From NCBI GenBank assembly GCA_046598945.1, contig JBKJHT010000121.1, positions 6,862-70,861 on the forward strand: a stretch of 64,000 nucleotides of DNA. The letters are read 5' to 3'. The DNA comes from Burkholderiales bacterium (GTDB lineage: Bacteria; Pseudomonadota; Gammaproteobacteria; Burkholderiales; JALYOK01). Positions 1 to 64,000 of this stretch are shown here, piece by piece. Positions within the stretch are counted from its first letter, which is position 1; each line of letters starts with the position of its first letter. The translations under genes were made by a program, and so were the position numbers. The notes beneath the pieces are model-generated. The model was not told where the DNA came from. It searched no databases and worked only from the letters and a program-made list of their open reading frames with translations.

Positions 1-1414
1 GAATCGGACTGCCGATATCGATGGCGACGGTAAATTTAAACGTCGAGCCTTTCCCCAGGGCGCTGGTGAGTTCCATGCGGCCATTCATCATTTCGACCAG
101 TTGTTTGGCGATGGCAAGGCCTAAACCGGTTCCGCCGTATTTGCGGGTAGTCGAACCGTCGGCCTGGGCGAAGGAATCGAAAATCTTTTCGTGCATGCTC
201 GGATCAATGCCGATGCCGGTATCCTTGATTTCAAAGCGCAGCACCTGGCGCTTTTCCGTTTTACTCGCCACTGCCACGTGGACGTAGATTTCGCCCTTAT
301 CGGTGAATTTCACGGCGTTGCGGATCAAGTTCGTCAATATCTGGCGGATGCGAGTCGGATCTCCGATGCAGATGGTATCGATGCCGTTTTCAATCAGGCA
401 AGCCAGCTCTAGGCCTTTGCCATGGGCGCGCATCGCAAGAATTTCCAGCACTTCATTAATCAGCTCGTTCAAGTCAAAATCGACGCGCTCCAGCTCAAGC
501 CGTCCGGCTTCGATTTTGGAGAAATCCAGAATGTCGTTGATTACGCCCAGCAGCGATAGGGCGGAACGGTGCAGTGTTTCAGTGAAATGAAATTGCTTGG
601 AATCCAGCGGCGTGTCCATGAGTAACTCCGACATGCCCAACACGCCGTTCATGGGTGTGCGGATCTCATGGCTCATGTTCGCTAGGAATTGTGATTTCGC
701 CACGCTCGCCGCCTCGGCTTGCTCTTGCGCACGCTTACGCTCCCCTACTTCGTGGGACAACGCCGTATTCGCCACGCCGGCGTCTTGGTTCACTTGCGCC
801 AGTGCTTTAACCAAATCGTCGTTCTGAAAGCCCAGGGTCAGGCTTTTCTCGATCACGGCCGAGCTACGCTTGGCAACCACCAACATCATAGCGATGAACA
901 AAAACGCTGCGATTCCGATATACAGATGGGCGAGGTCGCCGCGGAACAACATAAAGACGGCGAACGGCAATACGAAGGGCAATAGGAACAGCGGGTAAGC
1001 CAAGCGCAGTGCCGTGAGCGATCCTAATGCGCCAGCCGCTGTACCTGAGATGAGGAATGCTACGGCGAATTGGTTTGATGGGTTGTTGTCGGGGAGAAGA
1101 ACGGTGCCGAACAAACCCCAGGATATGCCGGCGGACGCGACGGCCATGTAGAAGCGTTTCGCCCAGAGCGCCGCAGCCTCGACCGAAGGCGCGGCTTTTT
1201 CATATGCCCGTAACAGGCCCAGCCGGATGACCGAAATCAACACGGTGAGCGTGTACCAGCCCAACAATAAACGGGTTGACACCAGACCGTATACCACCAC
1301 CACGCCAAGTGTTGCTACGAGCAACGAGGTCGTCAAGCTGACTGCGGTTTGCCGATAGGTCAGGGCGACTTGTTCCGCAAACACCTTGGCGGTCAGGGCA
1401 GGCGAGGGCGGCAT
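1..1414 (-). CDS. Membrane-bound sensor histidine kinase, probably hybrid type; 3' end runs off the window
   Basis: Not in the ORF track because there is no stop in the window. Manual translation from ATG 1414 gives several hydrophobic helices, then H-box [17 protein letters not shown]-box [15 protein letters not shown] and G-boxes DTGIGI and [14 protein letters not shown]. Confidence 0.93.
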
Positions 1415-1778
1415 GGGAGACGAATTATTCCGTTTTTTTAACGCTCATGATTGGGTATTTTGGCCTGCGTTAGCATCTTGTCGTGCAATGCATAGTGCCT
1501 CCAGGCGAATAACGCGCATCGCATGATCTACGGCATTCGAATCGCTATCTAATATTCCCCATGAAGCGCGATTCATGTCCAAGCACCGGAATTGTACAGG
1601 TTGCGGAATTTATATGCCATATCAATGGGATAACAATAAACACGCTAGCCGAGTGCATCGCTAATTTGATATGCTGTCGGGGAACGTCCCGAGTAATTTT
1701 AAACATCTGTTACAGATGAGGGTAAATCGAGAACTAATTTGTTAAACCTGACTCGCGTAGCGCGGTAATCCGATTGCC

Positions 1779-4700
1779 GTGGCGCTAACCCCTTCCTTTC
1801 ACCCAGCGGTAGCCGCGTGGTTCGATGCTACATTTGTGTCGCCCACTGCGGCGCAAATGAAGGCGTGGCCGGCTATTGCGGCGGGGCAACATGTTCTTGT
1901 TGCGGCGCCGACCGGTTCCGGCAAGACCCTGGCGGCATTTCTTGCGGCCATTGATGCCTTGGTGCGTCAAGGCGTGGCGGGAAAACTCAGTGACGAAATA
2001 CAACTGGTCTACGTGTCGCCGTTAAAGGCATTGTCCAACGACATCGAGAAAAATCTCGTCGCACCGCTTGCCGGAATTCGCGCTCAACTCAAGCGTTTGA
2101 ATTATCCCGATGTCGACATTCGCACCTGGGTGCGCAGCGGTGATACGCCTCAGGCGGAGCGGGAAAAAATGAAACGCCGTCCGCCGCATATTCTGGTGAC
2201 GACGCCGGAATCGCTTTATATCCTGGCGACGAGCGCCTCGGGACGCAAAATGCTGTCGACCACCCGCGCGGTGATCGTGGACGAGATCCATGCGTTGGCG
2301 CCGAATAAACGCGGCGCCCATCTCACACTAACATTGGAGCGACTGGAAGCGCTAACCGGCCGCAGACTCACCCGCATCGGCCTGTCCGCGACACAACGGC
2401 CGACCGAGTTGGTGGCGAAATTTCTAGTGGGCGATGCGGTGCGCCCCGGCAATGATCTGTTCGACCAGGCAAACGAAGCCGCCTGCACCATCGTCGATGT
2501 CGGCCATGTGCGCGAGCGCGATCTTGCCCTTGAACTGCCGCATTCGCCGCTATCGGCGGTGATGTCGAACGACATATGGCAAGAAGTCTACGGCCGACTT
2601 ACCGAGTTAATTTTGTTGCACAAGACGACATTGATTTTCGTCAACACGCGGCGCATGGCGGAGCGCGTTGCGCGTTATCTTTCCGAACGCCTTGGCAAAC
2701 AGGCCGTCACCGCCCATCACGGCAGCATGGCAAAAGAGCAGCGTTTGCGCGCTGAGCAGCGCTTGAAATCCGGCGAGTTGCAAGCCTTGGTCGCGACGTC
2801 ATCATTGGAGTTGGGAATCGATATAGGCGACGTAAATTTAGTTTGCCAACTCGGTTCGCCGCACGCGATTGCCGCGTTTTTGCAACGCGTTGGCCGTTCC
2901 GGACACGCCGTCGGCGCATTGCCGAAGGGCCGCTTGTTTCCGACCTCGCGTGATGACTTAGTGGAATGCGCCGCATTGCTCGACGCGATCCAGCGCGGCG
3001 AACTCGATCAACTCGTGATTCGCGACAAACCCCTCGATGTGCTGGCGCAACAAATTGCCGCCGAAGTGGCGTTGCAGAATTGGCGCGAGGACGATCTGTT
3101 TGCACTGATTCGCCGCGCCTATCCGTTCCGCAACGTCACGCGTGAGGAATTTTTGGAAATCGTGCGCATGCTCGCCGAGGGATACACCACGCGCCGCGGC
3201 CGTGGCAATGTCTACATCCATCGCGACGCCGTAAACAATGTGTTGCATGGCCGTCGCGGCGCGGCGCTGACGGCGGTGACCTCCGGCGGCACGATTCCCG
3301 ATACCGCCGACTACAACGTCGTGCTCGAGCCGGAGGCGATTCAAGTCGGCACCGTCAACGAAGATTTCGCCATCGAAAGCATGGCGGGCGATGTGTTTCA
3401 ACTCGGCAATCAGTCCTACCAAATCATGCGTGTCGAGCGCGGCACGGTGCGGGTTGAAGACGCCCACGGCGCGCCGCCGAGTATTCCGTTTTGGCTGGGT
3501 GAAGGCCCGGCCCGCAGCGACGCGCTGACGCAAAGCGTGTCGCGTTTGCGCGCCGAACTTGCGCAGGAGTTCCGCGAACATCGCCAGGAGCAAGCACTGG
3601 TGCGGCTCTCCAGCCTGGTCGGAAGCGATGCGGCGAAGCAATTGATCGACTATCTATTCGCCGCACATCAAGCGCTCGGTTGTTTGCCGACACAAGATAC
3701 GATCGTGTTCGAGCGCTTCTTCGACGAATCCGGCGGCATGCAACTGGTCATCCATTCGCCTTACGGCAGCCGCATCAACCGCGCCTGGGGTTTGAGTTTA
3801 CGCAAACGTTTTTGCCGCCAGTTTAATTTTGAGTTGCAAGCGGCTGCGACAGAAGATGCCATCGTCCTATCGCTCTCCACCAGTCACAGTTTTCCGCTGG
3901 AAGAAGTGAAGCGCTATCTGCATTCCAATAGCGTGCGCGATGTTTTGGTGCAAGCATTGTTGGCCGCGCCGATGTTTGCCTCGCGCTGGCGTTGGAACGC
4001 GACCATCGCGTTGGCGTTGCCACGTTTTCGCGGCGGGAAAAAAACGCCGCCGCAGTTGCAACGCATGGCGGCGGAAGACTTGATTGCGGCGGTGTTCCCC
4101 GATCAAATCGCTTGCGCGGAAAACCTCGTCGGCGAACGCGCAATTCCCGATCATCCCTTGGTCAAGCAGACCATCGATGACTGTTTGCATGAAGCGATGG
4201 ACATCGACGGTTTTGAAGCGCTGCTGCGCAAAATCGAATCGGGCGAAATCAGCGTTATCGCGCGCGACACGACCGAGCCATCGCCGCTTGCGCAGGAAAT
4301 TCTGACCGCCAAACCTTACACGTTTCTTGACGATGCGCCGCTGGAAGAGCGGCGTACTCAAGCGGTGTCGTCGCGCCGTTGGATCGATCCTGAGCAAGCA
4401 TCGGATTTGGGGCAGCTTGATGCAGAGGCTATCGCAAGACTTAAATCTGAGATTTGGCCCGATCCGACCACCGTCGATGAGTTGCACGATGCGTTGATGA
4501 ATTTGGGTTTCCTCACCGACGCCGAAGCGAATGCGAATCCGCAATGGCAACCGTGGTTGCAACAACTCAGTTCCGCGCGGCGCGCCGGTCGGCTTATGCA
4601 GCCAGGCCAAGAGTCCCATGGCCTTATGGCTGGGCCAGCCGCCGGATTCTGGCTTGCAGCCGAGCGTGTGTTGGAGATGCGCGCGCTATTTACCGCCGCA

Positions 4701-6167
4701 AGCGTCGAGCCGAATATCGTGACGCCGGCAGAATTTCAGAAACAATGGTCACGAGAAAGTGCGCTGATTGAAATTTTGCGTGGCCGCCTCGCGGCGCTCG
4801 GTCCGGTGACGGCGGCCACGTTGGCGCAGCCATTGAATGCAGAATCGAATGAGATCGATATCGCGCTCATGGCGTTGGAGCGCGAAGGGGTGGTGTTGCG
4901 TGGCCGCTTTACGCCAACGGCGACGCAAGAAGAATGGTGCGAGCGGCGCTTGCTGGCGCGCATTCATCGCTACACTTTAAAGCGTTTACGGCAGGAAATC
5001 GCGCCGGTGAGCGTGAAAGATTTTTTGCGTTTCCTACTGCGCTGGCAGCGTGTGACGACGGATACGCAAATCGAGGGCGCCGATGCCGTAAGCGCAGTGA
5101 TTTCTCAGTTGGAAGGTTTTGAAGCGGCCGCGGGATCGTGGGAAACCGATCTGCTGTCGGCGCGGGTAAAACATTACGATCCCGCATGGTTAGATGAATT
5201 AAGCTTGAGCGGACGAGTCGCTTGGATGCGCTTATCGATTCCGAAAGGCGAAGGCCAAATTCGCGCGCCGGTTCGGGCAACACCGGTCGCGATACTTGGT
5301 CGGCGCAACGTGCCGTCGTGGGTGATGTGGCACGGAAATGTTGCAGAAAACGGATTGTCTTCCGATGCGCAACGCGTCGCCGAAAGTTTATCCGAACACG
5401 GCGCATCGTTCTTCGATGAGATCGTTTCCGCTACCGGGCTATTACGCACTCAGACCGAAGCGGCGCTGGGTGAATTGGTTGCCTCGGGCCGAGTCAATGC
5501 CGATAGCTTCGGCGGATTGCGCGCGCTCATCATGCCGACGCATAAGCGCAAACCGTTTGGGTCCACCGGCCGCAAACGCCGCAGCGCGATTTTCGGCATC
5601 GAAGATGCGGGGCGCTGGTCCTTGCTGCGACGCGGTTTATCCGCGCCGGACGGCGATGCACACGCTGCGGCAATCGAACATGTCACGAGGACATTGCTCA
5701 AGCGCTACGGCGTGGTGTTTTGGCGACTGCTTTTGCGCGAGGCCGGCAGCCTACCGCCGTGGCGTGAGTTGCTGCGATGCTTGCGCCGCTTGGAAGCGCG
5801 TGGTGAAGTTCGCGGCGGCCGTTTCGTCGCCGGCATGAGCGGTGAGCAGTTTGCATTGCCGGAAGCATTGGACAGTCTGCGCGAGGTTCGGCGCAACGCC
5901 GACAAGGTCGATTGGGCCGCGGTGAGCGGCGCCGATCCGCTAAACCTGGTTGGCATTATCACACCGGGCGACAAGCTCGCGGCGATCAGCAATAACCGAT
6001 TGCTTTATCGTCAAGGCGTGCCGGTCGCGATCATGGCGCAAGGTGAGATTCAGTTTTTGGAAGACCTAGAGAAAGCGGAAATGCAGCACGCGCGCGACGT
6101 GTTGTTGCGGCGTGCGGTGTTTGTGGAGGCGCTTGACTTAGGGGTACGACCGATTTTTTCGGAGTGA
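1779..6167 (+). CDS. lhr: Full-length Lhr-family SF2 helicase with C-terminal winged-helix/glycosylase-like region
   Basis: 1462 aa. Motifs [34 protein letters not shown] and QRVGRSGH, plus a Lhr-type C-terminus ([23 protein letters not shown]). Confidence 0.92.
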
Positions 6168-6178
6168 ATCGTTTCAGC

Positions 6179-6274
6179 CGTCATTGCGAGGAGTGAAACG
6201 ACGCAGCAATCTCGTTTTTCTTCGCCAAAAAATTCGAGATTGCTGCGTCGCAAAAAGCGCTCCTCGCAATGACG
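6179..6274. repeat. Long palindromic intergenic element (GTCATTGCGAG type)
   Basis: Outer arms CGTCATTGCGAGGAG / CTCCTCGCAATGACG and inner arms CGACGCAGCAATCTCG / CGAGATTGCTGCGTCG are perfect reverse complements. Confidence 0.9.
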
Positions 6275-6284
6275 AATCTGCGGG

Positions 6285-6314
6285 GTAGGATGGATCAAGC
6301 GCCGCTGATCCACC
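6285..6314 (+). repeat. GTAG-family REP-like hairpin
   Basis: GTAGGATGGATCAAGCGCCGCTGATCCACC; related copies at 55912-55937 and 55974-56003. Confidence 0.8.
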
Positions 6315-6371
6315 GGGCCAATCAATAGTCACTGTTTCTTGCGAGCTGCATGATCGACTACGTTTCCGATT

Positions 6372-6449
6372 GTCATTCCCGCGAAGGCGGGAATCCATGG
6401 CGTCGTAGCAAACCAACAGCCAAATGGATTTCCGCCTTTGCGGGAATGA
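6372..6449. repeat. dRS3-like palindromic element (ATTCCC-N8-GGGAAT), inverted pair
   Basis: GTCATTCCCGCGAAGGCGGGAATCCA...TGGATTTCCGCCTTTGCGGGAATGA; five copies in the window. Confidence 0.9.
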
Positions 6450-6457
6450 AGGATTGG

Positions 6458-6673
6458 TTATTTTTTTAGTTCGGGCTCGCTAGCCGTATCGTAATAAACA
6501 TAACTAGTGCGCTCGACTTCCACTGCGCGTTGTTGTTTCAATTCTTTCAGATCCAAGGTTTTATCCCACCACATCGCTCGTGCTTTTTTCTGATCCTCTT
6601 TGATCTCGGGTTTTTTCTCCAGCAAGTCGCGAATGAATTTTGTGGTGTCGGATTCGTATTTGTCGATTTTCAT
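6458..6673 (-). CDS. DUF3460-family small protein
   Basis: 71 aa with YESDTTKFI...Q..ARAMWWDK and a C-terminal YVY pattern typical of this betaproteobacterial family. Confidence 0.75.
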   Translation of the reverse strand: MKIDKYESDTTKFIRDLLEKKPEIKEDQKKARAMWWDKTLDLKELKQQRAVEVERTSYVYYDTASEPELKK

Positions 6674-6887
6674 GTGAACTTTTCCGCGTAACTCGGTAGC
6701 GTCATTGTAACGTAGGAAAAAAATTGGCTTGCGGTTTTATTTACTGCATGGCTGCGAGGCAATAGCTCGAGGCCACCCCGCACCGGTGCGGCTCTCCAAG
6801 CATGCCATGCCGCGAGCAAAGAACGGCGCAGCCCGTGGCAAGGCATATTAGAATTGGACTTTCTAACCTTTCCATTCGGATTTTTCA

Positions 6888-7745
6888 ATGACCGAACTAC
6901 GCCACGATTTTGCCTATCTATCGCAAGTTCGCATGCACTACGTAACGGCAGGCGAGGGCGAGCCGTTGGTATTGCTGCACGGCTGGCCGCAAACTTGGTA
7001 CGAATGGCGCGACTTGATTCCGGCATTGGCGAAGAAGTTTCGCGTCATCGCGCCGGATCTGCGTGGCCTAGGCGATACCTCGCGCCCGCGAGACGGCTAT
7101 GACTCGGCGACGATTTCCAATGACGTTTGGGAATTAGTTAACGGTAAACTCGGATATGAAAAGTTTTTTCTCGCCGGCCACGATTGGGGCGGGCCGGTCG
7201 CATTTTCTTTAGCGGCGCATCATCGCGACGCGGTGCAGCGCCTTGCGATTATCGATGTCTCGATCCCCGGCGACGGAACCGCCAACATCAGCCAAGGCGG
7301 CAAACGCTGGCACCATGGCTTTCATCAAACCCTCGACATGCCGGAACGTTTGATCGAAGGGCGCGAAGATATTTATCTCGGCTGGTTTTACGAAAATTAT
7401 GGTGCGCGGCGGGATGCGATTGCGCCCGATGCGCTGAAAGAATATCTGCGCGTCTATTCGCAGCCGGGCGCGCTGCGCTCTGGTTTCGAGTATTACCGGA
7501 ATATTCCAACCGACATTGCGCAGAACGAAGCATTGCTCAAGCGCGATGGGAAATTGGCGATGCCTGTGCTAGCGCTCGGCGCCGCGGGCGGTTGGGGACG
7601 GCGTATGGAAGTGATCGAATCGTGCCAGCGCGTCGCGCACGACGTGCGTGGCGGAATCGTCGAGGGTGCGGGCCATTGGATCCCGGAGGAACAGCCGGAT
7701 GAGTTGGCGCGATTATTGTTAGCGTTTTTTGCCTCGACGGAGTAA
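6888..7745 (+). CDS. Alpha/beta hydrolase, epoxide hydrolase/haloacetate dehalogenase-like
   Basis: HGWP oxyanion motif, GHDWGG Asp nucleophile, GHWIPEEQP His. Confidence 0.9.
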   Translation: MTELRHDFAYLSQVRMHYVTAGEGEPLVLLHGWPQTWYEWRDLIPALAKKFRVIAPDLRGLGDTSRPRDGYDSATISNDVWELVNGKLGYEKFFLAGHDWGGPVAFSLAAHHRDAVQRLAIIDVSIPGDGTANISQGGKRWHHGFHQTLDMPERLIEGREDIYLGWFYENYGARRDAIAPDALKEYLRVYSQPGALRSGFEYYRNIPTDIAQNEALLKRDGKLAMPVLALGAAGGWGRRMEVIESCQRVAHDVRGGIVEGAGHWIPEEQPDELARLLLAFFASTE

Positions 7746-7814
7746 TTCCTTCTCCCTTGAAGCTAGCCGTTCAGATTAAGTGCGGAGATAGAGGCTCCGG
7801 TTAATTGGCCCGCA

Positions 7815-7904
7815 ACGGTGCGGGAAACGGGCGCGAAGATCCAGGTGATATCATCCCGAGACATGCACCGAAAGGAGCGAGTAATTTATGAGCAAGCAGC
7901 CTAA
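7815..7904 (+). pseudogene. brnT: 3' remnant of a BrnT-family toxin
   Basis: Frame reads TVRETGAKIQVISSRDMHRKERVIYEQAA*, matching the BrnT C-terminal R-V-I-S-A-R...ER..YE pattern. It overlaps the antitoxin start and has no N-terminal part. Confidence 0.75.
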
Positions 7905-8265
7905 AGCCATACCCAAATTTGCCAGTGAGGCTGAAGAACGAGTCTTCTGGGAAACGCACGATTCGCCCGAATATCTGGATTGGAGCAAGGCCCCGAAGGC
8001 TGTGCTACCCAATCTGAAACCGACCACCAAGACGATCTCGTTGCGCCTGCCGCAGCATCTCCTGGATTCGCTCAAAGCTGCGGCTAACGCTCGTGATGTT
8101 CCCTACCAGTCACTTATCAAGGTTTGGCAGCATGAAAAGCTTCTTAGCCACGGAACCAGCGTTGAACTCCAGTTCATGTGGTCGCCGGCTGGCGCTTGCG
8201 GCCAGGAGCGGGAGTTGGACGGGCGCAGTCACTATTCACGCTTTGCGCCTGCTTTCCGACATTAG
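7888..8265 (+). CDS. BrnA/CopG-like ribbon-helix-helix antitoxin with an atypical C-terminal extension
   Basis: IPKFASEAEERVFWETHDS...TKTISLRLPQHLLDSLKAAANARDVPYQSLIK; AAGGAG RBS upstream. Confidence 0.85.
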   Translation: MSKQPKAIPKFASEAEERVFWETHDSPEYLDWSKAPKAVLPNLKPTTKTISLRLPQHLLDSLKAAANARDVPYQSLIKVWQHEKLLSHGTSVELQFMWSPAGACGQERELDGRSHYSRFAPAFRH

Positions 8266-8646
8266 TCAAAGATTTAGTTCGTGCGACGCTAATGTTTCGA
8301 TCTCGCAAAATTTAAATCCTGTTACTGACCTCAATTAGGAACATTTCTGACAGGAATTAGGAGAATCGACAGCTTTGATCCTTCGTGTTGGCAATACGCG
8401 TTGCGCGACAGTCCGCGGGCTTGCCACTCCTTAATCTGCTTGGTCCCGTACGCCCACCGCGCTTCGTCCTTCGCCATGCACATCTCCATCCTTCAAAGCC
8501 CGTGAGTCCGCACATTCGATTTACAAAATTCTAGGCGGTGGCGCTACACGCTTACGTTAGCGTGCCATTAGCTTCACGTTGACTCTCGTCTCAGGCTCAA
8601 TCGAGAGCAGTGCCAGCCGCAGGTTTTTTCCTGGCACTGTTTGGGT

Positions 8647-9957
8647 TCATTTGTTAACTAACCTTGCAGGAATCAGCAGCACGAGGGCTCCGCCGACGAG
8701 AACCAGAATACCGAACAGATAGAGCCCGGGCGCCGTGCTGCCGAACGCGTCGGTCATTCGACCGATCACCGCCGTGCTCGCGAATCCCGCGAGGTTGCCC
8801 AGCGAATTGATCAATGCAATCCCGGCGGCAGCGGCGGCACCGGTGAGAAACGCCGCCGGCAGGCTCCAAAATGCGGCCACTGCGGTGCATGCGCCGGCGG
8901 CCGCCAGGGTAAGCGCAAACATACCGAAAGCCAGCGAAGTGCCCGGTAACGCACTAAGTAGTAAACCAACTCCTGATAGGGCACACGGGAGCACCGCGTG
9001 CCAACGGCGCTCCCGCGTACGGTCAGCGTGTGCGTTGGTCCAGTACATCGCCCCCATGCCGATAATGTAGGGGATCGCGGTGAGCAGACCGATGTGCAGC
9101 GGGTCGGCAATGCCGCGTCCCTTAATCAAGGTTGGCATCCAGAAACTTGTAACGTAGATAGCACTGGCGTAGCAGAAATAGGCGAGCCCCAGCAACCAGA
9201 CTCGGCCGCTGCGGAAAGCGTCACCCAGCGCGGAGAGTTCGTCGTGCCCGCCAGTTTCTTCGGCTAGCCGGGTGGCGATGATGCGTTTCTCGTCGCTGGT
9301 AAGCCACTTCGCGTCGCCCACACGATCGTCAAGGTAGAACAAGATGATCACGCCGAGCACCAGCGAGGGCACGGTTTCGATTAGGAAAAGCCACTGCCAG
9401 CCGCGCAATCCCGCCACGCCGGAAAGCGCGTTCAGGATCCAGCCTGACAAAGGCGCACCGATAATGCTGGAAACGGGAATCGCCGACAGGAATAGTGCGA
9501 CGATCCGTCCACGGCGCGAGGCAGGAAACCAGTAGGTTAGATACAGCAGGACACCAGGGATAAAGCCAGCCTCGGCGAAACCGAGGAGGAAGCGCATCAC
9601 GTAAAATTGCATCGGCGTTTCGACGAAAATCATTAACCCGGAGATCACGCCCCAAGTAAGCATGATGCGAGCGATCCAGAGGCGCGCGCCCACTTTGTGT
9701 AGGATGATGTTGCTGGGCACCTCGAATATCACGTAGCCGATGAAGAAGATGCCGGCGCCTAGTCCGTATACTGTACTGCTGAACTTGAGATCTTCCAGCA
9801 TCTGCAGTTTAGCGAAACCCACGTTGACACGATCAAGATAGGCCGCGACATAACACAGGAACAGAAAAGGAACGAGGCGCCAGGCGACCTTGCGGAAGGT
9901 ATTCTCTTCTGCATCGAGTGAGATGGGCGAATTTGCTGCGTCGGTGCGCGTTGTCAT
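8647..9957 (-). CDS. MFS transporter, anion:cation symporter family (carboxylate transporter)
   Basis: AYLDRVNVGFA, FEVPSN, RFLLGFAEAG, GWQWLF; about 12 TM segments; GGAGGAGG RBS. Confidence 0.92.
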   Translation of the reverse strand: MTTRTDAANSPISLDAEENTFRKVAWRLVPFLFLCYVAAYLDRVNVGFAKLQMLEDLKFSSTVYGLGAGIFFIGYVIFEVPSNIILHKVGARLWIARIMLTWGVISGLMIFVETPMQFYVMRFLLGFAEAGFIPGVLLYLTYWFPASRRGRIVALFLSAIPVSSIIGAPLSGWILNALSGVAGLRGWQWLFLIETVPSLVLGVIILFYLDDRVGDAKWLTSDEKRIIATRLAEETGGHDELSALGDAFRSGRVWLLGLAYFCYASAIYVTSFWMPTLIKGRGIADPLHIGLLTAIPYIIGMGAMYWTNAHADRTRERRWHAVLPCALSGVGLLLSALPGTSLAFGMFALTLAAAGACTAVAAFWSLPAAFLTGAAAAAGIALINSLGNLAGFASTAVIGRMTDAFGSTAPGLYLFGILVLVGGALVLLIPARLVNK

Positions 9958-10000
9958 GGGTTCCTCCTCCTATTATTTGTATTTTGCCGTGGCGGCACTG

Positions 10001-10939
10001 TCAGCGGGAAGCGGACGCTTGTTTCGCCTGGGCGTGCATATCATCGCGCGTGAGGAATTCCTCGACCAGTTGTACCTGTTCGAGGCTCATCAGTGCGGGA
10101 GCGTGACCGCAGTTGGGTATCTCCACCGACTCAACCAACCCGTGCGAAGCGGCGATTCCGCGTTCCTTCATTCGCTCGACCGTACTAGCTAGCAGGAAAT
10201 CGGAAGTCTCACCGCGCAGGATCAACATCGGGCATTGCACTTTTTCCCACACATGCCACAACGTAATGTCGATCAAAGCGGGCCACAACATAAAGTCAAC
10301 GCTGATGGCAGGATCGAAGTTTTGACGGTAATAGCCTTCGCTCGTACGCATCGCACTGTGCTCGGTCATGTGCCGCCACTGTTCGTCGTTAAGTTCACCG
10401 AACGGCTGATAGACGGTGCGCAGGTGCTGTTCGAAGTCTTCCATGTTGCTAAATTGCTTAGCCATGCGGGCGTTGCGGCCGAGACGATTCAGCGCGCCCC
10501 CCTGAAGACGGGCGCCAAAGTCATTCAGCACCAACCGGCGCACCGGTGCGCCACTGCGCGCCGCAAACTCCATGCCGATATGACCGCCGAGAGAAGTTCC
10601 GACCCAGTCCACCTCCGGCACGTTGAGCCGGCAAACCAGCGAGGTCATTGCCGCGAGGTAGGTCGCTGTTACATATTCGTTTACGCTCGGAAGCCATTCG
10701 CTGCGCCCACGTCCAGGAAGATCGGGCGCGACCACGCGCATACCTTGCTGCGCCAGATGCCGCGCCAGAAAGTCGAAATCGCGGCCATTGCGCGTGAGGC
10801 CGTGCACGCATAGCACGGTTCGCTCGGACTCGTGCGGCCCCCATTCTGTGTAGTGAAGCTGGACGAACCCACTCGGACCGAGGAATGGATACGTGTGAAA
10901 CCGCGGCTTGATGTCGTTTTTCTTTAGTAGTTTGATCAT
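10001..10939 (-). CDS. Alpha/beta hydrolase resembling the intracellular 3-hydroxybutyrate-oligomer hydrolase PhaZc/PhaY2
   Basis: HGLTRNGRDFD, PDLPGRGRSEWL, GTSLGG lipase box, LVLNDFG, GHAPAL; directly downstream of phaC. Confidence 0.7.
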   Translation of the reverse strand: MIKLLKKNDIKPRFHTYPFLGPSGFVQLHYTEWGPHESERTVLCVHGLTRNGRDFDFLARHLAQQGMRVVAPDLPGRGRSEWLPSVNEYVTATYLAAMTSLVCRLNVPEVDWVGTSLGGHIGMEFAARSGAPVRRLVLNDFGARLQGGALNRLGRNARMAKQFSNMEDFEQHLRTVYQPFGELNDEQWRHMTEHSAMRTSEGYYRQNFDPAISVDFMLWPALIDITLWHVWEKVQCPMLILRGETSDFLLASTVERMKERGIAASHGLVESVEIPNCGHAPALMSLEQVQLVEEFLTRDDMHAQAKQASASR

Positions 10940-11026
10940 GAGCGCATGCCGAAGACGGGTTGTCGGGTGAATGTGACTGAATAAATATGGATGACGGCAT
11001 CCGGATAAAAGAGTTGCATTGTCGTG

Positions 11027-12169
11027 TCAGCCACGTTTGGTAAACCATTCGGCCAGCGTGGGCCCCAGAATTTTCTGTGCTTTGCCGCCGACAAAGGTCC
11101 CGATGTGGCCACCGGGCACTGCCAATTCGGTGTAATCTTTTGTGCCGAAATGATTCCCGACCCCCCGCGAGCACGACACTGGAACGACGGTGTCGCCGGT
11201 CGCATAGATGTTAAGAACCGGCATCGTAATCCGGCGCAGATCAACGGTACGATCGCCAAGCTGGAGTTGATTGCGGATCAGCTTGTTGTCCTGGTAGAGA
11301 TCTTTCAACCATTGTCGCAAGACCTCTCCCGGGTGATCAGGCCGGTCGGCGATCCAGCGCTCCATGCGCAGGAAGCTCAGCAGCTTCGCATCGTCATCGA
11401 GTACATCGATCAGGTCCGTGGTGTATTTCGTCATGTTACTTACCGGATTCATCATCAGGAACGCGAAGCCCACCAGGGCGCCTGGCGCTGAGCCGTAAAC
11501 ATTGACGAAGTCATCGACATCCTGAGCAGTCATCGAGCGAGCCCATCCGTTCATGTAACCTGCGCCCACCTGCGGTTCCTTCAGATCGCCGTGAAAGTCT
11601 AGCGGCGTGACGGTGAGCGCAAGGTTGCGCACCTTTTGCGGAAACAGCGCCGCGTAGCAGGTGGAAAACACGCCTCCCTGGCAAATCCCCATGAGATTGA
11701 TGCGTTCGGCCCGTGAGCGCTGGCGGATCACATCCACGCAACGATCAAGGTAGCCCGATACATAGTCATCGATCCCATGCCAACGCTGCGCGCGCCCCGG
11801 CAGGCCCCAGTCGATGAAGTACACGTCGAAGCCGCTGGCCAGTAACTTGCGCACCAGCGATCGATCGGCCTCAAGGTCAATCATCTGGAAGCGCCCAACC
11901 AGCGCGTAGGCGATAAGGATCGGCACAGGGTGCGGTTTGTCGACGGTTGGATGACAATGGTAGAGGCTCACCATGTCTTCGCGCCACACCTCGTCGCGTG
12001 GTACGGTCGCGATGGCCAGATCACCCTCCGAAAGCTGCCCAAGCTTCTTCAGCCCACGTGCGACCTTATCTTGTGCTGCCTTCAGCTCTTTCGTCGCGGA
12101 CTCCGGTGTGATCTCTAGGGCCGCCGCCGCGCGGCCGAGCAACTGCGCCTGCTCCAAGGGATTAATCAT
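11027..12169 (-). CDS. phaC: Class III PHA synthase subunit PhaC
   Basis: 380 aa (class III size). GICQGG catalytic Cys, FLRMERWIAD, GDTVVP Asp, GGHIG His. Confidence 0.92.
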   Translation of the reverse strand: MINPLEQAQLLGRAAAALEITPESATKELKAAQDKVARGLKKLGQLSEGDLAIATVPRDEVWREDMVSLYHCHPTVDKPHPVPILIAYALVGRFQMIDLEADRSLVRKLLASGFDVYFIDWGLPGRAQRWHGIDDYVSGYLDRCVDVIRQRSRAERINLMGICQGGVFSTCYAALFPQKVRNLALTVTPLDFHGDLKEPQVGAGYMNGWARSMTAQDVDDFVNVYGSAPGALVGFAFLMMNPVSNMTKYTTDLIDVLDDDAKLLSFLRMERWIADRPDHPGEVLRQWLKDLYQDNKLIRNQLQLGDRTVDLRRITMPVLNIYATGDTVVPVSCSRGVGNHFGTKDYTELAVPGGHIGTFVGGKAQKILGPTLAEWFTKRG

Positions 12170-12199
12170 CTTTGCTCGCCTTCTCCCATTCTTCGTTCC

Positions 12200-13249
12200 T
12201 CACCCTTGACGCGGGCTTGCCGCTTTTTTCTTAGTCGCCCTGGGTTTACGCGCAGGCGCGCGTTGGGCTTCGATAGGGCCGTCAGTATCGGCAATCCTAG
12301 TCGCGCGCAATTCACGCTTGAGCGCCTGAATCTCGCGAAACGCATCGTCAAGCTCACGCCGCGAGGTCATATCGAATTGCTCAGCGAAAACGGCCGCCAC
12401 CTGCTGCATCTTCTTGCGGTAGGTGAGATCGGCCCGAATAAGCGCGGCTGTCGCCGCTAACCCGCCCTCGGACTGCATCGTCTCGTGCACCGCCTGTTCG
12501 AGGTTGTTTGCCCACATCTTGATCAATGCCAGCACGCTGTCTATGCGCTCGCCAGCGTCGCCCTTGGTTGCAAGCGCCGATAACAGCCGTTGGAATCCTT
12601 GCAAGTATGCGTTCTGTAACAAGCTTGCATAGTGGGTGCGGGCGTCTTGCTGCGCGACGCCGGCGCTCATCACGTCGCGCCATGCCGCATTCGACTTGCG
12701 CGCAGGGCCCAATCCAACACCATCGCTGAAGGCGCCGTGGGTGCGGTCAAACGCAGCATCGATCTGCGCTGGACTCGTCCCCGTGAGACGGCTCGCCATA
12801 TCGACCCAGGCCTTGTTGATCGATTGAAACGGTGCTTGCGGCATGACCGTATCAATGGTCGGCATGGCGGACGACATCGCAGGCATGACAGCGGCTAGGT
12901 TCGGCATGAACGCCAGCCACGGCGCGAACATTGACTGGGCGTTTGCATCGGCGGGGTTGCCAGGCTTGGTGAACGAAAATGTGGCCAATTGCTTCCCCCA
13001 TTGCGCCACCAGATTTGGCATGCCGGTCTGAAGAGCTGGCACGAGTACTTGGAGCATGCTTTGCAGCGACTGCTGAGTGATCGATGCCGCCTTGGCGACC
13101 TGATCGACGGGGAATGGCAACTGGTCAAAGGCTGCGGGCGCCGCACCTGTGGACGATGAAATTCCCAACTGGCCGAACATCTGAGAGATCAGGCCAAGCC
13201 AGTGTTCATAAGCGGCTCGAGAACCCTGGTTCAAATCGGTCGCGATCAT
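12200..13249 (-). CDS. phaE: Class III PHA synthase subunit PhaE
   Basis: Helical 349-aa protein directly upstream of phaC, with a PhaE-box-like TSRRELDDAFREIQALKRELR and a basic tail. Confidence 0.85.
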   Translation of the reverse strand: MIATDLNQGSRAAYEHWLGLISQMFGQLGISSSTGAAPAAFDQLPFPVDQVAKAASITQQSLQSMLQVLVPALQTGMPNLVAQWGKQLATFSFTKPGNPADANAQSMFAPWLAFMPNLAAVMPAMSSAMPTIDTVMPQAPFQSINKAWVDMASRLTGTSPAQIDAAFDRTHGAFSDGVGLGPARKSNAAWRDVMSAGVAQQDARTHYASLLQNAYLQGFQRLLSALATKGDAGERIDSVLALIKMWANNLEQAVHETMQSEGGLAATAALIRADLTYRKKMQQVAAVFAEQFDMTSRRELDDAFREIQALKRELRATRIADTDGPIEAQRAPARKPRATKKKAASPRQG

Positions 13250-13429
13250 ATTGAGTTCGCAAGGTTAACGCTACAATCTTTCGCGCGGGAGTTTAGCGCC
13301 CTGCATTCTTTCGAGGTGAGCTTCATATCCGTTTTTCTTACCGGTCGTCGCACGGAGCGAACTGATGAGATTTTTCCCCCTGTTTTTTCTATCGGTTTAA
13401 TATTATCACAATCCGAAATAGAACCGCAT

Positions 13430-13660
13430 CGCGTTGTTTCGATCCAAGTAAATAGGGCCGGGCGGGCTTCGGTTTTGGTCTTCCTACTATGCCCGGCGAG
13501 GAACTTGCATTCCGGTATTGCAAAGAAGCGCTTGGCCAACGCGTTGTGGTACGCATCACTGACCGATCCGATGGAAGAGCGCGCACCCATTTCGTTGCAG
13601 CGTTCGCCAAACGCAATACTGATAGCGGCTACCTTCATCGGTCGGGATGTCGGTGATCAA
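13430..13660 (-). pseudogene. Degenerate IS3-family transposase (integrase core) fragment
   Basis: SIAFGERCNEMGARSSIGSVSDAYHNALAKRFFAIPECK...TKTEARPALFTWIE resembles the IS3 OrfB pattern S.G..GDAYDNA..ESFF.TLE.E with conserved residues mutated. Boundaries approximate. Confidence 0.8.
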
Positions 13661-13691
13661 AACACGCAACGCAACCGTTCGTTACACTACA

Positions 13692-13720
13692 TTGACTACG
13701 CATTCTGAATTCGGTATTCT
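13692..13720 (+). promoter_or_regulatory. Sigma70-type promoter of the Rieske-PQQ operon with overlapping palindromic operator
   Basis: TTGACT-17 nt-TATTCT; operator GCATTCTGAATTCGGTATTC at 13700-13719. Confidence 0.75.
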
Positions 13721-13810
13721 GACCGCTCGTAAATAGTGATTGCTGACGATGTTTCCCATATCCAGTTCCGGCGAGATTTCGTTAGATTTTGCAAATAGAA
13801 AGGAAATGCT

Positions 13811-14389
13811 ATGACAAACAATGAAGTAGAGAGTTGTGCGACCAACAAACCGATCAATCCAAAACGTCGTCGCGTGATCGAAATTGCGGTCGCAGGCGTG
13901 GCGGCAAGCTTCACCGGATTAAGTGTTGCCGAAACGGCGCCTGGCGCGGGTGATCGTCTCGTCCTTGATGACGCGGAAGGCGAGCCGGTGGCGCTACGCG
14001 CTGCGGACTTAAAGGTCGGCAAGCCGATCTTAGCGTTTGCATTTGATAAGGCAACCAAGGAAATGCGCAACGGCTCGCGCTTGCACAAGATCATGTTGAT
14101 CAAATTGGACGAAGCTGACCTTAACGCCGAAACCAAGGAGCGTGCGGCATCCGGCGTCATCGCGTTTTCGGCGATCTGCACCCACCAGTCCTGCGACGTG
14201 AAAACCTGGATCGCGAAGGAAAAGGCGTTGGTTTGCTTTTGTCACTCGACCAAGTTTTTACCGCTTGAGGCGGGCAAGGTCGAAAGCGGCCCCGCGACCC
14301 GTGCTTTGCCCACGATTCCGCTTAAATTAGAAGATGACGAACTGGTTCTCGCCGGTACTTTTAGCGCGCGGACGGGTCCGAGCGCCTAA
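13811..14389 (+). CDS. Exported Rieske [2Fe-2S] protein (QcrA/AioB-like)
   Basis: CTHQSC and CFCH boxes, GPA..ALP loop, twin-arginine-like KRRRVI followed by a hydrophobic stretch. Confidence 0.9.
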   Translation: MTNNEVESCATNKPINPKRRRVIEIAVAGVAASFTGLSVAETAPGAGDRLVLDDAEGEPVALRAADLKVGKPILAFAFDKATKEMRNGSRLHKIMLIKLDEADLNAETKERAASGVIAFSAICTHQSCDVKTWIAKEKALVCFCHSTKFLPLEAGKVESGPATRALPTIPLKLEDDELVLAGTFSARTGPSA

Positions 14390-14461
14390 CGACGGCTGAA
14401 CAAATTTTGTAGTATCGCGGCGTTACGGCGCCGCCCATTTCACAACCACGAGGAGCATTAA

Positions 14462-16186
14462 ATGAAATTTGTAATGAAAGCGCTGTGTGCCGCCGCTTTG
14501 ATCGTACCCGCGATCACGGCTACGGCATCGGACTACGCGCCGGTCACTGACCAGCGTCTCACCAACCCGGAAGCGGGCAACTGGCTGCAATACCGTGGTA
14601 ACTATGCGGGCTGGGGCTACAGCCCGCTGGAAAAGGTTAACGCCGGCAACGTTAACAAGCTGCAAACCGCCTGGTCGTTCTCGACCGGTGTGGCAGAAGG
14701 CCACCAGTCGCCTCCCATCGTTAACAATGGCTATATGTACATCACCACGCCGGGCTCGCAGTTGATCGCAATCGACGCCAGAACCGGTGGCGAGTTGTGG
14801 CGTTATAAGAAGGAAGTTTCGCCCGAGATGCTGCAATTGCATCCGACTAACCGTGGCGTCGCGCTCTATGGCGACAAGGTTTATGTCGCAACGGTTGATG
14901 CGCATTTGGTCGCCCTCGACGCCAAGACCGGCAAGGTCGCTTGGACCAAGCAAGTCGGCGATTGGAAAGCGCTGCAATACATCACCCTCGCGCCGTTGGC
15001 TGCTAAGGGCAAGATCATGGTCGGTTCCTCCGGCGGTGAAACCGGTGTGCGCGGCTTCGTCGCTGCTTACGACGCGCAAACCGGTAACGAAGCTTGGCGC
15101 ACCTTCATGACGGCCGGCCCCGGTGAACCCGGTGGCGACACTTGGCCTGGCGAGACCGCCAAAACCGGCGGCGCGTCGATCTGGATCACCGGTACTTACG
15201 ATCCGGCGACCAACCTCGCTTTCTGGGGTACGGGCAACCCGGCACCGTGGCCGATCCATCTGCGCAAGGGCGACAACCTCTATGCGACGTCCGTTGTTGC
15301 ACTCGATGTCGATACCGGCAAGCTCAAGGGCTATCACCAATACCACCATAACGACGCGTGGGACTGGGATGAAGTTTCCGCGCCTCTATTGATCGACACC
15401 ACCGTGAACGGCAAAGCGGTCAAAACCGCCGTCCACGCTGGCCGTAATGGATATCTGTGGGTGTTGGAGCGTACTGCCGACAAGATCAACTATCTTGCTT
15501 CCCATAAATACGTGTTGAACGACGTGTTTACCGGTATCGATGCCAAAACCGGCCGCCCGAGCTACGACGCTGCCAAGACACCCGGCACGGAAAAGCCGGT
15601 GAAATTCTGCCCGTCGCTTTGGGGTGGTAAGGATTGGGTGCCCGAGGCGTACAACCCGAAAACCAAGCTGTTCTACATCCCGGCCAATAACAACCTCTGC
15701 TCGGAATTGCCGGCTGCCGACAAAGAAGTACCGTACAAGAAGGGTGATCTGTTCATCGGCTATCCGATCGACGGCGTACTCGGCAGTTTGCGTTGGGCCG
15801 ATGCGAATGCGCCTAAGACCATTGGCGAAATCCAAGCTTGGGACATTTCCACCGGCAAACAAGTGTGGACACACAAGTTCCCGACTTTTATGTGGGGTCC
15901 GATCCTCACTACCGGCGGTAACCTCGTATTCGCCGGCGGCACCAACGATCGCAAATTCCGTGCATTCAACGCGACCAACGGCAAGCCGCTATGGGAAACC
16001 ACCATGCCTTCCGGCGTGACCGGTGTGCCGGTTTCCTACGAGGTGGATGGCGAACAGTACATCGCTGTTCAGGCCGGCTGGGGAGTTGATGCGCAGCGCA
16101 TGCAAAGCGGCGTTGACGCGCTACTCGGCAACAAGACGGTCGTTCCGCAAGGCGGCGTGCTTACGGTGTTCAAGTTAGCTAAGTAA
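14462..16186 (+). CDS. Periplasmic PQQ-dependent dehydrogenase, methanol/ethanol-family fold, atypical
   Basis: Sec signal; beta-propeller repeats (LDAKTGK..W); NRG, GGE, W, GNP, WDWD, GRNG; no CxxCH heme domain. Confidence 0.92.
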   Translation: MKFVMKALCAAALIVPAITATASDYAPVTDQRLTNPEAGNWLQYRGNYAGWGYSPLEKVNAGNVNKLQTAWSFSTGVAEGHQSPPIVNNGYMYITTPGSQLIAIDARTGGELWRYKKEVSPEMLQLHPTNRGVALYGDKVYVATVDAHLVALDAKTGKVAWTKQVGDWKALQYITLAPLAAKGKIMVGSSGGETGVRGFVAAYDAQTGNEAWRTFMTAGPGEPGGDTWPGETAKTGGASIWITGTYDPATNLAFWGTGNPAPWPIHLRKGDNLYATSVVALDVDTGKLKGYHQYHHNDAWDWDEVSAPLLIDTTVNGKAVKTAVHAGRNGYLWVLERTADKINYLASHKYVLNDVFTGIDAKTGRPSYDAAKTPGTEKPVKFCPSLWGGKDWVPEAYNPKTKLFYIPANNNLCSELPAADKEVPYKKGDLFIGYPIDGVLGSLRWADANAPKTIGEIQAWDISTGKQVWTHKFPTFMWGPILTTGGNLVFAGGTNDRKFRAFNATNGKPLWETTMPSGVTGVPVSYEVDGEQYIAVQAGWGVDAQRMQSGVDALLGNKTVVPQGGVLTVFKLAK

Positions 16187-16208
16187 TTTTTGTAGTTTAG
16201 TACGCTCT

Positions 16209-16259
16209 AATTTGCCCCCGACGCCGTAGAATTGGCGGTGTCCGGGGCGAATTGTTTTT
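16209..16259 (+). terminator. Probable intrinsic terminator
   Basis: GC-rich imperfect stem (TTGCCCC...GGGGCGAA) followed by TTGTTTTT, just after the PQQ gene. Confidence 0.55.
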
Positions 16260-16328
16260 GACGAATAGCTTTATTTCGCGCTAGTGCTAGCACGCATATC
16301 GCAACCATTGAATTGAGGAGAACCATTC

Positions 16329-17000
16329 ATGATCGTCGTGCATCATCTCAACAACTCGCGCTCACAGCGCATCCCGTGGTTGCTGGAGGAACTGGGCGTG
16401 CCTTACCGGCTCGAGCAACATCAGCGCGATGGCAAAACCAATCTCGCACCACCCGAATTGCGCCTGATCCACCCGTTAGGCAAATCGCCGGTTATCCAAG
16501 ATGGTGATCTGACATTAGCCGAGTCGGGCGCCATTATCGAGTATCTGGTCGAGCGCTATGGCGCGGGACGGCTCGTGCCGCAGCGCGGTTCGAGCGAGCA
16601 TGTCCGCTATTTATATTGGATGCACTTTGCCGAGGGCACCATCATGTTGCACATGGTCGCGCGACTTTATCTCATCCGCGTCGGTGAAGCGGCGAAGGCA
16701 ATGCTGGCGCGCGTCGAGGCGATGATCGGCGACGAGTTGGATTTGGTCGAGGGCGAACTTGGCCGTAGCGCGCATCTCGCCGGAACGGAATTCAGCGCCG
16801 CCGATGTGCAGATGGTATTTCCATTGGAATTTGCCGCGTACGGTGGGCTCCTAACTGAACGTCACGCCAAGCTGCGCGACTATCTCGCTCAGATGCAGGC
16901 ACGCCCCGCCTATCGCCGAGCAGTGGAAAAGGGCGGTGCATACGCATTCGATTCTGTTAGCGCCGGCGATGCCGCGCCGTTTCCAATGCCCGGGCGCTAA
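16329..17000 (+). CDS. Glutathione S-transferase
   Basis: HHLNNSRSQRI.WLLEEL, HPLGKSPV, ESGAIIEYL, FSAADVQM. Confidence 0.93.
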   Translation: MIVVHHLNNSRSQRIPWLLEELGVPYRLEQHQRDGKTNLAPPELRLIHPLGKSPVIQDGDLTLAESGAIIEYLVERYGAGRLVPQRGSSEHVRYLYWMHFAEGTIMLHMVARLYLIRVGEAAKAMLARVEAMIGDELDLVEGELGRSAHLAGTEFSAADVQMVFPLEFAAYGGLLTERHAKLRDYLAQMQARPAYRRAVEKGGAYAFDSVSAGDAAPFPMPGR

Positions 17001-17096
17001 TAGTTCGTACTAGCCGTCCCGATACGGTCGGACAGGCGCAGTGCACTGGCCGATGCACTGTCCAAAACTGAAAAATGCCTTAACAAAGCGCCCTGC

Positions 17097-17723
17097 TTAA
17101 ATACCACGCGCGACGTCTACTGCCAGGGCTTTCGCTGCATCGCGGGAGCCCTGGTCGACCTCCGGGCCGAACAACGTCTTTTCTATCGGTATCAGCGCAA
17201 TGTCGGTGATGCCATTGGAATTCAGCCAGACTGTCAAATAGGATGTTTGAACGTCCCAACTGCGAGAAGCGGATTCCGGCGCGTAATCTATTCCTTTCGC
17301 CAACACCAGCACGGCCTTCTTGCCGGTGAGCAAACCCAGTAGGCCACGTTCATCGAAGGTAAATAGGATATCTTTTTGCGACACCACGTCGATGAGATGC
17401 TTTAGCTTGTACGGAATACCCCAGTTCCACATCGGCGCAGATATCACGATCGTATCGGCTTCTTTAAAGGGGCGCGCCAACGACTCAATCGTTTTCCAGA
17501 CTCGCTTTTGCTCGTCAGTGCGCTCGCGGCCTTCGATCCCCGCGTACTTTGCCTCTATCGCCGCGCCGTCGAATTCGGGCAGCGCCAGATTCCATACGTC
17601 GATCGTCTCCATTGTATGGCCTGGATGCGATGCTCGGTAGGCGTCCAAAAATGCTCGAGCTACTTCAATGGAGGCCGAGCGTTGCTTGCGTGGGGATGAT
17701 TCAACGTACAGTAAGTTTGCCAT
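17097..17723 (-). CDS. FMN-dependent NADH-azoreductase/quinone reductase (AzoR/AcpD family)
   Basis: SSPR...SAS, APMWNWGIPYKLKHLID, GLLTGKKA. Confidence 0.9.
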   Translation of the reverse strand: MANLLYVESSPRKQRSASIEVARAFLDAYRASHPGHTMETIDVWNLALPEFDGAAIEAKYAGIEGRERTDEQKRVWKTIESLARPFKEADTIVISAPMWNWGIPYKLKHLIDVVSQKDILFTFDERGLLGLLTGKKAVLVLAKGIDYAPESASRSWDVQTSYLTVWLNSNGITDIALIPIEKTLFGPEVDQGSRDAAKALAVDVARGI

Positions 17724-17843
17724 GGGTGGTTTCCTTTTGGGTTGGTTGCAATATTTTATCGTAAGCGTTACTCGAATTTAAGGCTTACGGCGGGTGGTGA
17801 TCGTAAAAAATTACGGGTATTGAACACGCCTTTCGCATCAGTG

Positions 17844-18455
17844 CTAACGCGGCATCGTCTGCGCAAAAGATTCGCGTTTTCTGAGCTGCTGCGACAACGC
17901 ATCCAGCGTCGGCATCGGCGGTAACCAAGGCGCATCGGCAAAACGAAAACGTAGATAGTCGAGCGCGACGGTGGTGCAAATGGCGTCCAGCGTTGGTGCG
18001 CCTTCGCTTGCGAAGGCTACGCGCGACGCGATCGCTTCGAGCCGCGCCATGCCTTCCGCCATGGTGCGTCGCCGGCGCAATCCGACCGGCGTGTCATCAA
18101 ACAGCAGCGGCGCGGTGACTTTTCGAATGATGATGGTATGAACCGCCGCGTCGATCACGCCCATCGCGGCACCCGCGCGCGAAAGTACGTTTGCAGCATC
18201 CATTCCTAGCAGGCTCGGGAACGCCGGTGCCGGTCGCGTGTGCTCAAGCCATTGCACGATCAACAAGCTTTCAGTAAGCGGCGTGCCGTCGTCGGTAATC
18301 AACGTCGGCACACGCGTAGCGGCATTGGCATTGCGTAAACGTACATCGTCGGCCCACGGGTCAACCAATGTGGGTTCAACGTACAGGCCTTTTTCGATCA
18401 TCGCGACTCGTGCGATCCGTACATAGGGTGACGTGGTATTGGCAAGTAATTGCAT
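17844..18455 (-). CDS. Glutathione S-transferase-like protein
   Basis: TSPYVRIARV, RVPTL, ESLLIVQWL, ALDYLRFRF; start moved to ATG 18455. Confidence 0.85.
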   Translation of the reverse strand: MQLLANTTSPYVRIARVAMIEKGLYVEPTLVDPWADDVRLRNANAATRVPTLITDDGTPLTESLLIVQWLEHTRPAPAFPSLLGMDAANVLSRAGAAMGVIDAAVHTIIIRKVTAPLLFDDTPVGLRRRRTMAEGMARLEAIASRVAFASEGAPTLDAICTTVALDYLRFRFADAPWLPPMPTLDALSQQLRKRESFAQTMPR

Positions 18456-18489
18456 AGTGTTAGCTTTCGATAAAGTGTTTAGCGACCGA

Positions 18490-19248
18490 TCAATACATGA
18501 TATGGCCGCCATCGACCACCAGCGTTTGACCGGAGACGAATCCCGCCAGATCCGAGAGTAAATAAAGCGCCGTACCGACCAAATCGTCGGGGCGCTGCTC
18601 GCGCGAAATGGCGCGTGCTTTCAAAAACATTTGCTGCCACTCGATCGGGCGGTTGCGCGTGGCATCGGTGATGACGAATCCGGGCGCAATCACATTGACG
18701 CGCACACCATGCTTGCCGGTTTCTTTCGCGAGACCTTTAGTCATCGATAGCACTGCTCCTTTGCTCGCGACGTAGTGCAGGTAGCCCGGCTGCCCCGCCA
18801 CCGCGACGACGGACGCGATGTTGACGATGCTGCCGCTGCCTTGCTTGCGCATGGCGGGCATCACCGCTTTGCAGCACAGCCACACGCCTTTGACGTTGAC
18901 ATCGAATAAGCGATCCCATTGCGCGGAATCGAGTTCCTCGAAATCCGTGAGTTTGATTTCGCGGAAGTAGGCGGCGTTGTTGATCAGGCCATCGATTCGG
19001 CCGAAGCGATTGACCGCGGCATCAGCCATCGCACGAACCGAGGTTTCATCGGCGACATCGACGCGCAGGCTGATTGCTTGGCCGCCAAGCTTTTGAATGG
19101 CGTCAACGGTTTCATCGGAGGCGTTCATATCAGCGACGACGACATTGGCGCCCTGCGCGGCGCAGCCGACGGCGAAAGCTTGGCCGATGCCAGTCGCGGC
19201 GCCGGTGACAACGATAGTGTGATTGGTGAGAAGGTTATTTGTGGTCAT
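18490..19248 (-). CDS. SDR-family oxidoreductase, probably NAD-dependent
   Basis: TGAATGIG, NNAA, Ser, YVASK, Asp after beta2 (VADMN). Confidence 0.93.
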   Translation of the reverse strand: MTTNNLLTNHTIVVTGAATGIGQAFAVGCAAQGANVVVADMNASDETVDAIQKLGGQAISLRVDVADETSVRAMADAAVNRFGRIDGLINNAAYFREIKLTDFEELDSAQWDRLFDVNVKGVWLCCKAVMPAMRKQGSGSIVNIASVVAVAGQPGYLHYVASKGAVLSMTKGLAKETGKHGVRVNVIAPGFVITDATRNRPIEWQQMFLKARAISREQRPDDLVGTALYLLSDLAGFVSGQTLVVDGGHIMY

Positions 19249-19279
19249 GGTAATGATCTCTTGGCAGTTAAATTGAAGA

Positions 19280-19696
19280 CTAGGGTTTACTCGTTGTTAA
19301 AGAAGTGGCAAGCGCCGGGCAGCGCTTACCTTTTTCGCAACGCTCGACTTGCATGCGTCGAATAAAGCGATCACGGTTTGGCGCACTAAGGTCAACTTGA
19401 ATCGCCCAAACGCCAGGCATTTCCAGCTCTAATTGAGTGCGATACTCGCCGGGGTGATTGGTTGCGACGGCGACAACAGGCTTGATGCTGTGCGCCATAG
19501 GCATCGACGGCATATGAGCGGCTAGCGTCACTGTCGCGGTTTTAATCGGTTCTCCGTTTGCGTTTTGTAGGCGGGCGGTGCATTCAAGCGCTGGACCTTC
19601 GCCAATCGAAACGCATTGCAACTCAAGCTTTGGTCGCGCATCCGCGTGGGCCATGCCGATCAGCGCGATGCATAAAAAGAAAAATCGGACGTTCAT
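19280..19696 (-). CDS. Secreted YtkA/FixH-like Ig-fold protein
   Basis: Signal peptide; HMPSMPMAH motif; PGEY...LEMPGVW pattern; four Cys in the mature part. Confidence 0.75.
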   Translation of the reverse strand: MNVRFFFLCIALIGMAHADARPKLELQCVSIGEGPALECTARLQNANGEPIKTATVTLAAHMPSMPMAHSIKPVVAVATNHPGEYRTQLELEMPGVWAIQVDLSAPNRDRFIRRMQVERCEKGKRCPALATSLTTSKP

Positions 19697-20604
19697 CGCG
19701 ATGCTTGTGTTCGAGCGCGAAATAGCTGGGTGAATCGATGCACCAACGCTTCATCGAGCAATCCGCGCTGGCGCCAGCGCAAAAACAATGCGACCAGCAA
19801 ACCGAATACCACCATGCGCCAGCCCGCGAACACGCGCGTGGCTTCCAGCAATCCCAAATCGAACGCGACACCCAGCAACGGTCCTAAGCACGTACCGAGT
19901 CCGCCGATTAAGGCATAGCTGACGGCGTGCACGCCGAGCATCGGATCGAACAATGCGGGTTCGATGTAAGTCGCGCGATGTGCGTACAAACCACCACCCA
20001 AAGCGGCAAGCGCACCGGCCGTAGTCGCGGCGACCAAACGCAAGCGCGTAACGGCCAAGCCTTGCGTGGCGGCAAGTACGTCGTCGTGGCCGGTCATGCG
20101 CAGTGCGACGCCCAATCTGCGCCGCTCCAGCCATGCAAATGCGAGCAACACGATTGCCAGCACAGCGGCGATTAATACCAAGTATTGTGACGGTGAAACA
20201 TCGTTTTCCAGCAACCAGCGGATATCGCGAAAGCCATCCAGCCCCGCCGGCCCAACCGGGCCATCGCTCGTTTCCTGCTGGAAGTACCAGGCTTGTAAAC
20301 CCACGCGTACCATCTCACCAAACGCGAACGTCGCGACCGCGTAGTGCAACCCGGAAAGAGGCATGGTGGGCAAGGCCAACAAGCACGACGCGAGCGCGCC
20401 GACCAGCATTCCCGCGAATAATGCGATGGAAAGCGGCCAGTGGGCCATGGCCGAAGCGATACCGGACACGTAGGCGCCTATGCCGAAGAATGCTTGCTGG
20501 CCAAACGAGATTCGACCCACCAGTAGCAATAAATACGCGGACAACGCGAGTAGCGCCATAATGCCCATGTCGCTGGCGAGCCCGACGGCGTGTTCAGCGG
20601 ACAA
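19693..20604 (-). CDS. Liv-type ABC permease (LivM-like), second copy
   Basis: GRISFGQQAFFGIGAY, AVATFAFGEMVR, GGLGT..GP. Confidence 0.9.
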   Translation of the reverse strand: MSAEHAVGLASDMGIMALLALSAYLLLLVGRISFGQQAFFGIGAYVSGIASAMAHWPLSIALFAGMLVGALASCLLALPTMPLSGLHYAVATFAFGEMVRVGLQAWYFQQETSDGPVGPAGLDGFRDIRWLLENDVSPSQYLVLIAAVLAIVLLAFAWLERRRLGVALRMTGHDDVLAATQGLAVTRLRLVAATTAGALAALGGGLYAHRATYIEPALFDPMLGVHAVSYALIGGLGTCLGPLLGVAFDLGLLEATRVFAGWRMVVFGLLVALFLRWRQRGLLDEALVHRFTQLFRARTQASR

Positions 20605-21523
20605 GCGTCGCTTCCTTGTTAAACGTCACCGAACGCCACGGCGCTACCAGCACGAGGAACAGCAACGCGTAGGTTGCGAACTCACGGCCCGCCGCGCCAA
20701 ACAGCGCTTGCGCGTGGGCTTCAACCACGCCAAGCAACAAACCGCCACACAACACGCCGCTGATAGAACCTAATCCGCCGAGCATGGCCGCGACGAGTCC
20801 TTTGACCAGCACCCACATACCGAACATCGGTGTAACTTGACCTGCCAAACTCAGCACAGCAAATGCCGCGATGCCGGACAGCGCGCACGCGAACGCGAAA
20901 GCGAGACGTTGCACGCGCCGCACCGAGATGCCGGCAAGCTGCGCAGCGGTGGGCTGATCCGCCGCCGCGCGCCACGCCAATCCACCACGGCTGACACGCA
21001 GCCAGCGCGCTAGGGCGAACGTGAGCACGATCGCCAGCAACGCAAGTACCAGCCGGTCCGTACGTAACACTAACGGTCCCAGATTCCATTCTTGCGACAC
21101 GGCTAACGATGGAAATGGATTTAAGTGGCGCGGTAACAGATTTACGGCGAGTTGCTCGAGTTGCATCCAGATAGCAAAGCTCGATGCCAGCGCGACGACT
21201 TCGCGGCCATCTCGTCCCGCGACCGGTGGACCGCCACGAACAGCATCTTGACCCGATTCGGATGTGTTAGAGAAACACAGCCATTCGACGTAGAGGCCTA
21301 TCAAGGTCGCCATGCCGATGACAACGATCGCGATGAAAAATATAGGGAGCTCATAACGCTGGTGCAACCATGCGCCGACGTAGGCAGCCAACATTGCGCC
21401 CGCGCCGTAGGCAAGATTCAAGCGCTTGAGGGTACCGAATGTGAGTGAGAGGCCGAGGCCGATCAGCCCGTAGGTTGCACCATCGAGCAGGCCATCCAAC
21501 GTGCGTTGTAGGAGCTCGATCAA
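20594..21523 (-). CDS. Liv-type ABC permease (LivH-like), second copy
   Basis: YGLIGLGLSLTFG..RLNLAYG, LGGLGSISG. Confidence 0.9.
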   Translation of the reverse strand: MIELLQRTLDGLLDGATYGLIGLGLSLTFGTLKRLNLAYGAGAMLAAYVGAWLHQRYELPIFFIAIVVIGMATLIGLYVEWLCFSNTSESGQDAVRGGPPVAGRDGREVVALASSFAIWMQLEQLAVNLLPRHLNPFPSLAVSQEWNLGPLVLRTDRLVLALLAIVLTFALARWLRVSRGGLAWRAAADQPTAAQLAGISVRRVQRLAFAFACALSGIAAFAVLSLAGQVTPMFGMWVLVKGLVAAMLGGLGSISGVLCGGLLLGVVEAHAQALFGAAGREFATYALLFLVLVAPWRSVTFNKEATLVR

Positions 21524-21533
21524 AACTCTCTCT

Positions 21534-21680
21534 TAGGGAAGCTCTGAATAAGTTCGAGTTCTAAATGAGACAAGGCGCGAACAAAAAATAGCGACGCAGC
21601 ATATGCGTGATATATAAGGAGATATTTTTTTTGAGCAACGCAGGATCATGACGAAATCGGACTTATTCAGAGCTTCCCTA
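21534..21680. mobile_element. 147-bp MITE-like palindromic element
   Basis: Perfect 20-bp terminal inverted repeats TAGGGAAGCTCTGAATAAGT / ACTTATTCAGAGCTTCCCTA with TA at both ends. Confidence 0.85.
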
Positions 21681-21682
21681 GC

Positions 21683-22399
21683 TCAGGCGGCTCTACGCTG
21701 GCCTAGGTAGGCCCTTTGAATCACGTCGTCCTCCGCGAGCTCGCCCGGCGTTCCGGAGAAACTCACGCGGCCTTGCTCCATAAGGTAGAAATGTTGCGCG
21801 ACTTGAAGCGCCATATGCGCGTTCTGTTCGACGAGAAAAATGCTCACGCCTTCAGCGTGCAATTGGCGAATGATTGAGAAAATTTCCGCGACGACGAGCG
21901 GTGCAAGGCCAACGGATGGCTCATCCATCAGCAGCAATCGGGGGCGTGACATCAGTGCGCGCGCCACGGCCAACATTTGTTGCTCACCACCGGACAACGT
22001 GCCGGCAAGCTGGCCAACACGATCGCGCAATTGCGGGAAGCGCGTCAACATACGATCTACATCATCGCGAATCGCGGCGCGGTCGCGGCGGCGGAATGCG
22101 CCGGCCATCAGATTTTCTTGAACGGTTAACGCAGGGAATACCAAGCGATTTTCCGGTACGAGCGCAAGTCCGCGCGAAACGATCTCCGCCGGACTTAGGC
22201 CCATCAACTCTTCGCCCTCAAATTTCACCGAACCACGCTGTGGGCGTAAGATGCCGGAAAGCGTCATCATCAGCGTCGTCTTGCCCGCACCATTCGGGCC
22301 GAGCAAACAGGTTACTTCGCCGGCTTTTGCCAAGAGCGAAACGCCTTTGAGAGCTTCGATTTTTCCGTAAGCGGTTGCGAGGTCTTTAATGTCGAGCAT
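21683..22399 (-). CDS. ABC ATPase (LivF-like)
   Basis: GPNGAGKTT, LSGGEQQML, LLMDEP; start moved to ATG 22399. Confidence 0.93.
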   Translation of the reverse strand: MLDIKDLATAYGKIEALKGVSLLAKAGEVTCLLGPNGAGKTTLMMTLSGILRPQRGSVKFEGEELMGLSPAEIVSRGLALVPENRLVFPALTVQENLMAGAFRRRDRAAIRDDVDRMLTRFPQLRDRVGQLAGTLSGGEQQMLAVARALMSRPRLLLMDEPSVGLAPLVVAEIFSIIRQLHAEGVSIFLVEQNAHMALQVAQHFYLMEQGRVSFSGTPGELAEDDVIQRAYLGQRRAA

Positions 22400-22415
22400 G
22401 GCTGTTCTCCGAAAT

Positions 22416-23177
22416 TTAGGCCGCTTTTGCCGCAGGCGTGTCGCTGCCCAAATAAGCCGTGCGTACTTGTGGATCGTCTTGCACTTGAGCCGGGGTACCC
22501 TCAGCAATCTTACGGCCGAAGTTCAACACCGCAACACGATCACACACGCCCATCACCAATTCCATGTGATGTTCGATTAGCAAAATCGTGCGGCCATCGT
22601 CGCGTAATTTTCGAATGCGATTATCGAGATCGTCAATTTCTTCCACGTTCATGCCGGCCGCGGGCTCGTCGAGCAATAGCAATTCCGCACCGGACGCCGC
22701 AGCCCGCGCCAACTCCAAGCGGCGTTGTTCGCCGAACGCGAGATTGCCGGCGAGCATGTCGCGCTTGTTCGCCAAGCTGCTAAATTCGAGCAGCGCTTCA
22801 GCTTGTTCACGCGCGGCCTTGGCGCCCGAGAGCCAACGCTCACGAATTCCCGCCCATCCGGTCGCACGAACAACGCGCGCGGCCCACACGTTTTGCCAGA
22901 CGGTGAGATGGCCGAATAGGCGGATATTTTGAAACGTGCGCGCGATGCCCAATTCACAGCGTTGGTGTTGTGCGAGATCGCCTAGGTCTTGGCCTTTGAA
23001 GTGGATCGTTCCCGAGGTCGGTTTAAACAGTCCGGCGATAAGATTGACCGTCGTGCTTTTGCCCGAACCGTTGGGACCAATCAGTCCGAGAATTTCACCT
23101 TGGCGGACTTGTAGATCGAGTTGATCGACCGCTTTTACGCCACCGAAATGACGGCTGACATTTTTGAGTTCAAGCAT
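22416..23177 (-). CDS. ABC ATPase (LivG-like)
   Basis: GPNGSGKST, RTFQNIRLF, LLLDEPAAG, IEHHM; start moved to ATG 23177. Confidence 0.93.
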   Translation of the reverse strand: MLELKNVSRHFGGVKAVDQLDLQVRQGEILGLIGPNGSGKSTTVNLIAGLFKPTSGTIHFKGQDLGDLAQHQRCELGIARTFQNIRLFGHLTVWQNVWAARVVRATGWAGIRERWLSGAKAAREQAEALLEFSSLANKRDMLAGNLAFGEQRRLELARAAASGAELLLLDEPAAGMNVEEIDDLDNRIRKLRDDGRTILLIEHHMELVMGVCDRVAVLNFGRKIAEGTPAQVQDDPQVRTAYLGSDTPAAKAA

Positions 23178-24099
23178 GATTGGCCTGCGCTTGAGTCTTA
23201 ATGGAATCGGTGGACGTTGAACGCGAACGCCACGGTAAGCGTAACGCACCGCTCAACACACCACTCGGGCGAATGAGCATCACGAGCAAAATCAACGCGC
23301 CGAACAACAGACTGCGCCAATCGCCGAGAAAACGTAGACCTTCGATGAGAAACCCTTGAATGAAAATCACCGCGATCACCGTGCCGGCGATGCTGGCAAG
23401 TCCACCGAGAATGGGGTACGCGATGGCGAATGTCGCGAGCAAAATCGTAAAATTGCCGTGCTCAATGTGAGTTGCGTAGTGGGCGAATAGTGCGCCTGCT
23501 AACCCAGCGATTGCACCACCGATGCCGAACGCGGACACTTTTGCGACGGTAAGATTAATCCCGACGCTTTGCGCAGCGACTTCGTCCTCGCCCACGGCGC
23601 GCCACAGCGTGCCGATGCGGGTGCGATCTAGCCTCCAGAGCAGCAGCATCACTAACGCGACTAGCACCCAAATGAAAGCAGCGACTTGCCACACGCTCCA
23701 GCCGTGACTCGGAAAGTAGCGAATTCCGCCGAAACCGAGCCCGCCATTTGGGCCAATTGGGCCTTGCGACGTTTGGACTTGCCAGGTGAGGTTGAAGAAC
23801 ACCAAGCGCACAATTTCCGCAAATGCCGTCGTCGCGACGACCAGCATCAATCCTTTCACGCGCAGCGCAGGAAAGCCTACCGCGATGGCGACTGCCGCCG
23901 CGATCAGCGAGGCGGCCGGGAGTGCCAAAAGTAACGGCCAACCGAACATTGCGGTCAGCATGCCTGCGGAATACGCGCCGATTGCAAAGAAGCCGCCTTG
24001 CGCCAAGCTCACTTGGCCGGTGTGCAACACGCACCACGCAGACAACCCCAACAGCGTGTGAATGCCGATGACTTGAGCGAGACTCAAATAGAAGTCCAT
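23170..24099 (-). CDS. Liv-type ABC permease (LivM-like)
   Basis: TGQVSLAQGGFFAIGAY, VATTAFAEIVR, RAVGEDEVAA. Confidence 0.92.
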   Translation of the reverse strand: MDFYLSLAQVIGIHTLLGLSAWCVLHTGQVSLAQGGFFAIGAYSAGMLTAMFGWPLLLALPAASLIAAAVAIAVGFPALRVKGLMLVVATTAFAEIVRLVFFNLTWQVQTSQGPIGPNGGLGFGGIRYFPSHGWSVWQVAAFIWVLVALVMLLLWRLDRTRIGTLWRAVGEDEVAAQSVGINLTVAKVSAFGIGGAIAGLAGALFAHYATHIEHGNFTILLATFAIAYPILGGLASIAGTVIAVIFIQGFLIEGLRFLGDWRSLLFGALILLVMLIRPSGVLSGALRLPWRSRSTSTDSIKTQAQANHA

Positions 24100-24111
24100 G
24101 GCGATCTCCCG

Positions 24112-24996
24112 TTAGTCCCGTCCGCCGGGCGCGCTGAACAAGCCGCCCGGCCTAAATACCAGGAACACAAAGAGCAGCAGCATTACATAGATATCGCGCT
24201 CGCTCACACCGCGCAAAAACTGAAATAAATTTTCGGCCCCGCCGACGATCAATCCCGCGACGATCGCGCCGGGTATGCTACCGAGTCCACCAATTACCGT
24301 AACCACCAAGCCTTTCACAGTCAACGGCAACGACAATAGCGGGGATAACACGCCAATCGCCGCGCCAGCCATTGCGCCAGCGGTGCCGCCGAGCAGGCCG
24401 GCGATGACGAAGGTGCTGGCATTGGTGCCATCGACACTCATGCCGCACAGGCGTGCCGCGATGGGTTGTTGCGCGACAGCACGAGTCGCGAGGCCGAGGC
24501 GAGTGCGCTTTAATAGCAGCGTGAGTCCCACCATCGCCAAACAGCCAAGGGCGAAAACAAACAACAAATCGCCACGAATCATGAACGGACCGATTTCGAA
24601 ATTCGCGCCGGAGAATAGCGCCGGATAATTGAGTGGCATGCCATCGGTCGCGTGGACGATGGTTTCCTCCAAGAGCAACAACATGCCCACCGTCGACATC
24701 AACGTAGCAAGCGGTTTATCGAGTGGGACGAAACGAAAGCAAATGAAATAAATCAACGCGCCCAACCCGCCGCCCATGAGTGTTGCGACTAAATAAACGA
24801 CGGGCGACGGTACAATCTTTACGACGATTAAACTCAAATACGCGGCGCCAATGGAAGCAGCCGCGTAAGAAAGATTGATTTTGTGCATCACGCCGAAGAT
24901 CAGCGTAAAGCCGATACCGATTAATGCGTAAATGGTACCGAACATCACCCCGTCGAAGACCGACTGCATGAGGTCCAACAGATCCAACATTGACAT
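24112..24996 (-). CDS. Liv-type ABC permease (LivH-like)
   Basis: YALIGIGFTLIFGV...INL, IGGLGSIPGA, RPGGLF; exact start uncertain. Confidence 0.92.
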   Translation of the reverse strand: MSMLDLLDLMQSVFDGVMFGTIYALIGIGFTLIFGVMHKINLSYAAASIGAAYLSLIVVKIVPSPVVYLVATLMGGGLGALIYFICFRFVPLDKPLATLMSTVGMLLLLEETIVHATDGMPLNYPALFSGANFEIGPFMIRGDLLFVFALGCLAMVGLTLLLKRTRLGLATRAVAQQPIAARLCGMSVDGTNASTFVIAGLLGGTAGAMAGAAIGVLSPLLSLPLTVKGLVVTVIGGLGSIPGAIVAGLIVGGAENLFQFLRGVSERDIYVMLLLFVFLVFRPGGLFSAPGGRD

Positions 24997-25071
24997 GACG
25001 GAGTGCGTCCTTGAAGTACGCTGCTTTAGTCGCAACCTCGCGCGAAATTTTCCGCGCGAGGTACGAGGTCG

Positions 25072-26289
25072 TTATTGGCCCGCAGGCGTATGCGCCACGA
25101 CCCAAGCGCCACTTTGTGCTTGCACGAAGAGGAACGGTTTGATCGCTTCGCGGTCTTTTGTGCGGCCAACTTTGCCGAGCAAGCCTTGGGTTTCTGTCAT
25201 ATTCGCCAAAGCTTCACGAATTTTTTGACGGTCGGCTTGAATGGTTTCCGGACGCGCCATGATCTTGTTTTTCTCGATCAAATTCTTCAGCGTGAAAATG
25301 TTTTCCCAGGCCGCAGCGTTGTGCAAATCCATGCTGGCATTCTGCGCGGCCAAGGCTTCGGCAGCTTTTTTAGCTTCCGGCGTCACCGGCGCGAAGCTGG
25401 TTGGAATCAAGATCCCTTCAGCCTGTTGCGCGCAGCCGTTCAAGGTTTCCATGCTTGAAGAGCTGGTTAGACCGACCAACATTTTCGGCTTCACGCCTTG
25501 GCGCTGCATTTCTTTCAGCACGCCGCAGGTGGTGAAGGGGTGTGCAGAAATTGCGACCACATCAGCGTTGGCACGCTTCATTTCGCGCACTTGCGTAGAA
25601 AAGCTGGTATCGGCGAGCAGCCACTCGCTTTGACCTAAGACTTCGAATCCACCTTTAGTCGCGATGTCTTTCATGGAATTAAACGTCGCATTGCTGTGAG
25701 CGAAGTCCTTCTCCACGCCGCCCCAGAATGTCTTAACTTGCGGGTGGCTAGTTTTGATCCAGTCGAACATGCTCTTATACATTGTCGCTTCGCTCGGCAC
25801 ATTGCGGAATGCCCACTGCGAAATCGATGCGAGGCCACCTTTCGCCGCCACGTCGGTGTAGAGCGGGAACTGCAACCCGGAATCGCTAGCATCGCCTACT
25901 TTCTTTTGCAGAATGCCGAATACCGGCTCGGCAACGCTGCTGCAGGTTGGGCCGACTGCGACGATGCCATCTTCAGACGCAGCGATGCGACGCAGCACGT
26001 TGATGCCCTCTTCCACGTTGCAGCGATCGTCCAAGTATTCGATGACGAGTTTCGCTTTTGCACCGTCACCCATTGTGACGCCACCGGCCTTGTTGATCTG
26101 ATCCGCGGCAGCCTTCATTGCCGCTTCGCTGTTCAAGCCGAATATACGAACCACGCCGCTTTTAGCGCCGAAGCCATAAATTTTGACGGTGCGCTCTTGT
26201 GCAACTGCTGAAACGCTGGCCACCGATACGGTTAGCGCGCTAGCGAGAACCGTGAGGGCAATACGAGAACGATTGTAAAACTGAACCAT
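25072..26289 (-). CDS. Liv-type ABC substrate-binding protein
   Basis: Signal peptide; INKAGG, DDRC, VGPTCSS, AFRN pattern; GGAGG RBS. Confidence 0.9.
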   Translation of the reverse strand: MVQFYNRSRIALTVLASALTVSVASVSAVAQERTVKIYGFGAKSGVVRIFGLNSEAAMKAAADQINKAGGVTMGDGAKAKLVIEYLDDRCNVEEGINVLRRIAASEDGIVAVGPTCSSVAEPVFGILQKKVGDASDSGLQFPLYTDVAAKGGLASISQWAFRNVPSEATMYKSMFDWIKTSHPQVKTFWGGVEKDFAHSNATFNSMKDIATKGGFEVLGQSEWLLADTSFSTQVREMKRANADVVAISAHPFTTCGVLKEMQRQGVKPKMLVGLTSSSSMETLNGCAQQAEGILIPTSFAPVTPEAKKAAEALAAQNASMDLHNAAAWENIFTLKNLIEKNKIMARPETIQADRQKIREALANMTETQGLLGKVGRTKDREAIKPFLFVQAQSGAWVVAHTPAGQ

Positions 26290-26397
26290 GACAGACCTCC
26301 TCAGAGAATTTAAAAAACTACCAATCGATAACCTTGAAAGTTGGAGTACAGCGTTCGTACTTTTTTATACCGATATTGCAAACTTCATTTCATCCAG

Positions 26398-28137
26398 CTA
26401 GCGATGCCCAGCGCTCTGACGCCAGTTGCGTTCTGCTTCGTCCCAAACGCCGAGCGCCTGAAGGTCAGGCACCCAAGCTAAGCCGGTTTTTCCGTCAGAC
26501 GATTTCGCTTCCGGTGTAACGACTACATCTAGCAAAGAGGGACGGTTTGCCAGGGCACGTTCGATGGCGCCGGGCAGGTCTTCAGTTCTTTCTACGCGTT
26601 CCGCATGCATGCCGAAGGCGCGCGCCATCGCGGCATAATCGGAGAACTGCAAACGCGTGCCGACTACTTTGCCGTGGGTGTCGGTCTGATCATGGACTTC
26701 AATTTGCCACGCGCCATTGTTCGCGACTACGATCAACACTGAAGCCTGATGTCGCACGGCAGTGTCGATCTCCATGGCGTTGAAGCCGAACGCGCCGTCG
26801 CCGGTCGCGACGACCACTTGCCGATCGGGATAAGCGAGGCTCGCGGCGATACCGAACGGCGTGCCAATGCCAATGCACCCAAGGGAACCTGGATCAAGAT
26901 AGGTAGACGCGGGCAATCCGACGCGCGCGAAGCTCAAGAAATCGCCGCCGTCCGCAATGATCACTGCGTCAGGCGCGAGTTGTTTTTGCAACTCGCCGAG
27001 CAAACGATTGGGATGAATGCGTCCATCGCTTCCTGGTGCAGCCGTTTGCATGGCTTGGCGCAGTTTGATTGCGCGCTCTTCGTGCTTTTGTCGAGTGGTG
27101 GTCAACCAATTGCGCTCGGCATTGGCTGCGCGATTACCTGCAACGTGAACCATCGCGCTAAGCGTAGCTGCCGGTTGCGCGAAGATTTCCACTTCGCCTC
27201 TTCGATTGTCGCGCAAGTCGCCAGGCGCATCGCCAATGCGGATGAAGCGCGCAGCGCCGAATATCGCAGGCGAGCCGAAGGCCAATTGGAAATCGAGACG
27301 GCGACCGAGCGTAACAATCACATCGGCTTCGGTCATCACGGTGCCGCGCATCGCCGCGACGACGGACGGATGCGAGTCCGGCACGAGGCCTTTGCTTTCG
27401 CCGGTATCAAGATACAGCGCGCCGCATTTGTCGAGCAACGCTGTCAATTCGGGGCCCGCGCCACGCGCGCCGCGGCCGCTGATGATCAACGGCCGCCTCG
27501 CCGACCAAAGCAGTTCGACTGCGGCCTCAATATCGTTGGGATCGGGACGCAAAACCGGCTTTGCCTTCGGGCGGAAATGTTCCTCCAATTGCAGCGGGCG
27601 CGGCACTTCGGCACGCAACGTGTCCACCGGAAAATCTAAATACACCGGGCCAGGATCGCCACCTTGTCCGAAGGCGCGGGAAACGGCTTCATCGAGTTCT
27701 TGCAACACTAAAGAAGGTTCACGCACCGTCCGGGCATAACGCGTGAGCGAGCGTACTAAGTCCGTATGGACGATGTCCTGCAACGCGCCGCGATTTTCTT
27801 GCGGGCGCGGCGGCAGGCCCGATAACACCAGCACCGATGCGCGTGCGATGTGGGCATTGGCGATGCCGGTCATAGCATTCGTAACCCCAGGACCGGCGGT
27901 TACGAGCGCCACGCCGAGTTGCCCGGTGAGTTCGCTGTGGGCGTGGGCCATGTACACCGCTGCACGCTCATCGCGCACGTCTATGATACGGATGCCTTCG
28001 GCATCGCAACGCATAAAGATCGGCATGATGTGGCCGCCGCACAGCGTAAAGATGCGATCCACGCCGCGTGCTTTAAGAAATCGGGCGATGACACCCGCGG
28101 CGCTATCGGCGGTGATCGGCGGAGGTGTAATGCTCAT
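26398..28137 (-). CDS. ThDP-dependent enzyme, 2-hydroxyacyl-CoA lyase-like (actinobacterial 2-hydroxyisobutyryl-CoA lyase type)
   Basis: DVRDE catalytic Glu, TAGPG, GALQD, GDGAFG...NN ThDP motif followed by AWQIE..DQ, and C-terminal lid GLAWVPDLQALGVWDEAE. Confidence 0.8.
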   Translation of the reverse strand: MSITPPPITADSAAGVIARFLKARGVDRIFTLCGGHIMPIFMRCDAEGIRIIDVRDERAAVYMAHAHSELTGQLGVALVTAGPGVTNAMTGIANAHIARASVLVLSGLPPRPQENRGALQDIVHTDLVRSLTRYARTVREPSLVLQELDEAVSRAFGQGGDPGPVYLDFPVDTLRAEVPRPLQLEEHFRPKAKPVLRPDPNDIEAAVELLWSARRPLIISGRGARGAGPELTALLDKCGALYLDTGESKGLVPDSHPSVVAAMRGTVMTEADVIVTLGRRLDFQLAFGSPAIFGAARFIRIGDAPGDLRDNRRGEVEIFAQPAATLSAMVHVAGNRAANAERNWLTTTRQKHEERAIKLRQAMQTAAPGSDGRIHPNRLLGELQKQLAPDAVIIADGGDFLSFARVGLPASTYLDPGSLGCIGIGTPFGIAASLAYPDRQVVVATGDGAFGFNAMEIDTAVRHQASVLIVVANNGAWQIEVHDQTDTHGKVVGTRLQFSDYAAMARAFGMHAERVERTEDLPGAIERALANRPSLLDVVVTPEAKSSDGKTGLAWVPDLQALGVWDEAERNWRQSAGHR

Positions 28138-29780
28138 GATCGTTCCTTGGCGGGTTTACGCGTTTGTTTTTTGAGCGCACGAAGATCGATCACACCAGGT
28201 TCCTTAAGTGGATCGGTTCCCGGCGGAAAGATGCTAACCTTTTGAATCTTTTGCGAGCTGGTTGTCGGTAGTTTGTCGACGAACAGAAAATACGCAGGCG
28301 CTTTAAAGTAGGCGAGGCGCTCGCAGCAGTACTCAAATAGCTCGCGTGCGAAATGTTCACCGGCTTGATCCGAGGCTTTCGGAATCACGAGCGCCATGAC
28401 CTCTTCCTCGCGAATTTCATCCGGTACGGCGATTACTGCGACTTGTTTAACTTTGTCGTGCGAGGTGATGCATTCTTCGATCTCGGCGGCGGCGATGTTT
28501 TCTCCGGCGCGGCGGATGATGTTTTTGCTGCGGTCCATGAAGAAATACATACCACTTTCATCGCGCTTGACGACATCCCCGGTGTGGAACCAGCCGTTGC
28601 GCCAGGCTTCGTCGGTCGCCTTTTGGTTTTTCAAATAGCCGCTGAAAAACCCTTCGCGCGGCGTTTCGGCGCTGTGGCGGATAACCAGTTCTCCGCCCTC
28701 GCCGACGGGAACTTCGTTGTCGTTGGCATCGACGGCACGTAACTCGGCGCCGTGCACTGATCGTCCGAGTGCGCGGGTGTGGATCATTCGTGGTTCTTCG
28801 TGTGCGGTGGTCATGCGGCCGGTTTCGGTCATGGCCCACATTTCAACTAACGGGAAACGGTAACGGCGCTCGAATTCTTCGTGTAGGCTCGGCTCGCAGC
28901 CGGCGCAAAGTGCAAACTTGACTTTGTGTGTGCGCTCCAATGGCGAATTAGGCAACTTCAGCAGGATCGCCGGAATGACGCCTTGAAACTGAATCGCGGT
29001 GACGCGGCAGTTCACAATATCATCCCAGAATGTGCTGGCGTGAAAGCGATCGGGAAACACCAAGCATCCGCCGGCGAGCAACATGGCGGGCAGCGAAATG
29101 GAAAAGGCATTTGCATGATGCAGCGGCAGCGGATTGTAAAGCCGCTCTTCGCCGTCCTTGAGCGCTAGCGTATGGCCGCGCGAAAGAAACCACTGACCCC
29201 AGTAGTGAAAATACTCGTTGGTCAGCACGCAACCTTTTGGCCGTCCGGTCGTGCCCGAGGTATAGAGCAGACCCGCTTCGGTTTTGCCGTCGGGGACTTC
29301 GTTCTTCGCCGGGACCAGCGGTCTGGGCAATGCGGCGGATAAATCGTCGAACGGCAATACCGGTATCGGCTTCGCAAGCGCGTTTGAGGCGGCTTGCAAA
29401 TCGGCGAGGCGCTCCTTGATGCCAAAAGCAACACAACACTCGGAATGTTCGAGCAGATAAACGATTTCGTCGTGGCGATAGTCCGGGTTGACGCTGACGG
29501 TGCTGCATCCCAGCGCATTCAACGCGAAGTGGTGAAACACGAACTCGGGCCGCTGCTCGAACAAAATCGCGACACGGTGTCCCGGCCCATAGCCGGCATC
29601 GCGATAGAAGCGAATTCGCTCTTGCACGGCTGAGAAAGTTTCGTTCCAGGTATATTCCTTACCTTCTGGATAATAAGCGCGACCGGCCATAGGCGGGACC
29701 GCATAGGCGGGGCGATCGCCATACTTCGCGACGCTACGTTGCAACGATTGATAAAGTGTGCCGAGGGCTAGGGCGTCCAT
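28134..29780 (-). CDS. Acyl-CoA ligase (CaiC-like AMP-binding protein)
   Basis: YTSGTTGRPKG, WAMTE, WFHTGD, DRSKNIIRRAGENI, KIQK; overlaps the ThDP gene by 4 nt (ATGA). Confidence 0.92.
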   Translation of the reverse strand: MDALALGTLYQSLQRSVAKYGDRPAYAVPPMAGRAYYPEGKEYTWNETFSAVQERIRFYRDAGYGPGHRVAILFEQRPEFVFHHFALNALGCSTVSVNPDYRHDEIVYLLEHSECCVAFGIKERLADLQAASNALAKPIPVLPFDDLSAALPRPLVPAKNEVPDGKTEAGLLYTSGTTGRPKGCVLTNEYFHYWGQWFLSRGHTLALKDGEERLYNPLPLHHANAFSISLPAMLLAGGCLVFPDRFHASTFWDDIVNCRVTAIQFQGVIPAILLKLPNSPLERTHKVKFALCAGCEPSLHEEFERRYRFPLVEMWAMTETGRMTTAHEEPRMIHTRALGRSVHGAELRAVDANDNEVPVGEGGELVIRHSAETPREGFFSGYLKNQKATDEAWRNGWFHTGDVVKRDESGMYFFMDRSKNIIRRAGENIAAAEIEECITSHDKVKQVAVIAVPDEIREEEVMALVIPKASDQAGEHFARELFEYCCERLAYFKAPAYFLFVDKLPTTSSQKIQKVSIFPPGTDPLKEPGVIDLRALKKQTRKPAKERS

Positions 29781-29797
29781 AGTTTCAAGTCGAGTAG

Positions 29798-30508
29798 TTA
29801 AGCCGTGCGATTCACGCGCCGTACGGTTTTCGCGGGAAGTTGTTTGTTCTGATTGAGATGTTGTTCCAAGCGGCCGGCCAATACATCGGATGCATGCGCG
29901 ATATGATGCCGGGCAATGCGCTCGGCTTTGGCGGCCTCGCCGGAGATGATGGCGTTTAGGATTGCTTCGTGCTGATCCCAGATTTCACCCGGCGTTTCTT
30001 CGCGCAACACCGCGGCCATCACTCGCCGCAAATAGTTCCAGTGCGGCGTGCAAATCTCGCCAATCAGCGGATTTCCGGAAAGACGGTAAAGAAAATAATG
30101 AAATTCCATATCAGCGATAGTCATCTGCGCGATGGAGCGATTTTTCACAGCCGTCCGGCCGCGGGCGAGATAAGGAGGGCCTTCTTTTTTGGCAACGTTC
30201 GCAGCAACCTCGGCAACCTTGGCGCTGGCGAGTCCGTCGAGCATTGCTCGCACTTCGAGAAGATTACGCACATGGGCGGGATCGAGTGGCGCGACCATCA
30301 AGCCGCGCCCCGGGGCATCGCGCAATAACCCACGGCTACGTAATAAGAGTAGCGCCTGTTGCACCGGCTGACGCGATACGCCCAGCGTTTCGGCTAGTTC
30401 TTCTTGAATTAAACGGCTGTCAAGCCCAAGCCGTCCTTCGATGATTTCCGTAAGGATCGATTCGTAAACTTGGTCGACTAACGTGGGTTGAGGGGTGAGC
30501 GTGCGCAA
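29798..30508 (-). CDS. GntR/FadR-family (FCD) transcriptional regulator
   Basis: LIQEELAETLGVSRQPVQQAL HTH; FCD motifs DMEFH, SGNP, HEAIL. Confidence 0.93.
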   Translation of the reverse strand: MRTLTPQPTLVDQVYESILTEIIEGRLGLDSRLIQEELAETLGVSRQPVQQALLLLRSRGLLRDAPGRGLMVAPLDPAHVRNLLEVRAMLDGLASAKVAEVAANVAKKEGPPYLARGRTAVKNRSIAQMTIADMEFHYFLYRLSGNPLIGEICTPHWNYLRRVMAAVLREETPGEIWDQHEAILNAIISGEAAKAERIARHHIAHASDVLAGRLEQHLNQNKQLPAKTVRRVNRTA

Positions 30509-30544
30509 AGCCGTCGAACTCGATGAAAAAAAGTGATGATCATG

Positions 30545-30573
30545 AGTTTAGCATTCTGAATTCAGCATTCCAA
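30545..30573 (-). promoter_or_regulatory. Sigma70-type promoter of the gntR operon with overlapping palindromic operator
   Basis: Minus strand TTGGAA-17 nt-TAAACT; operator GCATTCTGAATTCAGCATTC at 30551-30570. Confidence 0.72.
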
Positions 30574-31001
30574 TAGCGCCGATAGATATTTTTAGTAAGT
30601 GCTTGGGCGGGTTCGATGCGATGAAACAAACATCGGACGAAGCGCTACTGAAAGAGCCGTTTCAGCCAAGAGCCGATAACGGCGATCTCGTCCATCACTT
30701 CCGTTTGCGAAGCGGCGCGAGGCGCCTGCTTGCCTATTCTTGCGGGCCAGGTGCGCTTCCCGCACTAGATCGCGGGTTCGCATGTCGACCATGAGAATCG
30801 CAGTATCGGTTGTGTGTATTAGTGCGAGCCGCGAGTTTCAAAAATGCAATTACCTGTAAACCTAGACCTACTTGATTACGATTTAAAATCAGGTGTTTAA
30901 GTAGAAGATCGCAATCGATTCTCACGGCTGACCAGCGTTTATTCATTACCAAAAGCGTGGGTAAGGGTGTTGTCCCAGCTTAGTGAAATGAATGATAATC
31001 A

Positions 31002-32443
31002 TCTAGCCGGTCGCCACGCCACGAGGTGGTGGGGTTAAAGTCAAGGGCGGACGAAATACTGACAACCCTTAAGGAGGCCAGCGTGAACAAGTTTATCGGA
31101 ATTGATTTACATTCGAACAACAGCGTGATTGTTGTGACCGACGAAGAGGATCGAGTGGTGTTTCAGAAACGACTGCCCAATCGACCTACAACTGGTATTG
31201 ACTAGAGGACGGATTGATCGACGCCGGTTATCGGGTACATCTGGCACACTGTAGCGCCATCAAGAAATACGAAGGCTTAAAGTACAGCAGTGATATTGCC
31301 GATGCCGCCTACTTGGCGCACGTACTGCGATTGGGATTGCTGCCCGAGGGCTACATCCTTCCGCGCGAACAACGCGCCGCCCGCGACTTAGCTCGAAAAC
31401 GCATGCAACTGGTTCGATGTCAGACGGCACAGATTTTGGCGATCGAAAGCATCATGGCACGCCAGACCGGTGGCCGAATGAAGTGTGCCGCGATCAAACA
31501 ACTCACCACCGAGCAAGTCAGCGCATTGGGTTTTGAATCCGATGTGAGTAGCCATCGAATCCAACCGCGCCGTGAGCCAGGTCCTGCAGCAGCAAATCTT
31601 GATGCTGGAGAAACGCTTACACGAGTGCGTCAAATTGCGCCCGGACTACCATCTACTCAAGATCGTGCCGGGTATCGGCGACATCCTGGCCACGGTCACC
31701 ATGCTCGAGACCGGCTCGGTGAGCCGCTTTGCCCAGGTCGGCAACTTCAGCTCCCCGCTGCGTTGCCACGTTACGGGAAAGCAACGGCAAGAAGAAAGGC
31801 GAAGGCAATGGCAACCAATATCTCTCCTGGGCGTTTGTCGAGGGCGCTAACTTTTGCCTGCGCTATTGTCCGCCGGCGAGAGCCTTCTATGAACGCAAGA
31901 AGCACGAGAGCAATCGCGTTGTAGCGCTCAAAGCATTAGCGCATAAACTGGCGCGGGCGTGTTTCCACATCCTGCGGGAACAAAAGCCCTTTGATGTGCA
32001 TCGTTGCTTTGCGTAACGGTTTGGCGAAAGACGGCGGGCCAGTAACTTGACTGGCCTTCAACCATCGCGAATGATTAGACGCTGTCTTTGTGCCTTCCGA
32101 TTGAATTCTGAATCGCCCAAGTTGTGAGCCACCCAAGAACTGGCGTCGTAACCGCGACAACCACGTCGAATGCGATGAACGCATTTGGATATACTTTGGC
32201 GCCAACGTTTCTCTGGGGCGGCAACGGCCGCCAAGGCAGTCGCCGTCTATCGCGACACGCTTGATCCCGACGGGTGTCTGGCGCGATTTAGGTCGCAGCT
32301 GGCAGAGTGAAAAACCGGGCGCAACGCAAACGGAACGAAGATGCACTAAAGTGTGAGTAGTGAGCAGTTCGTACTTCGTCGCAACGCAAATCGCGTTGCA
32401 CGGTATTGCTTTGGTCCGTGACTCCGGCCGGCCAATGGGTGTC
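31002..32443 (+). mobile_element. Decayed IS110-family element (ends inferred)
   Basis: Contains the transposase pseudogene; putative TC core at both ends; imperfect subterminal inverted repeat GCCGGTCG / CGGCCGGC; long structured 3' non-coding region. Confidence 0.65.
31083..32016 (+). pseudogene. IS110-family DEDD recombinase, disrupted
   Basis: FIGIDLHSNN start; STYNWY then a premature stop; GLKYSSDIADA; VPGIGDILA; RESNGKKKGEG spread over three frames, with an internal deletion. Confidence 0.92.
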
Positions 32444-32630
32444 GGGTTTGTAAGCATTCTGTGAGTTCGAGTTGTAACTCCTGAAAGTCCACAATGGGTC
32501 GACGTGGCGCTGTCGAATGGCGAGTCTAGAAAATAGTGGCCGTCTCGTATCCCGGCTGACGGGCTAAATTGATTTCAACACTTTAACTGAACGGCTAGCA
32601 CTTGAAGGGGGAGGAGGCAGTTTGTGTACG

Positions 32631-34043
32631 TTATCGAACTACGATCACGATGGTCGAATCGCCGCGCAGAATATATAAGCCTACTTGGCCTTCAATTGAG
32701 CGTAGCAACCCAGTCAGATCTTTAATCGATCGCGTTTTCTTCCGATTGACGCCCAAGATAATATCGCCGGGGCGCAAACCGTGTTCCCACGCCGGGCTGC
32801 GCGGTTCGATACCGACGACGATGACGCCTTCGATGCGTCCGTACATCGGCATGCCGCGCACGATGTTGGAGACGGCGGCGCCGGCTAATTGCGGCACGCT
32901 TTCGCCGCTGGCGCCGAGGACTTCGTAGGGGCGTTCGACTTTTACTTTGGCGATTTTGGTGGCGTCGCCGCGCAGATATTTGAACTCGACCTGTTCGCCG
33001 ACGGGAACGAGCCCAATGCGGTTGCGCACATCGAAAGAACCGCGGATCGGTTTGCCGTTTACGCTGATGATGACGTCGCGTGGCTTGAGTCCGGCTTTTT
33101 CGGCAGGAGAATCGGGTTCGACGTTAGTTACAACCGCGCACGGGGTGTTGGCGCCTACCTTCAACGCCTTGGCGAGATCGGGCGTGACATCTTGTGTTTC
33201 CAAGCCGACTCGGCCGCGTCGCACCTCGCCGTTTTTCACCAATTGATGCATGACTTGTTTCGCCATGTTGGTGGGTACAGCGAAGCCGATGCCGACGTTG
33301 CCACCGGACGGGCCGATGATGGCGGTGTTGATGCCGATTAGGTGACCGTTGAGATCGATTAACGCGCCGCCGGAATTGCCGGGATTGATCGAGGCGTCGG
33401 TCTGGATGAAATCTTCATATCCTTCGATGTTGAGCCCCGTGCGGCCGAGCGCGCTGACGATGCCTGATGTGACCGTTTGGCCGAGGCTGAATGGATTACC
33501 GATGGCGACGACGAAGTCGCCGACATTGAGTGCATCAGAATCGCCGATCGGGATGGCGGTGAGGTCTTTCGCGTCGATCTTAAGCAACGCGATGTCAGTG
33601 CCCGGATCGGTGCCGACTAATTTCGCTTCGAGCTGGCGGCGATCTTTTAACGTCACCAAAATTTGCTGAGCGTTTTTGATGACGTGATTGTTGGTCAGCA
33701 CATAACCTTTCGCCGCATCGACGATCACGCCGGAACCGGCGCTGACTTGCGGCGCGCGCTTTTCCGGTACATCGAAGAAGCGCCGGAAAAATGGATCGCG
33801 AAAAAGCGGATTGTCTTCGATCGCCGATTTCGACAGCACGGAAATATTCACCACGGCGGGCGAGACTTCTTTGATTAGTGGCGCGAGGGACGGCAACCCC
33901 GCGCTGCCAACAGCCACAGGTAGCGCGGCGCTCGCGATGCCATGGCTGAGAGCCAATATCCATGCCGCTCTCCAGGTACTTTTTTTGAGACTAAAGATGC
34001 AGTAAATTACGCGCTTCCCAATCGACTTGAAATTCGTTAGCAT
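32631..34043 (-). CDS. Do/DegP/DegQ-family serine endoprotease with two PDZ domains
   Basis: [23 protein letters not shown]; two PDZ repeats. Confidence 0.95.
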
Positions 34044-34127
34044 TGCCTCAATCTAACTTCATCAGTAAACCGAATAACAGTAACATGGCGATTCGGTGCC
34101 ATTTTTTCAATTCCCGAGGAAGTCCCC

Positions 34128-34454
34128 ATGAACGAACATATTCACCAAGTAACCGACGACAGTTTTCAGGCCGACGTATTGAATTCCGACACGCCCGTGT
34201 TGGTAGATTATTGGGCCGAGTGGTGCGGACCGTGCAAGAGCATCGCGCCGATCCTGGACGAAGTGGCGAAAGAATATGCCGGCAAGATCAAAGTAATGAA
34301 ACTCAATATCGACGAGAACCAAGATACGCCGCGTAAATTCGGCGTGCGCGGTATTCCGACGTTGATGTTGTTCAAGAACGGCAGCGTGGAAGCACAGAAG
34401 GTTGGCGCGTTGTCAAAATCGCAACTTTCTGCCTTTATTGACAGCAGCATCTAA
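34128..34454 (+). CDS. trxA: Thioredoxin
   Basis: WCGPC, RGIPTL; 108 aa; upstream of rho. Confidence 0.97.
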
Positions 34455-34572
34455 ACTCAGTATTGTCCTGATTCAAAGCAGGTCTGCAGGCATCAGGCAG
34501 ACGGCACGTCTGTCTGGTTCCTGTTCTCTTTCCCCAATTTTTCCCTTTTGAACCGATAAGCGGTTAAATCGC

Positions 34573-35832
34573 ATGCACCTATCAGATTTAAAAACCCACC
34601 ATGTGACCGAGTTGGTCAACATGGCCGTCGAGAATCAAATCGACGGCGCCAATCGCCTGCGTAAACAAGAGCTCATTTTCGCGCTACTGAAAAACCAGGC
34701 GAAGCGTGGCGAGAGCATTTTTGGCGAGGGCACGCTGGAGGTGCTGCAAGATGGCTTCGGATTTTTGCGCTCGCCCGATACCTCCTATCTCGCCAGCCCG
34801 GACGATATTTACGTCAGCCCATCGCAGATTCGCCGCTTCAATCTGCACACCGGCGATTCGATCGAAGGCGAGATTCGCATCCCGAAAGACGGCGAGCGCT
34901 ATTTCGCGTTAGTCAAAGTCGATACCGTCAACGGTGAGGCGCCGGAAGTCTCGAAAGGTAAAATTCTTTTTGAGAATTTAACGCCACTACACCCCACTGA
35001 ACCGCTTAAGCTGGAACGCGATATCAAGTCCGAGGAAAACATAACCGGCCGTATTATCGACATCATCGCGCCGATCGGCAAAGGCCAACGCGGCTTGCTC
35101 GTTTCGCCGCCGAAAGCCGGTAAGACCGTGATGCTGCAACACATTGCCCATTCCATCACGGCTAATCATCCAGAAGTTCACCTCATGGTGCTGCTGATCG
35201 ACGAGCGTCCGGAGGAAGTCACCGAGATGAGTCGCACGGTGAAAGGTGAAGTCATTGCCTCGACGTTCGACGAACCGGCGACGCGTCATGTGCAAGTGGC
35301 GGAAATGGTGATCGAAAAAGCAAAGCGTTTAGTCGAACACAAAAAAGATGTGGTCATTTTGCTCGACTCAATTACGCGTTTAGCGCGTGCCTACAACACC
35401 GTCGTGCCCGCTTCCGGCAAGGTGTTGACCGGCGGTGTCGACGCCAACGCATTACAGCGGCCCAAGCGATTTTTCGGCGCCGCGCGCAATATTGAAGAGG
35501 GCGGTTCGCTCACCATCATCGCCACGGCGCTGATCGAAACCGGCTCGCGCATGGACGATGTGATCTACGAAGAATTCAAAGGCACCGGCAATATGGAAAT
35601 TCATATCGACCGGCGCATGGCGGAAAAACGTATTTATCCGGCTATCAACGTCAATCGCTCCGGCACGCGGCGCGAAGAATTGCTGATCGAAAAAGAGATC
35701 CTGCAAAAGATTTGGGTATTGCGTAAATTGCTCTACCCGATGGACGATCTGGAAGCGATGGAATTTCTTCTCGATAAGGTCAAGGCGACCAAGAACAACA
35801 ACGACTTCTTTGACTCCATGCGACGCGCTTAA
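34573..35832 (+). CDS. rho: Transcription termination factor Rho
   Basis: [35 protein letters not shown]; 419 aa. Confidence 0.99.
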
Positions 35833-35878
35833 ACTTTTTCCCAAAGTCTCTACCCCTCGTCCCTAGCCCGTATTCCCC

Positions 35879-36277
35879 ATGGCCGACAAAGTCATCAAAT
35901 CCGACACAGAATGGGCGGCGCAGTTGACGCCAACTCAGTATAAAGTTACGCGTAAACACGGCACCGAGCCCGCCTTCAGCGGTGAGCATCACGACAGCAA
36001 AGTTTCCGGCACCTACACCTGTATTTGCTGTGGTAATCCGTTATTCAGTTCCGACGCTAAATTCGATTCTGGCACCGGTTGGCCGAGCTATTGGCAGCCG
36101 CTTGCACCGGATGTTGTCTCGGAACATGAGGACAACAGTTTTTTCATGCGCCGCACGGAAGTGTTGTGTAGCCGCTGTGATGCGCATTTAGGGCACGTGT
36201 TCGAAGACGGCCCAGCGCCGACCGGACTGCGTTATTGCATGAACTCGGCGGCGCTCAAGCTCGAAAAGAGCAAGTAA
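35879..36277 (+). CDS. msrB: Methionine-R-sulfoxide reductase
   Basis: [32 protein letters not shown]; two CxxC zinc pairs. Confidence 0.97.
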
Positions 36278-36378
36278 TTCCCTACCTTGCTCGGGTGGGG
36301 ATGGGTCACGCATTCCGCAAAGCATCATATAATCCCGCTTTAATTTATTCATTTCGCGCCGCAACGACGACGACCTAG

Positions 36379-37470
36379 GTGGCCATGCTCATGAACGACC
36401 CACTCAAAAAATACAATACAGATGACCTACGTATTAAAGAAATCAAGGAGCTTTCGCCGCCGAGCCATATTCTGCGCGAGTTTCCGTTGTCGCCGAACGC
36501 CGCCGAGACCACCTTTGAGGCGCGCCAAGCGATCCATCGTATTCTGCACGGCGCCGATGATCGGCTGCTCGTTGTCATCGGGCCTTGTTCGATTCATAAC
36601 GTGACGGCCGCTCAGGAATATTCGGTACGATTACTTGAGCAAAAACGTGCTCTGGAAAAGGATCTGTTAGTCGTCATGCGTGTTTATTTTGAAAAGCCGC
36701 GCACCACGGTGGGTTGGAAAGGATTGATTAACGATCCGGATCTGGATGGCAGCTTCCAGATCAACAAAGGTCTGCGCACGGCGCGCCGACTGCTGCTCGA
36801 ATTAAACGAGCAGGGCATGCCTGCCGCGACCGAATACCTTGACATGATTTCCCCGCAATACGTCGCCGACCTCATCAGTTGGGGCGCCATCGGCGCGCGC
36901 ACCACCGAGAGCCAAGTGCATCGCGAGTTGGCGTCTGGATTGTCGTGCCCCGTCGGGTTCAAAAATGGCACGGACGGCAATCTCAAAATCGCCGTCGACG
37001 CCATTCGCGCATCGCAGGGCGCCCATCATTTTCTATCGGTCACGAAAGCCGGACATTCCGCTATCGTATCGACGACCGGCAATGAAGATACCCACATCAT
37101 TTTACGCGGCGGCAAACTACCGAATTATGACGCGGCCAGCGTCGCGGCGGCCGCTCAGGAACTCGGCAAAGCCGGCCTTGCGGCACGGGTAATGATCGAC
37201 ATGAGCCACGCCAACAGCTCGAAGGACTATGCGCGCCAGATGGTCGTTGCCGATGATATCGCGACGCAAATCGGTGGCGGCGACGATCGCATTTTCGGCG
37301 TCATGGTCGAGAGTCATTTAAATCCCGGTCGCCAAGATCTTGTGCCCGGCAAAGAACTCGTTTACGGCCAGAGCATCACCGATGCGTGCATCGGCTGGGA
37401 CGACAGCGCGGCGATGCTGCAAACGCTCGCCGCGGCCGTTCGCGCGCGCCGCCTGGCGCTCGCGAGCTAG
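36379..37470 (+). CDS. aroG: Class I DAHP synthase (AroG/F/H type)
   Basis: DDLRI, GPCSIH, RVYFEKPRTTVGWKG, IGARTTESQ, SITDAC. Confidence 0.93.
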   Translation: MAMLMNDPLKKYNTDDLRIKEIKELSPPSHILREFPLSPNAAETTFEARQAIHRILHGADDRLLVVIGPCSIHNVTAAQEYSVRLLEQKRALEKDLLVVMRVYFEKPRTTVGWKGLINDPDLDGSFQINKGLRTARRLLLELNEQGMPAATEYLDMISPQYVADLISWGAIGARTTESQVHRELASGLSCPVGFKNGTDGNLKIAVDAIRASQGAHHFLSVTKAGHSAIVSTTGNEDTHIILRGGKLPNYDAASVAAAAQELGKAGLAARVMIDMSHANSSKDYARQMVVADDIATQIGGGDDRIFGVMVESHLNPGRQDLVPGKELVYGQSITDACIGWDDSAAMLQTLAAAVRARRLALAS

Positions 37471-38432
37471 TCCGCGTAACGCGTATCAAGCGCAAGAATA
37501 ATTTCTTTAAACACCTTGCCTGGGGCCTTTGCTGTGCTTGGCTGGCCCTAGGCCAGTGCCTAGCCTATGGCTACCCGATTCTGGCAGGGCATGCCCTGGA
37601 GGCCATACCGCGGTTGGCGCTTGGCGATGATGGCCATGAAATAAAAATTCAGCAAGCGGCACAGCGCATCATCTCCCTCGCGCCGCATTTAACGGAATTA
37701 GTCTTTGCTGCCGGCGCCGGCCAAAAATTGATTGCCGTCAGCGCCTACAGCGATTTTCCCGAAGCGGCGAGATTGTTACCACAAGTGGGCGATGCCTCGA
37801 ATCTCGATCTCGAACGCATCGTCATGCTCAAACCGGATTTGGTGCTCGCCTGGAAAAGCAACATCAGCCCCTTCGCCGTCGAGCGCTTGCGTCGCCTTTC
37901 CATTCCCGTTTACGTCACGGAAACGCGCCGCCTGGTAGGCATTCCCGTGCTGTTGAAAAGCATGGGTACCCTGGCGGGAACGTCAGCCGTGTCCGAACTC
38001 GCCGCGAAGAATTTTGAAGATCAATTGCGCCAACTCCGGCAAACTGCCCGCGGCAAAATGATCGTTCCGACCTTCATCGAAATTTGGCACGATCCGCTGC
38101 TTAGTGTCAACGCAGCGCACGTGATGAGCGAAGTAGTGTCGCTATGTGGCGGGAAAAATATACTCGCCGAAGCGCCGATGTTAACCCCGAGCATCAGCCT
38201 GGAAACCTTGCTGGACGCCGATCCCGGCGCGATCATCGGCGGCGGATCGGCGGCGACGGCAGAAGATTTTTTCGGCGTGTGGAAAAAACATCCGAGACTC
38301 GATGCCGTGAAGCGCGGCAATATTTTCCACGTCAATCCGGATTGGATTCAGCGGGCGACGCCGCGGATTTTGCTGGGGGCGAAGGTGATTTGTGACGGGC
38401 TTAAGCAGGCGCGGATGAGTCTACTGAAATAA
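37386..38432 (+). CDS. BtuF-like cobalamin/helical-backbone periplasmic binding protein (start uncertain)
   Basis: RIISLAPHLTELVFAAGAG, YSDFP, LERIVMLKPDLVLAW, QRATPR. Confidence 0.85.
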   Translation: MHRLGRQRGDAANARRGRSRAPPGARELVRVTRIKRKNNFFKHLAWGLCCAWLALGQCLAYGYPILAGHALEAIPRLALGDDGHEIKIQQAAQRIISLAPHLTELVFAAGAGQKLIAVSAYSDFPEAARLLPQVGDASNLDLERIVMLKPDLVLAWKSNISPFAVERLRRLSIPVYVTETRRLVGIPVLLKSMGTLAGTSAVSELAAKNFEDQLRQLRQTARGKMIVPTFIEIWHDPLLSVNAAHVMSEVVSLCGGKNILAEAPMLTPSISLETLLDADPGAIIGGGSAATAEDFFGVWKKHPRLDAVKRGNIFHVNPDWIQRATPRILLGAKVICDGLKQARMSLLK

Positions 38433-38454
38433 TAGTGGACAGCGCGCACCGATT

Positions 38455-38535
38455 TGTCATTCCCGCGTACGCGGGAACCCATGCTGCCGTGCTTCTGCTA
38501 AAGCCCTATGGATTCCCGCCTACGCGCGAATGACA
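38455..38535. repeat. dRS3-like palindromic element, inverted pair
   Basis: TGTCATTCCCGCGTACGCGGGAACCCAT...ATGGATTCCCGCCTACGCGCGAATGACA, between convergent genes. Confidence 0.88.
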
Positions 38536-38560
38536 CAGTTGGAGATTTTAAGTTGTTACC

Positions 38561-39034
38561 TCAGCGTCCGCGCGGATCGTCGCTGGGATTGATATACTTA
38601 ATCCCGCTCTCGGGACCTTCGCCGCTTTCCTGAATGATGACTTCTTCATCCTTGGTGGCGCTGAAATGGCCGGTATTCGCCGGTGTGAAATAGAACGTGC
38701 CGGCGGGAAACGCCTGCAGCTGAGATTCGTCGAATGTATCGCCGATCGCGGAATAATAGGTGCCTTTGAGCACCGTCACCGTGCGCACATCGGGATGTTT
38801 GTGTGGTGGCAGTTTGTAGCCCGGCGGAAACTTGGCGCGGAAGATAAACGGCCCGGGCTTGTTCGGTGCGCCGTAGATCATCATGAATTGCATGGTTGGC
38901 GGAACCGTGGAATTGACCAGCCAATTTTCTTCACCGAGGGGAACGCTCGGCATAATCACGCGATCTTGCGCAAGGCAAGCGATGCTCAACACGATGAAAC
39001 TCAACCCGCAAATCCATTGTCGAATTTGAGTCAT
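38561..39034 (-). CDS. Exported cupin-domain protein
   Basis: PPHKHP...TVLKG and PAG...P..GH cupin motifs; signal peptide; start moved to ATG 39034. Confidence 0.85.
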   Translation of the reverse strand: MTQIRQWICGLSFIVLSIACLAQDRVIMPSVPLGEENWLVNSTVPPTMQFMMIYGAPNKPGPFIFRAKFPPGYKLPPHKHPDVRTVTVLKGTYYSAIGDTFDESQLQAFPAGTFYFTPANTGHFSATKDEEVIIQESGEGPESGIKYINPSDDPRGR

Positions 39035-39150
39035 GTTTAAGAAAGCTTTAATTAAACAATTTCCGGTTGTATTTTGCGATTGACATGCGCAATATAACAA
39101 ATTAGCGTTTATACCGATATGTTTACAACAAACCGCACGATGGAGTGTCG

Positions 39151-39816
39151 ATGAAATCAATTATCGTTGCCGTGTTGGCCGCAGCGCTTGCAAGCTGTGC
39201 CTCACAGGCGCCCAGCGCCTTGCCAAAGAAAACAGCGACCGCGCCCTATGGCACGGCGACCTTCAGTCCCTATGCCGACATCGACGAGGTGAAGCAGCTT
39301 AGGGCGGTGTACGACTTTTATTTTCCGAATCCCAATGGGGTGCCATTGGTGTTGTCCGCCATCAGTTCCTTGATGGCGCAGACCGCCGAATTCGGCCCCC
39401 ATGATTTCGAGCCGTTGAAAATCGTCGTGGTGTCCCACGGGCCTGAATTGGTCGTATTCGCGAAGCGCAACTATGCAAAGTATAAAGAAACGGTGGATCG
39501 CGCCGCGAGCTTAGCGCAACAAGGGGTGAAATTTGAGATTTGTCGCGGTGCGGCGGCGGCATTGAATTTTGTGCCGGAGGATTTTCACGGCTTCGCCGTC
39601 GTGGTGCCCTCCGGCCCCTACGCGTTGACCTATTGGCAAATGAAGGGCTATGGCCTCATTCCGGGCGGCTTGACCGACCCGCAGCGCTACACGAATGCGT
39701 TTAACAAAAACGATGTCCCACCGAAACCGAACGGCGAACGCACTTCCACTAAGGGGAATTTAAAGACCCGGTCCGCTGTTAGCTTTTACGGCGGTTTGCC
39801 CAGCGTAAGCGAATAA
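39151..39816 (+). CDS. DsrE/F-like lipoprotein
   Basis: Lipobox LASC; IVVVSHGPEL and GVKFEIC motifs; GGAG RBS. Confidence 0.75.
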   Translation: MKSIIVAVLAAALASCASQAPSALPKKTATAPYGTATFSPYADIDEVKQLRAVYDFYFPNPNGVPLVLSAISSLMAQTAEFGPHDFEPLKIVVVSHGPELVVFAKRNYAKYKETVDRAASLAQQGVKFEICRGAAAALNFVPEDFHGFAVVVPSGPYALTYWQMKGYGLIPGGLTDPQRYTNAFNKNDVPPKPNGERTSTKGNLKTRSAVSFYGGLPSVSE

Positions 39817-39949
39817 CGGTGATGGCTGCGCCGAGCAACAACACGCCGGACACTTGACCGATGCGCTCATCGGAATTGGCGAGGGCGAATACGCCGACGA
39901 CGGTGTACATATAGGGGGAGACTTCGTACCAGATTGTTTCGAGAGCCAT
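39779..39949 (-). CDS. Small (56 aa) two-helix membrane protein, not in the ORF track
   Basis: AAGGA RBS then MALETIWYEVSPYMYTVVGVFALANSDERIGQVSGVLLLGAAITVIRLRWANRRKS*. Confidence 0.75.
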   Translation of the reverse strand: MALETIWYEVSPYMYTVVGVFALANSDERIGQVSGVLLLGAAITVIRLRWANRRKS

Positions 39950-40144
39950 TGTTATTCCTTATAATCGCTGAATACGGTATTTGTTGTTACATATTGATAG
40001 CACGCCAAAACGCCCCGGGCAAGACGAGTGTCATATTTCAGCCAACCCCCTTGCCACGAGGCAGTAGCGATGCGGCTCTTGGCGCATGCCATGCCAAGAG
40101 CCTACCCGGGTGCGGCTTCTGGCGATGCCTAAAAATACTACGCT

Positions 40145-40215
40145 GTCATTCCCGCGAAAGCGGAATCCATGCTGACTATCATGCGCCAAATGGATTTCGC
40201 TTTCGCGGGAATGAC
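40145..40215. repeat. dRS3-like palindromic element, inverted pair
   Basis: GTCATTCCCGCGAAAGCGGAATCCAT...ATGGATTTCGCTTTCGCGGGAATGAC. Confidence 0.88.
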
Positions 40216-40340
40216 GGGGTGGCCGGGGGCTACAACTAATAAAACTTGCGCGGAAGTAATTCGCGCTACTTTCAAGGTAGGCTTAGCAGGCGCTATCGTA
40301 AGCGCTATGCTTGTCAGTTCATTCAGAATCAAGGCACATC

Positions 40341-41108
40341 ATGGCCAAGCTATTCGATCTAAGCGGTAAAGTCGCGATTGTCACCGGCGGTAACGGCGGA
40401 ATCGGTTTGGGCATGGCGACTGGTCTCGCAGAAGTGGGGGCGACCATCGTGATCGCGGCGCGCGACGCAGAGAAAAATGCAAAGGCCGTTGCCGCATTGC
40501 GAACGTTGGGAGTAAAAGCCAGCTCGCGCACCCTGAATGTGACTGATGAGGCTGCATGTAAATTACTCATTCAGCACGTAAGTGCGCAATACGGCCGCAT
40601 CGATATTCTGATCAACAACGCCGGCATCAACATTCGCAAGCAGCCGCAGCAATACAGCCTCGATGAATGGAAGTCCGTCATCGACACCAACCTATCCAGC
40701 GCGTTTATTTTAAGTCAGGCGGTTTATCCGGAATTATTGAAGAACGGCGGCGGAAAAATTATCAACATCGGGTCCATGACTTCGATATTCGGCGCGCCGT
40801 TCGCCGCGGCCTACAGCGCGAGCAAGGGCGGTATCGTGCAACTGACCAAGGCGTTGGCTTGTGCATGGGCGAAGGACAACATCCAAGTCAATGCCGTGCT
40901 GCCGGGGTGGATCGATACGGACCTAACCATCCAGGCGCGCAAAGAGGTGGAGGGATTGTACGAGCGCGTGTTGACGCGCACACCGGCGGGGCGTTGGGGC
41001 AAGCCGGAGGACCACGCCGGTGTCGCGGTGTTTCTCGCGAGCGCTGCGTCGGATTTTGTTACCGGCGCCGCGATCCCGGTCGACGGCGGCTATTCGTCGA
41101 TGGCCTAG
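40341..41108 (+). CDS. SDR oxidoreductase, KduD/gluconate 5-dehydrogenase-like
   Basis: TGGNGGIG, NNAGI, YSASK, RTPAGRWG; start moved to ATG 40341. Confidence 0.9.
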   Translation: MAKLFDLSGKVAIVTGGNGGIGLGMATGLAEVGATIVIAARDAEKNAKAVAALRTLGVKASSRTLNVTDEAACKLLIQHVSAQYGRIDILINNAGINIRKQPQQYSLDEWKSVIDTNLSSAFILSQAVYPELLKNGGGKIINIGSMTSIFGAPFAAAYSASKGGIVQLTKALACAWAKDNIQVNAVLPGWIDTDLTIQARKEVEGLYERVLTRTPAGRWGKPEDHAGVAVFLASAASDFVTGAAIPVDGGYSSMA

Positions 41109-42433
41109 GCGACGGCTTTGGGTGCGTAATCGTCCGCTACCATCGGCGCGATTCGGCCCAAGCCGTCAAACTGCAACGGTTCCAATTTGCCGAGAATCTC
41201 GAATTCGTTGGGCCGGTTCTTGGCATCGGCGTACAGCGCTTCGGAAATCTGAATGTGGCTCAAGTGCAAGGTGTCGGTGACGCGCACAATTTTCAGATCC
41301 TCGAACTTCACCCGCACCACGCTCTTAATGGCGAGCGCGATGGCATCGTGTTCGGTGTTCATAATGATCGGGATCGCCGCGCCATCGAGATAGGTCGAGG
41401 TGATGACGTTGGCGTAGGTGAGGAAAATATCCATGTCCTTGTAAAGCTGCATGGTAATCACATCGGCGCCACCGAGGCCGGTCGCGTTGCCGTGGGTTTC
41501 GGGTGTGAGTCCCAACACGGCGATTTTCTTGATGTCCGGCTTCATGTTCCATTCCGTACCGCGACAATTGCGGCCGGTGATATTGGGGTCCATGCCGGAG
41601 CCGGAAATGTTTTTGCCGATGCGCTCGACGATCAACACGTCGATTTCGTCGAACTTAATACGCGGCATGAATTCTTTCGCTTTCGCTTGCAACACCGCTT
41701 CGCGTTCGAACAAAGTCTCGCCGGGAACGGCTTCGATGATCGCCGTTTCGTCATGGGGATTTTCCACCATCGCGATGCTGAACAGGAATTTGCTTTTGGC
41801 CATAATCATTTTTGCGGCTTCCGGCAACAAGGTGCCGAAAACGTCCATGCCTTGGGTGTGTAAGCTGGTCGCGCCGATGATTTTGCCCATGCCGATGGTC
41901 ATCATTTTGACGATGCCCGATTCGATTGCCGCACGGAAATTCGTGTGGGGTTTGACCCGACACACCAACACAATGCCGTCGGCTTCGCTCGCAAGTTTGT
42001 CTTGGTAAATCGGGATGCCGCTCGAATGCGTGCCGACTTCGATCACCTCCATCGAGGAGCGAATCTCGCAGCCGCAATACGCAGCGGTGATGCCGTAGCC
42101 TTCCAAAACCTCGCTTTGGGTTTCCGCCGTGCCGCCGCCGTGGCTGCCCATGGCCGGAAAGATAAAAGGCTTGGCGCCCAGGGCTTTCAAGTTATCGACT
42201 GTCGCTTTGGCCGCTTCGGCGACGTTGTTAATGCCGCGCGAGCCGCAACCCACCGCGATGCTCATACCGGGCTTAATCTTGGCGCGGATCTCCGGGCGCT
42301 TGAATTCCTCGTTGATGGTGGCGGTGACGCTGGCCAGTTTTTCTGTTTTGAATTTCTGCCGAACTTCGACCATGCGCGGCAAGGGGAAATCCAATCCGCC
42401 TGCGATGTTGGTTTCGATTTTATTGCCGATCAT
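41105..42433 (-). CDS. LarA-superfamily (lactate racemase domain, nickel-pincer type) protein
   Basis: VGCGSRGI, PAMGSHGG, RVKPHT, ESGIVKM, GKNISGSGMD. Confidence 0.78.
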   Translation of the reverse strand: MIGNKIETNIAGGLDFPLPRMVEVRQKFKTEKLASVTATINEEFKRPEIRAKIKPGMSIAVGCGSRGINNVAEAAKATVDNLKALGAKPFIFPAMGSHGGGTAETQSEVLEGYGITAAYCGCEIRSSMEVIEVGTHSSGIPIYQDKLASEADGIVLVCRVKPHTNFRAAIESGIVKMMTIGMGKIIGATSLHTQGMDVFGTLLPEAAKMIMAKSKFLFSIAMVENPHDETAIIEAVPGETLFEREAVLQAKAKEFMPRIKFDEIDVLIVERIGKNISGSGMDPNITGRNCRGTEWNMKPDIKKIAVLGLTPETHGNATGLGGADVITMQLYKDMDIFLTYANVITSTYLDGAAIPIIMNTEHDAIALAIKSVVRVKFEDLKIVRVTDTLHLSHIQISEALYADAKNRPNEFEILGKLEPLQFDGLGRIAPMVADDYAPKAVA

Positions 42434-42495
42434 AATGGTCTCCTAAGTGCGTTCGGTGGGGCGGGGCGAAGTCATCCCAATTTGCGTATTTTTCT

Positions 42496-42561
42496 GCCAT
42501 TCCCACGAAAGCGGGAATCCAATTTCGCGATCCAATGGATTCCCGCCTTCGCGGGAACGAC
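42496..42561. repeat. dRS3-like palindromic element, inverted pair
   Basis: GCCATTCCCACGAAAGCGGGAATCCA...TGGATTCCCGCCTTCGCGGGAACGAC. Confidence 0.88.
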
Positions 42562-42604
42562 AAATCACATATATCATGCGTGTCTTAGCTCACATTCTAT
42601 CAAA

Positions 42605-44623
42605 ATGATCACAGATAAACTGAATATTCATAACGCGCTCCGAAGCCTCAGCGTCGGTCTCGGTTTTGCCATGCTTTTCATTTTCAACGTCGGTACGAAT
42701 CACGCTGCCGTCGTCGATATCCAAATCGAATCGCGCTCGCCGGTATTGCAAGGTAAAGAATTCGGCAGTGTCGGCGCTTACGAAAAACTCGAAGGCATCG
42801 TGACCTTTGCGCTCGATCCGGCACACGCGGCAAACGCTAAGATCGTCGATCTCGATAAAGCGCCTCACAACATGGAAGGCTTGGTCTATGCCCAGGCAAA
42901 TTTCATGGTGCTGCAGCCGAAGGATGCCAGCAAGGCCGCAGGTGTTGGCGTGCTGGAAGTGAGCAACCGCGGCGGCAAGTCCCTGCTGCCCTATTTCAAT
43001 GGCGGTACGCACACCAACGATCCGCTGCGCGACAAAGATTTCGGCGACGGATTGCTGATGCGGCGTGGCTATACGTTGATGTGGGTCGGCTGGCAGTGGG
43101 ACGTGCCGCCCGCGCCGAAAGTGCTGCAACTGTCCGTGCCGATCGCCAAGGATAAGGACGCGACCATCAAAGGTTGGGTACGCTCGAATCGCGTAATGGA
43201 ACAAGAAGAGACCATGATCGCGCTGTCCCATCGCAATCATTTTCCCTACGTCGCGATCGATCAGGATGATCCCGGCGCCACGCTCACCGAGCGAAATACG
43301 CGCGATGGGCCGGGCACGATTGTTCCGCGCGGCAAGTGGTGGTTTATCAGCGGCACCAGTAGCATCGAGGGTGCGGACTTCATGAGTAAAGAAGGCGGTT
43401 TTGCTCCCGGCAAGATTTACGAAGTCGTCTATCGCTCCCAGGATCCGCGCGTGGTGGGGATGGGTTTTGCCGCCGTGCGCGATTTCATGAGCTACGCCAA
43501 ATATGAACCGTCCAGCCCGTTTAAAGTAAAGTATGGATTGGCCTTCGGTGTGTCCCAGACCGGCCGCTTCTTACGCCATTTTCTCTTTGAAGGATTTAAC
43601 AAAAACGAGCGCGAGCGCCAAGTGTTCGACGGCATGTTGATTCATGCTGCCGGCGCCGGGCGCGGTAGTTTCAATCACCGTTTCGCGCAGCCCTCGCGCG
43701 ATGGCCATCGCTTTTCCGCCTTTAATTATCCGACCGATTTATTTCCGTTTTCCAGCGCGCCGCAGACGGATCCCGAATCCGGCGTTACGGCGGGTTTGTT
43801 ACCGAAAACCCATTTACCGAAAATTTTCTATACCAATTCCGGTTACGAATATTGGTCGCGCGCCGCGTCTTTGATTCATACCACGATCGATGGCAAGAAA
43901 GACATCGAGCCGATGGAAAACGAGCGCATCTATCACCTGGCGAGCGGGCAGCATTTTGTCATTCCCTTCCCCCCGACGGAAAAGCTGCGTGGAACGGATA
44001 TTTATCTGGGCAATTCGCTCGATTATTTGGTTAATTTACGTGCTCTACTGCCGCGACTGGCCGATTGGGTTACAAAAGACGATGCTCCGCCTAAGAGCGC
44101 CTATCCAAGAGTTTCAGATGGCATGCTGGTAGAGCCAATATCCATGCGCTTTCCCAAGGTGTCTGGCCTGAAAACCGCGCAGGTCGCCCATGTCCCGCAA
44201 CGCATGGATTTTGGCCCACGTTGGAAGCAAGGCATCGTCGACTATGAGCCGCCGAAACTCGGCAAGCCCTTTGGCGTGTTGATTCCGCAGGTGGATGAAT
44301 TCGGCAACGAGTTAGGCGGTATTCGCAATATCGAAATCGCGGTGCCGCTCGGAACGTACACGCCTTGGGCGTTGCGCACCGGATTGCCCGGCGCGCAGGA
44401 CGAGTTGCGCGATTTTTACGGCACTTGGCTACCGCTTTCCAAGGCGACAAACGCACAAGACTCGCGCCCTGCGGTGAAGGATCGTTATGTGGACAAAAAT
44501 GACTATCTCGAGCAAGCCAAAAGCGCGGCTCAGTCATTGATAAAAGGCGGTTATTTAATAGAAGAGGATACGGATCGGGTGCTCGATCGGGCGGCACAAA
44601 CCTGGGATCGAATCAATCGCTAA
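42605..44623 (+). CDS. Secreted alpha/beta-hydrolase-domain protein of unknown substrate
   Basis: Signal peptide from ATG 42605; EVSNRG, VGWQWD, GVSQTGRFLR nucleophile-like motif, EYWSR, VDEFGN..GG. Confidence 0.8.
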   Translation: MITDKLNIHNALRSLSVGLGFAMLFIFNVGTNHAAVVDIQIESRSPVLQGKEFGSVGAYEKLEGIVTFALDPAHAANAKIVDLDKAPHNMEGLVYAQANFMVLQPKDASKAAGVGVLEVSNRGGKSLLPYFNGGTHTNDPLRDKDFGDGLLMRRGYTLMWVGWQWDVPPAPKVLQLSVPIAKDKDATIKGWVRSNRVMEQEETMIALSHRNHFPYVAIDQDDPGATLTERNTRDGPGTIVPRGKWWFISGTSSIEGADFMSKEGGFAPGKIYEVVYRSQDPRVVGMGFAAVRDFMSYAKYEPSSPFKVKYGLAFGVSQTGRFLRHFLFEGFNKNERERQVFDGMLIHAAGAGRGSFNHRFAQPSRDGHRFSAFNYPTDLFPFSSAPQTDPESGVTAGLLPKTHLPKIFYTNSGYEYWSRAASLIHTTIDGKKDIEPMENERIYHLASGQHFVIPFPPTEKLRGTDIYLGNSLDYLVNLRALLPRLADWVTKDDAPPKSAYPRVSDGMLVEPISMRFPKVSGLKTAQVAHVPQRMDFGPRWKQGIVDYEPPKLGKPFGVLIPQVDEFGNELGGIRNIEIAVPLGTYTPWALRTGLPGAQDELRDFYGTWLPLSKATNAQDSRPAVKDRYVDKNDYLEQAKSAAQSLIKGGYLIEEDTDRVLDRAAQTWDRINR

Positions 44624-44778
44624 GTTATTGGCGTGGCGCGACGGAATTTTTCTTGCGAATCAATTTTCCAGCGGCTACACTGACTTCAGTTTTTGGGGGA
44701 GAATTCGCAACACTCTCCCTTGTCTTTTCCCGCCAGCTCCACCATTGAACATTTTTTTAATGCACCATAGGCGCATCG

Positions 44779-46092
44779 ATGAGAATTAGCATTTTCGGTT
44801 TAGGTTATGTCGGGGCGGTGTCCGCCGGTTGTTTAGCAGCCGACGGCCATACGGTGATCGGCGTCGAGCCGAACGCCACCAAAGTGAAATTGATTAACGA
44901 CGGCGTGACGCCGATTATTGAAAAAGACATCGGTGAGATCATTGCCAAAGCCGTCACGGAAAAACGCCTGTGGGCGACGACCGATGTGGCTAAAGCGATC
45001 AACGATTCGGAACTGTCGATCGTTTGCGTAGGCACGCCGAGTGAGCGCAACGGCAGCTTGGATCTGCGCTACATCCGTAGCTGTTGCGAAGAAATCGGCC
45101 GGGCGCTGCGCGGCAAATCAAACTGGCACAACGTCACCATCCGCAGCACGATTTTGCCTGGCACGATGCGCAGTATCATCATCCCCATGCTGGAGGAATC
45201 GAGCGGCAAAAAAGCCGGCGTCGATTTTGGCATTTGCAACAATCCTGAATTTTTGCGCGAAGGCACGGCGGTGTACGACTATCGCAATCCGCCCAAAACC
45301 GTCATCGGCGAAAACGATGCGCGTAGCGGCGATGTCCTCGCCGGTTTATATGCCCACTTGCAAGCGCCGCTGATTCGAACCTCGGTGGAAACGGCGGAAA
45401 TGGTGAAATACGTCGACAACGTGTGGCACGCGGTCAAGGTGGCATTCGCCAATGAGATCGGCAATATCTGCAAGCCGCTGAGTATCGACAGCCACGAAGT
45501 AATGGGCATTTTCTGCCAGGACATCAAGCTCAATTTATCACCCTATTACCTTAAGCCGGGCTTCGCCTTTGGTGGTTCCTGCCTGCCGAAAGATTTGCGC
45601 GCGTTGTCGTACAAAGCCAAGGCGCTGGATCTGGATTTGCCGCTGCTCGCCAGTGTGATTCCGAGCAATGAAGTGCAGATCGATCGCGCATTCAAGTTGA
45701 TCAGCGACCGCAATGTTAAGAAAATTTCCATCCTTGGTTTTTCTTTTAAAGAAGGCACCGACGATTTGCGCGAGAGTCCCGTAGTTGAATTAATTGAGCG
45801 CTTAATCGGCAAGGGCGCCGATTTGCGGCTGTACGATAAAAACGTTGCCCTCGCCGCGCTGACCGGCGCCAATCGCGATTACATTCTCAACCACATCCCG
45901 CATATTTCGCGCTTGATGGTCGACAACGTGAAGGCTGCCGTCGATCACGCTGACCTCATTATCATCGGCAACAAATCGCCGGAGTTTGTCGACTGGATCG
46001 ATAAAATTCCTGCTGACAAACACATTATCGATCTGGTGCGTATCGCGAAAAGCGTTCGCCCGGTCGAGAATTACGAAGGGATTTGCTGGTAA
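44779..46092 (+). CDS. algD: GDP-mannose 6-dehydrogenase-like nucleotide-sugar dehydrogenase
   Basis: MRISIFGLGYVG, CVGTPS, NPEFLREG, GFAFGGSCLPKD, DDLRESP, C-terminal EGICW. Confidence 0.75.
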   Translation: MRISIFGLGYVGAVSAGCLAADGHTVIGVEPNATKVKLINDGVTPIIEKDIGEIIAKAVTEKRLWATTDVAKAINDSELSIVCVGTPSERNGSLDLRYIRSCCEEIGRALRGKSNWHNVTIRSTILPGTMRSIIIPMLEESSGKKAGVDFGICNNPEFLREGTAVYDYRNPPKTVIGENDARSGDVLAGLYAHLQAPLIRTSVETAEMVKYVDNVWHAVKVAFANEIGNICKPLSIDSHEVMGIFCQDIKLNLSPYYLKPGFAFGGSCLPKDLRALSYKAKALDLDLPLLASVIPSNEVQIDRAFKLISDRNVKKISILGFSFKEGTDDLRESPVVELIERLIGKGADLRLYDKNVALAALTGANRDYILNHIPHISRLMVDNVKAAVDHADLIIIGNKSPEFVDWIDKIPADKHIIDLVRIAKSVRPVENYEGICW

Positions 46093-46098
46093 GCCGCG

Positions 46099-47331
46099 GT
46101 GAAATCCGTTTGGCTCACGACGAATTTTTTGCACCCGATGAATCGGGGCGGGCGGATTCGCACCTACAATATTCTCAAAGAACTTTACCAAACGGATGCG
46201 GTGACGTACCTAGGCTTCGACGGACAGATGCCCGGAGAAGAGCCACTGAAGCGCGCCTCCGAGTACTGCACACGCGCGATTGCGGTGACTCACCGCGAAA
46301 CCCAGCGCGGACAGATTGCTTTTTTTGCCGAACTCGCCGGAAATTTGTTTTCGCTGCTGCCTTACTCGGTGGCGAAGCTGCGCTCCAGGGAACTCAAAGA
46401 TATATGCCAAACGGAACTGACTCGTTCCGATCTCGACTATCTGGTCTGTGATTTCGTTCATGCTGCGGTGAACATGCCGCGCGGGATTCCCGTGCCGGGC
46501 ATTTTATTTCAACATAATGTCGAGGCCGTTATTTGGGAACGCCTTTATCAGCAACAAACTAATCCACTCATGGGCAAGTATTACGAAATGCAGTGGCGGC
46601 GGATGTTCAATTTTGAGCGTGACGCCTGCCGTCGTTTTGATACGGTCATCGCGGTTTCGGAAAATGACGCGGCGAAAATGCGTGCCGACTATGGCTTGCA
46701 TCACGTAGTCGCCATTCCGACTGCAGTGGATACCGACTACTTCCAACCACACCCCGACGTGCCGCGTACGCCGAATACCCTGGTGTTCACCGGATCACTC
46801 GATTGGACGCCGAACATCGACGGTCTGCGCTGGTTCGTCGATTTAGTCTTGCCCCTCGTGGCGCGGGCTGTTCCGAACGTGAAACTAAAGGTGGTCGGGC
46901 GCAATCCACGTTCCGATTTGGTTGCCGCTATCAAGGGATGTTCCGGCGTGGAGTTGATCGGCCGCGTGCCCGATGTGCGACCGCACGTGCAGGGCGCGAC
47001 AGCGTCCGTCGTGCCATTGCTGGTAGGCGGCGGCACGCGCATGAAAATTTTTGAATCCCTCGCGCTGGATACGCCGGTGGTTTCCACCACGATTGGCGCC
47101 GAGGGTTTGCCGCTTGAACCGAACTATCACATTTTGATCGCCGATACGCCGGAAGATTTTTCGCGCGCGACCATCGAATTGTTGCGCAATCAAGCGTACA
47201 GCGCAGCCATGGGTGTGCGCGGCGGCAATTACGTGCGCGAAAAATTCGGTGCGGCTGCCGTCGCGCACGAATTCGCAGCGATTTGCCACGCCACGGTCGA
47301 GCGGGTACGCGGCCCTCGACGCAGATCTTGA
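46099..47331 (+). CDS. GT4-family glycosyltransferase
   Basis: GGRIRT, QHNVE, FTGSLDW.PN, GGGTRMKIFE, VVSTTIGAEGL. Confidence 0.9.
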   Translation: MKSVWLTTNFLHPMNRGGRIRTYNILKELYQTDAVTYLGFDGQMPGEEPLKRASEYCTRAIAVTHRETQRGQIAFFAELAGNLFSLLPYSVAKLRSRELKDICQTELTRSDLDYLVCDFVHAAVNMPRGIPVPGILFQHNVEAVIWERLYQQQTNPLMGKYYEMQWRRMFNFERDACRRFDTVIAVSENDAAKMRADYGLHHVVAIPTAVDTDYFQPHPDVPRTPNTLVFTGSLDWTPNIDGLRWFVDLVLPLVARAVPNVKLKVVGRNPRSDLVAAIKGCSGVELIGRVPDVRPHVQGATASVVPLLVGGGTRMKIFESLALDTPVVSTTIGAEGLPLEPNYHILIADTPEDFSRATIELLRNQAYSAAMGVRGGNYVREKFGAAAVAHEFAAICHATVERVRGPRRRS

Positions 47332-47477
47332 GCGCAGGGCACTGGCCTGCAAGCCAGTACTGGTGCGGTTCTCAGCCCGGTTTTTGAGAGCAAAAACGAC
47401 GTCGGCGCCGTTATAGCATCCTTGCGGCCTTGGTTTTTGATACAATTTCCATCTCACAAATAGGCGCATCAATACCC

Positions 47478-47801
47478 ATGACCTACGTCGTCACCGAAAC
47501 CTGCATCAAATGCAAATACACCGACTGTGTCGATGTCTGTCCCGTCGATTGTTTTCGCGAAGGGCCGAATTTTCTGGTGATCGAGCCCGACGAGTGTATC
47601 GACTGCACGCTGTGTGTCGCCGAATGCCCGGTCGAGGCGATTTATGCCGAGGATGACGTGCCGGAAAATCAACGTCACTATATTCAACTCAACGCCGAAC
47701 TGTCGCGCGAATGGAAGCCGATTATCGAGCGCAAAGAGGCCCCGGCCGATGCGGACGAGTGGGCGAAAATAAAAGAAAAAGCGCATTTGCTGGAGAAGTG
47801 A
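47478..47801 (+). CDS. fdxA: 7Fe ferredoxin
   Basis: [26 protein letters not shown]...[12 protein letters not shown]; 107 aa. Confidence 0.95.
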
Positions 47802-47828
47802 TACTTAGCGCAACGCCTACTTATTGCT

Positions 47829-50594
47829 ATGACCAACGAGCCCGGCCTAACGACTAACGTTGCGCCGGGCTCGAGTTTTTTACCGGCCGCCGCGGTGCAA
47901 ATCATCGCCTGCGCAGCGTCGGCGGACTTGTCTGATGTGGTTGTGCTGGTGCCGAATTTGTACGTCATTCCAGCGTTGCAAAAAGCATTGCAGCGCGCCG
48001 CCAACGCGCCGACGTTGCTACTGCCAACTATCACCACGCTCGATTTGTGGGCCAAGTCCAGCGCGATTTCCCACGCGATTATTCCCGAGAGTCGTCGGCT
48101 GGCGTTACTCTACGGCGCCTTGCGCAAGTCCGGCTGGTTTTCCGGCATCGACTTGTGGCGCGTGGCTTCGGATGCGCTTGCGCTGATCAACGACTGTGGG
48201 CGCCACGGCGTCGCGCTGCCCCAGGACGCGGCTGATTTTCAGCGCGTGATCCGGCAGGCATTGCGCGCAACGGACAATCACGCGATCCAATTCGAGGCGC
48301 GATTGGTGCATGAATTGTGGCGCGCATTACAAACTAACGCTGAGAATGAGATTGACGAGCCGGGCGCCCATGTGTTGCGGCTGGCGCAGCTTGCGCAACA
48401 GGCGAACCGGCCACTTTTTGTTGTTGGCGTTGCCGACACAACTCAAGCCGAGGATGCGTTTTTCCGGCGCTACGCACAACGCCGACCGGTGACGATCATC
48501 GCCATCGGTGAACCCGAAAGTTGTGCTGCGTCGCCGTTATTCGCGCTGTTGAGTTGCGCCTGGAACACGGCGCAATCGGCGCAACCGCTGATCGATAGGG
48601 CCGCAGCATTTCGCGCCAAACATGATTTGAATCCGATTTCAAACAATCTAGGTCTCTTCTCCGCCCAGAGTCTTGAGCAGGAGGCTCAAGCCGTTGCGTT
48701 GACGGCGCGGCGCTGGTTGTTCGAAGGCAAGCGATCGATCGCAATAATTGCCCAAGATCGGTTGACGGCGCGTCGCGCGCGCGCTTTGCTTGAGCGTAAC
48801 AATATTCTTATCGCCGACGAGAGTGGCTGGACGTTGTCGACGACGACGGCGAGTAGTGTCGTCATGGGTTGGCTCGAACTCATCGCCACGGATTTCCATT
48901 TCCGCAACCTGCTTGATCTGGTCCGCTCGCCGTTCTTGTTGTCGAACATTGCGCAGGCGGAACGCGAAGCCTTGACGAGCGAATTGGAAACATTGTTGGT
49001 CGCTTCCGACTATATCGGCGGAATAAATCGGCTGCGCCCTATTCTTGAGCGCCCCGGCTTATCCCCGAATCTCGACCGCATTGCGCGGCTATTGTTGCAA
49101 AGCGCGAACTTATTTACGCGCAAGCAGCGGTCGCTCGCGCGCTGGTTGAGCCTGCTGATGCAGAGCTTGGAGCGGCTAGAGGTCACGGACTCTCTCGGTG
49201 CCGATGCCGCAGGCGCCGATTTATTGCGTCTATTACGTTCGCTCGAGGCGGAACTCGACGGCGACAGCGAAACCCATTCCTTCGCGGAATGGCGTCGCTG
49301 GTTGGATCAACAGTTAGAGAACGCGAGCTTTCGCGATGTGGCCATCGACAGCCCGGTGCTGTTGACCCATCTTGGCCTGACCGATGGACGCGCCTTTGAT
49401 GGCGTCGTGATTCTCGGCGCGGACGCGGATCACTTGCCGTCCACGAAAGAGACGGCGTTGTTCAACGAATCGGTTTCGAATCAACTGGGATTGCCGAGCG
49501 GGGCCGCGCGACGGGCGTTGGAACGGCAGCGCTTGATGCTCCTCATCGCCCAGTCCGGCGCAGTGTTCATTACCTGGCAAGGAACGAAGGATGGCGAAGC
49601 GAATTTGCCGTCGCCCTATTGGGCACAACTTCGGGTGTTTCAGCGCCTCGCTTACGATTGCGATCTGATCGATCGCGAACTTCCGGCAATGATGGAATTC
49701 CTCGCGCGATCGCAATCGGTCGCCGTGCCGATCACGGCGCCGGTCTTGAGCATGCCGCAACCCCATGCGCCCGGACTATTGCCACAGCGCGTAACGGCCT
49801 ATGACTATGGCAGCTTGATTGCCTGCCCGTATCAATTTTTTGTGCGCCGCATGCTCGGGCTGCGTGCGAGCGACGAAGTGGTCGAGGCGTTGGAAAAGAA
49901 AGACTACGGTGAATTGGTGCATCGTATTTTGTCGCAATTTCACCAACGCCATCCGCTGGTGAGCAATCAGGCGGACGCTGATTTGATCGCGGCGCTGCAT
50001 GCGATCACGTTGGCGGTTTTTAGTGATGCGCCTGCCGAAGATTATTTTTCAAGGGCCTGGCGCTTGCGTTGGGAGGCGATCATTCCGGCTTATATCGAGT
50101 GGCAGCGCGAGCGCGAGCAGCAAGGCTGGGTTTGGCAGGCGACGGAGATTTCACAGGAGCGGCCGCTGGCGCTCGCGACGGGCCAAAGCGTGCAACTGCG
50201 CGGGCGCCTGGATCGAATCGACAGCCGGCGTGACGATGACGGCGCAGAACAGTTCGCCGTGCTCGACTACAAAACCGGCAATCACACTGCAATAAAAAAG
50301 CGTGCGGAGAATCCCGACGAGGACAGCCAGTTGCCGTTCTATGGAATGATTGCGGAATCGATTCCGGCGGTGCTTGCCTATGTCGGGCTGGACGATGCGC
50401 CCGTCAAGACATTCGCCATGAAGGGCGAGGTCGTCGACGTTATCGCAATGCACAGTTCGCGCCTTGAGCAAACCTTAAACAGCATCGCCGAAAGTGCGAA
50501 CCTGCCGGCCCACGGGGTCGATGCCGTTTGCAACTATTGCGAAGCGCAAGGGATTTGCCGACGCCGCTATTGGGAAGGCGGCAATGGCGGCTGA
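47829..50594 (+). CDS. addB: AddB-like PD-(D/E)XK nuclease subunit
   Basis: DRLTARRARALL, ACPYQFF, LRGRLDRID, LDYKTG, CNYCEAQGIC Fe-S cysteines. Confidence 0.85.
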   Translation: MTNEPGLTTNVAPGSSFLPAAAVQIIACAASADLSDVVVLVPNLYVIPALQKALQRAANAPTLLLPTITTLDLWAKSSAISHAIIPESRRLALLYGALRKSGWFSGIDLWRVASDALALINDCGRHGVALPQDAADFQRVIRQALRATDNHAIQFEARLVHELWRALQTNAENEIDEPGAHVLRLAQLAQQANRPLFVVGVADTTQAEDAFFRRYAQRRPVTIIAIGEPESCAASPLFALLSCAWNTAQSAQPLIDRAAAFRAKHDLNPISNNLGLFSAQSLEQEAQAVALTARRWLFEGKRSIAIIAQDRLTARRARALLERNNILIADESGWTLSTTTASSVVMGWLELIATDFHFRNLLDLVRSPFLLSNIAQAEREALTSELETLLVASDYIGGINRLRPILERPGLSPNLDRIARLLLQSANLFTRKQRSLARWLSLLMQSLERLEVTDSLGADAAGADLLRLLRSLEAELDGDSETHSFAEWRRWLDQQLENASFRDVAIDSPVLLTHLGLTDGRAFDGVVILGADADHLPSTKETALFNESVSNQLGLPSGAARRALERQRLMLLIAQSGAVFITWQGTKDGEANLPSPYWAQLRVFQRLAYDCDLIDRELPAMMEFLARSQSVAVPITAPVLSMPQPHAPGLLPQRVTAYDYGSLIACPYQFFVRRMLGLRASDEVVEALEKKDYGELVHRILSQFHQRHPLVSNQADADLIAALHAITLAVFSDAPAEDYFSRAWRLRWEAIIPAYIEWQREREQQGWVWQATEISQERPLALATGQSVQLRGRLDRIDSRRDDDGAEQFAVLDYKTGNHTAIKKRAENPDEDSQLPFYGMIAESIPAVLAYVGLDDAPVKTFAMKGEVVDVIAMHSSRLEQTLNSIAESANLPAHGVDAVCNYCEAQGICRRRYWEGGNGG

Positions 50595-53500
50595 ACCTGT
50601 CGATATGTTGGCCGCGCTCGATCCGGAAAAAAGCGTCGTCGTCGAGGCGTGCGCCGGCAGCGGAAAAACTTGGTTGCTGGTGTCGCGCATCATTCGCTTG
50701 TTGCTGGCGGGCGTAGCGCCGGGAGAAATTCTCGCGATCACCTTTACCCGCAAAGGCGCGCGCGAAATGCAGGAGCGACTGCATGGGTGGCTTGAGGAAT
50801 TGGCGACTCGACCGGACCAGTGGGTCGAGCATTTTCTGCGCGAGCGCGGCATCGGCGCAACCGAAATATCACCGCTGACGGCCACCGCACGAAGTCTGTT
50901 CGAGCGCGTGTTGACGGCCCAGCCCGGCATTAGGATCAATACCTTTCACGGTTGGTTCGCCGAGCTGGTGCAGCGTGCACCGTTGCAAGCCGGCATGGCC
51001 AAAGGTTACGGGCTGACCGAGGCGGTACATGGCTTGGAGCAGGAAGCGTGGCAGCGTTTTGGCACGGCGTTGGCGACACCCGCCGCAAGTCTGCCACAGG
51101 CGGCGCTGGATGATTTGTTTCGCGCGATTGGTTTGCGCAATACGCGAACCCTGCTCGGCCGCTTCCTGGATAAACGCCCGGAATGGTGGAACTACGCGGC
51201 CGGGCAGGGCGATCCTGCCGGTTTTGCCGTTGCTGAGTTTACCCGCCAGGTCGGTGTTGATTTGCAAACCGACTACCTTGAGGCATTGCTAAACGACGCG
51301 GTTTTTCTCGACGACTTGCGATGCCTATTTCGCGCCCTGAGCGATGCCGGCACGAAGCAAAAAGAAGTTGCGCTGGGCATCGACTTAGCACTGGCCATGA
51401 ACGATCGCCGCGAACAATTTCTCGCGCTGGTCGCGGCGCTGTTTACCAAATCCCAGACCGTACGTAAAGCATTGCAAAGCTATTGCGAACAGGCTGAGGT
51501 GCGCGTGCGTCAAGCGGCGGACAACATTATCGACAGACTAACGGCAACGCAGCATGCACTGACCGAGCAGCGTGCTTTGCGCCTAAATCGCGCCGCGTTC
51601 ATCGCCGCTCAATCCTTGCTTGAGCACTATCAGCAATTGAAAGCGGAACGCAGCGTAATGGATTTTACCGACGTGGAATACGCCGCCTACACCTTGCTGC
51701 GGCATTCCGATTTTGCCGAATACATGCAGTACAAACTCGACAGCCGCTATCGACATATTTTGCTCGACGAATTTCAGGATACTAATCCATTGCAATGGAT
51801 GACCTTGCAAGCATGGCTGCAAGCCTCGTCTGATGCGGATCTCCGGCCAACGGTGTTTTTGGTCGGCGATCCCAAACAGTCGATTTTTCATTTTCGCCGC
51901 GCCGACGCGCGGCTTTTTTCCCACGCGACGGAATTTTTGCGCAGCGAATATCAAGCGCTCGTGCTGCAACAGAACTTATCGCGGCGCAGCGGCGTCGCGG
52001 TATTGGGCGCGGTGAATGCGCTATTCACCACGGTGAAACATTTGAGCGGCTTCGTCCCCCATGTTGCCTACGATCAAACGTTAGCGGGTGCGGTATGTCT
52101 GTTGCCGTTGCCGCCGCAAGCCACTGAACAAAATGGCGCGAAGCATAGCCCCGACGCGCTGCGCAATTTGTTGACCACGCCGCAGCCGAGTAGCGACGAT
52201 CAACGCCGTGCCGACGAGGCCGCCGAGCTTGCGCGTGGTGTCCAACGCATCGTTTCATCGTGGCAAGTTCAAGACGCGGGAACGCTGCGCCGCGCTTCCT
52301 ATCGCGATGTGATGATTTTGACCCGAGGCCGCACCCAGTTGCAGCGCTACGAAGCGGCGTTACGCGCAGCGGGTATCCCTCACATCAGTGCCCGTCACGG
52401 CGGCCTGCTCGATAGCCTGGAAGCGCAGGATTTAATCGCGTTGTTGCAATTTCTGTTGCGCCCCAGCGACAGCTTGAGCCTGGTTCACGCACTGCGTGCG
52501 CCGTTGTTCGGTTGTTCCGACGAGGATTTGGTTGCGCTGGCGCAGATGTCCGGTGGCGATTGGTGGCAACGCCTTGATGCCCTGGGCGACGATTTATCAC
52601 CGACACTGCGGCGCGCGCGCGACGCTCTGCTGCGTTGGTTGCCGCTTGCAGCTAATCTACCGGTACACGATTTACTCGATCGCATCTACTTCGAATCCGA
52701 TCTTGAACAACGTTACGCGATGGCCGTGCCGAGTGCCATGGCGCAATCGGTTCAGGCCAACCTCATGGCCTTCATCGAGCTCAGCCTCACCATCGACAGC
52801 GGTCGTTATCCAAGCTTGGGTCGCTTCCTCGCGGATTTAACGGCCTTGGGTGATGCACCGAACAACGAGGCGCCGGACGAAGGCAGCGTGGGCGATATCG
52901 GCAACGTGGTGCGCATCATGACGGTTCACGGCGCAAAAGGCCTAGAGTCGCCAATCGTCTGGATGATCGATGCGACGTTTACACCGAAATCACGCGATGC
53001 CTACGATGTTCTGGTGACCTGGCCAACCGGCGCCCAACGGCCAGATCATTTCAGTTTTCTCACAACCAAAAATGAGCGCGGCCCGGCACGCGAACGTTAT
53101 CTTGCGGATGAGGCGGCGATTCAAGTGCAAGAGGATGCGAATCTGCTTTATGTCGCCATGACGCGGGCGAAGCAATACCTAATTGTCAGCGGAAACCAAG
53201 TCGGTTCCGGCGGCGGGAACTGGTACGAGGCATTGGCGAGCGTTGCGCCGCCAACTGAATTGCCGCTAATGGCCACGCCCATATTAGATAAAGTTAACCC
53301 GACCGCAGAGACCTATCCGCGCGATCTCCCCGATTGGTATAGCACGCCCAGGGCGCACGGCGAGCGAAAATTAGCCGCGCCCGACAACCATCGCGACTAC
53401 GGTATTCAACTGCACGCCTTGCTCGAAGCGGCGCGCGATGGTGTCGTGCCGCAGATGGCGGCGACGCATGTGTTGCGGAACGCTGACGCAGCGACACGCG

Positions 53501-53835
53501 ACGCATTATTGAAGCAGGTAAACGCCATCCTGCGCGCACCTCATCTGGGAATATTTTTCGACGCGCGTCACTTTCGCGCGGCGCGCGACGAGGTAAGTTT
53601 GATCGATTGCGACGGTGATTTGTTACGCATCGATCGTATCGTCGAGTTCGACGACAGCGTTTGGGTATTGGATTACAAAAGCGCGGCGAGCAAGGTGGTT
53701 CGGGCGTCCGCTTTCATGGCCGACTATCGCCAGCAGTTGCAGCGTTATCGACGTGCGTTAAAGAGCATTTATCCGGATAAGATGTTGCGCTGTGGTTTGA
53801 TTTTCGGCGACGCGGTGTTGGAGGAAATCGAGTAG
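50584..53835 (+). CDS. addA: AddA-like UvrD helicase-nuclease subunit
   Basis: ACAGSGKT, ITFT, DEFQDT, VGDPKQSI, TVHGAKGLE, LLYVAMTRA, RIDR..LDYK; start moved to ATG 50584. Confidence 0.9.
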   Translation: MAAEPVDMLAALDPEKSVVVEACAGSGKTWLLVSRIIRLLLAGVAPGEILAITFTRKGAREMQERLHGWLEELATRPDQWVEHFLRERGIGATEISPLTATARSLFERVLTAQPGIRINTFHGWFAELVQRAPLQAGMAKGYGLTEAVHGLEQEAWQRFGTALATPAASLPQAALDDLFRAIGLRNTRTLLGRFLDKRPEWWNYAAGQGDPAGFAVAEFTRQVGVDLQTDYLEALLNDAVFLDDLRCLFRALSDAGTKQKEVALGIDLALAMNDRREQFLALVAALFTKSQTVRKALQSYCEQAEVRVRQAADNIIDRLTATQHALTEQRALRLNRAAFIAAQSLLEHYQQLKAERSVMDFTDVEYAAYTLLRHSDFAEYMQYKLDSRYRHILLDEFQDTNPLQWMTLQAWLQASSDADLRPTVFLVGDPKQSIFHFRRADARLFSHATEFLRSEYQALVLQQNLSRRSGVAVLGAVNALFTTVKHLSGFVPHVAYDQTLAGAVCLLPLPPQATEQNGAKHSPDALRNLLTTPQPSSDDQRRADEAAELARGVQRIVSSWQVQDAGTLRRASYRDVMILTRGRTQLQRYEAALRAAGIPHISARHGGLLDSLEAQDLIALLQFLLRPSDSLSLVHALRAPLFGCSDEDLVALAQMSGGDWWQRLDALGDDLSPTLRRARDALLRWLPLAANLPVHDLLDRIYFESDLEQRYAMAVPSAMAQSVQANLMAFIELSLTIDSGRYPSLGRFLADLTALGDAPNNEAPDEGSVGDIGNVVRIMTVHGAKGLESPIVWMIDATFTPKSRDAYDVLVTWPTGAQRPDHFSFLTTKNERGPARERYLADEAAIQVQEDANLLYVAMTRAKQYLIVSGNQVGSGGGNWYEALASVAPPTELPLMATPILDKVNPTAETYPRDLPDWYSTPRAHGERKLAAPDNHRDYGIQLHALLEAARDGVVPQMAATHVLRNADAATRDALLKQVNAILRAPHLGIFFDARHFRAARDEVSLIDCDGDLLRIDRIVEFDDSVWVLDYKSAASKVVRASAFMADYRQQLQRYRRALKSIYPDKMLRCGLIFGDAVLEEIE

Positions 53836-53905
53836 CTCGCGACAGCGCGGTCACTACATGTCAATGTGAGCGCAATGAACTTCAATAACTGACGCGCCTA
53901 AAACC

Positions 53906-54220
53906 TTACTTCCCCATCAACGCCGGTATGGATTTAAGGATGCGATTTTCCATGCGCACGAAGTACGGGCCGGCTTTCGCGAGATAGGCTTGCCATGCCG
54001 GATCGGCTTGCATCTGCGCGCGCTTTTGTTCACGCTCCGCCATGCTCTCGTAGGCCCACATGTGAACGATATGATTGACCGGGCCGACTTCGCCGATAAA
54101 ATAGCCAAAGGGTTTGCCGAGGTGTTTCGTTTGTACGGCGAAACCTTCTTTCTCGTACAGGGCGAGCAGTTCATTCATTTTGCCCCCGGCAATTTGGTAG
54201 GTGCGTTCGTCTATGATCAT
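53906..54220 (-). CDS. NIPSNAP-family protein
   Basis: DERTY, G.VN.IVHMWAYES...RE..R....DP.W. Confidence 0.9.
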   Translation of the reverse strand: MIIDERTYQIAGGKMNELLALYEKEGFAVQTKHLGKPFGYFIGEVGPVNHIVHMWAYESMAEREQKRAQMQADPAWQAYLAKAGPYFVRMENRILKSIPALMGK

Positions 54221-54241
54221 GGGTTTCTCCTTCAGAAAAAA

Positions 54242-54844
54242 TTAACAGTTGCCTTCACGTTCTAATTTCTTAACCGCTTGCGCCTGCTCGATGTCTTGCA
54301 GTTTCTCCGCTTCGTCCAGCAACACGCGATCGGCGAATTTCACTTCCAATTGGTTGCCGGATTTATCGCGGTATTCCGTCAACACGATCGAAGTGGCGGC
54401 GTCCGACCAGGTTAGCGTTTCACCGCCGGAATAGATGCATTTCTTGGGAAAGGTTTCGCGCTTGTATTTATTGCCCAAGAGGCGCTCGAACTCAGCCTTA
54501 ACGGTGGAGTAGTGATACTGCTCAAGCGTGAGCAGAATAAACTCCAGCTTATCCTTGTAAAAAAATACCGTCGGCAGCGCGTCAGCTTCTTTGCGGAATC
54601 GCGCCAGCGTGGCGAAGCTGTCCAGAATGGGCTGAACCAATTCCGGCTTGACATCGCCGCCGTTTTGTTGCGGCAGGCAATCGGCGCAGCGACCCGCGGG
54701 ATCGACGCCGGTGATGCGCGCGAACTCCGCGGCAGGCATGCCCAAAATAATCGGGCCGAATTTTCGCGGCAGCGTGTCGGCGGCAAATACCGCGGCACAC
54801 AGCACGCCGAACGCGATGGTCGTGATGATTTTCTTAAGCAACAC
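54242..54844 (-). CDS. Hypothetical exported protein
   Basis: Signal peptide; tightly packed between the AKR and NIPSNAP genes; no family recognised. Confidence 0.7.
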   Translation of the reverse strand: MLLKKIITTIAFGVLCAAVFAADTLPRKFGPIILGMPAAEFARITGVDPAGRCADCLPQQNGGDVKPELVQPILDSFATLARFRKEADALPTVFFYKDKLEFILLTLEQYHYSTVKAEFERLLGNKYKRETFPKKCIYSGGETLTWSDAATSIVLTEYRDKSGNQLEVKFADRVLLDEAEKLQDIEQAQAVKKLEREGNC

Positions 54845-55844
54845 GCGCGTTTCTACCGGTGAGTGGATACTGTGGATCGTTGTAACCCGGCGTTGACGGA
54901 TGGCCGGGCTGCACCAAGCGATTGACCAGCGCTTCGTCTTCGGCCGTGAAGGTGTGTTTGAAGACGTTCAAGTATTCGCTCCATTGCTCCATTGTGCGCG
55001 GGCCGGCGATGACGGAGTTGATGCTCTTGTTGTTCATCACCCAATTCACCGCGAACTGCGACGCGGTCATGCCACGTTTTTCCGCGTGGGCTTTAATCTC
55101 CTGCGCCAGCAACATCGATTCTTCGCGGAACTCCGTTTGCATCATTCGCTTATCGCCGCGTCCCGCTCGGGTTTCCGCCTCAGGCGCCGAGCCGGGCTGA
55201 TATTTTCCGGTGAGTACGCCGCGCGCCACCGGGCTATACGGCACGACGCCGAGGCCAAAATGTTGGCATGCCGGCAGAATCTCCACTTCCGGCATGCGGT
55301 TCATCGCGTTGTAATAAGGTTGGCACACCACCGGAGGCAGAACGCCGAGATCCTTGCAAGTTTGCATCACCAACGCAATGCGCCAGCCGCGATAGTTGCT
55401 GATGCCCCAATAGCGGATTTTCCCCGCGCGCATCAGATCGCCGAAAGCCGCGATGGTTTCGTGCAAGGGCGTATCGGCGAAGTCCAGATGGGCATAATAA
55501 ATATCGATATAGTCCGTGGAGAGCCGCGCCAGGCTTGCCTCGCAGGCCTTCAGTAGCCAGCGTCGGCTTAGGCCTTTGTCGTTAATGTCGGTAGACATTT
55601 GATTGCCGACCTTGGTCGCTAGTATCCAACGGCTGCGTTTTTCCGCGATCAGTTTTCCGGTCACGCGCTCCGATTCCCCGTTGACGTAAGCGTCGGCCGT
55701 GTCGATAAAATTGATGCCCGCGTCATGACCGGAATCGACAATGCGCCCCGCTTCGTCGACGCTGGTGCGGTCGCCGAACAACATGGTTCCAATACAAATG
55801 GGTGAAACTTTAAGGCCGCTAGTGCCGAGCTGACGATAGTCCAT
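54834..55844 (-). CDS. Aldo/keto reductase
   Basis: GINFIDTADAY, ILATK, DYIDIYYAH, GKIRYWGISN, PYSPVARGVLTGKY. Confidence 0.95.
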   Translation of the reverse strand: MDYRQLGTSGLKVSPICIGTMLFGDRTSVDEAGRIVDSGHDAGINFIDTADAYVNGESERVTGKLIAEKRSRWILATKVGNQMSTDINDKGLSRRWLLKACEASLARLSTDYIDIYYAHLDFADTPLHETIAAFGDLMRAGKIRYWGISNYRGWRIALVMQTCKDLGVLPPVVCQPYYNAMNRMPEVEILPACQHFGLGVVPYSPVARGVLTGKYQPGSAPEAETRAGRGDKRMMQTEFREESMLLAQEIKAHAEKRGMTASQFAVNWVMNNKSINSVIAGPRTMEQWSEYLNVFKHTFTAEDEALVNRLVQPGHPSTPGYNDPQYPLTGRNARVA

Positions 55845-55911
55845 TTGATCTCCTTGTTCGCTATTTTACTCGATCGTGCGAAAATTACTTCATCGCGAGT
55901 TGACACTTGGT

Positions 55912-56003
55912 GGTGGATCAAGCGTAGCGGATCCACCATGTTCAATGTATCCGCCGCTCATTTTTACTGGCTTGGTGGATCCGCCGCGCTTAATCCACCC
56001 TAC
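55912..56003. repeat. Inverted pair of GTAG-family REP-like hairpins
   Basis: GGTGGATCAAGCGTAGCGGATCCACC and GGTGGATCCGCCGCGCTTAATCCACCCTAC. Confidence 0.85.
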
Positions 56004-56095
56004 ATCTGCGGTTGTGTACACTGCTCGTGGATCGGATACCGTCTCGAGGGAGCGAAAAATAGCAATTCGTAACGAATGACAAAACATAACCAACA

Positions 56096-57202
56096 ATGGA
56101 AAAAGTAGATTGCGTAGTAATTGGCGCGGGCGTCATTGGGCTCGCCGTCGCGCGCCGCCTCGCGCTTGCCGGACGCGAAGTGATCGTGCTGGAAAAAGCA
56201 GAAGGCATTGGCACGGAAACCAGTTCGCGCAACTCCGAAGTGATCCATGCCGGACTTTACTATCCGACCGGATCGCTCAAGGCCAAGCTCTGCGTCGCCG
56301 GCAATCGCGCGTTATACCGCTATTGCGAAGAGCGCCACGTGCCGCACAAACGGTTGAGCAAAATCATCGTCGCCACCAGTCAAGACGAAATTGCTAACCT
56401 GGAAAAATATATCCAGCAAGCGAAACTCAACGGCGTCGATGATCTTGCCTGGCTAACGCCCGCACAAGTTTGCCAGATGGAGCCGAATGTTCATTGTGTG
56501 AGCGCACTGCATTCGCCGTCGACTGGCTTGGTCGATAGTCATTCGTTGATGTTGGCGTATCAAGGGGATTTGGAAAGCACCGGTGGAACGGTGGTGTTTC
56601 ACAGCCCCATCGAGTCGGGCGAAGTGACGAATGACGGCGTGATCCTGAATGTCGGTGGCAAAGAACCCATGACGATTGTGTGCGGTCTCGTGGTGAATTG
56701 CGCCGGCTTATATGCGCAGGACATCGCGCGAAAAATTCAAGGTATTCCCGCGCAAACCATACCAACGCTTTACTACGCCATCGGCCACTATTTCACCGTC
56801 ACCGGCAAGCCGGCATTCACGCGTTTGATTTATCCGGTGGCCGTAGCCGGTAGCCTAGGACTGCACGTCGCACTCGATCTTGCGGGCCAAGTTCGCTTCG
56901 GTCCGGACATCGAATACATTGACCGCATCGACTACGGTTTTCGCACCAGTCTATCGACAAAATTTTACGACTCGATCCGCCGTTATTATCCGGATCTCAA
57001 GGATGGCTCCTTGCAGCCGGGCTACACCGGCATCCGGCCCAAGCTCCACGGCCCCGGTACGCCCGCCGCCGACTTCGTTATTCAGGGCCGGCGCGAACAC
57101 GGCATCGACGGTCTAATTAATCTCTACGGCATTGAATCGCCGGGCCTGACCTCATCGCTTGCGATTGCCGACTACGTTCATCAACAATTGGAAAATCAAT
57201 AA
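56096..57202 (+). CDS. FAD-dependent oxidoreductase, L-2-hydroxyglutarate oxidase-like
   Basis: IGAGVIG, TSSRNSEVIHAG.YY, GIRPK, GIESPGLT. Confidence 0.88.
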   Translation: MEKVDCVVIGAGVIGLAVARRLALAGREVIVLEKAEGIGTETSSRNSEVIHAGLYYPTGSLKAKLCVAGNRALYRYCEERHVPHKRLSKIIVATSQDEIANLEKYIQQAKLNGVDDLAWLTPAQVCQMEPNVHCVSALHSPSTGLVDSHSLMLAYQGDLESTGGTVVFHSPIESGEVTNDGVILNVGGKEPMTIVCGLVVNCAGLYAQDIARKIQGIPAQTIPTLYYAIGHYFTVTGKPAFTRLIYPVAVAGSLGLHVALDLAGQVRFGPDIEYIDRIDYGFRTSLSTKFYDSIRRYYPDLKDGSLQPGYTGIRPKLHGPGTPAADFVIQGRREHGIDGLINLYGIESPGLTSSLAIADYVHQQLENQ

Positions 57203-57861
57203 TGGATTTCGAACAAGCTATCAAAGCCCGCTACAGTTGCCGCAAATTTCAAGATCGCGAAGTGCCGCGCGCGACCATCGAAAAAATTTTGGAAGTGTCG
57301 CAACACACCGCGTCTTGGAACAACGTGCAGCCATGGCGCGTGGTGATCGCGAGTGGCGAAGCGGCAAAAATATTTAGCGCAGCGTTGTTGGCCCACGTGG
57401 AGGCGGGCGGCAAACCCAATCCGGATTTCGCCTTCCCCACCGACTATCAAGGCATCGAACGCGAACGCCGCAAAACCTGCGGCCTACAACTCTACCAAGC
57501 GGTAAAAATTACCCGCGATGACGAAGCCGGCAAACGCTACCAGATGCTGGAAAACTTTCGCCTTTTCGGCGCGCCCCATGTCGCCCTTATCACCACACCG
57601 GCATACCTAGGTTTCTACGCCGCGCTCGATTGCGGCCTCTACGTCAACAGCTTCATGGTCGCCGCGAAAAGTTTAGGCATCGACACCATCGCCCAAGCAG
57701 CGATCGCGCATTACAGCGATTTCGTGCGGGCGTATTTTGGAATCGGCGACGATCGCAAACTCGTTTGCGGCGTTTCGTTTGGCTACGAAGACAGGACGCA
57801 TCCGATCAATCAATATCGCACCGAGCGGGCGACAATTGACGATGTTGTGACGTGGCGATAG
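57202..57861 (+). CDS. Nitroreductase-family protein
   Basis: RYSCRKF, ASWNNVQPW, FGAP, LDCG, GVSFGY. Confidence 0.92.
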   Translation: MDFEQAIKARYSCRKFQDREVPRATIEKILEVSQHTASWNNVQPWRVVIASGEAAKIFSAALLAHVEAGGKPNPDFAFPTDYQGIERERRKTCGLQLYQAVKITRDDEAGKRYQMLENFRLFGAPHVALITTPAYLGFYAALDCGLYVNSFMVAAKSLGIDTIAQAAIAHYSDFVRAYFGIGDDRKLVCGVSFGYEDRTHPINQYRTERATIDDVVTWR

Positions 57862-57914
57862 TTTAAATAGGGCGGTCTCAAGTTCTAAGTGCAGTAAACG
57901 TTTTCAATAATTCA

Positions 57915-57964
57915 GTAGGTAGGGTGTATTCATGCACCGTTCAAAACCTTTGGTGCATACCTAC
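57915..57964. repeat. Degenerate GTAG-type REP pair
   Basis: GTAGGGTGTATTCATGCACC ... GGTGCATACCTAC. Confidence 0.6.
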
Positions 57965-58078
57965 GACATCGCCAGAAGGCGCATGAATGTTGGCTCGCAG
58001 GGCATGTGTTGCTGGAAGCCCGTGTGGAAGCGGCGCGTGGCAAAGGTATTTTCCGATGTTCCAATAACATTTCAAATT

Positions 58079-58104
58079 GTCATTCCCGCGCAGGCGGGAA
58101 TCCA
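58079..58104. repeat. Single dRS3-like unit
   Basis: GTCATTCCCGCGCAGGCGGGAATCCA. Confidence 0.85.
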
Positions 58105-58521
58105 GCGCGATTGATTGCAGCGGATAGAAAAATGTAGGTTGGGTTAGCGTGGCATAAGTGCAAGTGCTGCCCGAGGCCAGCCCCTGGCAGCATTTGCCTT
58201 TTTGCCATTCCGTCCTACGCCGCTAATTCTGCCGTCGTTTTGGTGAGGAATAGTTCCTGAAGAGTTCATCCAGGAGTGGATCTAGCTACTCCTTGGATGA
58301 GTTCCATTTCGCGGGATTCATTCCGCCTCCACCGAAAATTCCCGTCGGTAAATTGTAATTGCTTCTAACGATATCGTTCTCGACATCTTCATTGAGTTTA
58401 CTTCCCTATTCTTGAGCCCAGTAAGGCCGAATTGCCTGATGCCCGAAGCCGTGTGAATAATGCTCGGAGGATATGCTTTGCCAAGAGGCAGGCTGGATGC
58501 GTCTCGTGGCGTGGTCGTAGG

Positions 58522-59658
58522 TTAAATCAAATGTCGTTTGATCTCGAGCGCCGCCCCTAACGCGCCTTCAATGTCATTTGCAAGTAACGTGTAGTGCCCC
58601 ATCTTCCGCCCACCGCGCGCTTCCCGTTTGCCGTAGAGATGCAATTTCACGTTCGGATCTAGAAGAATTTTATCGGCGGCGAGGACATTATTTTTCCAAA
58701 CGTCGCCGAGTAAATTCACCATTACCGCCGGCGTGTGTTGTGTCGTTGGACCCAACGGCAAGCCGCACAGCGCACGCACTTGTTGCTCGAACTGGCTGGT
58801 GCGGCAGGCGTCGATGGTGTAGTGGCCGCTATTGTGGGGGCGCGGCGCGATTTCGTTGATGAGCAGTTGCTCTTTTCCGTCTTCGCTCTCGACTACGAAA
58901 AATTCTACCGCGAGTATGCCGCAATAATCGAGTTTGGTGGCGAGGCGCTCGGCGATGTCTTGTGCTTGTGCAGCGAGTTGCGCGGAAATTCTTGCGGGGG
59001 CGATGCTGATATCGAGAATGCCGTTTTCATGGTGATTTTCCGCGGCGGGGAAGGTGGCGATTGCGCCGTCCTCGCCGCGTGCAAGCACGAGCGACACCTC
59101 AAGCTTGAGTGGCAGCAATTGTTCCAACACGCAGGGCACGGCGCGCCACGACAAAAAAGTTTCTCGCAAGGCTTCCAAGCTTGAGACGCGCGCTTGACCT
59201 TTACCGTCGTAACCGAAGCGTGCGGTTTTTAGGATCGCCGGAAATTGGAGCGCGCGTCCCGCTGTTTCGATGTCGGCTTGGCTTTGGATAATCGCAAACG
59301 GCCCCACGGGAAAACCATTTTCCGCGAAGAAAATTTTCTCGCGCATGCGATCTTGTGCAATTGCGACGGCGTTCGCGCCCGGACGAACGGGAACCCGTTG
59401 TTCCAGCCACGCGAGGCTATCGGCCGGTGGATTTTCGAATTCCGTTGTGACGGCCGCGCAACGCTTGGCCAATTGTTCAAGCGCGGATTGATCGTGAAAA
59501 TCAGCACACAAATGTTCCGTCGCGAAATGCGCGGCGGGGCCGAGCGGATCGGGATCGAGCACGATGACCTCGTACCCCATGGTGCGCGCGGCGGCGGTGA
59601 ACATGCGCCCGAGTTGCCCACCGCCGAGCAAGCCAAGCGTGTTGCCGGGCAGAATCAC
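58522..59658 (-). CDS. purK: N5-CAIR synthetase
   Basis: [38 protein letters not shown]. Confidence 0.97.
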
Positions 59659-60158
59659 TTTTTATTCGGTTCGGGCGGAAGGGTCATGGCGTGCACGGCG
59701 TCGACTTGTTTTGCTCGGAAGGCCATCAATTTTATCTCGAGTTCGGGATCGTGTAGCGCCAACAACGCGATCGCGAATAGGCCCGCATTCGCGGCACCCG
59801 CTTCGCCGATGGCGAACGTCGCAACCGGCACACCCTTGGGCATTTGCACGATGGAGTAAAGCGAATCTTCGCCGCGCAGATATTTCGACGGCACTGGCAC
59901 GCCGAGCACGGGTAGTGTGGTTTTCGAAGCGAGCATGCCCGGGAGGTGCGCCGCGCCTCCCGCGCCGGCAATGATGGCCTGGAGGCCGCGCCCGATGGCG
60001 CTTTCGGCATAGGCGAACATGTCATCCGGCGTGCGATGGGCGGAAACAACTTTGGTTTCAAATGCGACGCCGAAGGCTTCTAGTTGTTGCACGGCGTGCT
60101 GCATGGTTTCCCAATCGCTGCTGCTGCCCATTACGACGCCGATGAGGGGTTTTGTCAT
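59655..60158 (-). CDS. purE: N5-CAIR mutase
   Basis: [34 protein letters not shown]. Confidence 0.98.
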
Positions 60159-60180
60159 TGCTCAGTTTTTCCTGTTCAAA

Positions 60181-61221
60181 TCAAACCAGGTCTTTCGCAT
60201 CGGAGACATGGGTACGATACGCATCAAAAATATGCCGCAACGCATCGGCCATATTCACTTGCGGCGACCAGTTCAATTCGCTCTCAGTGTTACCGATGTG
60301 CGGCACACGGTTTTGTACGTCTTGATAGCCTTTGCCGTAGTAGTCAGAGGCGGTTGTTTCGACGATTTTTACTTTTGCCGCGCCATCCCTGTATTCGGGA
60401 TATTCTTGCGCCAGTTTGAGCATCATTTCCGCGAGTTCTTTCACTGAAAAATTATTCGCCGGATTGCCGATGTTATAAATCTTTCCACTGGCGATGCTGT
60501 TTGGGTTGTCGATGATTTTCATCAAGGCATCCACGCCGTCGTCGATGTAAGTAAAAGCGCGTTTTTGCGTGCCACCGTCCACCAATTGGATGGGCTCGCC
60601 GCGCACGATGTGCCCGAAAAATTGCGTGATCACGCGTGAGCTGCCTTCTTTCGCCGTATGAATCGAATCCAGGCCGGCGCCGATCCAATTGAATGGGCGG
60701 AACAGGGTGAAATCCAAATTGTGTTGCGCGCCGTAGGCCCAGATGACGCGATCCATCAATTGTTTTGAGCAGGCGTAAATCCAACGTTGTTTGTCGATCG
60801 GACCGTACACCAGCGACGACGCATAGGGATCAAATTCAGCGTCGGTGCTCATGCCATACACTTCCGACGTCGAAGGAAACAAAATGCGTTTGCCGTATTT
60901 GACGCAGGCGCGGACGATTGGAAGATTTGCTTCAAAATCCAGTTCGAAAACCCGCAACGGTTCCTTCACATAGGTTGCCGGGGTGGCGATCGCGACTAAC
61001 GGCAGCACGACATCGCTTTTCTTAATGTTGTACTCGATCCATTCCTTATTGATGGTAATGTCGCCTTCCGTGAAGTGAAAGCGCGGGTGATCCAGCATGT
61101 CGGAAACGCGCTCGCTTTGCATGTCCAGCCCGTGAACTTGCCAATCGGTGTCCGCCAAAATGCGTTTGGATAAATGATGGCCAATAAAGCCGTTAACACC
61201 GAGGATGAGGATTCTTTTCAC
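60181..61221 (-). CDS. arnA: UDP-glucuronate oxidative decarboxylase (ArnA C-terminal domain, stand-alone)
   Basis: LGVNGFIG, LVAIATP, ELDFEAN, STSEVY, RWIY..SKQL, RPFNW. Confidence 0.93.
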   Translation of the reverse strand: MKRILILGVNGFIGHHLSKRILADTDWQVHGLDMQSERVSDMLDHPRFHFTEGDITINKEWIEYNIKKSDVVLPLVAIATPATYVKEPLRVFELDFEANLPIVRACVKYGKRILFPSTSEVYGMSTDAEFDPYASSLVYGPIDKQRWIYACSKQLMDRVIWAYGAQHNLDFTLFRPFNWIGAGLDSIHTAKEGSSRVITQFFGHIVRGEPIQLVDGGTQKRAFTYIDDGVDALMKIIDNPNSIASGKIYNIGNPANNFSVKELAEMMLKLAQEYPEYRDGAAKVKIVETTASDYYGKGYQDVQNRVPHIGNTESELNWSPQVNMADALRHIFDAYRTHVSDAKDLV

Positions 61222-62159
61222 GTGGGCTCGAAAGCTATTTTTTGAGCGTGGGATTGTACGCCGAAAAGCTCATAAAAACTATCGGCATTCAGGGCTTCGC
61301 CATCGATTTCCACGTGTAACAGTTCCAATAAAGCACCATCGCCACATACCGCGTGGAGCCTGCCTCCCAGCACGATCGTGCCTGGAACGCCTGCATCCAT
61401 GCGGTTCTCCAACGAATGCCTAGTCCCTAAAATCTTGATGCGTTTACCTTGCAAATAAAAAAACGCGCCGGGGTAGGGCAGCGCAACGCCGCGCACTAGA
61501 TTATGAATATCCGTTGCCGAGTTGCGCCAATCGATGCGTCCGTCCTGCGGCCTGCGTCCGCCGAAATAGCTGCCATGACTTAAGTCTTGGGCGCGCCCGA
61601 TTCGCTCAAAGCGCAACAACGCCGGTAGCGCGGCATCCAGCACCTCCACCGCGGCATCGGTGACTCTACCGAATACCTCGAAGGCCGTGTCGTCGGGCCC
61701 GATTGGCACTGCTTGCTGGCCGACGATGTCGCCAGCATCGGGTTTTTCCACCATGTAATGCAAGGTCGCGCCGGTCTCGGATTCGCCACGAATTACCGCC
61801 CAATTCACCGGCACGCGGCCGCGATATTTTGGTAGTAACGATCCATGCATATTCAACGCACCATGCGTCGGGACTGAAAGCAACGGCGCTTGCAGCATTG
61901 AGCGATAGTAGAACGAAAAAATAAAATCGGGCTCGATTGCTCTAACGCGTTCTACGATGTCCGGCGTATTCGGATCGAGGGGTGTGATGACCTCAATAGC
62001 GTTTTCTTGCGCCAGTGACTTGACGCTGTCGAACCAAATTGTCTCGGCGGGATTGTCGTCGTGAGTGAGGACCAAACGTACCTCGACACCGCGCTGCAGT
62101 AAAACCGAAAGGCAGCGCACGCCTACGTTGTGGTAGGCGAACACGACGGCGCGCGTCAT
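61218..62159 (-). CDS. arnA: UDP-Ara4N formyltransferase (ArnA N-terminal domain, stand-alone)
   Basis: VFAYHNVG, FSFYYR, NMHGSLLPKYRGR, DAGDI. Confidence 0.93.
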   Translation of the reverse strand: MTRAVVFAYHNVGVRCLSVLLQRGVEVRLVLTHDDNPAETIWFDSVKSLAQENAIEVITPLDPNTPDIVERVRAIEPDFIFSFYYRSMLQAPLLSVPTHGALNMHGSLLPKYRGRVPVNWAVIRGESETGATLHYMVEKPDAGDIVGQQAVPIGPDDTAFEVFGRVTDAAVEVLDAALPALLRFERIGRAQDLSHGSYFGGRRPQDGRIDWRNSATDIHNLVRGVALPYPGAFFYLQGKRIKILGTRHSLENRMDAGVPGTIVLGGRLHAVCGDGALLELLHVEIDGEALNADSFYELFGVQSHAQKIAFEPT

Positions 62160-63151
62160 AGGTGGGAACGGGAGATGGGTTGCGTGACAGGCGTGGGTAT
62201 TTTTACTTCGGCGTCGTCGCTGCTTTCCAAAATCGCTTGAATCAAATAACGCGGCCTGACGCGCACTTGCATGTAGATCCGTCCGACATATTCGCCGAGC
62301 AAACCCACGCCAAAGAGCAAGATGCCGATTAACATAAATGCGATCGCAAACAGCGTGAACAGACCTTCGGCTTCCGGGCCGATGATAAAGCGACGGATCA
62401 CAAGATAGATAAAAAACAATCCGGACAGCAGCGAGACCACTATGCCGAATAGCGAAAACAATTGCAGCGGCGCGATGGAAAATCCGGTGATCAAGTCAAA
62501 ATTGAGGCGGATCAAGCTATACAGCGAATACTTCGATTCGCCCGCCGCACGCTCGGCGTGCGCCACTTCGATTTCGACCGGGTTGCGCGCAAAGGTGTAG
62601 GCGAGCGCCGGGATATAGGTATTTACTTCGCTACAGTCGTTGATGGCGCGAATGATGTTGCGGCTGTAGGCGCGCAGCATGCAGCCCTGGTCGGTCATTT
62701 TCACCTTGGTGAAACGTTCACGCACACGGTTCATCATGCGCGATGCGACCTTGCGCCAAGCGCTGTCCTGGCGCATCACGCGGATGGTGCCGACATAGTC
62801 GTGGCCAGTGTCGATTTTTTGCAGCAGCTTGCCAATTTCCTCCGGCGGATTTTGCAAGTCGGCATCAAGGGTGATAATCGTCTCGCCGCGGACTTTGCCG
62901 AAGCCGGCCATGATCGCCATGTGCTGGCCGAAGTTGCCGTTGAGCAGGATCACGCGCGTGACGTCGGGCCGACGCTCGAACTGTTCGCGCAACATCGCAG
63001 CGGAGCGGTCGCGGCTGCCGTCGTTGATGAAGATGATTTCGTAGCTGCGCTTGAGCGCATCGAGCGCGGGATAGAGACGCTGAAACAGCGACGCTAATCC
63101 ATCTTCTTCGTTGTACACCGGGATGACTACGGATACTTGGGGCGGCATCAT
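62156..63151 (-). CDS. arnC: Undecaprenyl-phosphate Ara4FN transferase
   Basis: IPVYNE, NDGS, NFGQH, LDADLQNPPEEI, DQGCMLRAY; two C-terminal TM helices. Confidence 0.92.
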   Translation of the reverse strand: MMPPQVSVVIPVYNEEDGLASLFQRLYPALDALKRSYEIIFINDGSRDRSAAMLREQFERRPDVTRVILLNGNFGQHMAIMAGFGKVRGETIITLDADLQNPPEEIGKLLQKIDTGHDYVGTIRVMRQDSAWRKVASRMMNRVRERFTKVKMTDQGCMLRAYSRNIIRAINDCSEVNTYIPALAYTFARNPVEIEVAHAERAAGESKYSLYSLIRLNFDLITGFSIAPLQLFSLFGIVVSLLSGLFFIYLVIRRFIIGPEAEGLFTLFAIAFMLIGILLFGVGLLGEYVGRIYMQVRVRPRYLIQAILESSDDAEVKIPTPVTQPISRSHL

Positions 63152-64000
63152 TTTTGTTTTCCGTCGGAGCGCATCAGTTTGCGCAATGTTTCGCAGGTTC
63201 GCTCGACATCAGACAGCGTCATCGCGGGAAATAGCGGCAAGCTGATGGTTTCCCGTGCGATGCGTTCGCTGACAGGGAACATGCCTACTTTATAACCTTT
63301 GCGGCGGGATAGGCTGGTCAGATGCACGGCCTCGTAAGATACGCCGATGCCGATTCCGGCGGCGTGCATCGATGCGATGAATGCGTAGCGGGAAATTTTC
63401 ATCTGCGTCAGCGGCAGTAGCAGCGTGAACATATTCCAACTGTGGCCGGGATTGTCGCGCGGTGGCAGCATGTCGTCGCTCAGCACCGCGTCGTCGGATA
63501 AACATTGGAAATAGTGGGCGGCGAGTTCGCGCCGTTTGGCGCACCAGGTATCGAGCTGTGCCAGTTGCGCGATGCCGAGCCGCGCGCTGACATCGCTCAG
63601 GTTGAATTTTCCGCCGGCAACATCGACATCGCGCGTGCCATCGGGCAGGCGACTGATGCCGTGAAAGCGTAGTTTCGATGCGCACGCGGCTTCTTCGTGA
63701 TTATTCACCACCAGGGCGCCGCCTTCAATGGTAGTCATGTTTTTGTTCGGGTGAAAACTAAATGCGACCAGATCGCCTTGGCTACCCACGGCTTGATCGC
63801 CGCAGCGCGAGCCAATGGCCAGCGCGGCGTCTTGAATCACGCGAAGATCGTGGCGTTTGGCCAGAGCGGCAAGGGCTGTGGCATTCAGCGGGGAATTGAA
63901 ATCGGTCGGCAGCAAGGCCTTGGTGCGCGCGGTGACGACAGCTTCGGTTGCGGCGAAATCGATATTGCGGCTGCGCAACTCGACATCGACGAACACGGCG
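63148..64000 (-). CDS. arnB: DegT/DnrJ-family aminotransferase; 5' end outside the window
   Basis: QDAA, SFHPNKNMTTIEGG PLP-lysine motif; directly upstream of arnC. Confidence 0.85.
   Translation of the reverse strand, partial: AVFVDVELRSRNIDFAATEAVVTARTKALLPTDFNSPLNATALAALAKRHDLRVIQDAALAIGSRCGDQAVGSQGDLVAFSFHPNKNMTTIEGGALVVNNHEEAACASKLRFHGISRLPDGTRDVDVAGGKFNLSDVSARLGIAQLAQLDTWCAKRRELAAHYFQCLSDDAVLSDDMLPPRDNPGHSWNMFTLLLPLTQMKISRYAFIASMHAAGIGIGVSYEAVHLTSLSRRKGYKVGMFPVSERIARETISLPLFPAMTLSDVERTCETLRKLMRSDGKQK

Follow-up and report, generated by a model that had tools for sequence, protein, structure and literature searches.

The window, the whole 64,000-nucleotide stretch of contig JBKJHT010000121.1 that we analyzed, contains a plus-strand unit headed by a Rieske gene and a minus-strand run headed by a gntR gene, and a predicted promoter and operator precede each of them. 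The features are as follows:

8647..13249, minus strand: phaE-phaC (class III)-hydrolase-MFS, transcribed away from operator 1 at a distance of 450 bp
13692..13720, plus strand: P1, predicted sigma70 promoter (-35 at 13692-13697, -10 at 13715-13720; 9/12 by consensus scan)
13700..13719, no strand assigned: operator 1, predicted GntR site that overlaps P1 in its spacer and -10; the Rieske start follows 91 bp downstream
13811..14389, plus strand: Rieske [2Fe-2S] protein (PF00355; CTH/CFCH ligands; RR-containing N-terminus, likely Tat-exported)
14462..16186, plus strand: PQQ-dependent dehydrogenase, methanol/ethanol family (TIGR03075, 563.8 vs. a cut-off of 480.05; alignment to 6ZCV)
16329..17000, plus strand: glutathione S-transferase (gst1) by profile match, last gene of the plus-strand unit
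17097..19696, minus strand: ytkA-like, SDR, GST and azoR-like flavodoxin genes, with which the minus-strand run ends
19693..26289, minus strand: ABC importer of the LIV type, with a binding protein, two pairs of permeases and two ATPases; interrupted by a MITE
26398..28137, minus strand: 2-hydroxyacyl-CoA lyase, AcHACL type (NF058623; PDB 7PT1)
28134..29780, minus strand: acyl-CoA ligase, CaiC-like, no family cut-off reached
29798..30508, minus strand: gntR, GntR wHTH + FCD domain (VanR-like) regulator (PF00392 and PF07729)
30545..30573, minus strand: P2, predicted sigma70 promoter (-35 at 30573-30568, -10 at 30550-30545; 8/12, under the scan threshold)
30551..30570, no strand assigned: operator 2, a predicted site of GntR autoregulation, 42 bp upstream of the start of gntR

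The preliminary description reported two imperfect palindromes of 20 bp, 18/20 identical, in the spacers of two sigma70 promoters. Both 20-mers lie at 13700-13719 and 30551-30570 with that identity, their self-complementarity is 14/20 and 16/20, respectively, and either sequence also reads as a tandem of three NGNATTC heptamers. The promoter hexamers and 17-bp spacers are correct as described. The overlap of operator and spacer exists at both sites but needs refining: operator 1 covers 15 bp of the spacer and five of the six bases of the -10, and operator 2 covers the whole spacer plus three bases of the -35. The consensus scan called only the plus-strand promoter (P1), and promoter-like matches were rarer in this region than the shuffle mean (5 vs. 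9.3).

In the 4,135,642 bases (4.1 Mb) of the genome of the window (G000), nothing else lies within three mismatches of either 20-mer, and the heptamer-trimer pattern has exactly two matches, namely operators 1 and 2; with two copies, the motif is not the high-copy repeat considered earlier. Leaving aside a REP-like family, there are 25 pairs with 18/20 identity in the window, comprising the operator pair, the MITE inverted repeat, a hairpin and ~22 others. Bare 18/20 identity is therefore not rare, and the significance of the pair rests on conservation. A matrix of 27 distinct sites from other records, chosen by likeness to the palindrome of the window and with many kindred loci among them, ranked operator 2 first (28.7 bits) and operator 1 second (25.8 bits) in G000, followed by a match of 18.4 bits; the top scores in three base-shuffled genomes were 23.1, 18.3 and 13.1. 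The fourth match (17.8 bits) lies upstream of a decayed paralogous ligase/lyase, and inspection of the third and lower matches in G000 (C39, C14, C45, C9 and C123) revealed no pathway link. A metagenome scan with the pattern found at least 120 stretches, 80 of which were analyzed; among these 80 matches listed, 78 come without a gntR homologue and look like tandem repeats of the heptamer, and two are real clusters (L095 and L152). The pattern alone is therefore no marker of the regulon.

The gntR product matches PF00392 (49.3 bits) and PF07729 (75.5 bits), both above the cut-off, and thus has the wHTH + FCD architecture. R46, H180 and H202 align with R45, H192 and H214 of PDB 6Z74, the DNA-reading Arg and the metal-binding His residues, although the best stretch against 6Z74 reaches an E of only 4.7e-8. 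D133 and H137 are also present and are invariant in 11 rows. The operator core is TGAATTCA, which lacks the GT..AC boxes of the FadR-subfamily consensus.

The conservation of the two sites was followed in relatives, with three genomes common to both samples (G219, G260 and G296, which are L202, L234 and L236). Operator 1 together with the -35 and -10 of P1 is fully invariant in G000, G004, G006 and G007, while 31/52 and 46/75 positions are invariant in its flanks; all 20 bases of the operator are invariant in three congeners. Protein identity among the congeners is 87-95%. Upstream of gntR, site 2 is kept in all seven close orthologues for which this DNA could be viewed. The motif search upstream of orthologues suggested in the preliminary description, carried out as an unseeded 10-mer count in 53 upstream regions of GntRs at least 48% identical, gave TCTGAATTCA in 29 regions, and the geometry of P2 recurs across the gntR-upstream sites, with TTG at the left edge in 22/29 and a YAnnnT hexamer straight after the site in 17/29. 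We examined 80 lyase loci and found a GntR homologue in 48; the palindrome occurs in 45 of these 48 and is missing from three. Weak sites were also observed, at the lyase unit itself in G350 (13.6 bits) and at the unit heading Rieske-PQQ in L264 and L236 (10.1 and 8.7).

Among the Rieske genes, 30 were usable after two of the 32 rows were dropped (L276 and L261, with the gene at the locus edge). Ten of them have a site of at least 20 bits within 350 bp, six of these outside the genus; another six, also outside it, lie directly downstream of the lyase, ligase or gntR, and the other 14, again outside it and without a lyase in the fetched DNA, all score 2.2 or less. In Azoarcus sp. KH32C, lyase-gntR and the ligase have sites between them, and a further two precede Rieske-PQQ-aldA. 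A metagenome contig of 42% GC carries, in order, gntR, a site, cytochrome c, PQQ-DH, a second site, ligase and lyase. In five cluster-bearing genomes, 10 of the 11 pattern matches fall inside the cluster (reversed control, 0), and the extra one, in Noviherbaspirillum, lies inside an unrelated ORF. In a 400-genome sample of the order, the lyase and GntR occur in six of the eight out-of-family genomes with a PQQ orthologue (at least 63%), compared with 37/400 for the lyase overall. The other two of the eight, G316 (100% complete) and G083 (99%), have the PQQ orthologue, but no such GntR and no site were found in them, and a sigma54 activator lies beside their PQQ unit. No close Rieske orthologue was found in seven relatives with a close gntR. 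Comparative genomics supports the view that the motif belongs to this GntR and that Rieske-PQQ is part of its regulon, and with it the earlier proposal that this GntR controls both operons.

To the left, the cluster continues into MFS-hydrolase-phaC-phaE, a block with lyase linkage in other genomes. On the minus strand, the ytkA-like, SDR, GST and azoR genes are probably read through from P2, across gaps of no more than 159 bp. A terminator scan by consensus, uninformative here like the promoter scan, placed no terminator in the gap from the lyase gene to that of the binding protein. The 17-kb distance between the operons is correct for this genome but does not hold elsewhere: in G003 and G007, the 9.4-kb ABC/SDR/GST/azoR block is absent between gst1 and the lyase gene, the ends of which are 3-4 bp apart. 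The orthologous importer block has its own site (25.1 bits) in G006; in Limnohabitans, ~14 kb separate it from the site of the lyase. The LIV-type binding protein has no solved relative at E<=1e-8. The GC content is flat across the window, so that the label "island", in the sense of a horizontal one, is unsupported.

The lyase scores 826.7 bits with NF058623 (cut-off 600) and aligns with PDB 7PT1 at an E of 7.5e-188, the active-site residues being kept. Its E480, Q120, L119, I479, L553 and V556 correspond to E493, Q128, L127, I492, L566 and V569 of AcHACL, the last two of which belong to the lid, and a Cys occupies the position of Q41. The enzyme is thus predicted to be of the AcHACL type and to cleave 2-hydroxyacyl-CoA to formyl-CoA. 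The best match of the ligase, the CaiC-like NF004808, is below its cut-off, and no 2-HIBA-CoA ligase is among its 16 PDB matches at E<=1e-30; the protein is a candidate 2-hydroxy acid ligase. No MpdB/MpdC-type gene was found among the ORFs scanned.

Asp-x-Asp is a marker of lanthanide-type PQQ alcohol dehydrogenases, further traits of which are a vicinal Cys-Cys over PQQ and a cytochrome c partner. The PQQ enzyme of the window has the metal motif WDWDE where 6ZCV has WDFDG; we take 6ZCV to be PedH and its second Asp to have the lanthanide role. This D-x-D is present in 11 of 12 proteins of the PQQ clade examined, and the twelfth is truncated. The vicinal Cys-Cys is absent, LHP replacing the CCD of 6ZCV, and a Rieske gene stands in place of the cytochrome c gene. 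Judged by these motifs and its neighborhood, the enzyme looks to be of the lanthanide type and to have a Rieske partner. AldA, whose family name denotes a 2-hydroxyaldehyde enzyme, accompanies the clade more constantly than any other partner and lies beside the PQQ enzyme in many relatives; it is not in the window, and no orthologue was found in the G000 cluster (best 39%). In G000, formate dehydrogenase and pqqE are present, no formyl-CoA transferase exceeds the cut-off, and a search for PF08882 (acetone fate) found no match, though its control matched nowhere either.

Taken together, both palindromes are likely to be operators at which the FCD-type GntR encoded in the window itself acts; it would repress both promoters until an acid of the pathway releases it. 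A GntR dimer would bind the TGAATTCA-centered palindrome and block RNA polymerase at both sigma70 promoters, and the binding of a small hydroxy acid to the metal-containing FCD domain would then induce both units, gntR included. The two operons probably share one inducer and one pathway. There is about an even chance that this pathway converts a small diol via a 2-hydroxy acid and its CoA ester to a carbonyl compound and formyl-CoA. The PQQ enzyme, periplasmic and likely of the lanthanide type, would act on a short 1,2-diol or hydroxy-aldehyde as an oxidase would on its substrate, its electrons likely going to the Rieske protein, and an aldehyde dehydrogenase (AldA in relatives) would yield the 2-hydroxy acid. 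After import and CoA activation, the lyase would split it into an aldehyde or ketone and formyl-CoA, the acyl group likely being C5 or less.

The regulon may be real and serve a different substrate, a 4-hydroxy/4-oxo acid or lactone degraded via lva-like enzymes with beta- and then alpha-oxidation, while the PQQ enzyme and AldA, downstream or in parallel, remove alcohol and aldehyde products or feed 1,4-diols. This is possible, if rather unlikely. In L228, L243, L247, G350 and Azoarcus, the lyase is followed by ACAD, SDR and APH-kinase genes, class III PhaEC and the hydrolase are linked, and the available text of PMC12440821 describes two routes for mammalian 4-hydroxy acids, one via phospho-CoA (LvaA/LvaC-like) and one by beta/alpha-oxidation. 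However, none of the ACAD/SDR/APH set is in the window, the G000 homologues are distant (ACAD, 33%) or unlinked (APH, 50%), and it is AldA, named for 2-hydroxyaldehydes, that accompanies the PQQ clade most constantly.

It is improbable that operator 2 is autoregulatory but operator 1 answers chiefly to a different factor, the GntR paralogue of contig C23 being the most plausible one, or to both. This paralogue is 43% identical, lies beside a PhyH dioxygenase and has a TGTATACA-type operator, which does carry the GT..AC boxes. The TGAATTCA- and TGTATACA-type motifs share flanks, and at the same position upstream of the binding-protein gene the core is TGAATTCA in G006 and TGTATACA in G009; cross-talk or switching therefore occurs. 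Moreover, G004, G006 and G007 keep operator 1 intact and no orthologous gntR was found in them, G004 and G006 showing only the paralogue and G007 only a broken one. These assemblies, however, are incomplete (78-88%, in 420-520 contigs); the lyase was likewise not found in that of G006, and the lyase contig of G007 is cut where ligase-gntR would lie. The type of operator also follows the GntR tree, and a matrix of the paralogue's sites gives 10.9 bits to operator 1 and 11.9 to operator 2 vs. 27.3 for the paralogue's own site, operator 1 scoring 25.8 by the orthologue matrix.

Slimmer still is the chance that GntR binds both sites but activates P1 or has no effect there, or that operator 1 mainly controls phaE-phaC-hydrolase-MFS. 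In favor of this, the 561 bp between the divergent units contain no strong site but operator 1, other genomes link the pha/MFS block with the lyase, and single sites in divergons often serve both sides, according to the portion of PMC4494728 available. But the operator lies between the -35 and -10 of P1, 91 bp from Rieske vs. 450 bp from phaE, and it stays with Rieske in G006 and G007, where the upstream neighbor differs. Least probable of all, and largely refuted, is a match by chance or by heptamer repeat, with operator 1 conserved only because the promoter lies in it: the ~22 other 18/20 pairs, the 78 of 80 listed metagenome matches that are tandem repeats without a gntR homologue and the closeness of the congeners speak for it, but G000 holds only two copies, the usually free spacer bases are invariant at operator 1, and the same palindrome precedes Rieske-PQQ in six distant genomes.

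With control of both units by the window's GntR as the preferred reading, the shared operator ties an orphan Rieske and PQQ dehydrogenase pair to a 2-hydroxyacyl-CoA lyase pathway independently of gene order. A tentative extension, which we hold at somewhat less than even odds, is a widespread, undescribed proteobacterial regulon for lanthanide-dependent oxidation of diols or hydroxy-aldehydes, in which a disulfide-less PQQ enzyme would pass electrons to Rieske, not cytochrome c, and thiamine-dependent C1 cleavage to formyl-CoA would constitute a bacterial alpha-oxidation feeding formate and possibly PHA; the GntR core would have switched from TGTATACA to TGAATTCA with a Leu/Gln difference in the recognition helix. 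Two GntR clades with neighboring operator cores are a clean test case for a change in DNA specificity. In the accessible parts of the papers cited, the natural substrates of proteobacterial AcHACL-type lyases, enzymes sought for one-carbon elongation, are not stated; the defined operator and the cultured carriers (Azoarcus sp. KH32C, Noviherbaspirillum suwonense DSM 26001 and Variovorax brevis J22R133) make this question screenable.

The full-text literature searched, mostly outside subscription journals, gave no account of the regulon, of its operator or of any PQQ enzyme that has a Rieske partner and goes with a lyase; the regulatory mechanism is ordinary, and the regulon is undescribed in that literature. 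In the case of Atu1419 of Agrobacterium fabrum (VanR group, FCD/GntR; PDB 6Z74), the wHTH + FCD fold, the Arg45 equivalent and the His ligands are shared, and the sections seen of PMC7797058 describe repression of its own gene and of separate units via palindromes in the -35/-10 regions. Atu1419 binds ATGTATACAT, whereas the core in the window is TGAATTCA inside a 20-bp site, and the pathways differ (PMC7797058, same sections); looping across the 17 kb between the operators is not proposed for the GntR of the window. The FadR-subfamily regulons of Suvorova et al. 2015 (PMC4494728), as far as the text at hand extends, likewise combine an A/T-rich palindrome near the regulator gene with autoregulation, and their extra half-boxes 7-12 nt away resemble the heptamer extensions here. 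They have GT..AC boxes and the window operators GA..TC, and CTGAATTCAG has 0 occurrences in the site lists of the two supplementary files seen.

The Pseudomonas putida lva/ACAD10-11 route (PMC12440821, available text) has its kinase, ACAD, SDR and ligase beside the lyase in several relatives but not in the window, and the lva operon as described there includes no lyase and no PQQ enzyme. Compared with the PedH/ExaF-type PQQ alcohol dehydrogenases (6ZCV), the window enzyme belongs to the same TIGR03075 family and its Glu, Asn and Asp-x-Asp metal ligands align, but it lacks the Cys-Cys, neighbors a Rieske gene and is tied to a lyase regulon. The gntR-lyase-HCL-mpdCB cluster of Actinomycetospora chiangmaiensis, in the portions consulted of PMC7176365, PMC8760513 and PMC13327070, likewise comprises a GntR, an AcHACL-type lyase with the same active site and lid, a CoA ligase and an alcohol-oxidizing step, but these portions give no operator for it. 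The window cluster is betaproteobacterial and has neither the HCL ligase nor the MpdBC of the actinobacterial lyase-HCL (2-HIBA) cluster: a periplasmic PQQ/Rieske pair stands where the latter has the NAD-linked MpdBC, a 548-aa CaiC-like ligase where it has a 465-aa HCL, and a Cys where its lyase has Gln41. In Actinomycetospora, the diol dehydrogenases, ligase, lyase and gntR form one inducible set (PMC7176365, in the part seen).

The two 20-mers of the window are, as the preliminary description had stated, imperfect palindromes identical at 18 of 20 positions; their self-complementarities are 14/20 (site 1) and 16/20 (site 2), and the sigma70 hexamers quoted in that description are present at both sites. 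Site 1 takes in most of the P1 spacer plus five -10 bases, and site 2 the P2 spacer plus three -35 bases. The shared 20-mer thus stands as an observation, and the features around it are as follows.

Features of the window
13700-13719, predicted promoter on plus strand: site 1, in P1
3' of site 1, plus strand: Rieske protein, PQQ dehydrogenase (TIGR03075, above cut-off) and GST (gst1)
30551-30570, predicted promoter on minus strand: site 2, in P2
3' of site 2, minus strand: FCD-type gntR, CaiC-like CoA ligase and 2-hydroxyacyl-CoA lyase
continuing this run, minus strand: LIV-type ABC importer, then ytkA-like, SDR, GST and azoR-like genes
8647-13249, minus strand: phaE, class III phaC, hydrolase and MFS carrier, divergent from site 1
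21532-21682: MITE of ~150 bp, ending in inverted repeats, in the livF-livH2 gap
31214-32016: overlapping ORFs 5' of P2, no Pfam match
6363-6450, 38454-38535, 40140-40220, 42494-42565 and 58070-58105: REP-like palindromic repeat family

The intergenic gaps of the minus-strand run are at most 159 bp, and the lyase scores 826.7 against NF058623 (cut-off 600). The term island is unsupported, because GC is flat across the window. The phaC gene also adjoins the lyase in loci L234, L236, L263 and L264, an MFS gene lies near the lyase in L202, L227, L234, L236 and L243, and the phaE-phaC block may possibly store hydroxyacyl-CoAs of the pathway. Copies of the MITE of at least 120 bp number 19 in the genome of the window (G000) and are many in congeners; the overlapping ORFs resemble a broken transposase.

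That the motif is merely a high-copy repeat does not hold in the 4.14-Mb G000, where a genome-wide scan returned no copy within three mismatches of either 20-mer besides these two. Elsewhere, the operator pattern is a common heptamer repeat (78 of the 80 metagenome matches listed), and GCATTCT/GAATTCT tandem heptamers mimicking the operator are common in unrelated metagenome contigs (L075-L154). A window-wide control gave ~22 other 18/20 pairs, besides the REP-like family, the MITE end and a hairpin, and the promoter consensus scan calls the plus-strand promoter only, with fewer promoter-like matches than in shuffles (5 vs 9.3). Both results temper the raw match, and the case therefore rests on conservation.

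The palindrome lies upstream of all seven close gntR orthologues having upstream DNA, whereas a paralogous GntR clade (40-46% identical) has a TGTATACA core instead at 11/11 loci. One paralogue site is from the unpublished genome G008, and none of the conclusions rests on it. Among the best 80 of 457 lyase loci confirmed in genome_contigs, a GntR homologue is in view at 48, of which 45 also have a site, scored by likeness to the window's palindrome; five further sites occur in loci without gntR in view. Because this count was seeded by that palindrome, the 10-mers upstream of GntRs of at least 48% identity were counted unseeded, and the commonest were TCTGAATTCA and its overlaps (29/53). Most site-less gntR genes are located downstream within an operon whose head bears the site. 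The two operator cores sort by branch in a 69-member GntR tree, which amounts to clustering only, since kin share labels; most members of the TGAATTCA group have RQPVQ in the recognition helix, and most of the other group have RQPVL there. With a matrix trained on 27 distinct sites, all from other records, the top score in G000 goes to site 2 (28.7 bits) and the second to site 1 (25.8 bits), followed by matches of 18.4 and 17.8 bits, the latter before a decayed paralogous ligase-lyase unit on contig C84. The paralogue's matrix gives 11.9 bits for site 2 and 10.9 for site 1, vs 27.3 for the paralogue's own site.

Site 1 and both its hexamers are invariant in the congeners G004, G006 and G007, in which ~60% of the flanks is invariant, and site 1 is retained where the upstream neighbour differs. 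In 10 of the best 80 of 457 lyase loci, Rieske and PQQ genes are no more than 10 kb away from the lyase. A site of at least 20 bits stands within 350 bp of 10 of 30 usable Rieske genes (four congeners, Rhizobacter, Noviherbaspirillum, Variovorax, Azoarcus, locus L260 and genome G166); six others directly follow lyase, ligase or gntR, and the remaining 14, whose fetched DNA shows no lyase, score at most 2.2. By established comparative practice, we infer that an operator of its own where the unit is separate, and none where it is fused, is a signature of regulon membership. In an order sample of 400 genomes, 37 have the lyase, and lyase and GntR occur together in six of the eight out-of-family genomes with a close PQQ orthologue (three of these six recur among the best 80 of 457 lyase loci); the other two have neither GntR nor site, and a GAF/sigma54 activator adjoins their PQQ unit. 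Genome G350 bears a 31-bit site at gntR-Rieske-PQQ, with the lyase on a separate contig, and a 42%-GC metagenome contig shows the same arrangement with a cytochrome c-linked PQQ enzyme. In five cluster-bearing genomes (~25 Mb), 10 of 11 pattern matches fall inside the cluster and the reversed control gives none, a measure of specificity and not of presence, since sites of this kind supplied the pattern. Site ranks, conservation and Rieske-gene counts support the proposal that one GntR serves both operons, and the window's GntR probably controls both predicted operators.

A complete cultured example of the cluster is that of Azoarcus sp. KH32C pAZKH (L334), with genes for TRAP, ACAD, SDR, APH kinase, DUF6285, phosphatase, gntR, lyase, ligase, Rieske, PQQ and aldA, adjoining genes for formate dehydrogenase and H4MPT. 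A di-haem enzyme resembling MauG/MbnH, with scores below the cut-offs, is found in 11 lyase loci, such as L205:11759-12862, and near Rieske-PQQ in G350.

Against common control, an orthologous gntR was not found in the G004, G006 and G007 assemblies (78-88% complete) despite the retained site 1, nor was the lyase in that of G006; a close Rieske gene was not found in seven relatives having a close gntR, and the matrix scores the head sites of some fused units as weak. In genome G003 (L046:14125-19177), the PQQ gene is cut down to its final 46 codons and the ligase is frameshifted, which suggests loss. Genome G009 (L061) likewise holds a PQQ remnant, of 36 codons, flanked by gst and sdr.

The gst1 and lyase genes end 3-4 bp apart in G003 and G007, so the 9.4-kb block between them was either gained in G000 or lost in G003 and G007. 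In G006 a site of 25.1 bits precedes the binding-protein gene of the block; in Limnohabitans, where that gene lies ~14 kb from the lyase site, the site before it is weak, and the matrix finds none before it in G000. There, it begins 108 bp after the lyase, the terminator scan calls none between, and P2 transcripts would likely read through into it and the block. At the same aligned position before this gene, G006 carries the TGAATTCA core (L058:1956) and G009 the TGTATACA core (L059:2033), possibly a regulator switch.

Paralogous units occur elsewhere. The decayed ligase-lyase unit of G000 (C84:11008-12141 and C24:7776-8930), with its weaker operator, has an intact counterpart in G007 (L065) from which the gntR is missing, and G003 has two gntR genes 3 kb apart. 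The paralogous GntR and a TGTATACA operator precede a PhyH-family dioxygenase (G000 C23:6815-8399; L047:2035-3571; Pfam match made on the G003 copy); such a 2-hydroxylase and the lyase would form an alpha-oxidation pair.

The system is probably a local GntR/FCD regulon of established type with a variant operator core, which is absent from the site lists in the PMC4494728 supplement; our literature search found nothing on the regulon or this core. Since the operator lies between the -35 and -10, bound GntR would exclude RNA polymerase and so repress. This geometry recurs, with TTG at the left edge of the site in 22/29 gntR-upstream sites and a -10-like hexamer directly after it in 17/29, and it matches that of Atu1419, a VanR-group repressor (PMC7797058).

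The PQQ enzyme has an Asp-x-Asp motif, which we take to mean a lanthanide, and lacks the Cys-Cys pair. The PQQ gene is found together with one for AldA (above the NF007497 cut-off) in L261, L262, L264, L274, G316 and G083, as well as in Azoarcus, Paracoccus and Alteromonas. Formate dehydrogenase genes, which flank the Azoarcus cluster, are present in G000 together with pqqE. The lyase retains the AcHACL residues E493, Q128, L127 and I492 and the lid, which restrict substrates to C5 or less according to PMC8760513 and PMC13327070. A 4-hydroxy acid pathway resembling lva seems less likely, and for a 1,2-diol/2-hydroxy acid pathway we judge the chances to be about even. In this 1,2-diol reading, the PQQ/AldA/ligase/lyase set parallels the Actinomycetospora route, which turns a diol into a 2-hydroxy acid, then into a CoA ester and finally into a ketone plus formyl-CoA (PMC7176365).

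Follow-up and report, generated by a model that had tools for sequence, protein, structure and literature searches.

A GntR-type operator shared by a 2-hydroxyacyl-CoA lyase operon and a Rieske–PQQ dehydrogenase operon in a Burkholderiales bacterium, with a candidate route for short 1,2-diols

The window analysed here is a 64,000-nt stretch of DNA from a Burkholderiales genome (contig JBKJHT010000121.1). It carries a system with a three-gene core: a GntR regulator, a CoA ligase resembling CaiC and an AcHACL-family lyase. The same type of putative GntR operator fronts both this ligase–lyase operon and a second operon encoding a Rieske [2Fe-2S] protein and a PQQ alcohol dehydrogenase (Table 1). 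We consider it somewhat probable that the two operons form a catabolic route for a short (about C3–C5) 1,2-diol. The surrounding block is a mosaic of the core, the accessory Rieske–PQQ pair and a separate Liv module. Gene identities, the operator, the co-occurrence of the units, the family and residues of the lyase and the loss of a disulfide from the PQQ enzyme were established by sequence analysis and comparison. All the genes named in a preliminary description of this DNA were recovered at their positions by ORF and family checks. Its pathway reading is supported as regards the lyase, the co-regulation, the linkage of the operons and the diol, but not as regards a single-pathway block or a Liv importer.

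In the proposed route, a short 1,2-diol is the presumed substrate and would be oxidised in the periplasm by the PQQ enzyme to a 2-hydroxy aldehyde or acid, with the Rieske protein accepting the electrons in place of cytochrome c. The product would be imported, presumably by the ACS-type MFS permease (8647–9957) and not by the Liv system. The ligase would activate the 2-hydroxy acid to its CoA ester, which the lyase would cut into a carbonyl compound one carbon shorter and formyl-CoA. Formate would then be oxidised by the formate dehydrogenase that is present in the source genome, where no formyl-CoA transferase scored above the cut-off. PhaEC and the adjacent hydrolase might serve as a store for surplus hydroxyacyl-CoA.

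Table 1. Features of the window discussed in the text, with positions counted from its first nucleotide.
Feature	Position	Strand	Evidence
ACS-type MFS carboxylate permease	8647..9957	-	Pfam MFS_1, HpaX and D-galactonate permease matches, all below cut-off
Alpha/beta hydrolase (GTSLGG), candidate depolymerase/esterase/lactonase	10001..10939	-	
Class III PHA synthase PhaC	11027..12169	-	TIGR01836 376.5 > 365.3; lipase-box Cys, Asp and His motifs intact
PhaE subunit	12200..13249	-	PF09712 above cut-off; TIGR01834 below cut-off
IS3-like remnant, between phaE and operator	13246..13638	-	rve-ORF similarity
Putative GntR operator copy 1, Rieske–PQQ side	13700..13719	.	20-nt near-palindrome
Rieske [2Fe-2S] protein, twin-arginine-type leader	13811..14389	+	PF00355; RRR, CTHQSC and CFCH motifs
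PQQ alcohol dehydrogenase	14462..16186	+	TIGR03075 563.8 > 480.05
Glutathione S-transferase 1 (GST1)	16329..17000	+	
Azoreductase-like (AzoR-like)	17097..17723	-	
GST2	17844..18455	-	
SDR	18490..19248	-	
Liv block: AzoR-like, GST2, SDR, YtkA-like, LivM2, LivH2, LivF, LivG, LivM1, LivH1, binding protein	17097..26289	-	
Miniature inverted-repeat element, between livF and livH2	21534..21680	.	35-nt inverted arms
Liv-block binding protein	25072..26289	-	
ThDP-dependent 2-hydroxyacyl-CoA lyase, AcHACL type	26398..28137	-	NF058623, PDB 7PT1
AMP-forming CoA ligase, CaiC/PRK06155-like	28134..29780	-	Best NCBIfam PRK06155, below cut-off
GntR/FCD repressor	29798..30508	-	
Putative GntR operator copy 2, upstream of gntR–ligase–lyase	30551..30570	.	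20-nt near-palindrome
Frameshifted IS110-family transposase remnant	31083..32016 (about)	+	Weak Pfam matches; frames

The shared operator proposed earlier was borne out by the two copies of the near-palindrome, for which 0.02 matches are expected by chance. It is absent elsewhere in the 4.1-Mb genome, even with up to three mismatches allowed. Copy 1 overlaps a sigma70-like promoter of the Rieske–PQQ genes (13692–13720), in a promoter scan that overall performed at chance level. The operator upstream of gntR is kept in six relatives and in further genomes, and that upstream of the Rieske gene is also found in G006 and G007; this conservation supports the co-regulation of the two units. When the genome was scanned with a matrix trained on GntR-upstream sites only, the Rieske site ranked second (24.7) and a site at a second ligase–lyase copy ranked third (17.0), followed by a site scoring 14.4. 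G330 and G011 hold three extra matches to the operator pattern, each inside or close to an unrelated gene. GntR adjoins the lyase in 21 of the 25 non-redundant lyase loci to which all such neighbour counts refer. No operator of its own was found within the window for the phaEC–hydrolase–MFS operon, which lies ~450 nt from the Rieske operator site with an IS remnant between them.

The lyase scores 826.7 against NF058623 (cut-off 600), and its best structure match is PDB 7PT1 (E 7.5e-188), in agreement with the earlier assignment as HACL-like. Catalytic and lid residues are kept: the equivalents of AcHACL E65, Q128, E493, H44 and T88 are E57, Q120, E480, H36 and T80, and the size-limiting L127 and I492 correspond to L119 and I479. 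The equivalent of D496 is also retained, the ThDP motif GDG...N is present with its GDG at 446, and the long C-terminal lid aligns to residue 574 with the counterparts of L566 and V569. The roles of these AcHACL active-site residues have been described (PMC8760513, PMC13327070). Two positions differ, with Cys33 in place of Q41 and Gly246 in place of Q255, and these swaps could shift specificity. By its family and residues, the enzyme is predicted, and likely, to cleave 2-hydroxyacyl-CoA into formyl-CoA and a carbonyl compound.

The active-site motifs are almost identical in the lyase encoded by the M. petroleiphilum PM1 operon for 2-hydroxyisobutyrate mutase, and they recur in G379, where the lyase gene lies beside HCL. 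This bears on 3-sulfolactate, which would arise from dihydroxypropanesulfonate and be cleaved to sulfoacetaldehyde and formyl-CoA. One Atlas cluster near the ligase has been automatically named sulfoacetate–CoA ligase, but the acyl-pocket motifs of the lyase match those in 2-hydroxyisobutyrate operons. Moreover, matches to the sulfoacetaldehyde acetyltransferase gene xsc, sought at E 1e-180, occur in 55 of 401 genomes, with none in the source genome and only three among the 46 lyase genomes. Sulfolactate was rejected on this distribution of xsc, and its probability is close to negligible.

The best NCBIfam match of the CoA ligase is PRK06155, at 332 against a cut-off of 722, and the HCL of M. 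petroleiphilum PM1 gave no match to it at E 1e-5. Sequence comparison places it in a CaiC/PRK06155-like branch and not with the 2-hydroxyisobutyrate ligase HCL; 2-hydroxyisobutyrate was not adopted as a certain substrate, as the ligase is not HCL. Searches of the source genome for the acetone carboxylase gamma subunit and for soluble di-iron monooxygenases returned no match, and the search controls were likewise silent. Distant ligase homologs (about 46–57% identity), read by eye at 17 loci, show no consistent gene neighbourhood and offered no hint of substrate. PDB searches with the ligase, binding protein, hydrolase and SDR returned generic relatives only.

The best PDB match of the PQQ enzyme is 6ZCV (PedH; E 1e-108). 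In lanthanide-dependent type I PQQ alcohol dehydrogenases, the electron partner is cytochrome c. The window's enzyme lacks the vicinal Cys-Cys pair and has a Leu-His-Pro (LHP) loop instead; the pair is likewise absent from all 79 aligned homologs. The D-x-D motif, a lanthanide sign in PQQ alcohol dehydrogenases (PMC11996626), reads WDWD in this enzyme, as it does in the most frequent variants among the 79 aligned rows, and by this motif the enzyme would be of the lanthanide type. Minor members of the family without the Cys-Cys pair have been described in a study in which Rieske proteins go unmentioned (PMC8561711). The source genome also encodes a PqqC above cut-off. A model of the Rieske–PQQ complex scored 0.77, against 0.01 for the best control; the mark applied was reached by 116 of 157 solved pairs and by 2 of 215 mismatched pairs. 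Runs agreed in at least 97% of contacts, with a partner pLDDT of at least 90. In the model, the loops around the Rieske cluster contact the loop found in place of the disulfide, a position from which the protein would accept electrons as cytochrome c does in related enzymes.

The aldehyde dehydrogenase that follows the Rieske–PQQ genes in Azoarcus sp. KH32C, G303 and G082 is an AldA equivalog (741–750, cut-off 500), and the best PDB matches of these enzymes are E. coli aldehyde dehydrogenase A/lactaldehyde dehydrogenase (E 1e-180). Because close orthologs of the pair thus sit with lactaldehyde dehydrogenase orthologs in three genomes, a 1,2-diol substrate, as suggested at the outset, gains support. 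No AldA ortholog was found in the source genome, where the best match has 39% identity.

A survey of 401 genomes of the order located the lyase in 46 (about 11%), the source genome included. A close Rieske–PQQ pair is encoded by 6 of the 45 other lyase genomes, and in four it adjoins the lyase, as it does in Azoarcus sp. KH32C. Conversely, eight other genomes have a PQQ ortholog of at least 63% identity; six of these carry the lyase, four within 4 kb, and the two without it also lack an operator match. Since 39 of the 45 lyase genomes and two of the eight close-PQQ genomes have one unit alone, neither requires the other, and the Rieske–PQQ pair is an optional accessory part. At metagenome ligase loci the pair was found in 5 of 80, in three gene orders and three times directly behind the lyase. 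Linkage of the pair with ligase–lyase recurs in several families, in support of the earlier reading. Azoarcus sp. KH32C unites the lyase (74% identity) and the Rieske–PQQ pair (52% and 73%) with AldA, formate dehydrogenase genes and a ligase other than the window's, and its operator copies precede the lyase, ligase, Rieske–PQQ and TRAP units.

The absence of a close PQQ ortholog from those 39 lyase genomes would also fit a regulon for a 2-hydroxy acid imported as such, with some other alcohol, or the carbonyl product, as the substrate of the co-regulated pair. Distant PQQ dehydrogenases (33–36% identity) adjoin lyase copies at L022, L026 and L029 as well. We regard this alternative as unlikely: the recurring partner of the pair is an AldA-type 2-hydroxyaldehyde dehydrogenase, and the PQQ enzyme carries a signal for export, while the product of the lyase is formed in the cytoplasm.

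The Liv, SDR, second GST and azoreductase genes had been placed in one pathway with the rest of the block. They belong instead to a separate conserved module, which elsewhere has the order binding protein–Liv–SDR–long GST–SnoaL–GST2. This Liv–SDR–GST2–AzoR module is separately inherited, lies between GST1 and the lyase, and would not be needed for the proposed route. Two genomes of the same genus (G003 and G007) lack it at this position, and GST1 there abuts the lyase stop codon. Under the single-pathway alternative, Liv would import the acid, and a reactive product would be dealt with by the SDR, GSTs and azoreductase; for example, an unsaturated diol from isoprene or butadiene would yield methyl vinyl ketone, methacrolein or acrolein upon cleavage. 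The abutting GST1 would suit such a scheme, as would an operator-like site (score 24.1) upstream of the binding protein gene in G006 and the placement of the module, which is near a lyase at 3 of 53 binding-protein loci and in L094 immediately follows ligase–lyase. Furthermore, a gene of a mandelate-racemase subfamily that prefers beta,gamma-unsaturated 2-hydroxy acids adjoins the operator at 3 of 25 loci. An isoprene-derived lyase substrate has been proposed for Rhodococcus (PMC7176365). Against this, the lyase is absent at 50 and the Rieske–PQQ pair at all 53 of the binding-protein loci, within recovered flanks that are short at many loci, and the Liv block is found at only 1 of 25 lyase loci. 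G006 and G009 (86% and 93% complete) have the binding protein but no lyase match, and the long GST and SnoaL genes that the module has elsewhere are missing from the window's own copy. We judge a single pathway improbable.

Outside the window, the Liv module lies near a lyase at four loci in all (L047, L061, L083 and L094), which together with the G006 site would allow for some link between module and lyase. Operator-like sites upstream of the binding protein gene in the Limnohabitans-type group score 5.5–15.6 and were left out of the counts. In the LivFGHMK equivalog test all subunits fell below the cut-off, the binding protein reaching only 43.8 bits, so that by sequence the system appears to be a HAAT-fold importer with four permeases, not a branched-chain amino acid equivalog. 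Promoter and terminator scans were at chance level, and the Liv block may be transcribed by read-through from the gntR promoter.

Across genomes, it is the ACS-type MFS permease that accompanies the lyase as an importer, contrary to the suggestion that ABC uptake feeds the lyase. Its orthologs (65–88% identity to a reference copy, to which the window's copy is 73% identical) lie beside ligase–lyase in 5 of 25 loci, and it is the likely importer of the hydroxy acid. This gene sits outside the interval covered by the preliminary description. The alpha/beta hydrolase accompanies ligase–lyase in 3 of 25 loci, and PhaC does so in 2 of 25. Class III PhaEC polyhydroxyalkanoate synthases are of the Allochromatium type; in the window, PhaC is above cut-off, has Cys-Asp-His and is adjacent to PhaE. 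A second, distant PhaC (23%) is encoded in the source genome.

All genomes in which close PhaC orthologs were found also carry a close Rieske–PQQ pair, which would agree with the lyase working as a synthase, joining formyl-CoA to a PQQ-made aldehyde to supply 2-hydroxyacyl-CoA to the class III PHA synthase. AcHACL is reversible. This direction is nonetheless very unlikely: the lyase is constantly accompanied by an AMP-forming ligase (21 of 25 loci) but seldom by PhaC, the formate dehydrogenase genes of KH32C adjoin its cluster, and the cluster encodes no formyl-CoA source. For the catabolic direction, a more elaborate version is doubtful in its full form; here a lanthanide PQQ enzyme would pass electrons from diol oxidation to the Rieske protein, and the 2-hydroxyacyl-CoA would go either to the C1-cleaving lyase or to a dedicated PHA synthase which, with its depolymerase, maintains a poly(2-hydroxy acid) store.

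IS remnants had been described as bounding the block. Both are real, but the left one is not a functional edge, since phaE–phaC–hydrolase–MFS (8647–13249) beyond it recurs with the system. The right remnant is a frameshifted IS110 transposase recognised by weak Pfam matches. The left shares 73% identity over 111 nt with an integrase-core (rve) ORF on contig C213 of the same genome, and this similarity makes it presumably IS3-like. The miniature inverted-repeat element has 18 more near-full-length copies in the genome. Contigs from four public runs, one possibly of the source sample, span the phaC–phaE–operator–Rieske, GST–livH2 and binding protein–lyase joints, and the gene order is thus not an assembly artefact. 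In run X5, contig depth was 110–144 for core genes and 28–38 for the Liv block, depth here not being a measure of copy number, and no joint skipping the Liv block was among those listed.

The presence of the lyase regulon in about 11% of the sampled genomes suggests a 2-hydroxy acid or diol that is common in nature. The regulon also adds new ligases and lyases for use in one-carbon elongation, and a disulfide-less PQQ enzyme with a Rieske partner, if true, would give quinoproteins a new electron exit. 2-Hydroxyacyl-CoA polymerisation is known mainly from engineered synthases, and a PhaEC that accepts such substrates would be relevant to polylactate-type polymers. Azoarcus sp. KH32C, a cultured strain with the lyase, the Rieske–PQQ pair and the operator, makes the question testable. 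The regulon, the operator, the Rieske–PQQ pairing and the PhaEC–lyase link were undescribed in the literature searched, outside which most subscription papers lay; there, short-chain alpha-cleavage by a 2-hydroxyacyl-CoA lyase had been demonstrated in one actinobacterium.

The cluster of Actinomycetospora chiangmaiensis DSM 45062 comprises GntR, AcHACL, HCL, MpdC and MpdB (PMC7176365, PMC8760513, PMC13327070). It shares with the window the lyase family, including the catalytic Glu, Gln and C-terminal lid, the GntR-headed ligase–lyase logic and the proposed conversion of a diol via a 2-hydroxy acid to a carbonyl compound and formyl-CoA. The window differs in its Gram-negative host, its CaiC-like ligase instead of HCL, its added importer and class III PHA synthase, and the Cys at the Q41 position. 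Its diol oxidation would use the periplasmic PQQ/Rieske pair, whereas that of A. chiangmaiensis is NAD(P)-linked through MpdB/MpdC, neither of which was found in 8647–30570. The mutase operon on plasmid RPME01 of Methylibium petroleiphilum PM1 encodes a ThDP enzyme 61.6% identical to the window's lyase, but has HCL and a B12 mutase, no Rieske–PQQ genes in the region examined and no match to the window's operator. The PQQ enzyme resembles lanthanide-dependent type I PQQ alcohol dehydrogenases (6ZCV) in its beta-propeller, metal-site Glu/Asn and D-x-D motif; unlike them, it lacks the vicinal Cys-Cys and is paired with a Rieske protein, with docking predicted by modelling. Finally, PhaEC matches the class III type in its TIGR01836 score above cut-off, its triad motifs and the upstream PhaE, but its gene neighbours are a hydrolase and a carboxylate permease, next to a hydroxy-acid catabolic regulon.

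The contig that holds the window (C93) belongs to a 4.1-Mb genome (G000), 99.8% complete; relatives of its genes, where named, are betaproteobacterial. All the genes named in the preliminary description, which had read 13811..30508 as one pathway, were found, and the main gene junctions are spanned by contigs from other sequencing runs. The IS remnants placed at both edges are supported, the left one weakly. The boundaries fared less well: genes, operator and IS remnants are real, but a separate transporter block had been taken in, and a permease and a PHA synthase left out.

Features of the window discussed in the text
Feature	Position	Strand	Remark
Epoxide-hydrolase-like alpha/beta hydrolase	6888-7745		Convergent with MFS gene; could be a candidate diol supplier
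phaE-phaC-hydrolase-MFS	8647-13249	-	Divergent from Rieske operator; MFS 8647-9957, hydrolase 10001-10939
Operator copy	13700
Rieske protein	13811-14389	+
PQQ dehydrogenase	14462-16186	+
GST1	16329-17000	+
AzoR-like, GST2, SDR, YtkA-like, Liv ABC genes, binding protein	17097-26289	-
Miniature inverted-repeat element	21534-21680		147 nt; interrupts Liv operon at the livF/livH2 junction; genome has 18 more near-full-length copies
ThDP lyase	26398-28137	-
CoA ligase	28134-29780	-
GntR	29798-30508	-
Operator copy	30551
Lactate-racemase-N-domain protein	41105-42433		Weak Pfam match; ~10 kb from regulon
Long Abhydrolase_10 protein	41945-44623		~10 kb from regulon

The proposed shared operator is borne out by two matches in the window, where 0.02 were expected, and these are the only copies in the whole genome at up to three mismatches. 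The palindrome GCATTCTGAATTCAGAATGC also lies upstream of gntR in six relatives and further genomes, and a matrix trained on gntR-upstream sites only ranked the Rieske site second genome-wide. This copy overlaps a sigma70-like promoter (the promoter scan was at chance level). G006 and G007 also keep the operator before the Rieske-PQQ pair, which was not seen beside the lyase in either genome.

The ThDP enzyme scores 826.7 against the NCBIfam 2-hydroxyacyl-CoA lyase model (cut-off 600) and matches structures of the Actinomycetospora chiangmaiensis lyase (AcHACL) at E 7.5e-188. The residues to which catalysis and an acyl-group limit of about C5 are assigned (PMC8760513; PMC13327070) are kept, and the lid residues point to a putative substrate acyl size of C5 or less. 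The CoA ligase is CaiC/PRK06155-like, scoring under every family cut-off shown, and gave no match to 2-hydroxyisobutyrate-CoA ligase. The lyase is present in 14/61 relatives (a tally counting the unpublished G008, on which alone no claim rests); an order-wide survey, scoring three candidates per genome, placed it in 46 of 401. GntR and this ligase each occur in 21 of 25 non-redundant lyase loci (at least 70% identity, flank at least 8 kb, reduced from 33), a biased sample because some loci were picked for carrying the PQQ gene.

A second ligase-lyase copy in the genome (G000:C84:11187-12081 and C24:7773-8930; L175, L029) has its own weaker operator and a ligase ORF of only 178 aa; a different PQQ dehydrogenase (34%) faces its lyase, and the matching G007 locus has a split ligase. 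At L019 (G003:C4) the reading frames of both lyase and ligase are disrupted into several pieces, and the PQQ gene is reduced to a 3′ remnant before GST1; the regulon therefore seems decayed there, or the breaks are assembly errors. On a metagenome contig of a distant lineage (L120:8146-13328), ligase (55%) and lyase (51%) adjoin genes that by eye look rhodopsin-like and carotenoid-synthesis-like. In 5/25 loci a gene for a di-haem cytochrome c peroxidase (MbnH/MauG-like) lies near the lyase, mostly directly behind it (L098:9313-10455, L111, L191, L193-L195); its 60% ortholog elsewhere in G000 lacks the operator. A GntR paralog (43%) on contig C23 of G000 precedes a PhyH/ectoine-hydroxylase-like dioxygenase.

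The PQQ enzyme was matched in 16/401 order genomes at E 1e-150. Among eight other genomes with an ortholog of at least 63%, six carry the lyase, four of them within 4 kb (three families), in line with the clustering previously proposed; the two without it gave no operator match either. The pair also occurs in 5 of 80 metagenome ligase loci (contigs mostly short); two of these five nearly duplicate loci of genomes G251 and G284. Azoarcus sp. KH32C clusters genes for the lyase, GntR, another ligase, Rieske-PQQ, aldA and formate dehydrogenase, with five operator-like sites. An AldA equivalog, nearest E. coli lactaldehyde dehydrogenase, is the last gene of the operon in KH32C, G303 and G082, which is the strongest independent clue that a 2-hydroxyaldehyde may be what the PQQ enzyme makes; no AldA ortholog was found in G000. 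G000 encodes six PQQ dehydrogenases above the TIGR03075 cut-off and further ones under it.

The PQQ enzyme carries the D-x-D motif but lacks vicinal cysteines, which occur in none of 79 aligned homologs. Its best PDB match is 6ZCV (PedH), a lanthanide-dependent PQQ alcohol dehydrogenase. The PQQ-Rieske complex model scored 0.77 (best control, 0.01), with at least 97% contact agreement between runs and partner pLDDT of at least 90. The score mark was reached by 116/157 solved and 2/215 mismatched pairs, a calibration that is only rough because the model was run with author-made alignments and a 2Fe-2S ligand. Contacts are tightest between PQQ residues 121-128, a loop in place of the disulfide, and the cluster loops of the Rieske protein (126-129 and 144), which supports predicted binding at the disulfide-replacing loop.

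The left flank is part of the system. Close PhaC orthologs occur in 3/61 relatives, the same three that hold a 95-100% PQQ enzyme; across the order, orthologs of at least 88% occur in 3/401 genomes, each on one stretch with ligase-lyase and Rieske-PQQ (the fourth match is at 49%). Metagenome locus L111 joins them likewise. This joint travel could alternatively reflect block transfer among kin, and phaE in the window has no operator site of its own. The gene for the ACS-type MFS permease adjoins ligase-lyase in 5/25 loci, whereas the Liv binding protein does so in one. G251 has weaker operator-like sites before an SDR-phaE operon (16.1) and an MFS-ligase-lyase operon (20.0).

The Liv-SDR-GST2-AzoR block, by contrast with its earlier inclusion in one pathway, is a separate module. 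Among 53 binding-protein loci, many of them short, LivH1 was seen in 43, the SDR in 30, GST2 in 29, AzoR in 1, a lyase in 3 and Rieske-PQQ in none. The binding protein was matched in 3/61 relatives, the other two without a lyase match; the stop codons of lyase and GST1 lie directly next to each other in G003 and G007, so these two genomes lack 17000-26398 at this spot. Full independence is opposed by L094, with ligase, lyase and binding protein in the window's order, by three other Liv loci near lyases, and by a strong operator site in 1/49 scored upstream regions (G006, 24.1). The separate module recurs (L042-L092) in Limnohabitans, Hydrogenophaga, Variovorax, Aquincola and other named Burkholderiales as a HAAT-type importer (four permeases), YtkA-like protein, SDR, two GSTs and SnoaL, often with LysR, aldehyde dehydrogenase, CoA transferase and CitE-like lyase. 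Inspected loci also have a long GST, SnoaL and a divergently oriented CoA transferase gene, often together with LysR and aldehyde dehydrogenase, none of which accompany the window's copy.

Most likely, a short 1,2-diol would be oxidised in the periplasm with the Rieske protein as electron acceptor. The 2-hydroxy acid would enter via the MFS permease, be converted to its CoA ester and be cleaved to a carbonyl and formyl-CoA, with PhaEC and the hydrolase perhaps buffering hydroxyacyl-CoA. Formate would be oxidised by the formate dehydrogenase encoded in the genome; no formyl-CoA transferase in G000 exceeded the cut-off, and PMC7176365 assigns the formyl-CoA step to thioesterases by assumption. 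In 3/25 loci the operator has a mandelate-racemase-subfamily gene next to it, which points to alpha-hydrogen acids in some hosts. M. petroleiphilum PM1 (L178:9543-19284) and G379 (L198) have AcHACL-type lyases with nearly identical motifs in their 2-hydroxyisobutyrate mutase operons, which points to tertiary acids in others; there the lyase adjoins a gamma-carbonic-anhydrase-like gene. Sulfolactate is an unlikely substrate. At L177:17514-24552, L188 and L047, genes for a TRAP importer, acyl-CoA dehydrogenase, SDR, phosphotransferase and DUF6285 accompany the lyase, preceded in KH32C by an operator-like site. This levulinate-pathway-like set (lva-like in the KH32C operon) hints at substrates with 4-hydroxy or 4-oxo groups.

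The literature search found no paper on the regulon or the Rieske-PQQ pairing; an alignment figure of closest BLAST hits in PMC8760513 may include proteobacterial homologs. Rieske-PQQ is plausibly a new electron-transfer pair, and the regulon is a real, regulated variant of the lyase route that is apparently undescribed, its lyase differing from AcHACL in Cys for Q41 and Gly for Q255.

Follow-up and report, generated by a model that had tools for sequence, protein, structure and literature searches.

In descriptions of type I PQQ alcohol dehydrogenases, the electrons pass to a dedicated cytochrome c. The PedH/PedE-PedF, ExaA-ExaB, ExaF, XoxF-XoxG and MxaFI-MxaG systems share with the enzyme studied here an eight-bladed propeller, PQQ and metal ligands and an adjacent partner gene, and PedH also has the same DxD motif. 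In contrast to the PedH, ExaF, XoxF and MxaF systems, our enzyme lacks the Cys-Cys and a nearby cytochrome c gene and is accompanied by a Rieske gene instead. A second likeness is found in the arsenite oxidase AioAB with its cytochrome c552, where a Rieske protein exported by Tat is the relay between a periplasmic oxidase and a cytochrome c, although the donor here would be PQQ and not a Mo/[3Fe-4S] subunit. To our knowledge, arsenite oxidase is the one earlier system in which a periplasmic oxidase uses a Rieske protein of the bc type. PQQ-ADH type 6a, represented by Adh4 and Adh6 of Methylobacterium aquaticum 22A, has been called uncharacterised, and the word 'Rieske' is absent from the publications that class Adh4 and Adh6 in this type (PMC7356819, PMC8561711, PMC6028718). 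A pairing of a Rieske protein with a PQQ dehydrogenase was not found described in the literature searched, to which the text of Keltjens 2014 did not belong.

The gene pair examined here lies in a window of 64,000 nucleotides (the whole stretch of DNA analysed) from a Burkholderiales bacterium (Table 1). A first-pass annotation of this DNA had described a Tat-type Rieske gene 72 bp upstream of a PQQ dehydrogenase gene, with disulfide cysteines and CHSTKF in the Rieske boxes, no CxxCH in either protein and no cytochrome c, cytochrome b or molybdoenzyme nearby, and each of these statements was borne out. The CxxCH motif was found in neither protein and in none of the 258 ORFs of at least 70 aa across the window. 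Likewise, no cytochrome b or molybdoenzyme was seen among the longest ORFs near the pair, which encode PhaE/PhaC, a GST, a flavodoxin-fold protein, an SDR and an ABC transporter. Folding against shuffles showed no stable hairpin in the spacer (z 0.20). The hairpin behind the second gene was matched in stability by none of 200 shuffles and is likely a terminator closing a two-gene unit. One sigma-70-like promoter site was noticed at 13692-13720, where 1.8 are expected by chance.

Table 1. Features of the Rieske and PQQ dehydrogenase gene pair (window coordinates)
Feature	Position	Strand	Basis or remark
Rieske [2Fe-2S] protein gene (P0001), 192 aa	13811..14389	+	Thermus-1NYK-like fold; PF00355 over cut-off
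Twin-arginine motif R19-R20-R21 of predicted Tat signal	13865..13873	+	Sequence
S89-R90-L91 motif, inside predicted interface	14075..14083	+	Comparison and complex model
Rieske box I, C123-T-H125-Q-S-C128 (CTHQSC)	14177..14194	+	Sequence
Rieske box II, C142-F-C144-H145-S-T147-K-F149 (CFCHSTKF)	14234..14257	+	Sequence
Intergenic spacer, 72 bp, with GAGGAG ribosome-binding site at 14450-14455	14390..14461	+	Sequence
Type I PQQ dehydrogenase gene (P0002), 574 aa	14462..16186	+	Assigned to PQQ-ADH type 6a; no heme domain; N-terminal Sec-like signal
Loop 121-128; Q125-L126 at PedH/ADH-II vicinal Cys-Cys position	14822..14845	+	Alignment; main Rieske contact in model
E193, metal-ligand position	15038..15040	+	Alignment to PedH
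N259, metal-ligand position	15236..15238	+	Alignment to PedH
D301-W-D303, catalytic Asp and second, lanthanide-type Asp	15362..15370	+	Alignment with PedH DxD
Strong hairpin followed by T run, likely terminator of two-gene unit	16208..16260	+	-32.6 kcal/mol, z -4.33

The PQQ protein matches TIGR03075 at 563.8 bits (cut-off 480.05) and has an eight-bladed propeller without a heme domain, as in type I PQQ alcohol dehydrogenases. Its fold compares with PedH, ExaA, XoxF and MxaF at TM scores of 0.83-0.87 (PedH 6ZCV: TM 0.86, 38% identity). Residues R131, T175, S190-E193, W241, N259, D301, R328 and W540, located at the Arg, Thr, Ser-Gly-x-Glu, Trp, Asn and catalytic Asp positions that we take to hold PQQ and metal, were invariant in 63/63 rows. 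A propeller that does not work as a PQQ enzyme is very improbable, as is mere co-transfer of the two genes without a direct functional link: all the PQQ-binding positions are kept, and membership in the acido-empty-quinoprotein group A was rejected since TIGR04528 scored 398.4, below its cut-off of 650. The lanthanide-type second Asp (D-x-D) was observed at 102 of 109 loci. In the window enzyme it is D303, which would make the enzyme lanthanide-type and suggests lanthanide use; the Adh6-like members (7/109 loci) have Ala at this position.

The vicinal Cys-Cys ring over PQQ, which a passage of PMC12997753 links to electron transfer to cytochrome c550, is absent from the window enzyme and was observed at only one of the 111 paired loci with a readable loop. 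Its loss is not strictly tied to the gain of a Rieske partner: the Deinococcus aetherius enzyme keeps Cys-Cys and has a Rieske neighbour, and two of the eight cytochrome-linked PQQ paralogs of our genome also lack it.

By its sequence the enzyme belongs to PQQ-ADH type 6a, an assignment that rests on primer mapping and a tree, the 2014 definition being reached through PMC7356819, PMC8561711 and PMC6028718. The published upstream primers for adh4 and adh6 have exact matches about 1 kb ahead of two genes whose products share 62% and 50% identity with the window enzyme; both genes are in the same clade and each has a Rieske gene upstream. The window enzyme shares a 39-row clade with Adh4, Adh6 and the Methyloversatilis type 6a enzyme (SH-aLRT 100), and differs from Adh6 in having Asp rather than Ala at the lanthanide-Asp position. 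In a quick tree of 56 rows, a single branch (SH-aLRT 99) separates the 40 Rieske-linked enzymes from the rest. The first-pass annotation had missed the type 6a identity as well as the loss of the vicinal Cys-Cys and the lanthanide-type DxD.

The smaller protein has the CxHxxC and CxCH boxes, the disulfide pair and the fold of the disulfide-bearing (bc-type) Rieske proteins. Its best match in both sequence and fold is 1NYK/3FOU, the quinol-cytochrome c reductase subunit of Thermus thermophilus (for 1NYK, E 4e-28, rmsd 1.5 A, TM 0.91 by target and 35% identity), which has disulfide-bearing boxes too. The window protein differs from 1NYK in that it does not lie beside a cytochrome b and has S-R-L in place of E-A-K; in box II, Ser/Thr and Phe stand where 1NYK has Gly and Tyr. 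The arginine of the S-R-L motif, R90, was found to be invariant in 63 paired Rieske proteins and absent from the Thermus-type proteins inspected. The Rieske tree itself was poorly resolved, with 8 label changes and 19 of 41 branches open, and therefore no origin or order of events was drawn from it.

Two other identities were rejected. Profiles of the bc1/b6f subunit (PetA/QcrA) scored below their cut-offs (TIGR01416 30.4 of 97.4; NF050121 78.7 of 275), and the context does not fit either, as no cytochrome b is found in 19 family loci and the genome has a separate petABC. For AioB, TIGR02694 gave 41.9 of 95.65 bits, the neighbour is a PQQ gene and not aioA, and identity to the window protein is only about 20-24%; the true aioB of this genome is located elsewhere, away from the pair. 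The parallel with AioB drawn in the first-pass annotation holds as a working analogy, but the closest solved relative is Thermus thermophilus 1NYK. The same annotation had noted Thr and Phe where bc1 Rieske proteins have Ser and Tyr. Thr147 and Phe149 do occupy these positions; however, among the 143 family representatives with readable boxes (150 examined), all with cluster ligands and disulfide intact, Ser was observed in 135, Thr in 3 and Phe in 110. We regard the point as minor because the family has mostly Ser and the genome's own bc1 Rieske protein, whose box reads CPCHGSKF, also has Phe, and Thr/Phe was rejected as a special tuning signature of the family. Thr and the disulfide are also present in the AioB of A. 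faecalis, for which PMC3758308 gives +130/160 mV.

The N-terminus of the Rieske protein carries a twin-arginine motif (KRRRVIEI) followed by a hydrophobic stretch. If this signal were retained as a membrane anchor, the protein could link the enzyme to a cytochrome b/bc1 encoded elsewhere and electrons would pass to the quinone pool or cytochrome c1 instead of a soluble cytochrome. We consider this improbable, even though the nearest structures are bc-complex Rieske proteins of Thermus and actinobacteria, a full petABC is present in the genome, and the signal lacks a strict AxA and roughly equals that of the genome's PetA in hydrophobicity (1.83 vs 1.93). Among the paired proteins, AxA follows RR at a distance of 16-34 residues in 49 of 59 signals, and hydrophobicity has a lower median (1.46), whereas five Thermus-like sequences lack a strict AxA. 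Furthermore, a cytochrome b homolog occurs in 0/19 family metagenome loci versus 21/61 generic Rieske loci, and petABC comes with its own Rieske gene.

The two genes were found to be paired far beyond chance, and the neighbourhood check proposed in the first-pass annotation holds both ways. Starting from the Rieske gene, an adjacent PQQ gene was observed at 78 of 80 genome loci, the remaining two ending 27-28 bp after the match at contig ends, and at 16 of 19 family loci in metagenomes, where two more are cut by contig ends. With the enzyme as query and flanks of 1.5 kb, the Rieske gene was present at all 12 clade loci (the window's own included) and at none of the 8 other PQQ loci. Among 401 genomes, both profiles matched the same 6, and the 14 family genomes divide into 6 with both genes and 8 with neither. 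On plasmids, all nine records with a clade enzyme have the Rieske gene adjacent, five of them in swapped order, and none of the other 29 plasmid PQQ records is in the Rieske match list. Related Rieske genes do occur without a PQQ gene, as in Thermus/Meiothermus plasmids, where they lie beside TauE, and in a 4 kb metagenome contig where a family Rieske gene is followed by a cytochrome c gene. In addition, related loci are not independent of one another and the enzymes with a Rieske partner form one clade, therefore the pairing may have one origin. These points speak for mere co-transfer; against it, adjacency is kept down to 45% enzyme identity and in two named phyla, despite the swapped order and the change of all other neighbours, and the predicted complex described below passes its controls.

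By homology to eight cytochromes of the genome, no cytochrome c was found within 1.5 kb of 117 paired loci (not de-replicated; 85 with at least 1 kb downstream) as opposed to 4 of 8 unpaired loci. Downstream of each of the eight other PQQ dehydrogenase genes of the genome lies a CxxCH gene, at a distance of up to about 1 kb. CxxCH ORFs were seen at 12 loci, and the six that were scanned, the others being short, included one PufC and one cytochrome c encoded on the opposite strand, 5 kb upstream. A weak search for Rieske-PQQ fusions among 7994 long candidates gave 9 weak matches, and a PQQ domain was present in none of them. In Alteromonas and Paracoccus, a gene of 146-153 aa without a Pfam match follows the Rieske gene.

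The model of the Rieske-enzyme complex scored 0.81 and the best of three controls 0.00; this mark is reached by 116/157 solved pairs and 2/215 mismatched pairs, counts that hold only roughly here. At least 95% of contacts are common to the runs, and the partner pLDDT is at least 91. The best predicted contacts involve Q125, L124 and L126 with Rieske residues 126-128 and 144, and enzyme residues 542, 545 and 546 with H145. In this model, built without PQQ, the loops with the cluster His ligands lie on the enzyme loop that replaces Cys-Cys, and the predicted docking position of the Rieske protein is over the cofactor. The structure prediction that had been proposed as a check thus passes its controls and places the Fe-S ligand loops on the electron-exit loop. 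No enrichment of conservation was observed at the predicted enzyme interface (0.75 vs a chain average of 0.78, exposure not taken into account); on the Rieske side, ligands excluded, the values are 0.68 vs 0.64.

From the conserved adjacency and the predicted docking over the cofactor, it follows that the Rieske protein likely takes the electrons of the type 6a enzyme, as its dedicated acceptor in place of a cytochrome c. The best reading, to which we give a probability of about 0.75, is that electrons pass from PQQH2 to the Rieske [2Fe-2S] cluster and on to a cytochrome c in trans. The non-canonical PQQ-to-[2Fe-2S] exit suggested earlier is supported. The reading starts from two same-strand genes whose adjacency is conserved in both directions; heme motifs are absent from the pair and its vicinity. 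Together, the two proteins likely make up a periplasmic module for alcohol oxidation. The Rieske protein would be exported folded by Tat and the enzyme by Sec, as their signals suggest; pqqE and tatC are present in the genome. The conserved residues suggest that the enzyme binds PQQ and a lanthanide (through D303) and that its reaction is the oxidation of an alcohol to an aldehyde. According to the prediction, the His125/His145 tip sits on loop 121-128, the place of the Cys-Cys ring in other members, and PQQH2 would give electrons one at a time to the cluster, from which they would reach a cytochrome c encoded elsewhere and then an oxidase. The PQQH2 potential is about +90 mV according to PMC11697101, and by analogy with AioB that of the cluster is likely +130 to +230 mV. 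The genome has 18 PF00034 matches, and therefore a cytochrome could act in trans.

Those 18 matches would equally serve a different arrangement, in which a cytochrome c elsewhere takes the electrons and the Rieske protein works with the enzyme in maturation or activation, in redox sensing or by feeding electrons in. XoxJ/MxaJ-type partners are thought to assist maturation or activation, part of PMC12997753 describes dedicated non-acceptor partners in ped/xox clusters, and a binding prediction does not give the direction of electron flow. We nevertheless find such a non-oxidant role unlikely: ligands and disulfide are intact in every readable family representative, the His-ligand tip on the exit loop would block another acceptor in the model, and each of the other eight PQQ enzymes of the genome still has a cytochrome gene of its own.

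The commonest neighbours of the pair encode an AldA-type aldehyde dehydrogenase and a 2-hydroxyacyl-CoA lyase, and because of these a small 1,2-diol or hydroxy-alcohol is put forward as a tentative substrate; no AldA over cut-off was found in this genome. Taken as a family, type 6a is fairly probably a widespread and mostly lanthanide-type group in which PQQ is oxidised by the [2Fe-2S] cluster of its own Rieske partner, with no heme at the first step. The Rieske protein would have come from the Thermus-type bc lineage, the Cys-Cys ring would then have been replaced by a Gln-Leu-His docking loop, and the system possibly provides a periplasmic entry to a 1,2-diol, 2-hydroxyacid and 2-hydroxyacyl-CoA lyase route. 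A direct PQQ-to-Rieske route, if true, would give a much-studied family a new kind of electron wiring and, next to arsenite oxidase, would add a second periplasmic oxidase served by a Rieske protein of the bc type. Such a route would also name the missing partner of a clade called uncharacterised, for which M. aquaticum 22A already has single-gene mutants, offer a natural test of the role of the vicinal disulfide and widen lanthanide-dependent metabolism beyond methanol and ethanol. The pair is carried by cultured strains of Methyloversatilis, Aromatoleum, Zoogloea, Leptothrix and Paracoccus. Expression data for the pair consist of two runs with small shares and one 151-base contig in an RNA run.

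The Rieske gene and the PQQ dehydrogenase gene form a real and conserved two-gene module, in which the Rieske gene lies 72 bp ahead of the dehydrogenase gene on the same strand. A hairpin (z -4.33, none of 200 shuffles being as stable), with a T run after it, likely marks the end of this unit. The phaE-phaC pair is divergent from the Rieske gene and is not a common neighbour in related loci. CxxCH, which the first-pass annotation had reported missing from both proteins, was found in none of the 258 window ORFs of at least 70 aa. The genome is 99.8% complete, holds pqqE and tatC, both over cut-off, and carries nine type I PQQ dehydrogenase genes (contigs C24, C83, C97, C171, C200 and C246; the C171 paralog is split over two frames). 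Only the window enzyme has a Rieske gene, and a CxxCH gene was observed within about 1 kb downstream of all eight others.

Coordinates of the pair, its surroundings and related loci (G000, genome of the window; L and number, related loci)
Feature	Location	Strand	Remark
phaE-phaC, class III polyhydroxyalkanoate synthase pair	window 11027-13249	-	PF09712; TIGR01836 over cut-off
Short Cys-x-Cys stretch before twin-Arg	window 13811-13840		consensus; in many Rieske family members
Rieske gene, 192 aa	window 13811-14389	+	PF00355 match
PQQ dehydrogenase gene, 574 aa	window 14462-16186	+	TIGR03075
Hairpin	window 16208-16254
Branched-chain-type ABC transporter, four permease genes	window 19696-26289	-	after GntR-ligase-lyase block
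GntR regulator, acyl-CoA ligase, 2-hydroxyacyl-CoA lyase	window 26401-30508	-	lyase NF058623 over cut-off
Cytochrome-linked paralogs without Cys-Cys	G000:C246:35115-36839; G000:C171:20437-22060
aioB-like Rieske gene, short pieces of aioA-like gene, then ars genes	G000:C212:18722-20104
Family Rieske gene with overlapping monoheme cytochrome c gene; second Rieske-like gene	L119:1108-2093 and 3344-3988
Rieske gene and PQQ dehydrogenase keeping Cys-Cys and DxD	L191:5010-7304		Deinococcus aetherius plasmid
Extra 1NYK-like Rieske genes by TauE/SafE genes	L192:4854-6032; L194:4848-6397		Thermus and Meiothermus plasmids
146-153 aa gene after Rieske gene	L193:5475-5936; L198:7423-7869; L200:7424-7864		swapped order; Alteromonas, Paracoccus

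The first-pass annotation had described a Tat-type Rieske gene ahead of the PQQ gene and named neighbourhood conservation as a check, and this linkage was found to be kept in both directions. A scan of species-representative genomes returned 442 Rieske relatives; among the best 80, the PQQ gene lies directly downstream in 78 and the other two stop at a contig edge. With the enzyme as query, a Rieske gene was observed in 12 of 12 clade loci (counting the window locus itself) and, within 1.5 kb, in none of eight other PQQ loci. In a single sample of 401 genomes from the phylum, the Rieske and enzyme profiles match the same six genomes at adjacent places, four of these six being one genus. Within the taxonomic family of the window genome, both genes occur in six of 14 genomes (seven pairs) and neither in the other eight. 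Among plasmids, the Rieske gene is adjacent in all nine records with an enzyme score of at least 469 bits, and the 24 Rieske records include none of the remaining 29 PQQ records. When metagenomes were scanned with distant members, 19 loci of the family were recovered: 16 carry the enzyme, two are cut and one lacks it. Of 61 generic Rieske loci, none has a PQQ gene and 21 have cytochrome b. Searching 1.5 kb on the same strand for cytochrome c, by homology to the genome's eight partner cytochromes, gave no match in any of 117 paired loci (not de-replicated), compared with matches in four of eight unpaired loci. Neither a Rieske-PQQ fusion nor expression evidence for the pair was found.

A quick tree built from 56 enzymes (midpoint root, no bootstrap) places the 40 Rieske-linked enzymes on one side of a branch with SH-aLRT 99. 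Since kin are not independent, the pairing may have a single origin. The Deinococcus enzyme with Cys-Cys branches off first in the paired clade, and the D. aetherius pair is a candidate natural intermediate. On plasmids, gene order is swapped in one Alteromonas record and four Paracoccus records, where the additional 146-153 aa gene gave no Pfam match and is a possible third component. MauG/cytochrome c peroxidase-domain genes were noticed downstream near the pair in three loci (L110, L111 and L193).

The window enzyme scores 563.8 bits against a cut-off of 480.05 for TIGR03075 (PQQ-dependent dehydrogenase, methanol/ethanol family), and its closest solved structure is PedH (6ZCV; E 1e-108, model TM 0.86). 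Alignment with PedH shows that E193, N259 and D301 are retained, as is D303, the second Asp of the lanthanide-type motif; across 109 loci, position 303 holds Asp in 102 and Ala in seven. Residues R131, T175, S190-G-G-E193, W241, N259, D301, R328 and W540 are invariant in 63 paired enzymes. PedH and ADH-II have Cys-Cys-Asp where the window enzyme has Q125-L126-H127. As Cys-Cys is also absent in two cytochrome-linked paralogs of the genome, and one Rieske-linked enzyme retains it, this loop change neither needs nor forces a partner swap. The clade, PQQ-ADH type 6a, was reportedly defined by Keltjens 2014. The upstream primers for adh4 and adh6 of Methylobacterium aquaticum 22A (two rows of Table S1 in the accessible part of PMC7356819) have exact matches roughly 1 kb ahead of two plasmid genes. 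These genes share 62% and 50% identity with the window enzyme, and each has a Rieske gene upstream. The accessible text of PMC7356819 files Adh4 and Adh6 as type 6a, a family that 'has not been characterized', and the word 'Rieske' is absent from this text and from that of PMC8561711. No description of a Rieske-PQQ dehydrogenase pair was found in the literature covered, outside which lie Keltjens 2014 and Huang 2019, which could mention the neighbour. The pair is not described in the accessible text of PMC5023235, bioRxiv 10.1101/2023.03.06.530795, PMC11102522, PMC3758308, PMC12997753, PMC7356819, PMC8561711, PMC6028718, PMC4358397 or PMC11697101, and that of bioRxiv 10.64898/2026.07.10.737718 does not contain 'Rieske'.

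The Rieske protein carries KRRRVIEI at residues 18-25 and the boxes CTHQSC and CFCHSTKF. It reaches none of the equivalog cut-offs for PetA (30.4/97.4), QcrA (78.7/275) and AioB (41.9/95.65), and its nearest structure is 1NYK of Thermus thermophilus (E 4e-28, rmsd 1.5 A). Its profile gathers 139 clusters at 50% identity (E up to 1e-30). Boxes were readable in 143 of the best 150 Rieske sequences, all 143 of which keep the disulfide pair; box II has Ser in 135 and Thr in three, with Phe in 110 and Tyr in 33. RR is present in 113 of the 122 full-length sequences in this set. Thr is commoner among the 120 nearest homologs (36), and the genome's own PetA, adjoining cytochrome b and c1, reads CPCHGSKF. 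The CHSTKF box and its disulfide cysteines stand as first annotated. Because the family is mostly Ser and the genome's own PetA has Phe, Thr/Phe is a small local tuning and not the main point of the pairing. In AioB, replacing Ser with Thr lowers the potential by about 20 mV (accessible text of PMC3758308). The family is marked by an S-R-L motif, in which R90 is invariant across 63 paired proteins and 119 of the 151 rows aligned carry Arg; the motif is missing in the Thermus-type proteins inspected and in the Deinococcus paired protein. Neither cytochrome b nor PQQ genes were found beside the Thermus and Meiothermus plasmid Rieske genes. The arsenite oxidase on contig C212 of the genome is apparently broken.

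Structure prediction, another check named at first pass, used enzyme residues 23-574, Rieske residues 42-192, a 2Fe-2S cluster and Ca, with a 63-row alignment each. The model scored 0.81 against 0.00 for the best of three controls. The mark was reached by 116 of the 157 solved complexes and by two of the 215 mismatched pairs, figures that apply only approximately in this case. Runs shared at least 95% of their contacts, with partner pLDDT of at least 91. The modelled interface involves enzyme residues 121-128, 169, 426-440 and 542-549 and Rieske residues 89-91, 125-129, 143-146, 161 and 189-192, the surest contacts being those of L124, Q125 and L126, at the lost Cys-Cys site, with the His125/His145 cluster loops. 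Interface columns are no more conserved than average. PDB searches returned single families only and no PQQ-Rieske complex that the prediction could have reproduced. The predicted complex supports enzyme-Rieske binding.

The anatomy and linkage of the pair are established by direct observation, and the Rieske protein is likely a new kind of electron acceptor for a known but uncharacterised enzyme clade. An alcohol would be oxidised at PQQ and a lanthanide, and PQQH2 would pass electrons in one-electron steps to the Rieske cluster, whose tip is predicted to dock on the enzyme exit loop. The cluster would then reduce a cytochrome c in trans, by analogy with AioB and c552; 18 PF00034 matches were found in the genome. 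The accessible texts give +90 mV for PQQH2 (PMC11697101), +130 to +225 mV for AioB (PMC3758308) and, for ExaA, a Cys-Cys ring linked to transfer to c550 (PMC12997753). The 4 kb L119 contig has no PQQ gene, and box II is degenerate in the second Rieske-like gene that it carries. The cytochrome c of this contig may point to the next acceptor, or reflect an unpaired use of the Rieske protein.

Neighbour classes, each named by NCBIfam from one representative, include AldA-like genes in 38 of 80 loci (37 of the 56 that leave room downstream), acyl-CoA synthetase genes in 35 and 2-hydroxyacyl-CoA lyase genes in 32. A route from 1,2-diol through 2-hydroxyaldehyde, 2-hydroxyacid and CoA ester to the lyase would fit. 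No AldA over cut-off was found in the genome, and the window synthetase is only 28% like the usual neighbour synthetase. The window lyase lies 10 kb from the pair (NF058623, 826.7 against 600). As the pair is flanked by GntR homologs in 33 and by lyase homologs in 32 of the 80 related loci, the GntR-ligase-lyase-transporter block may be part of one pathway with the pair.
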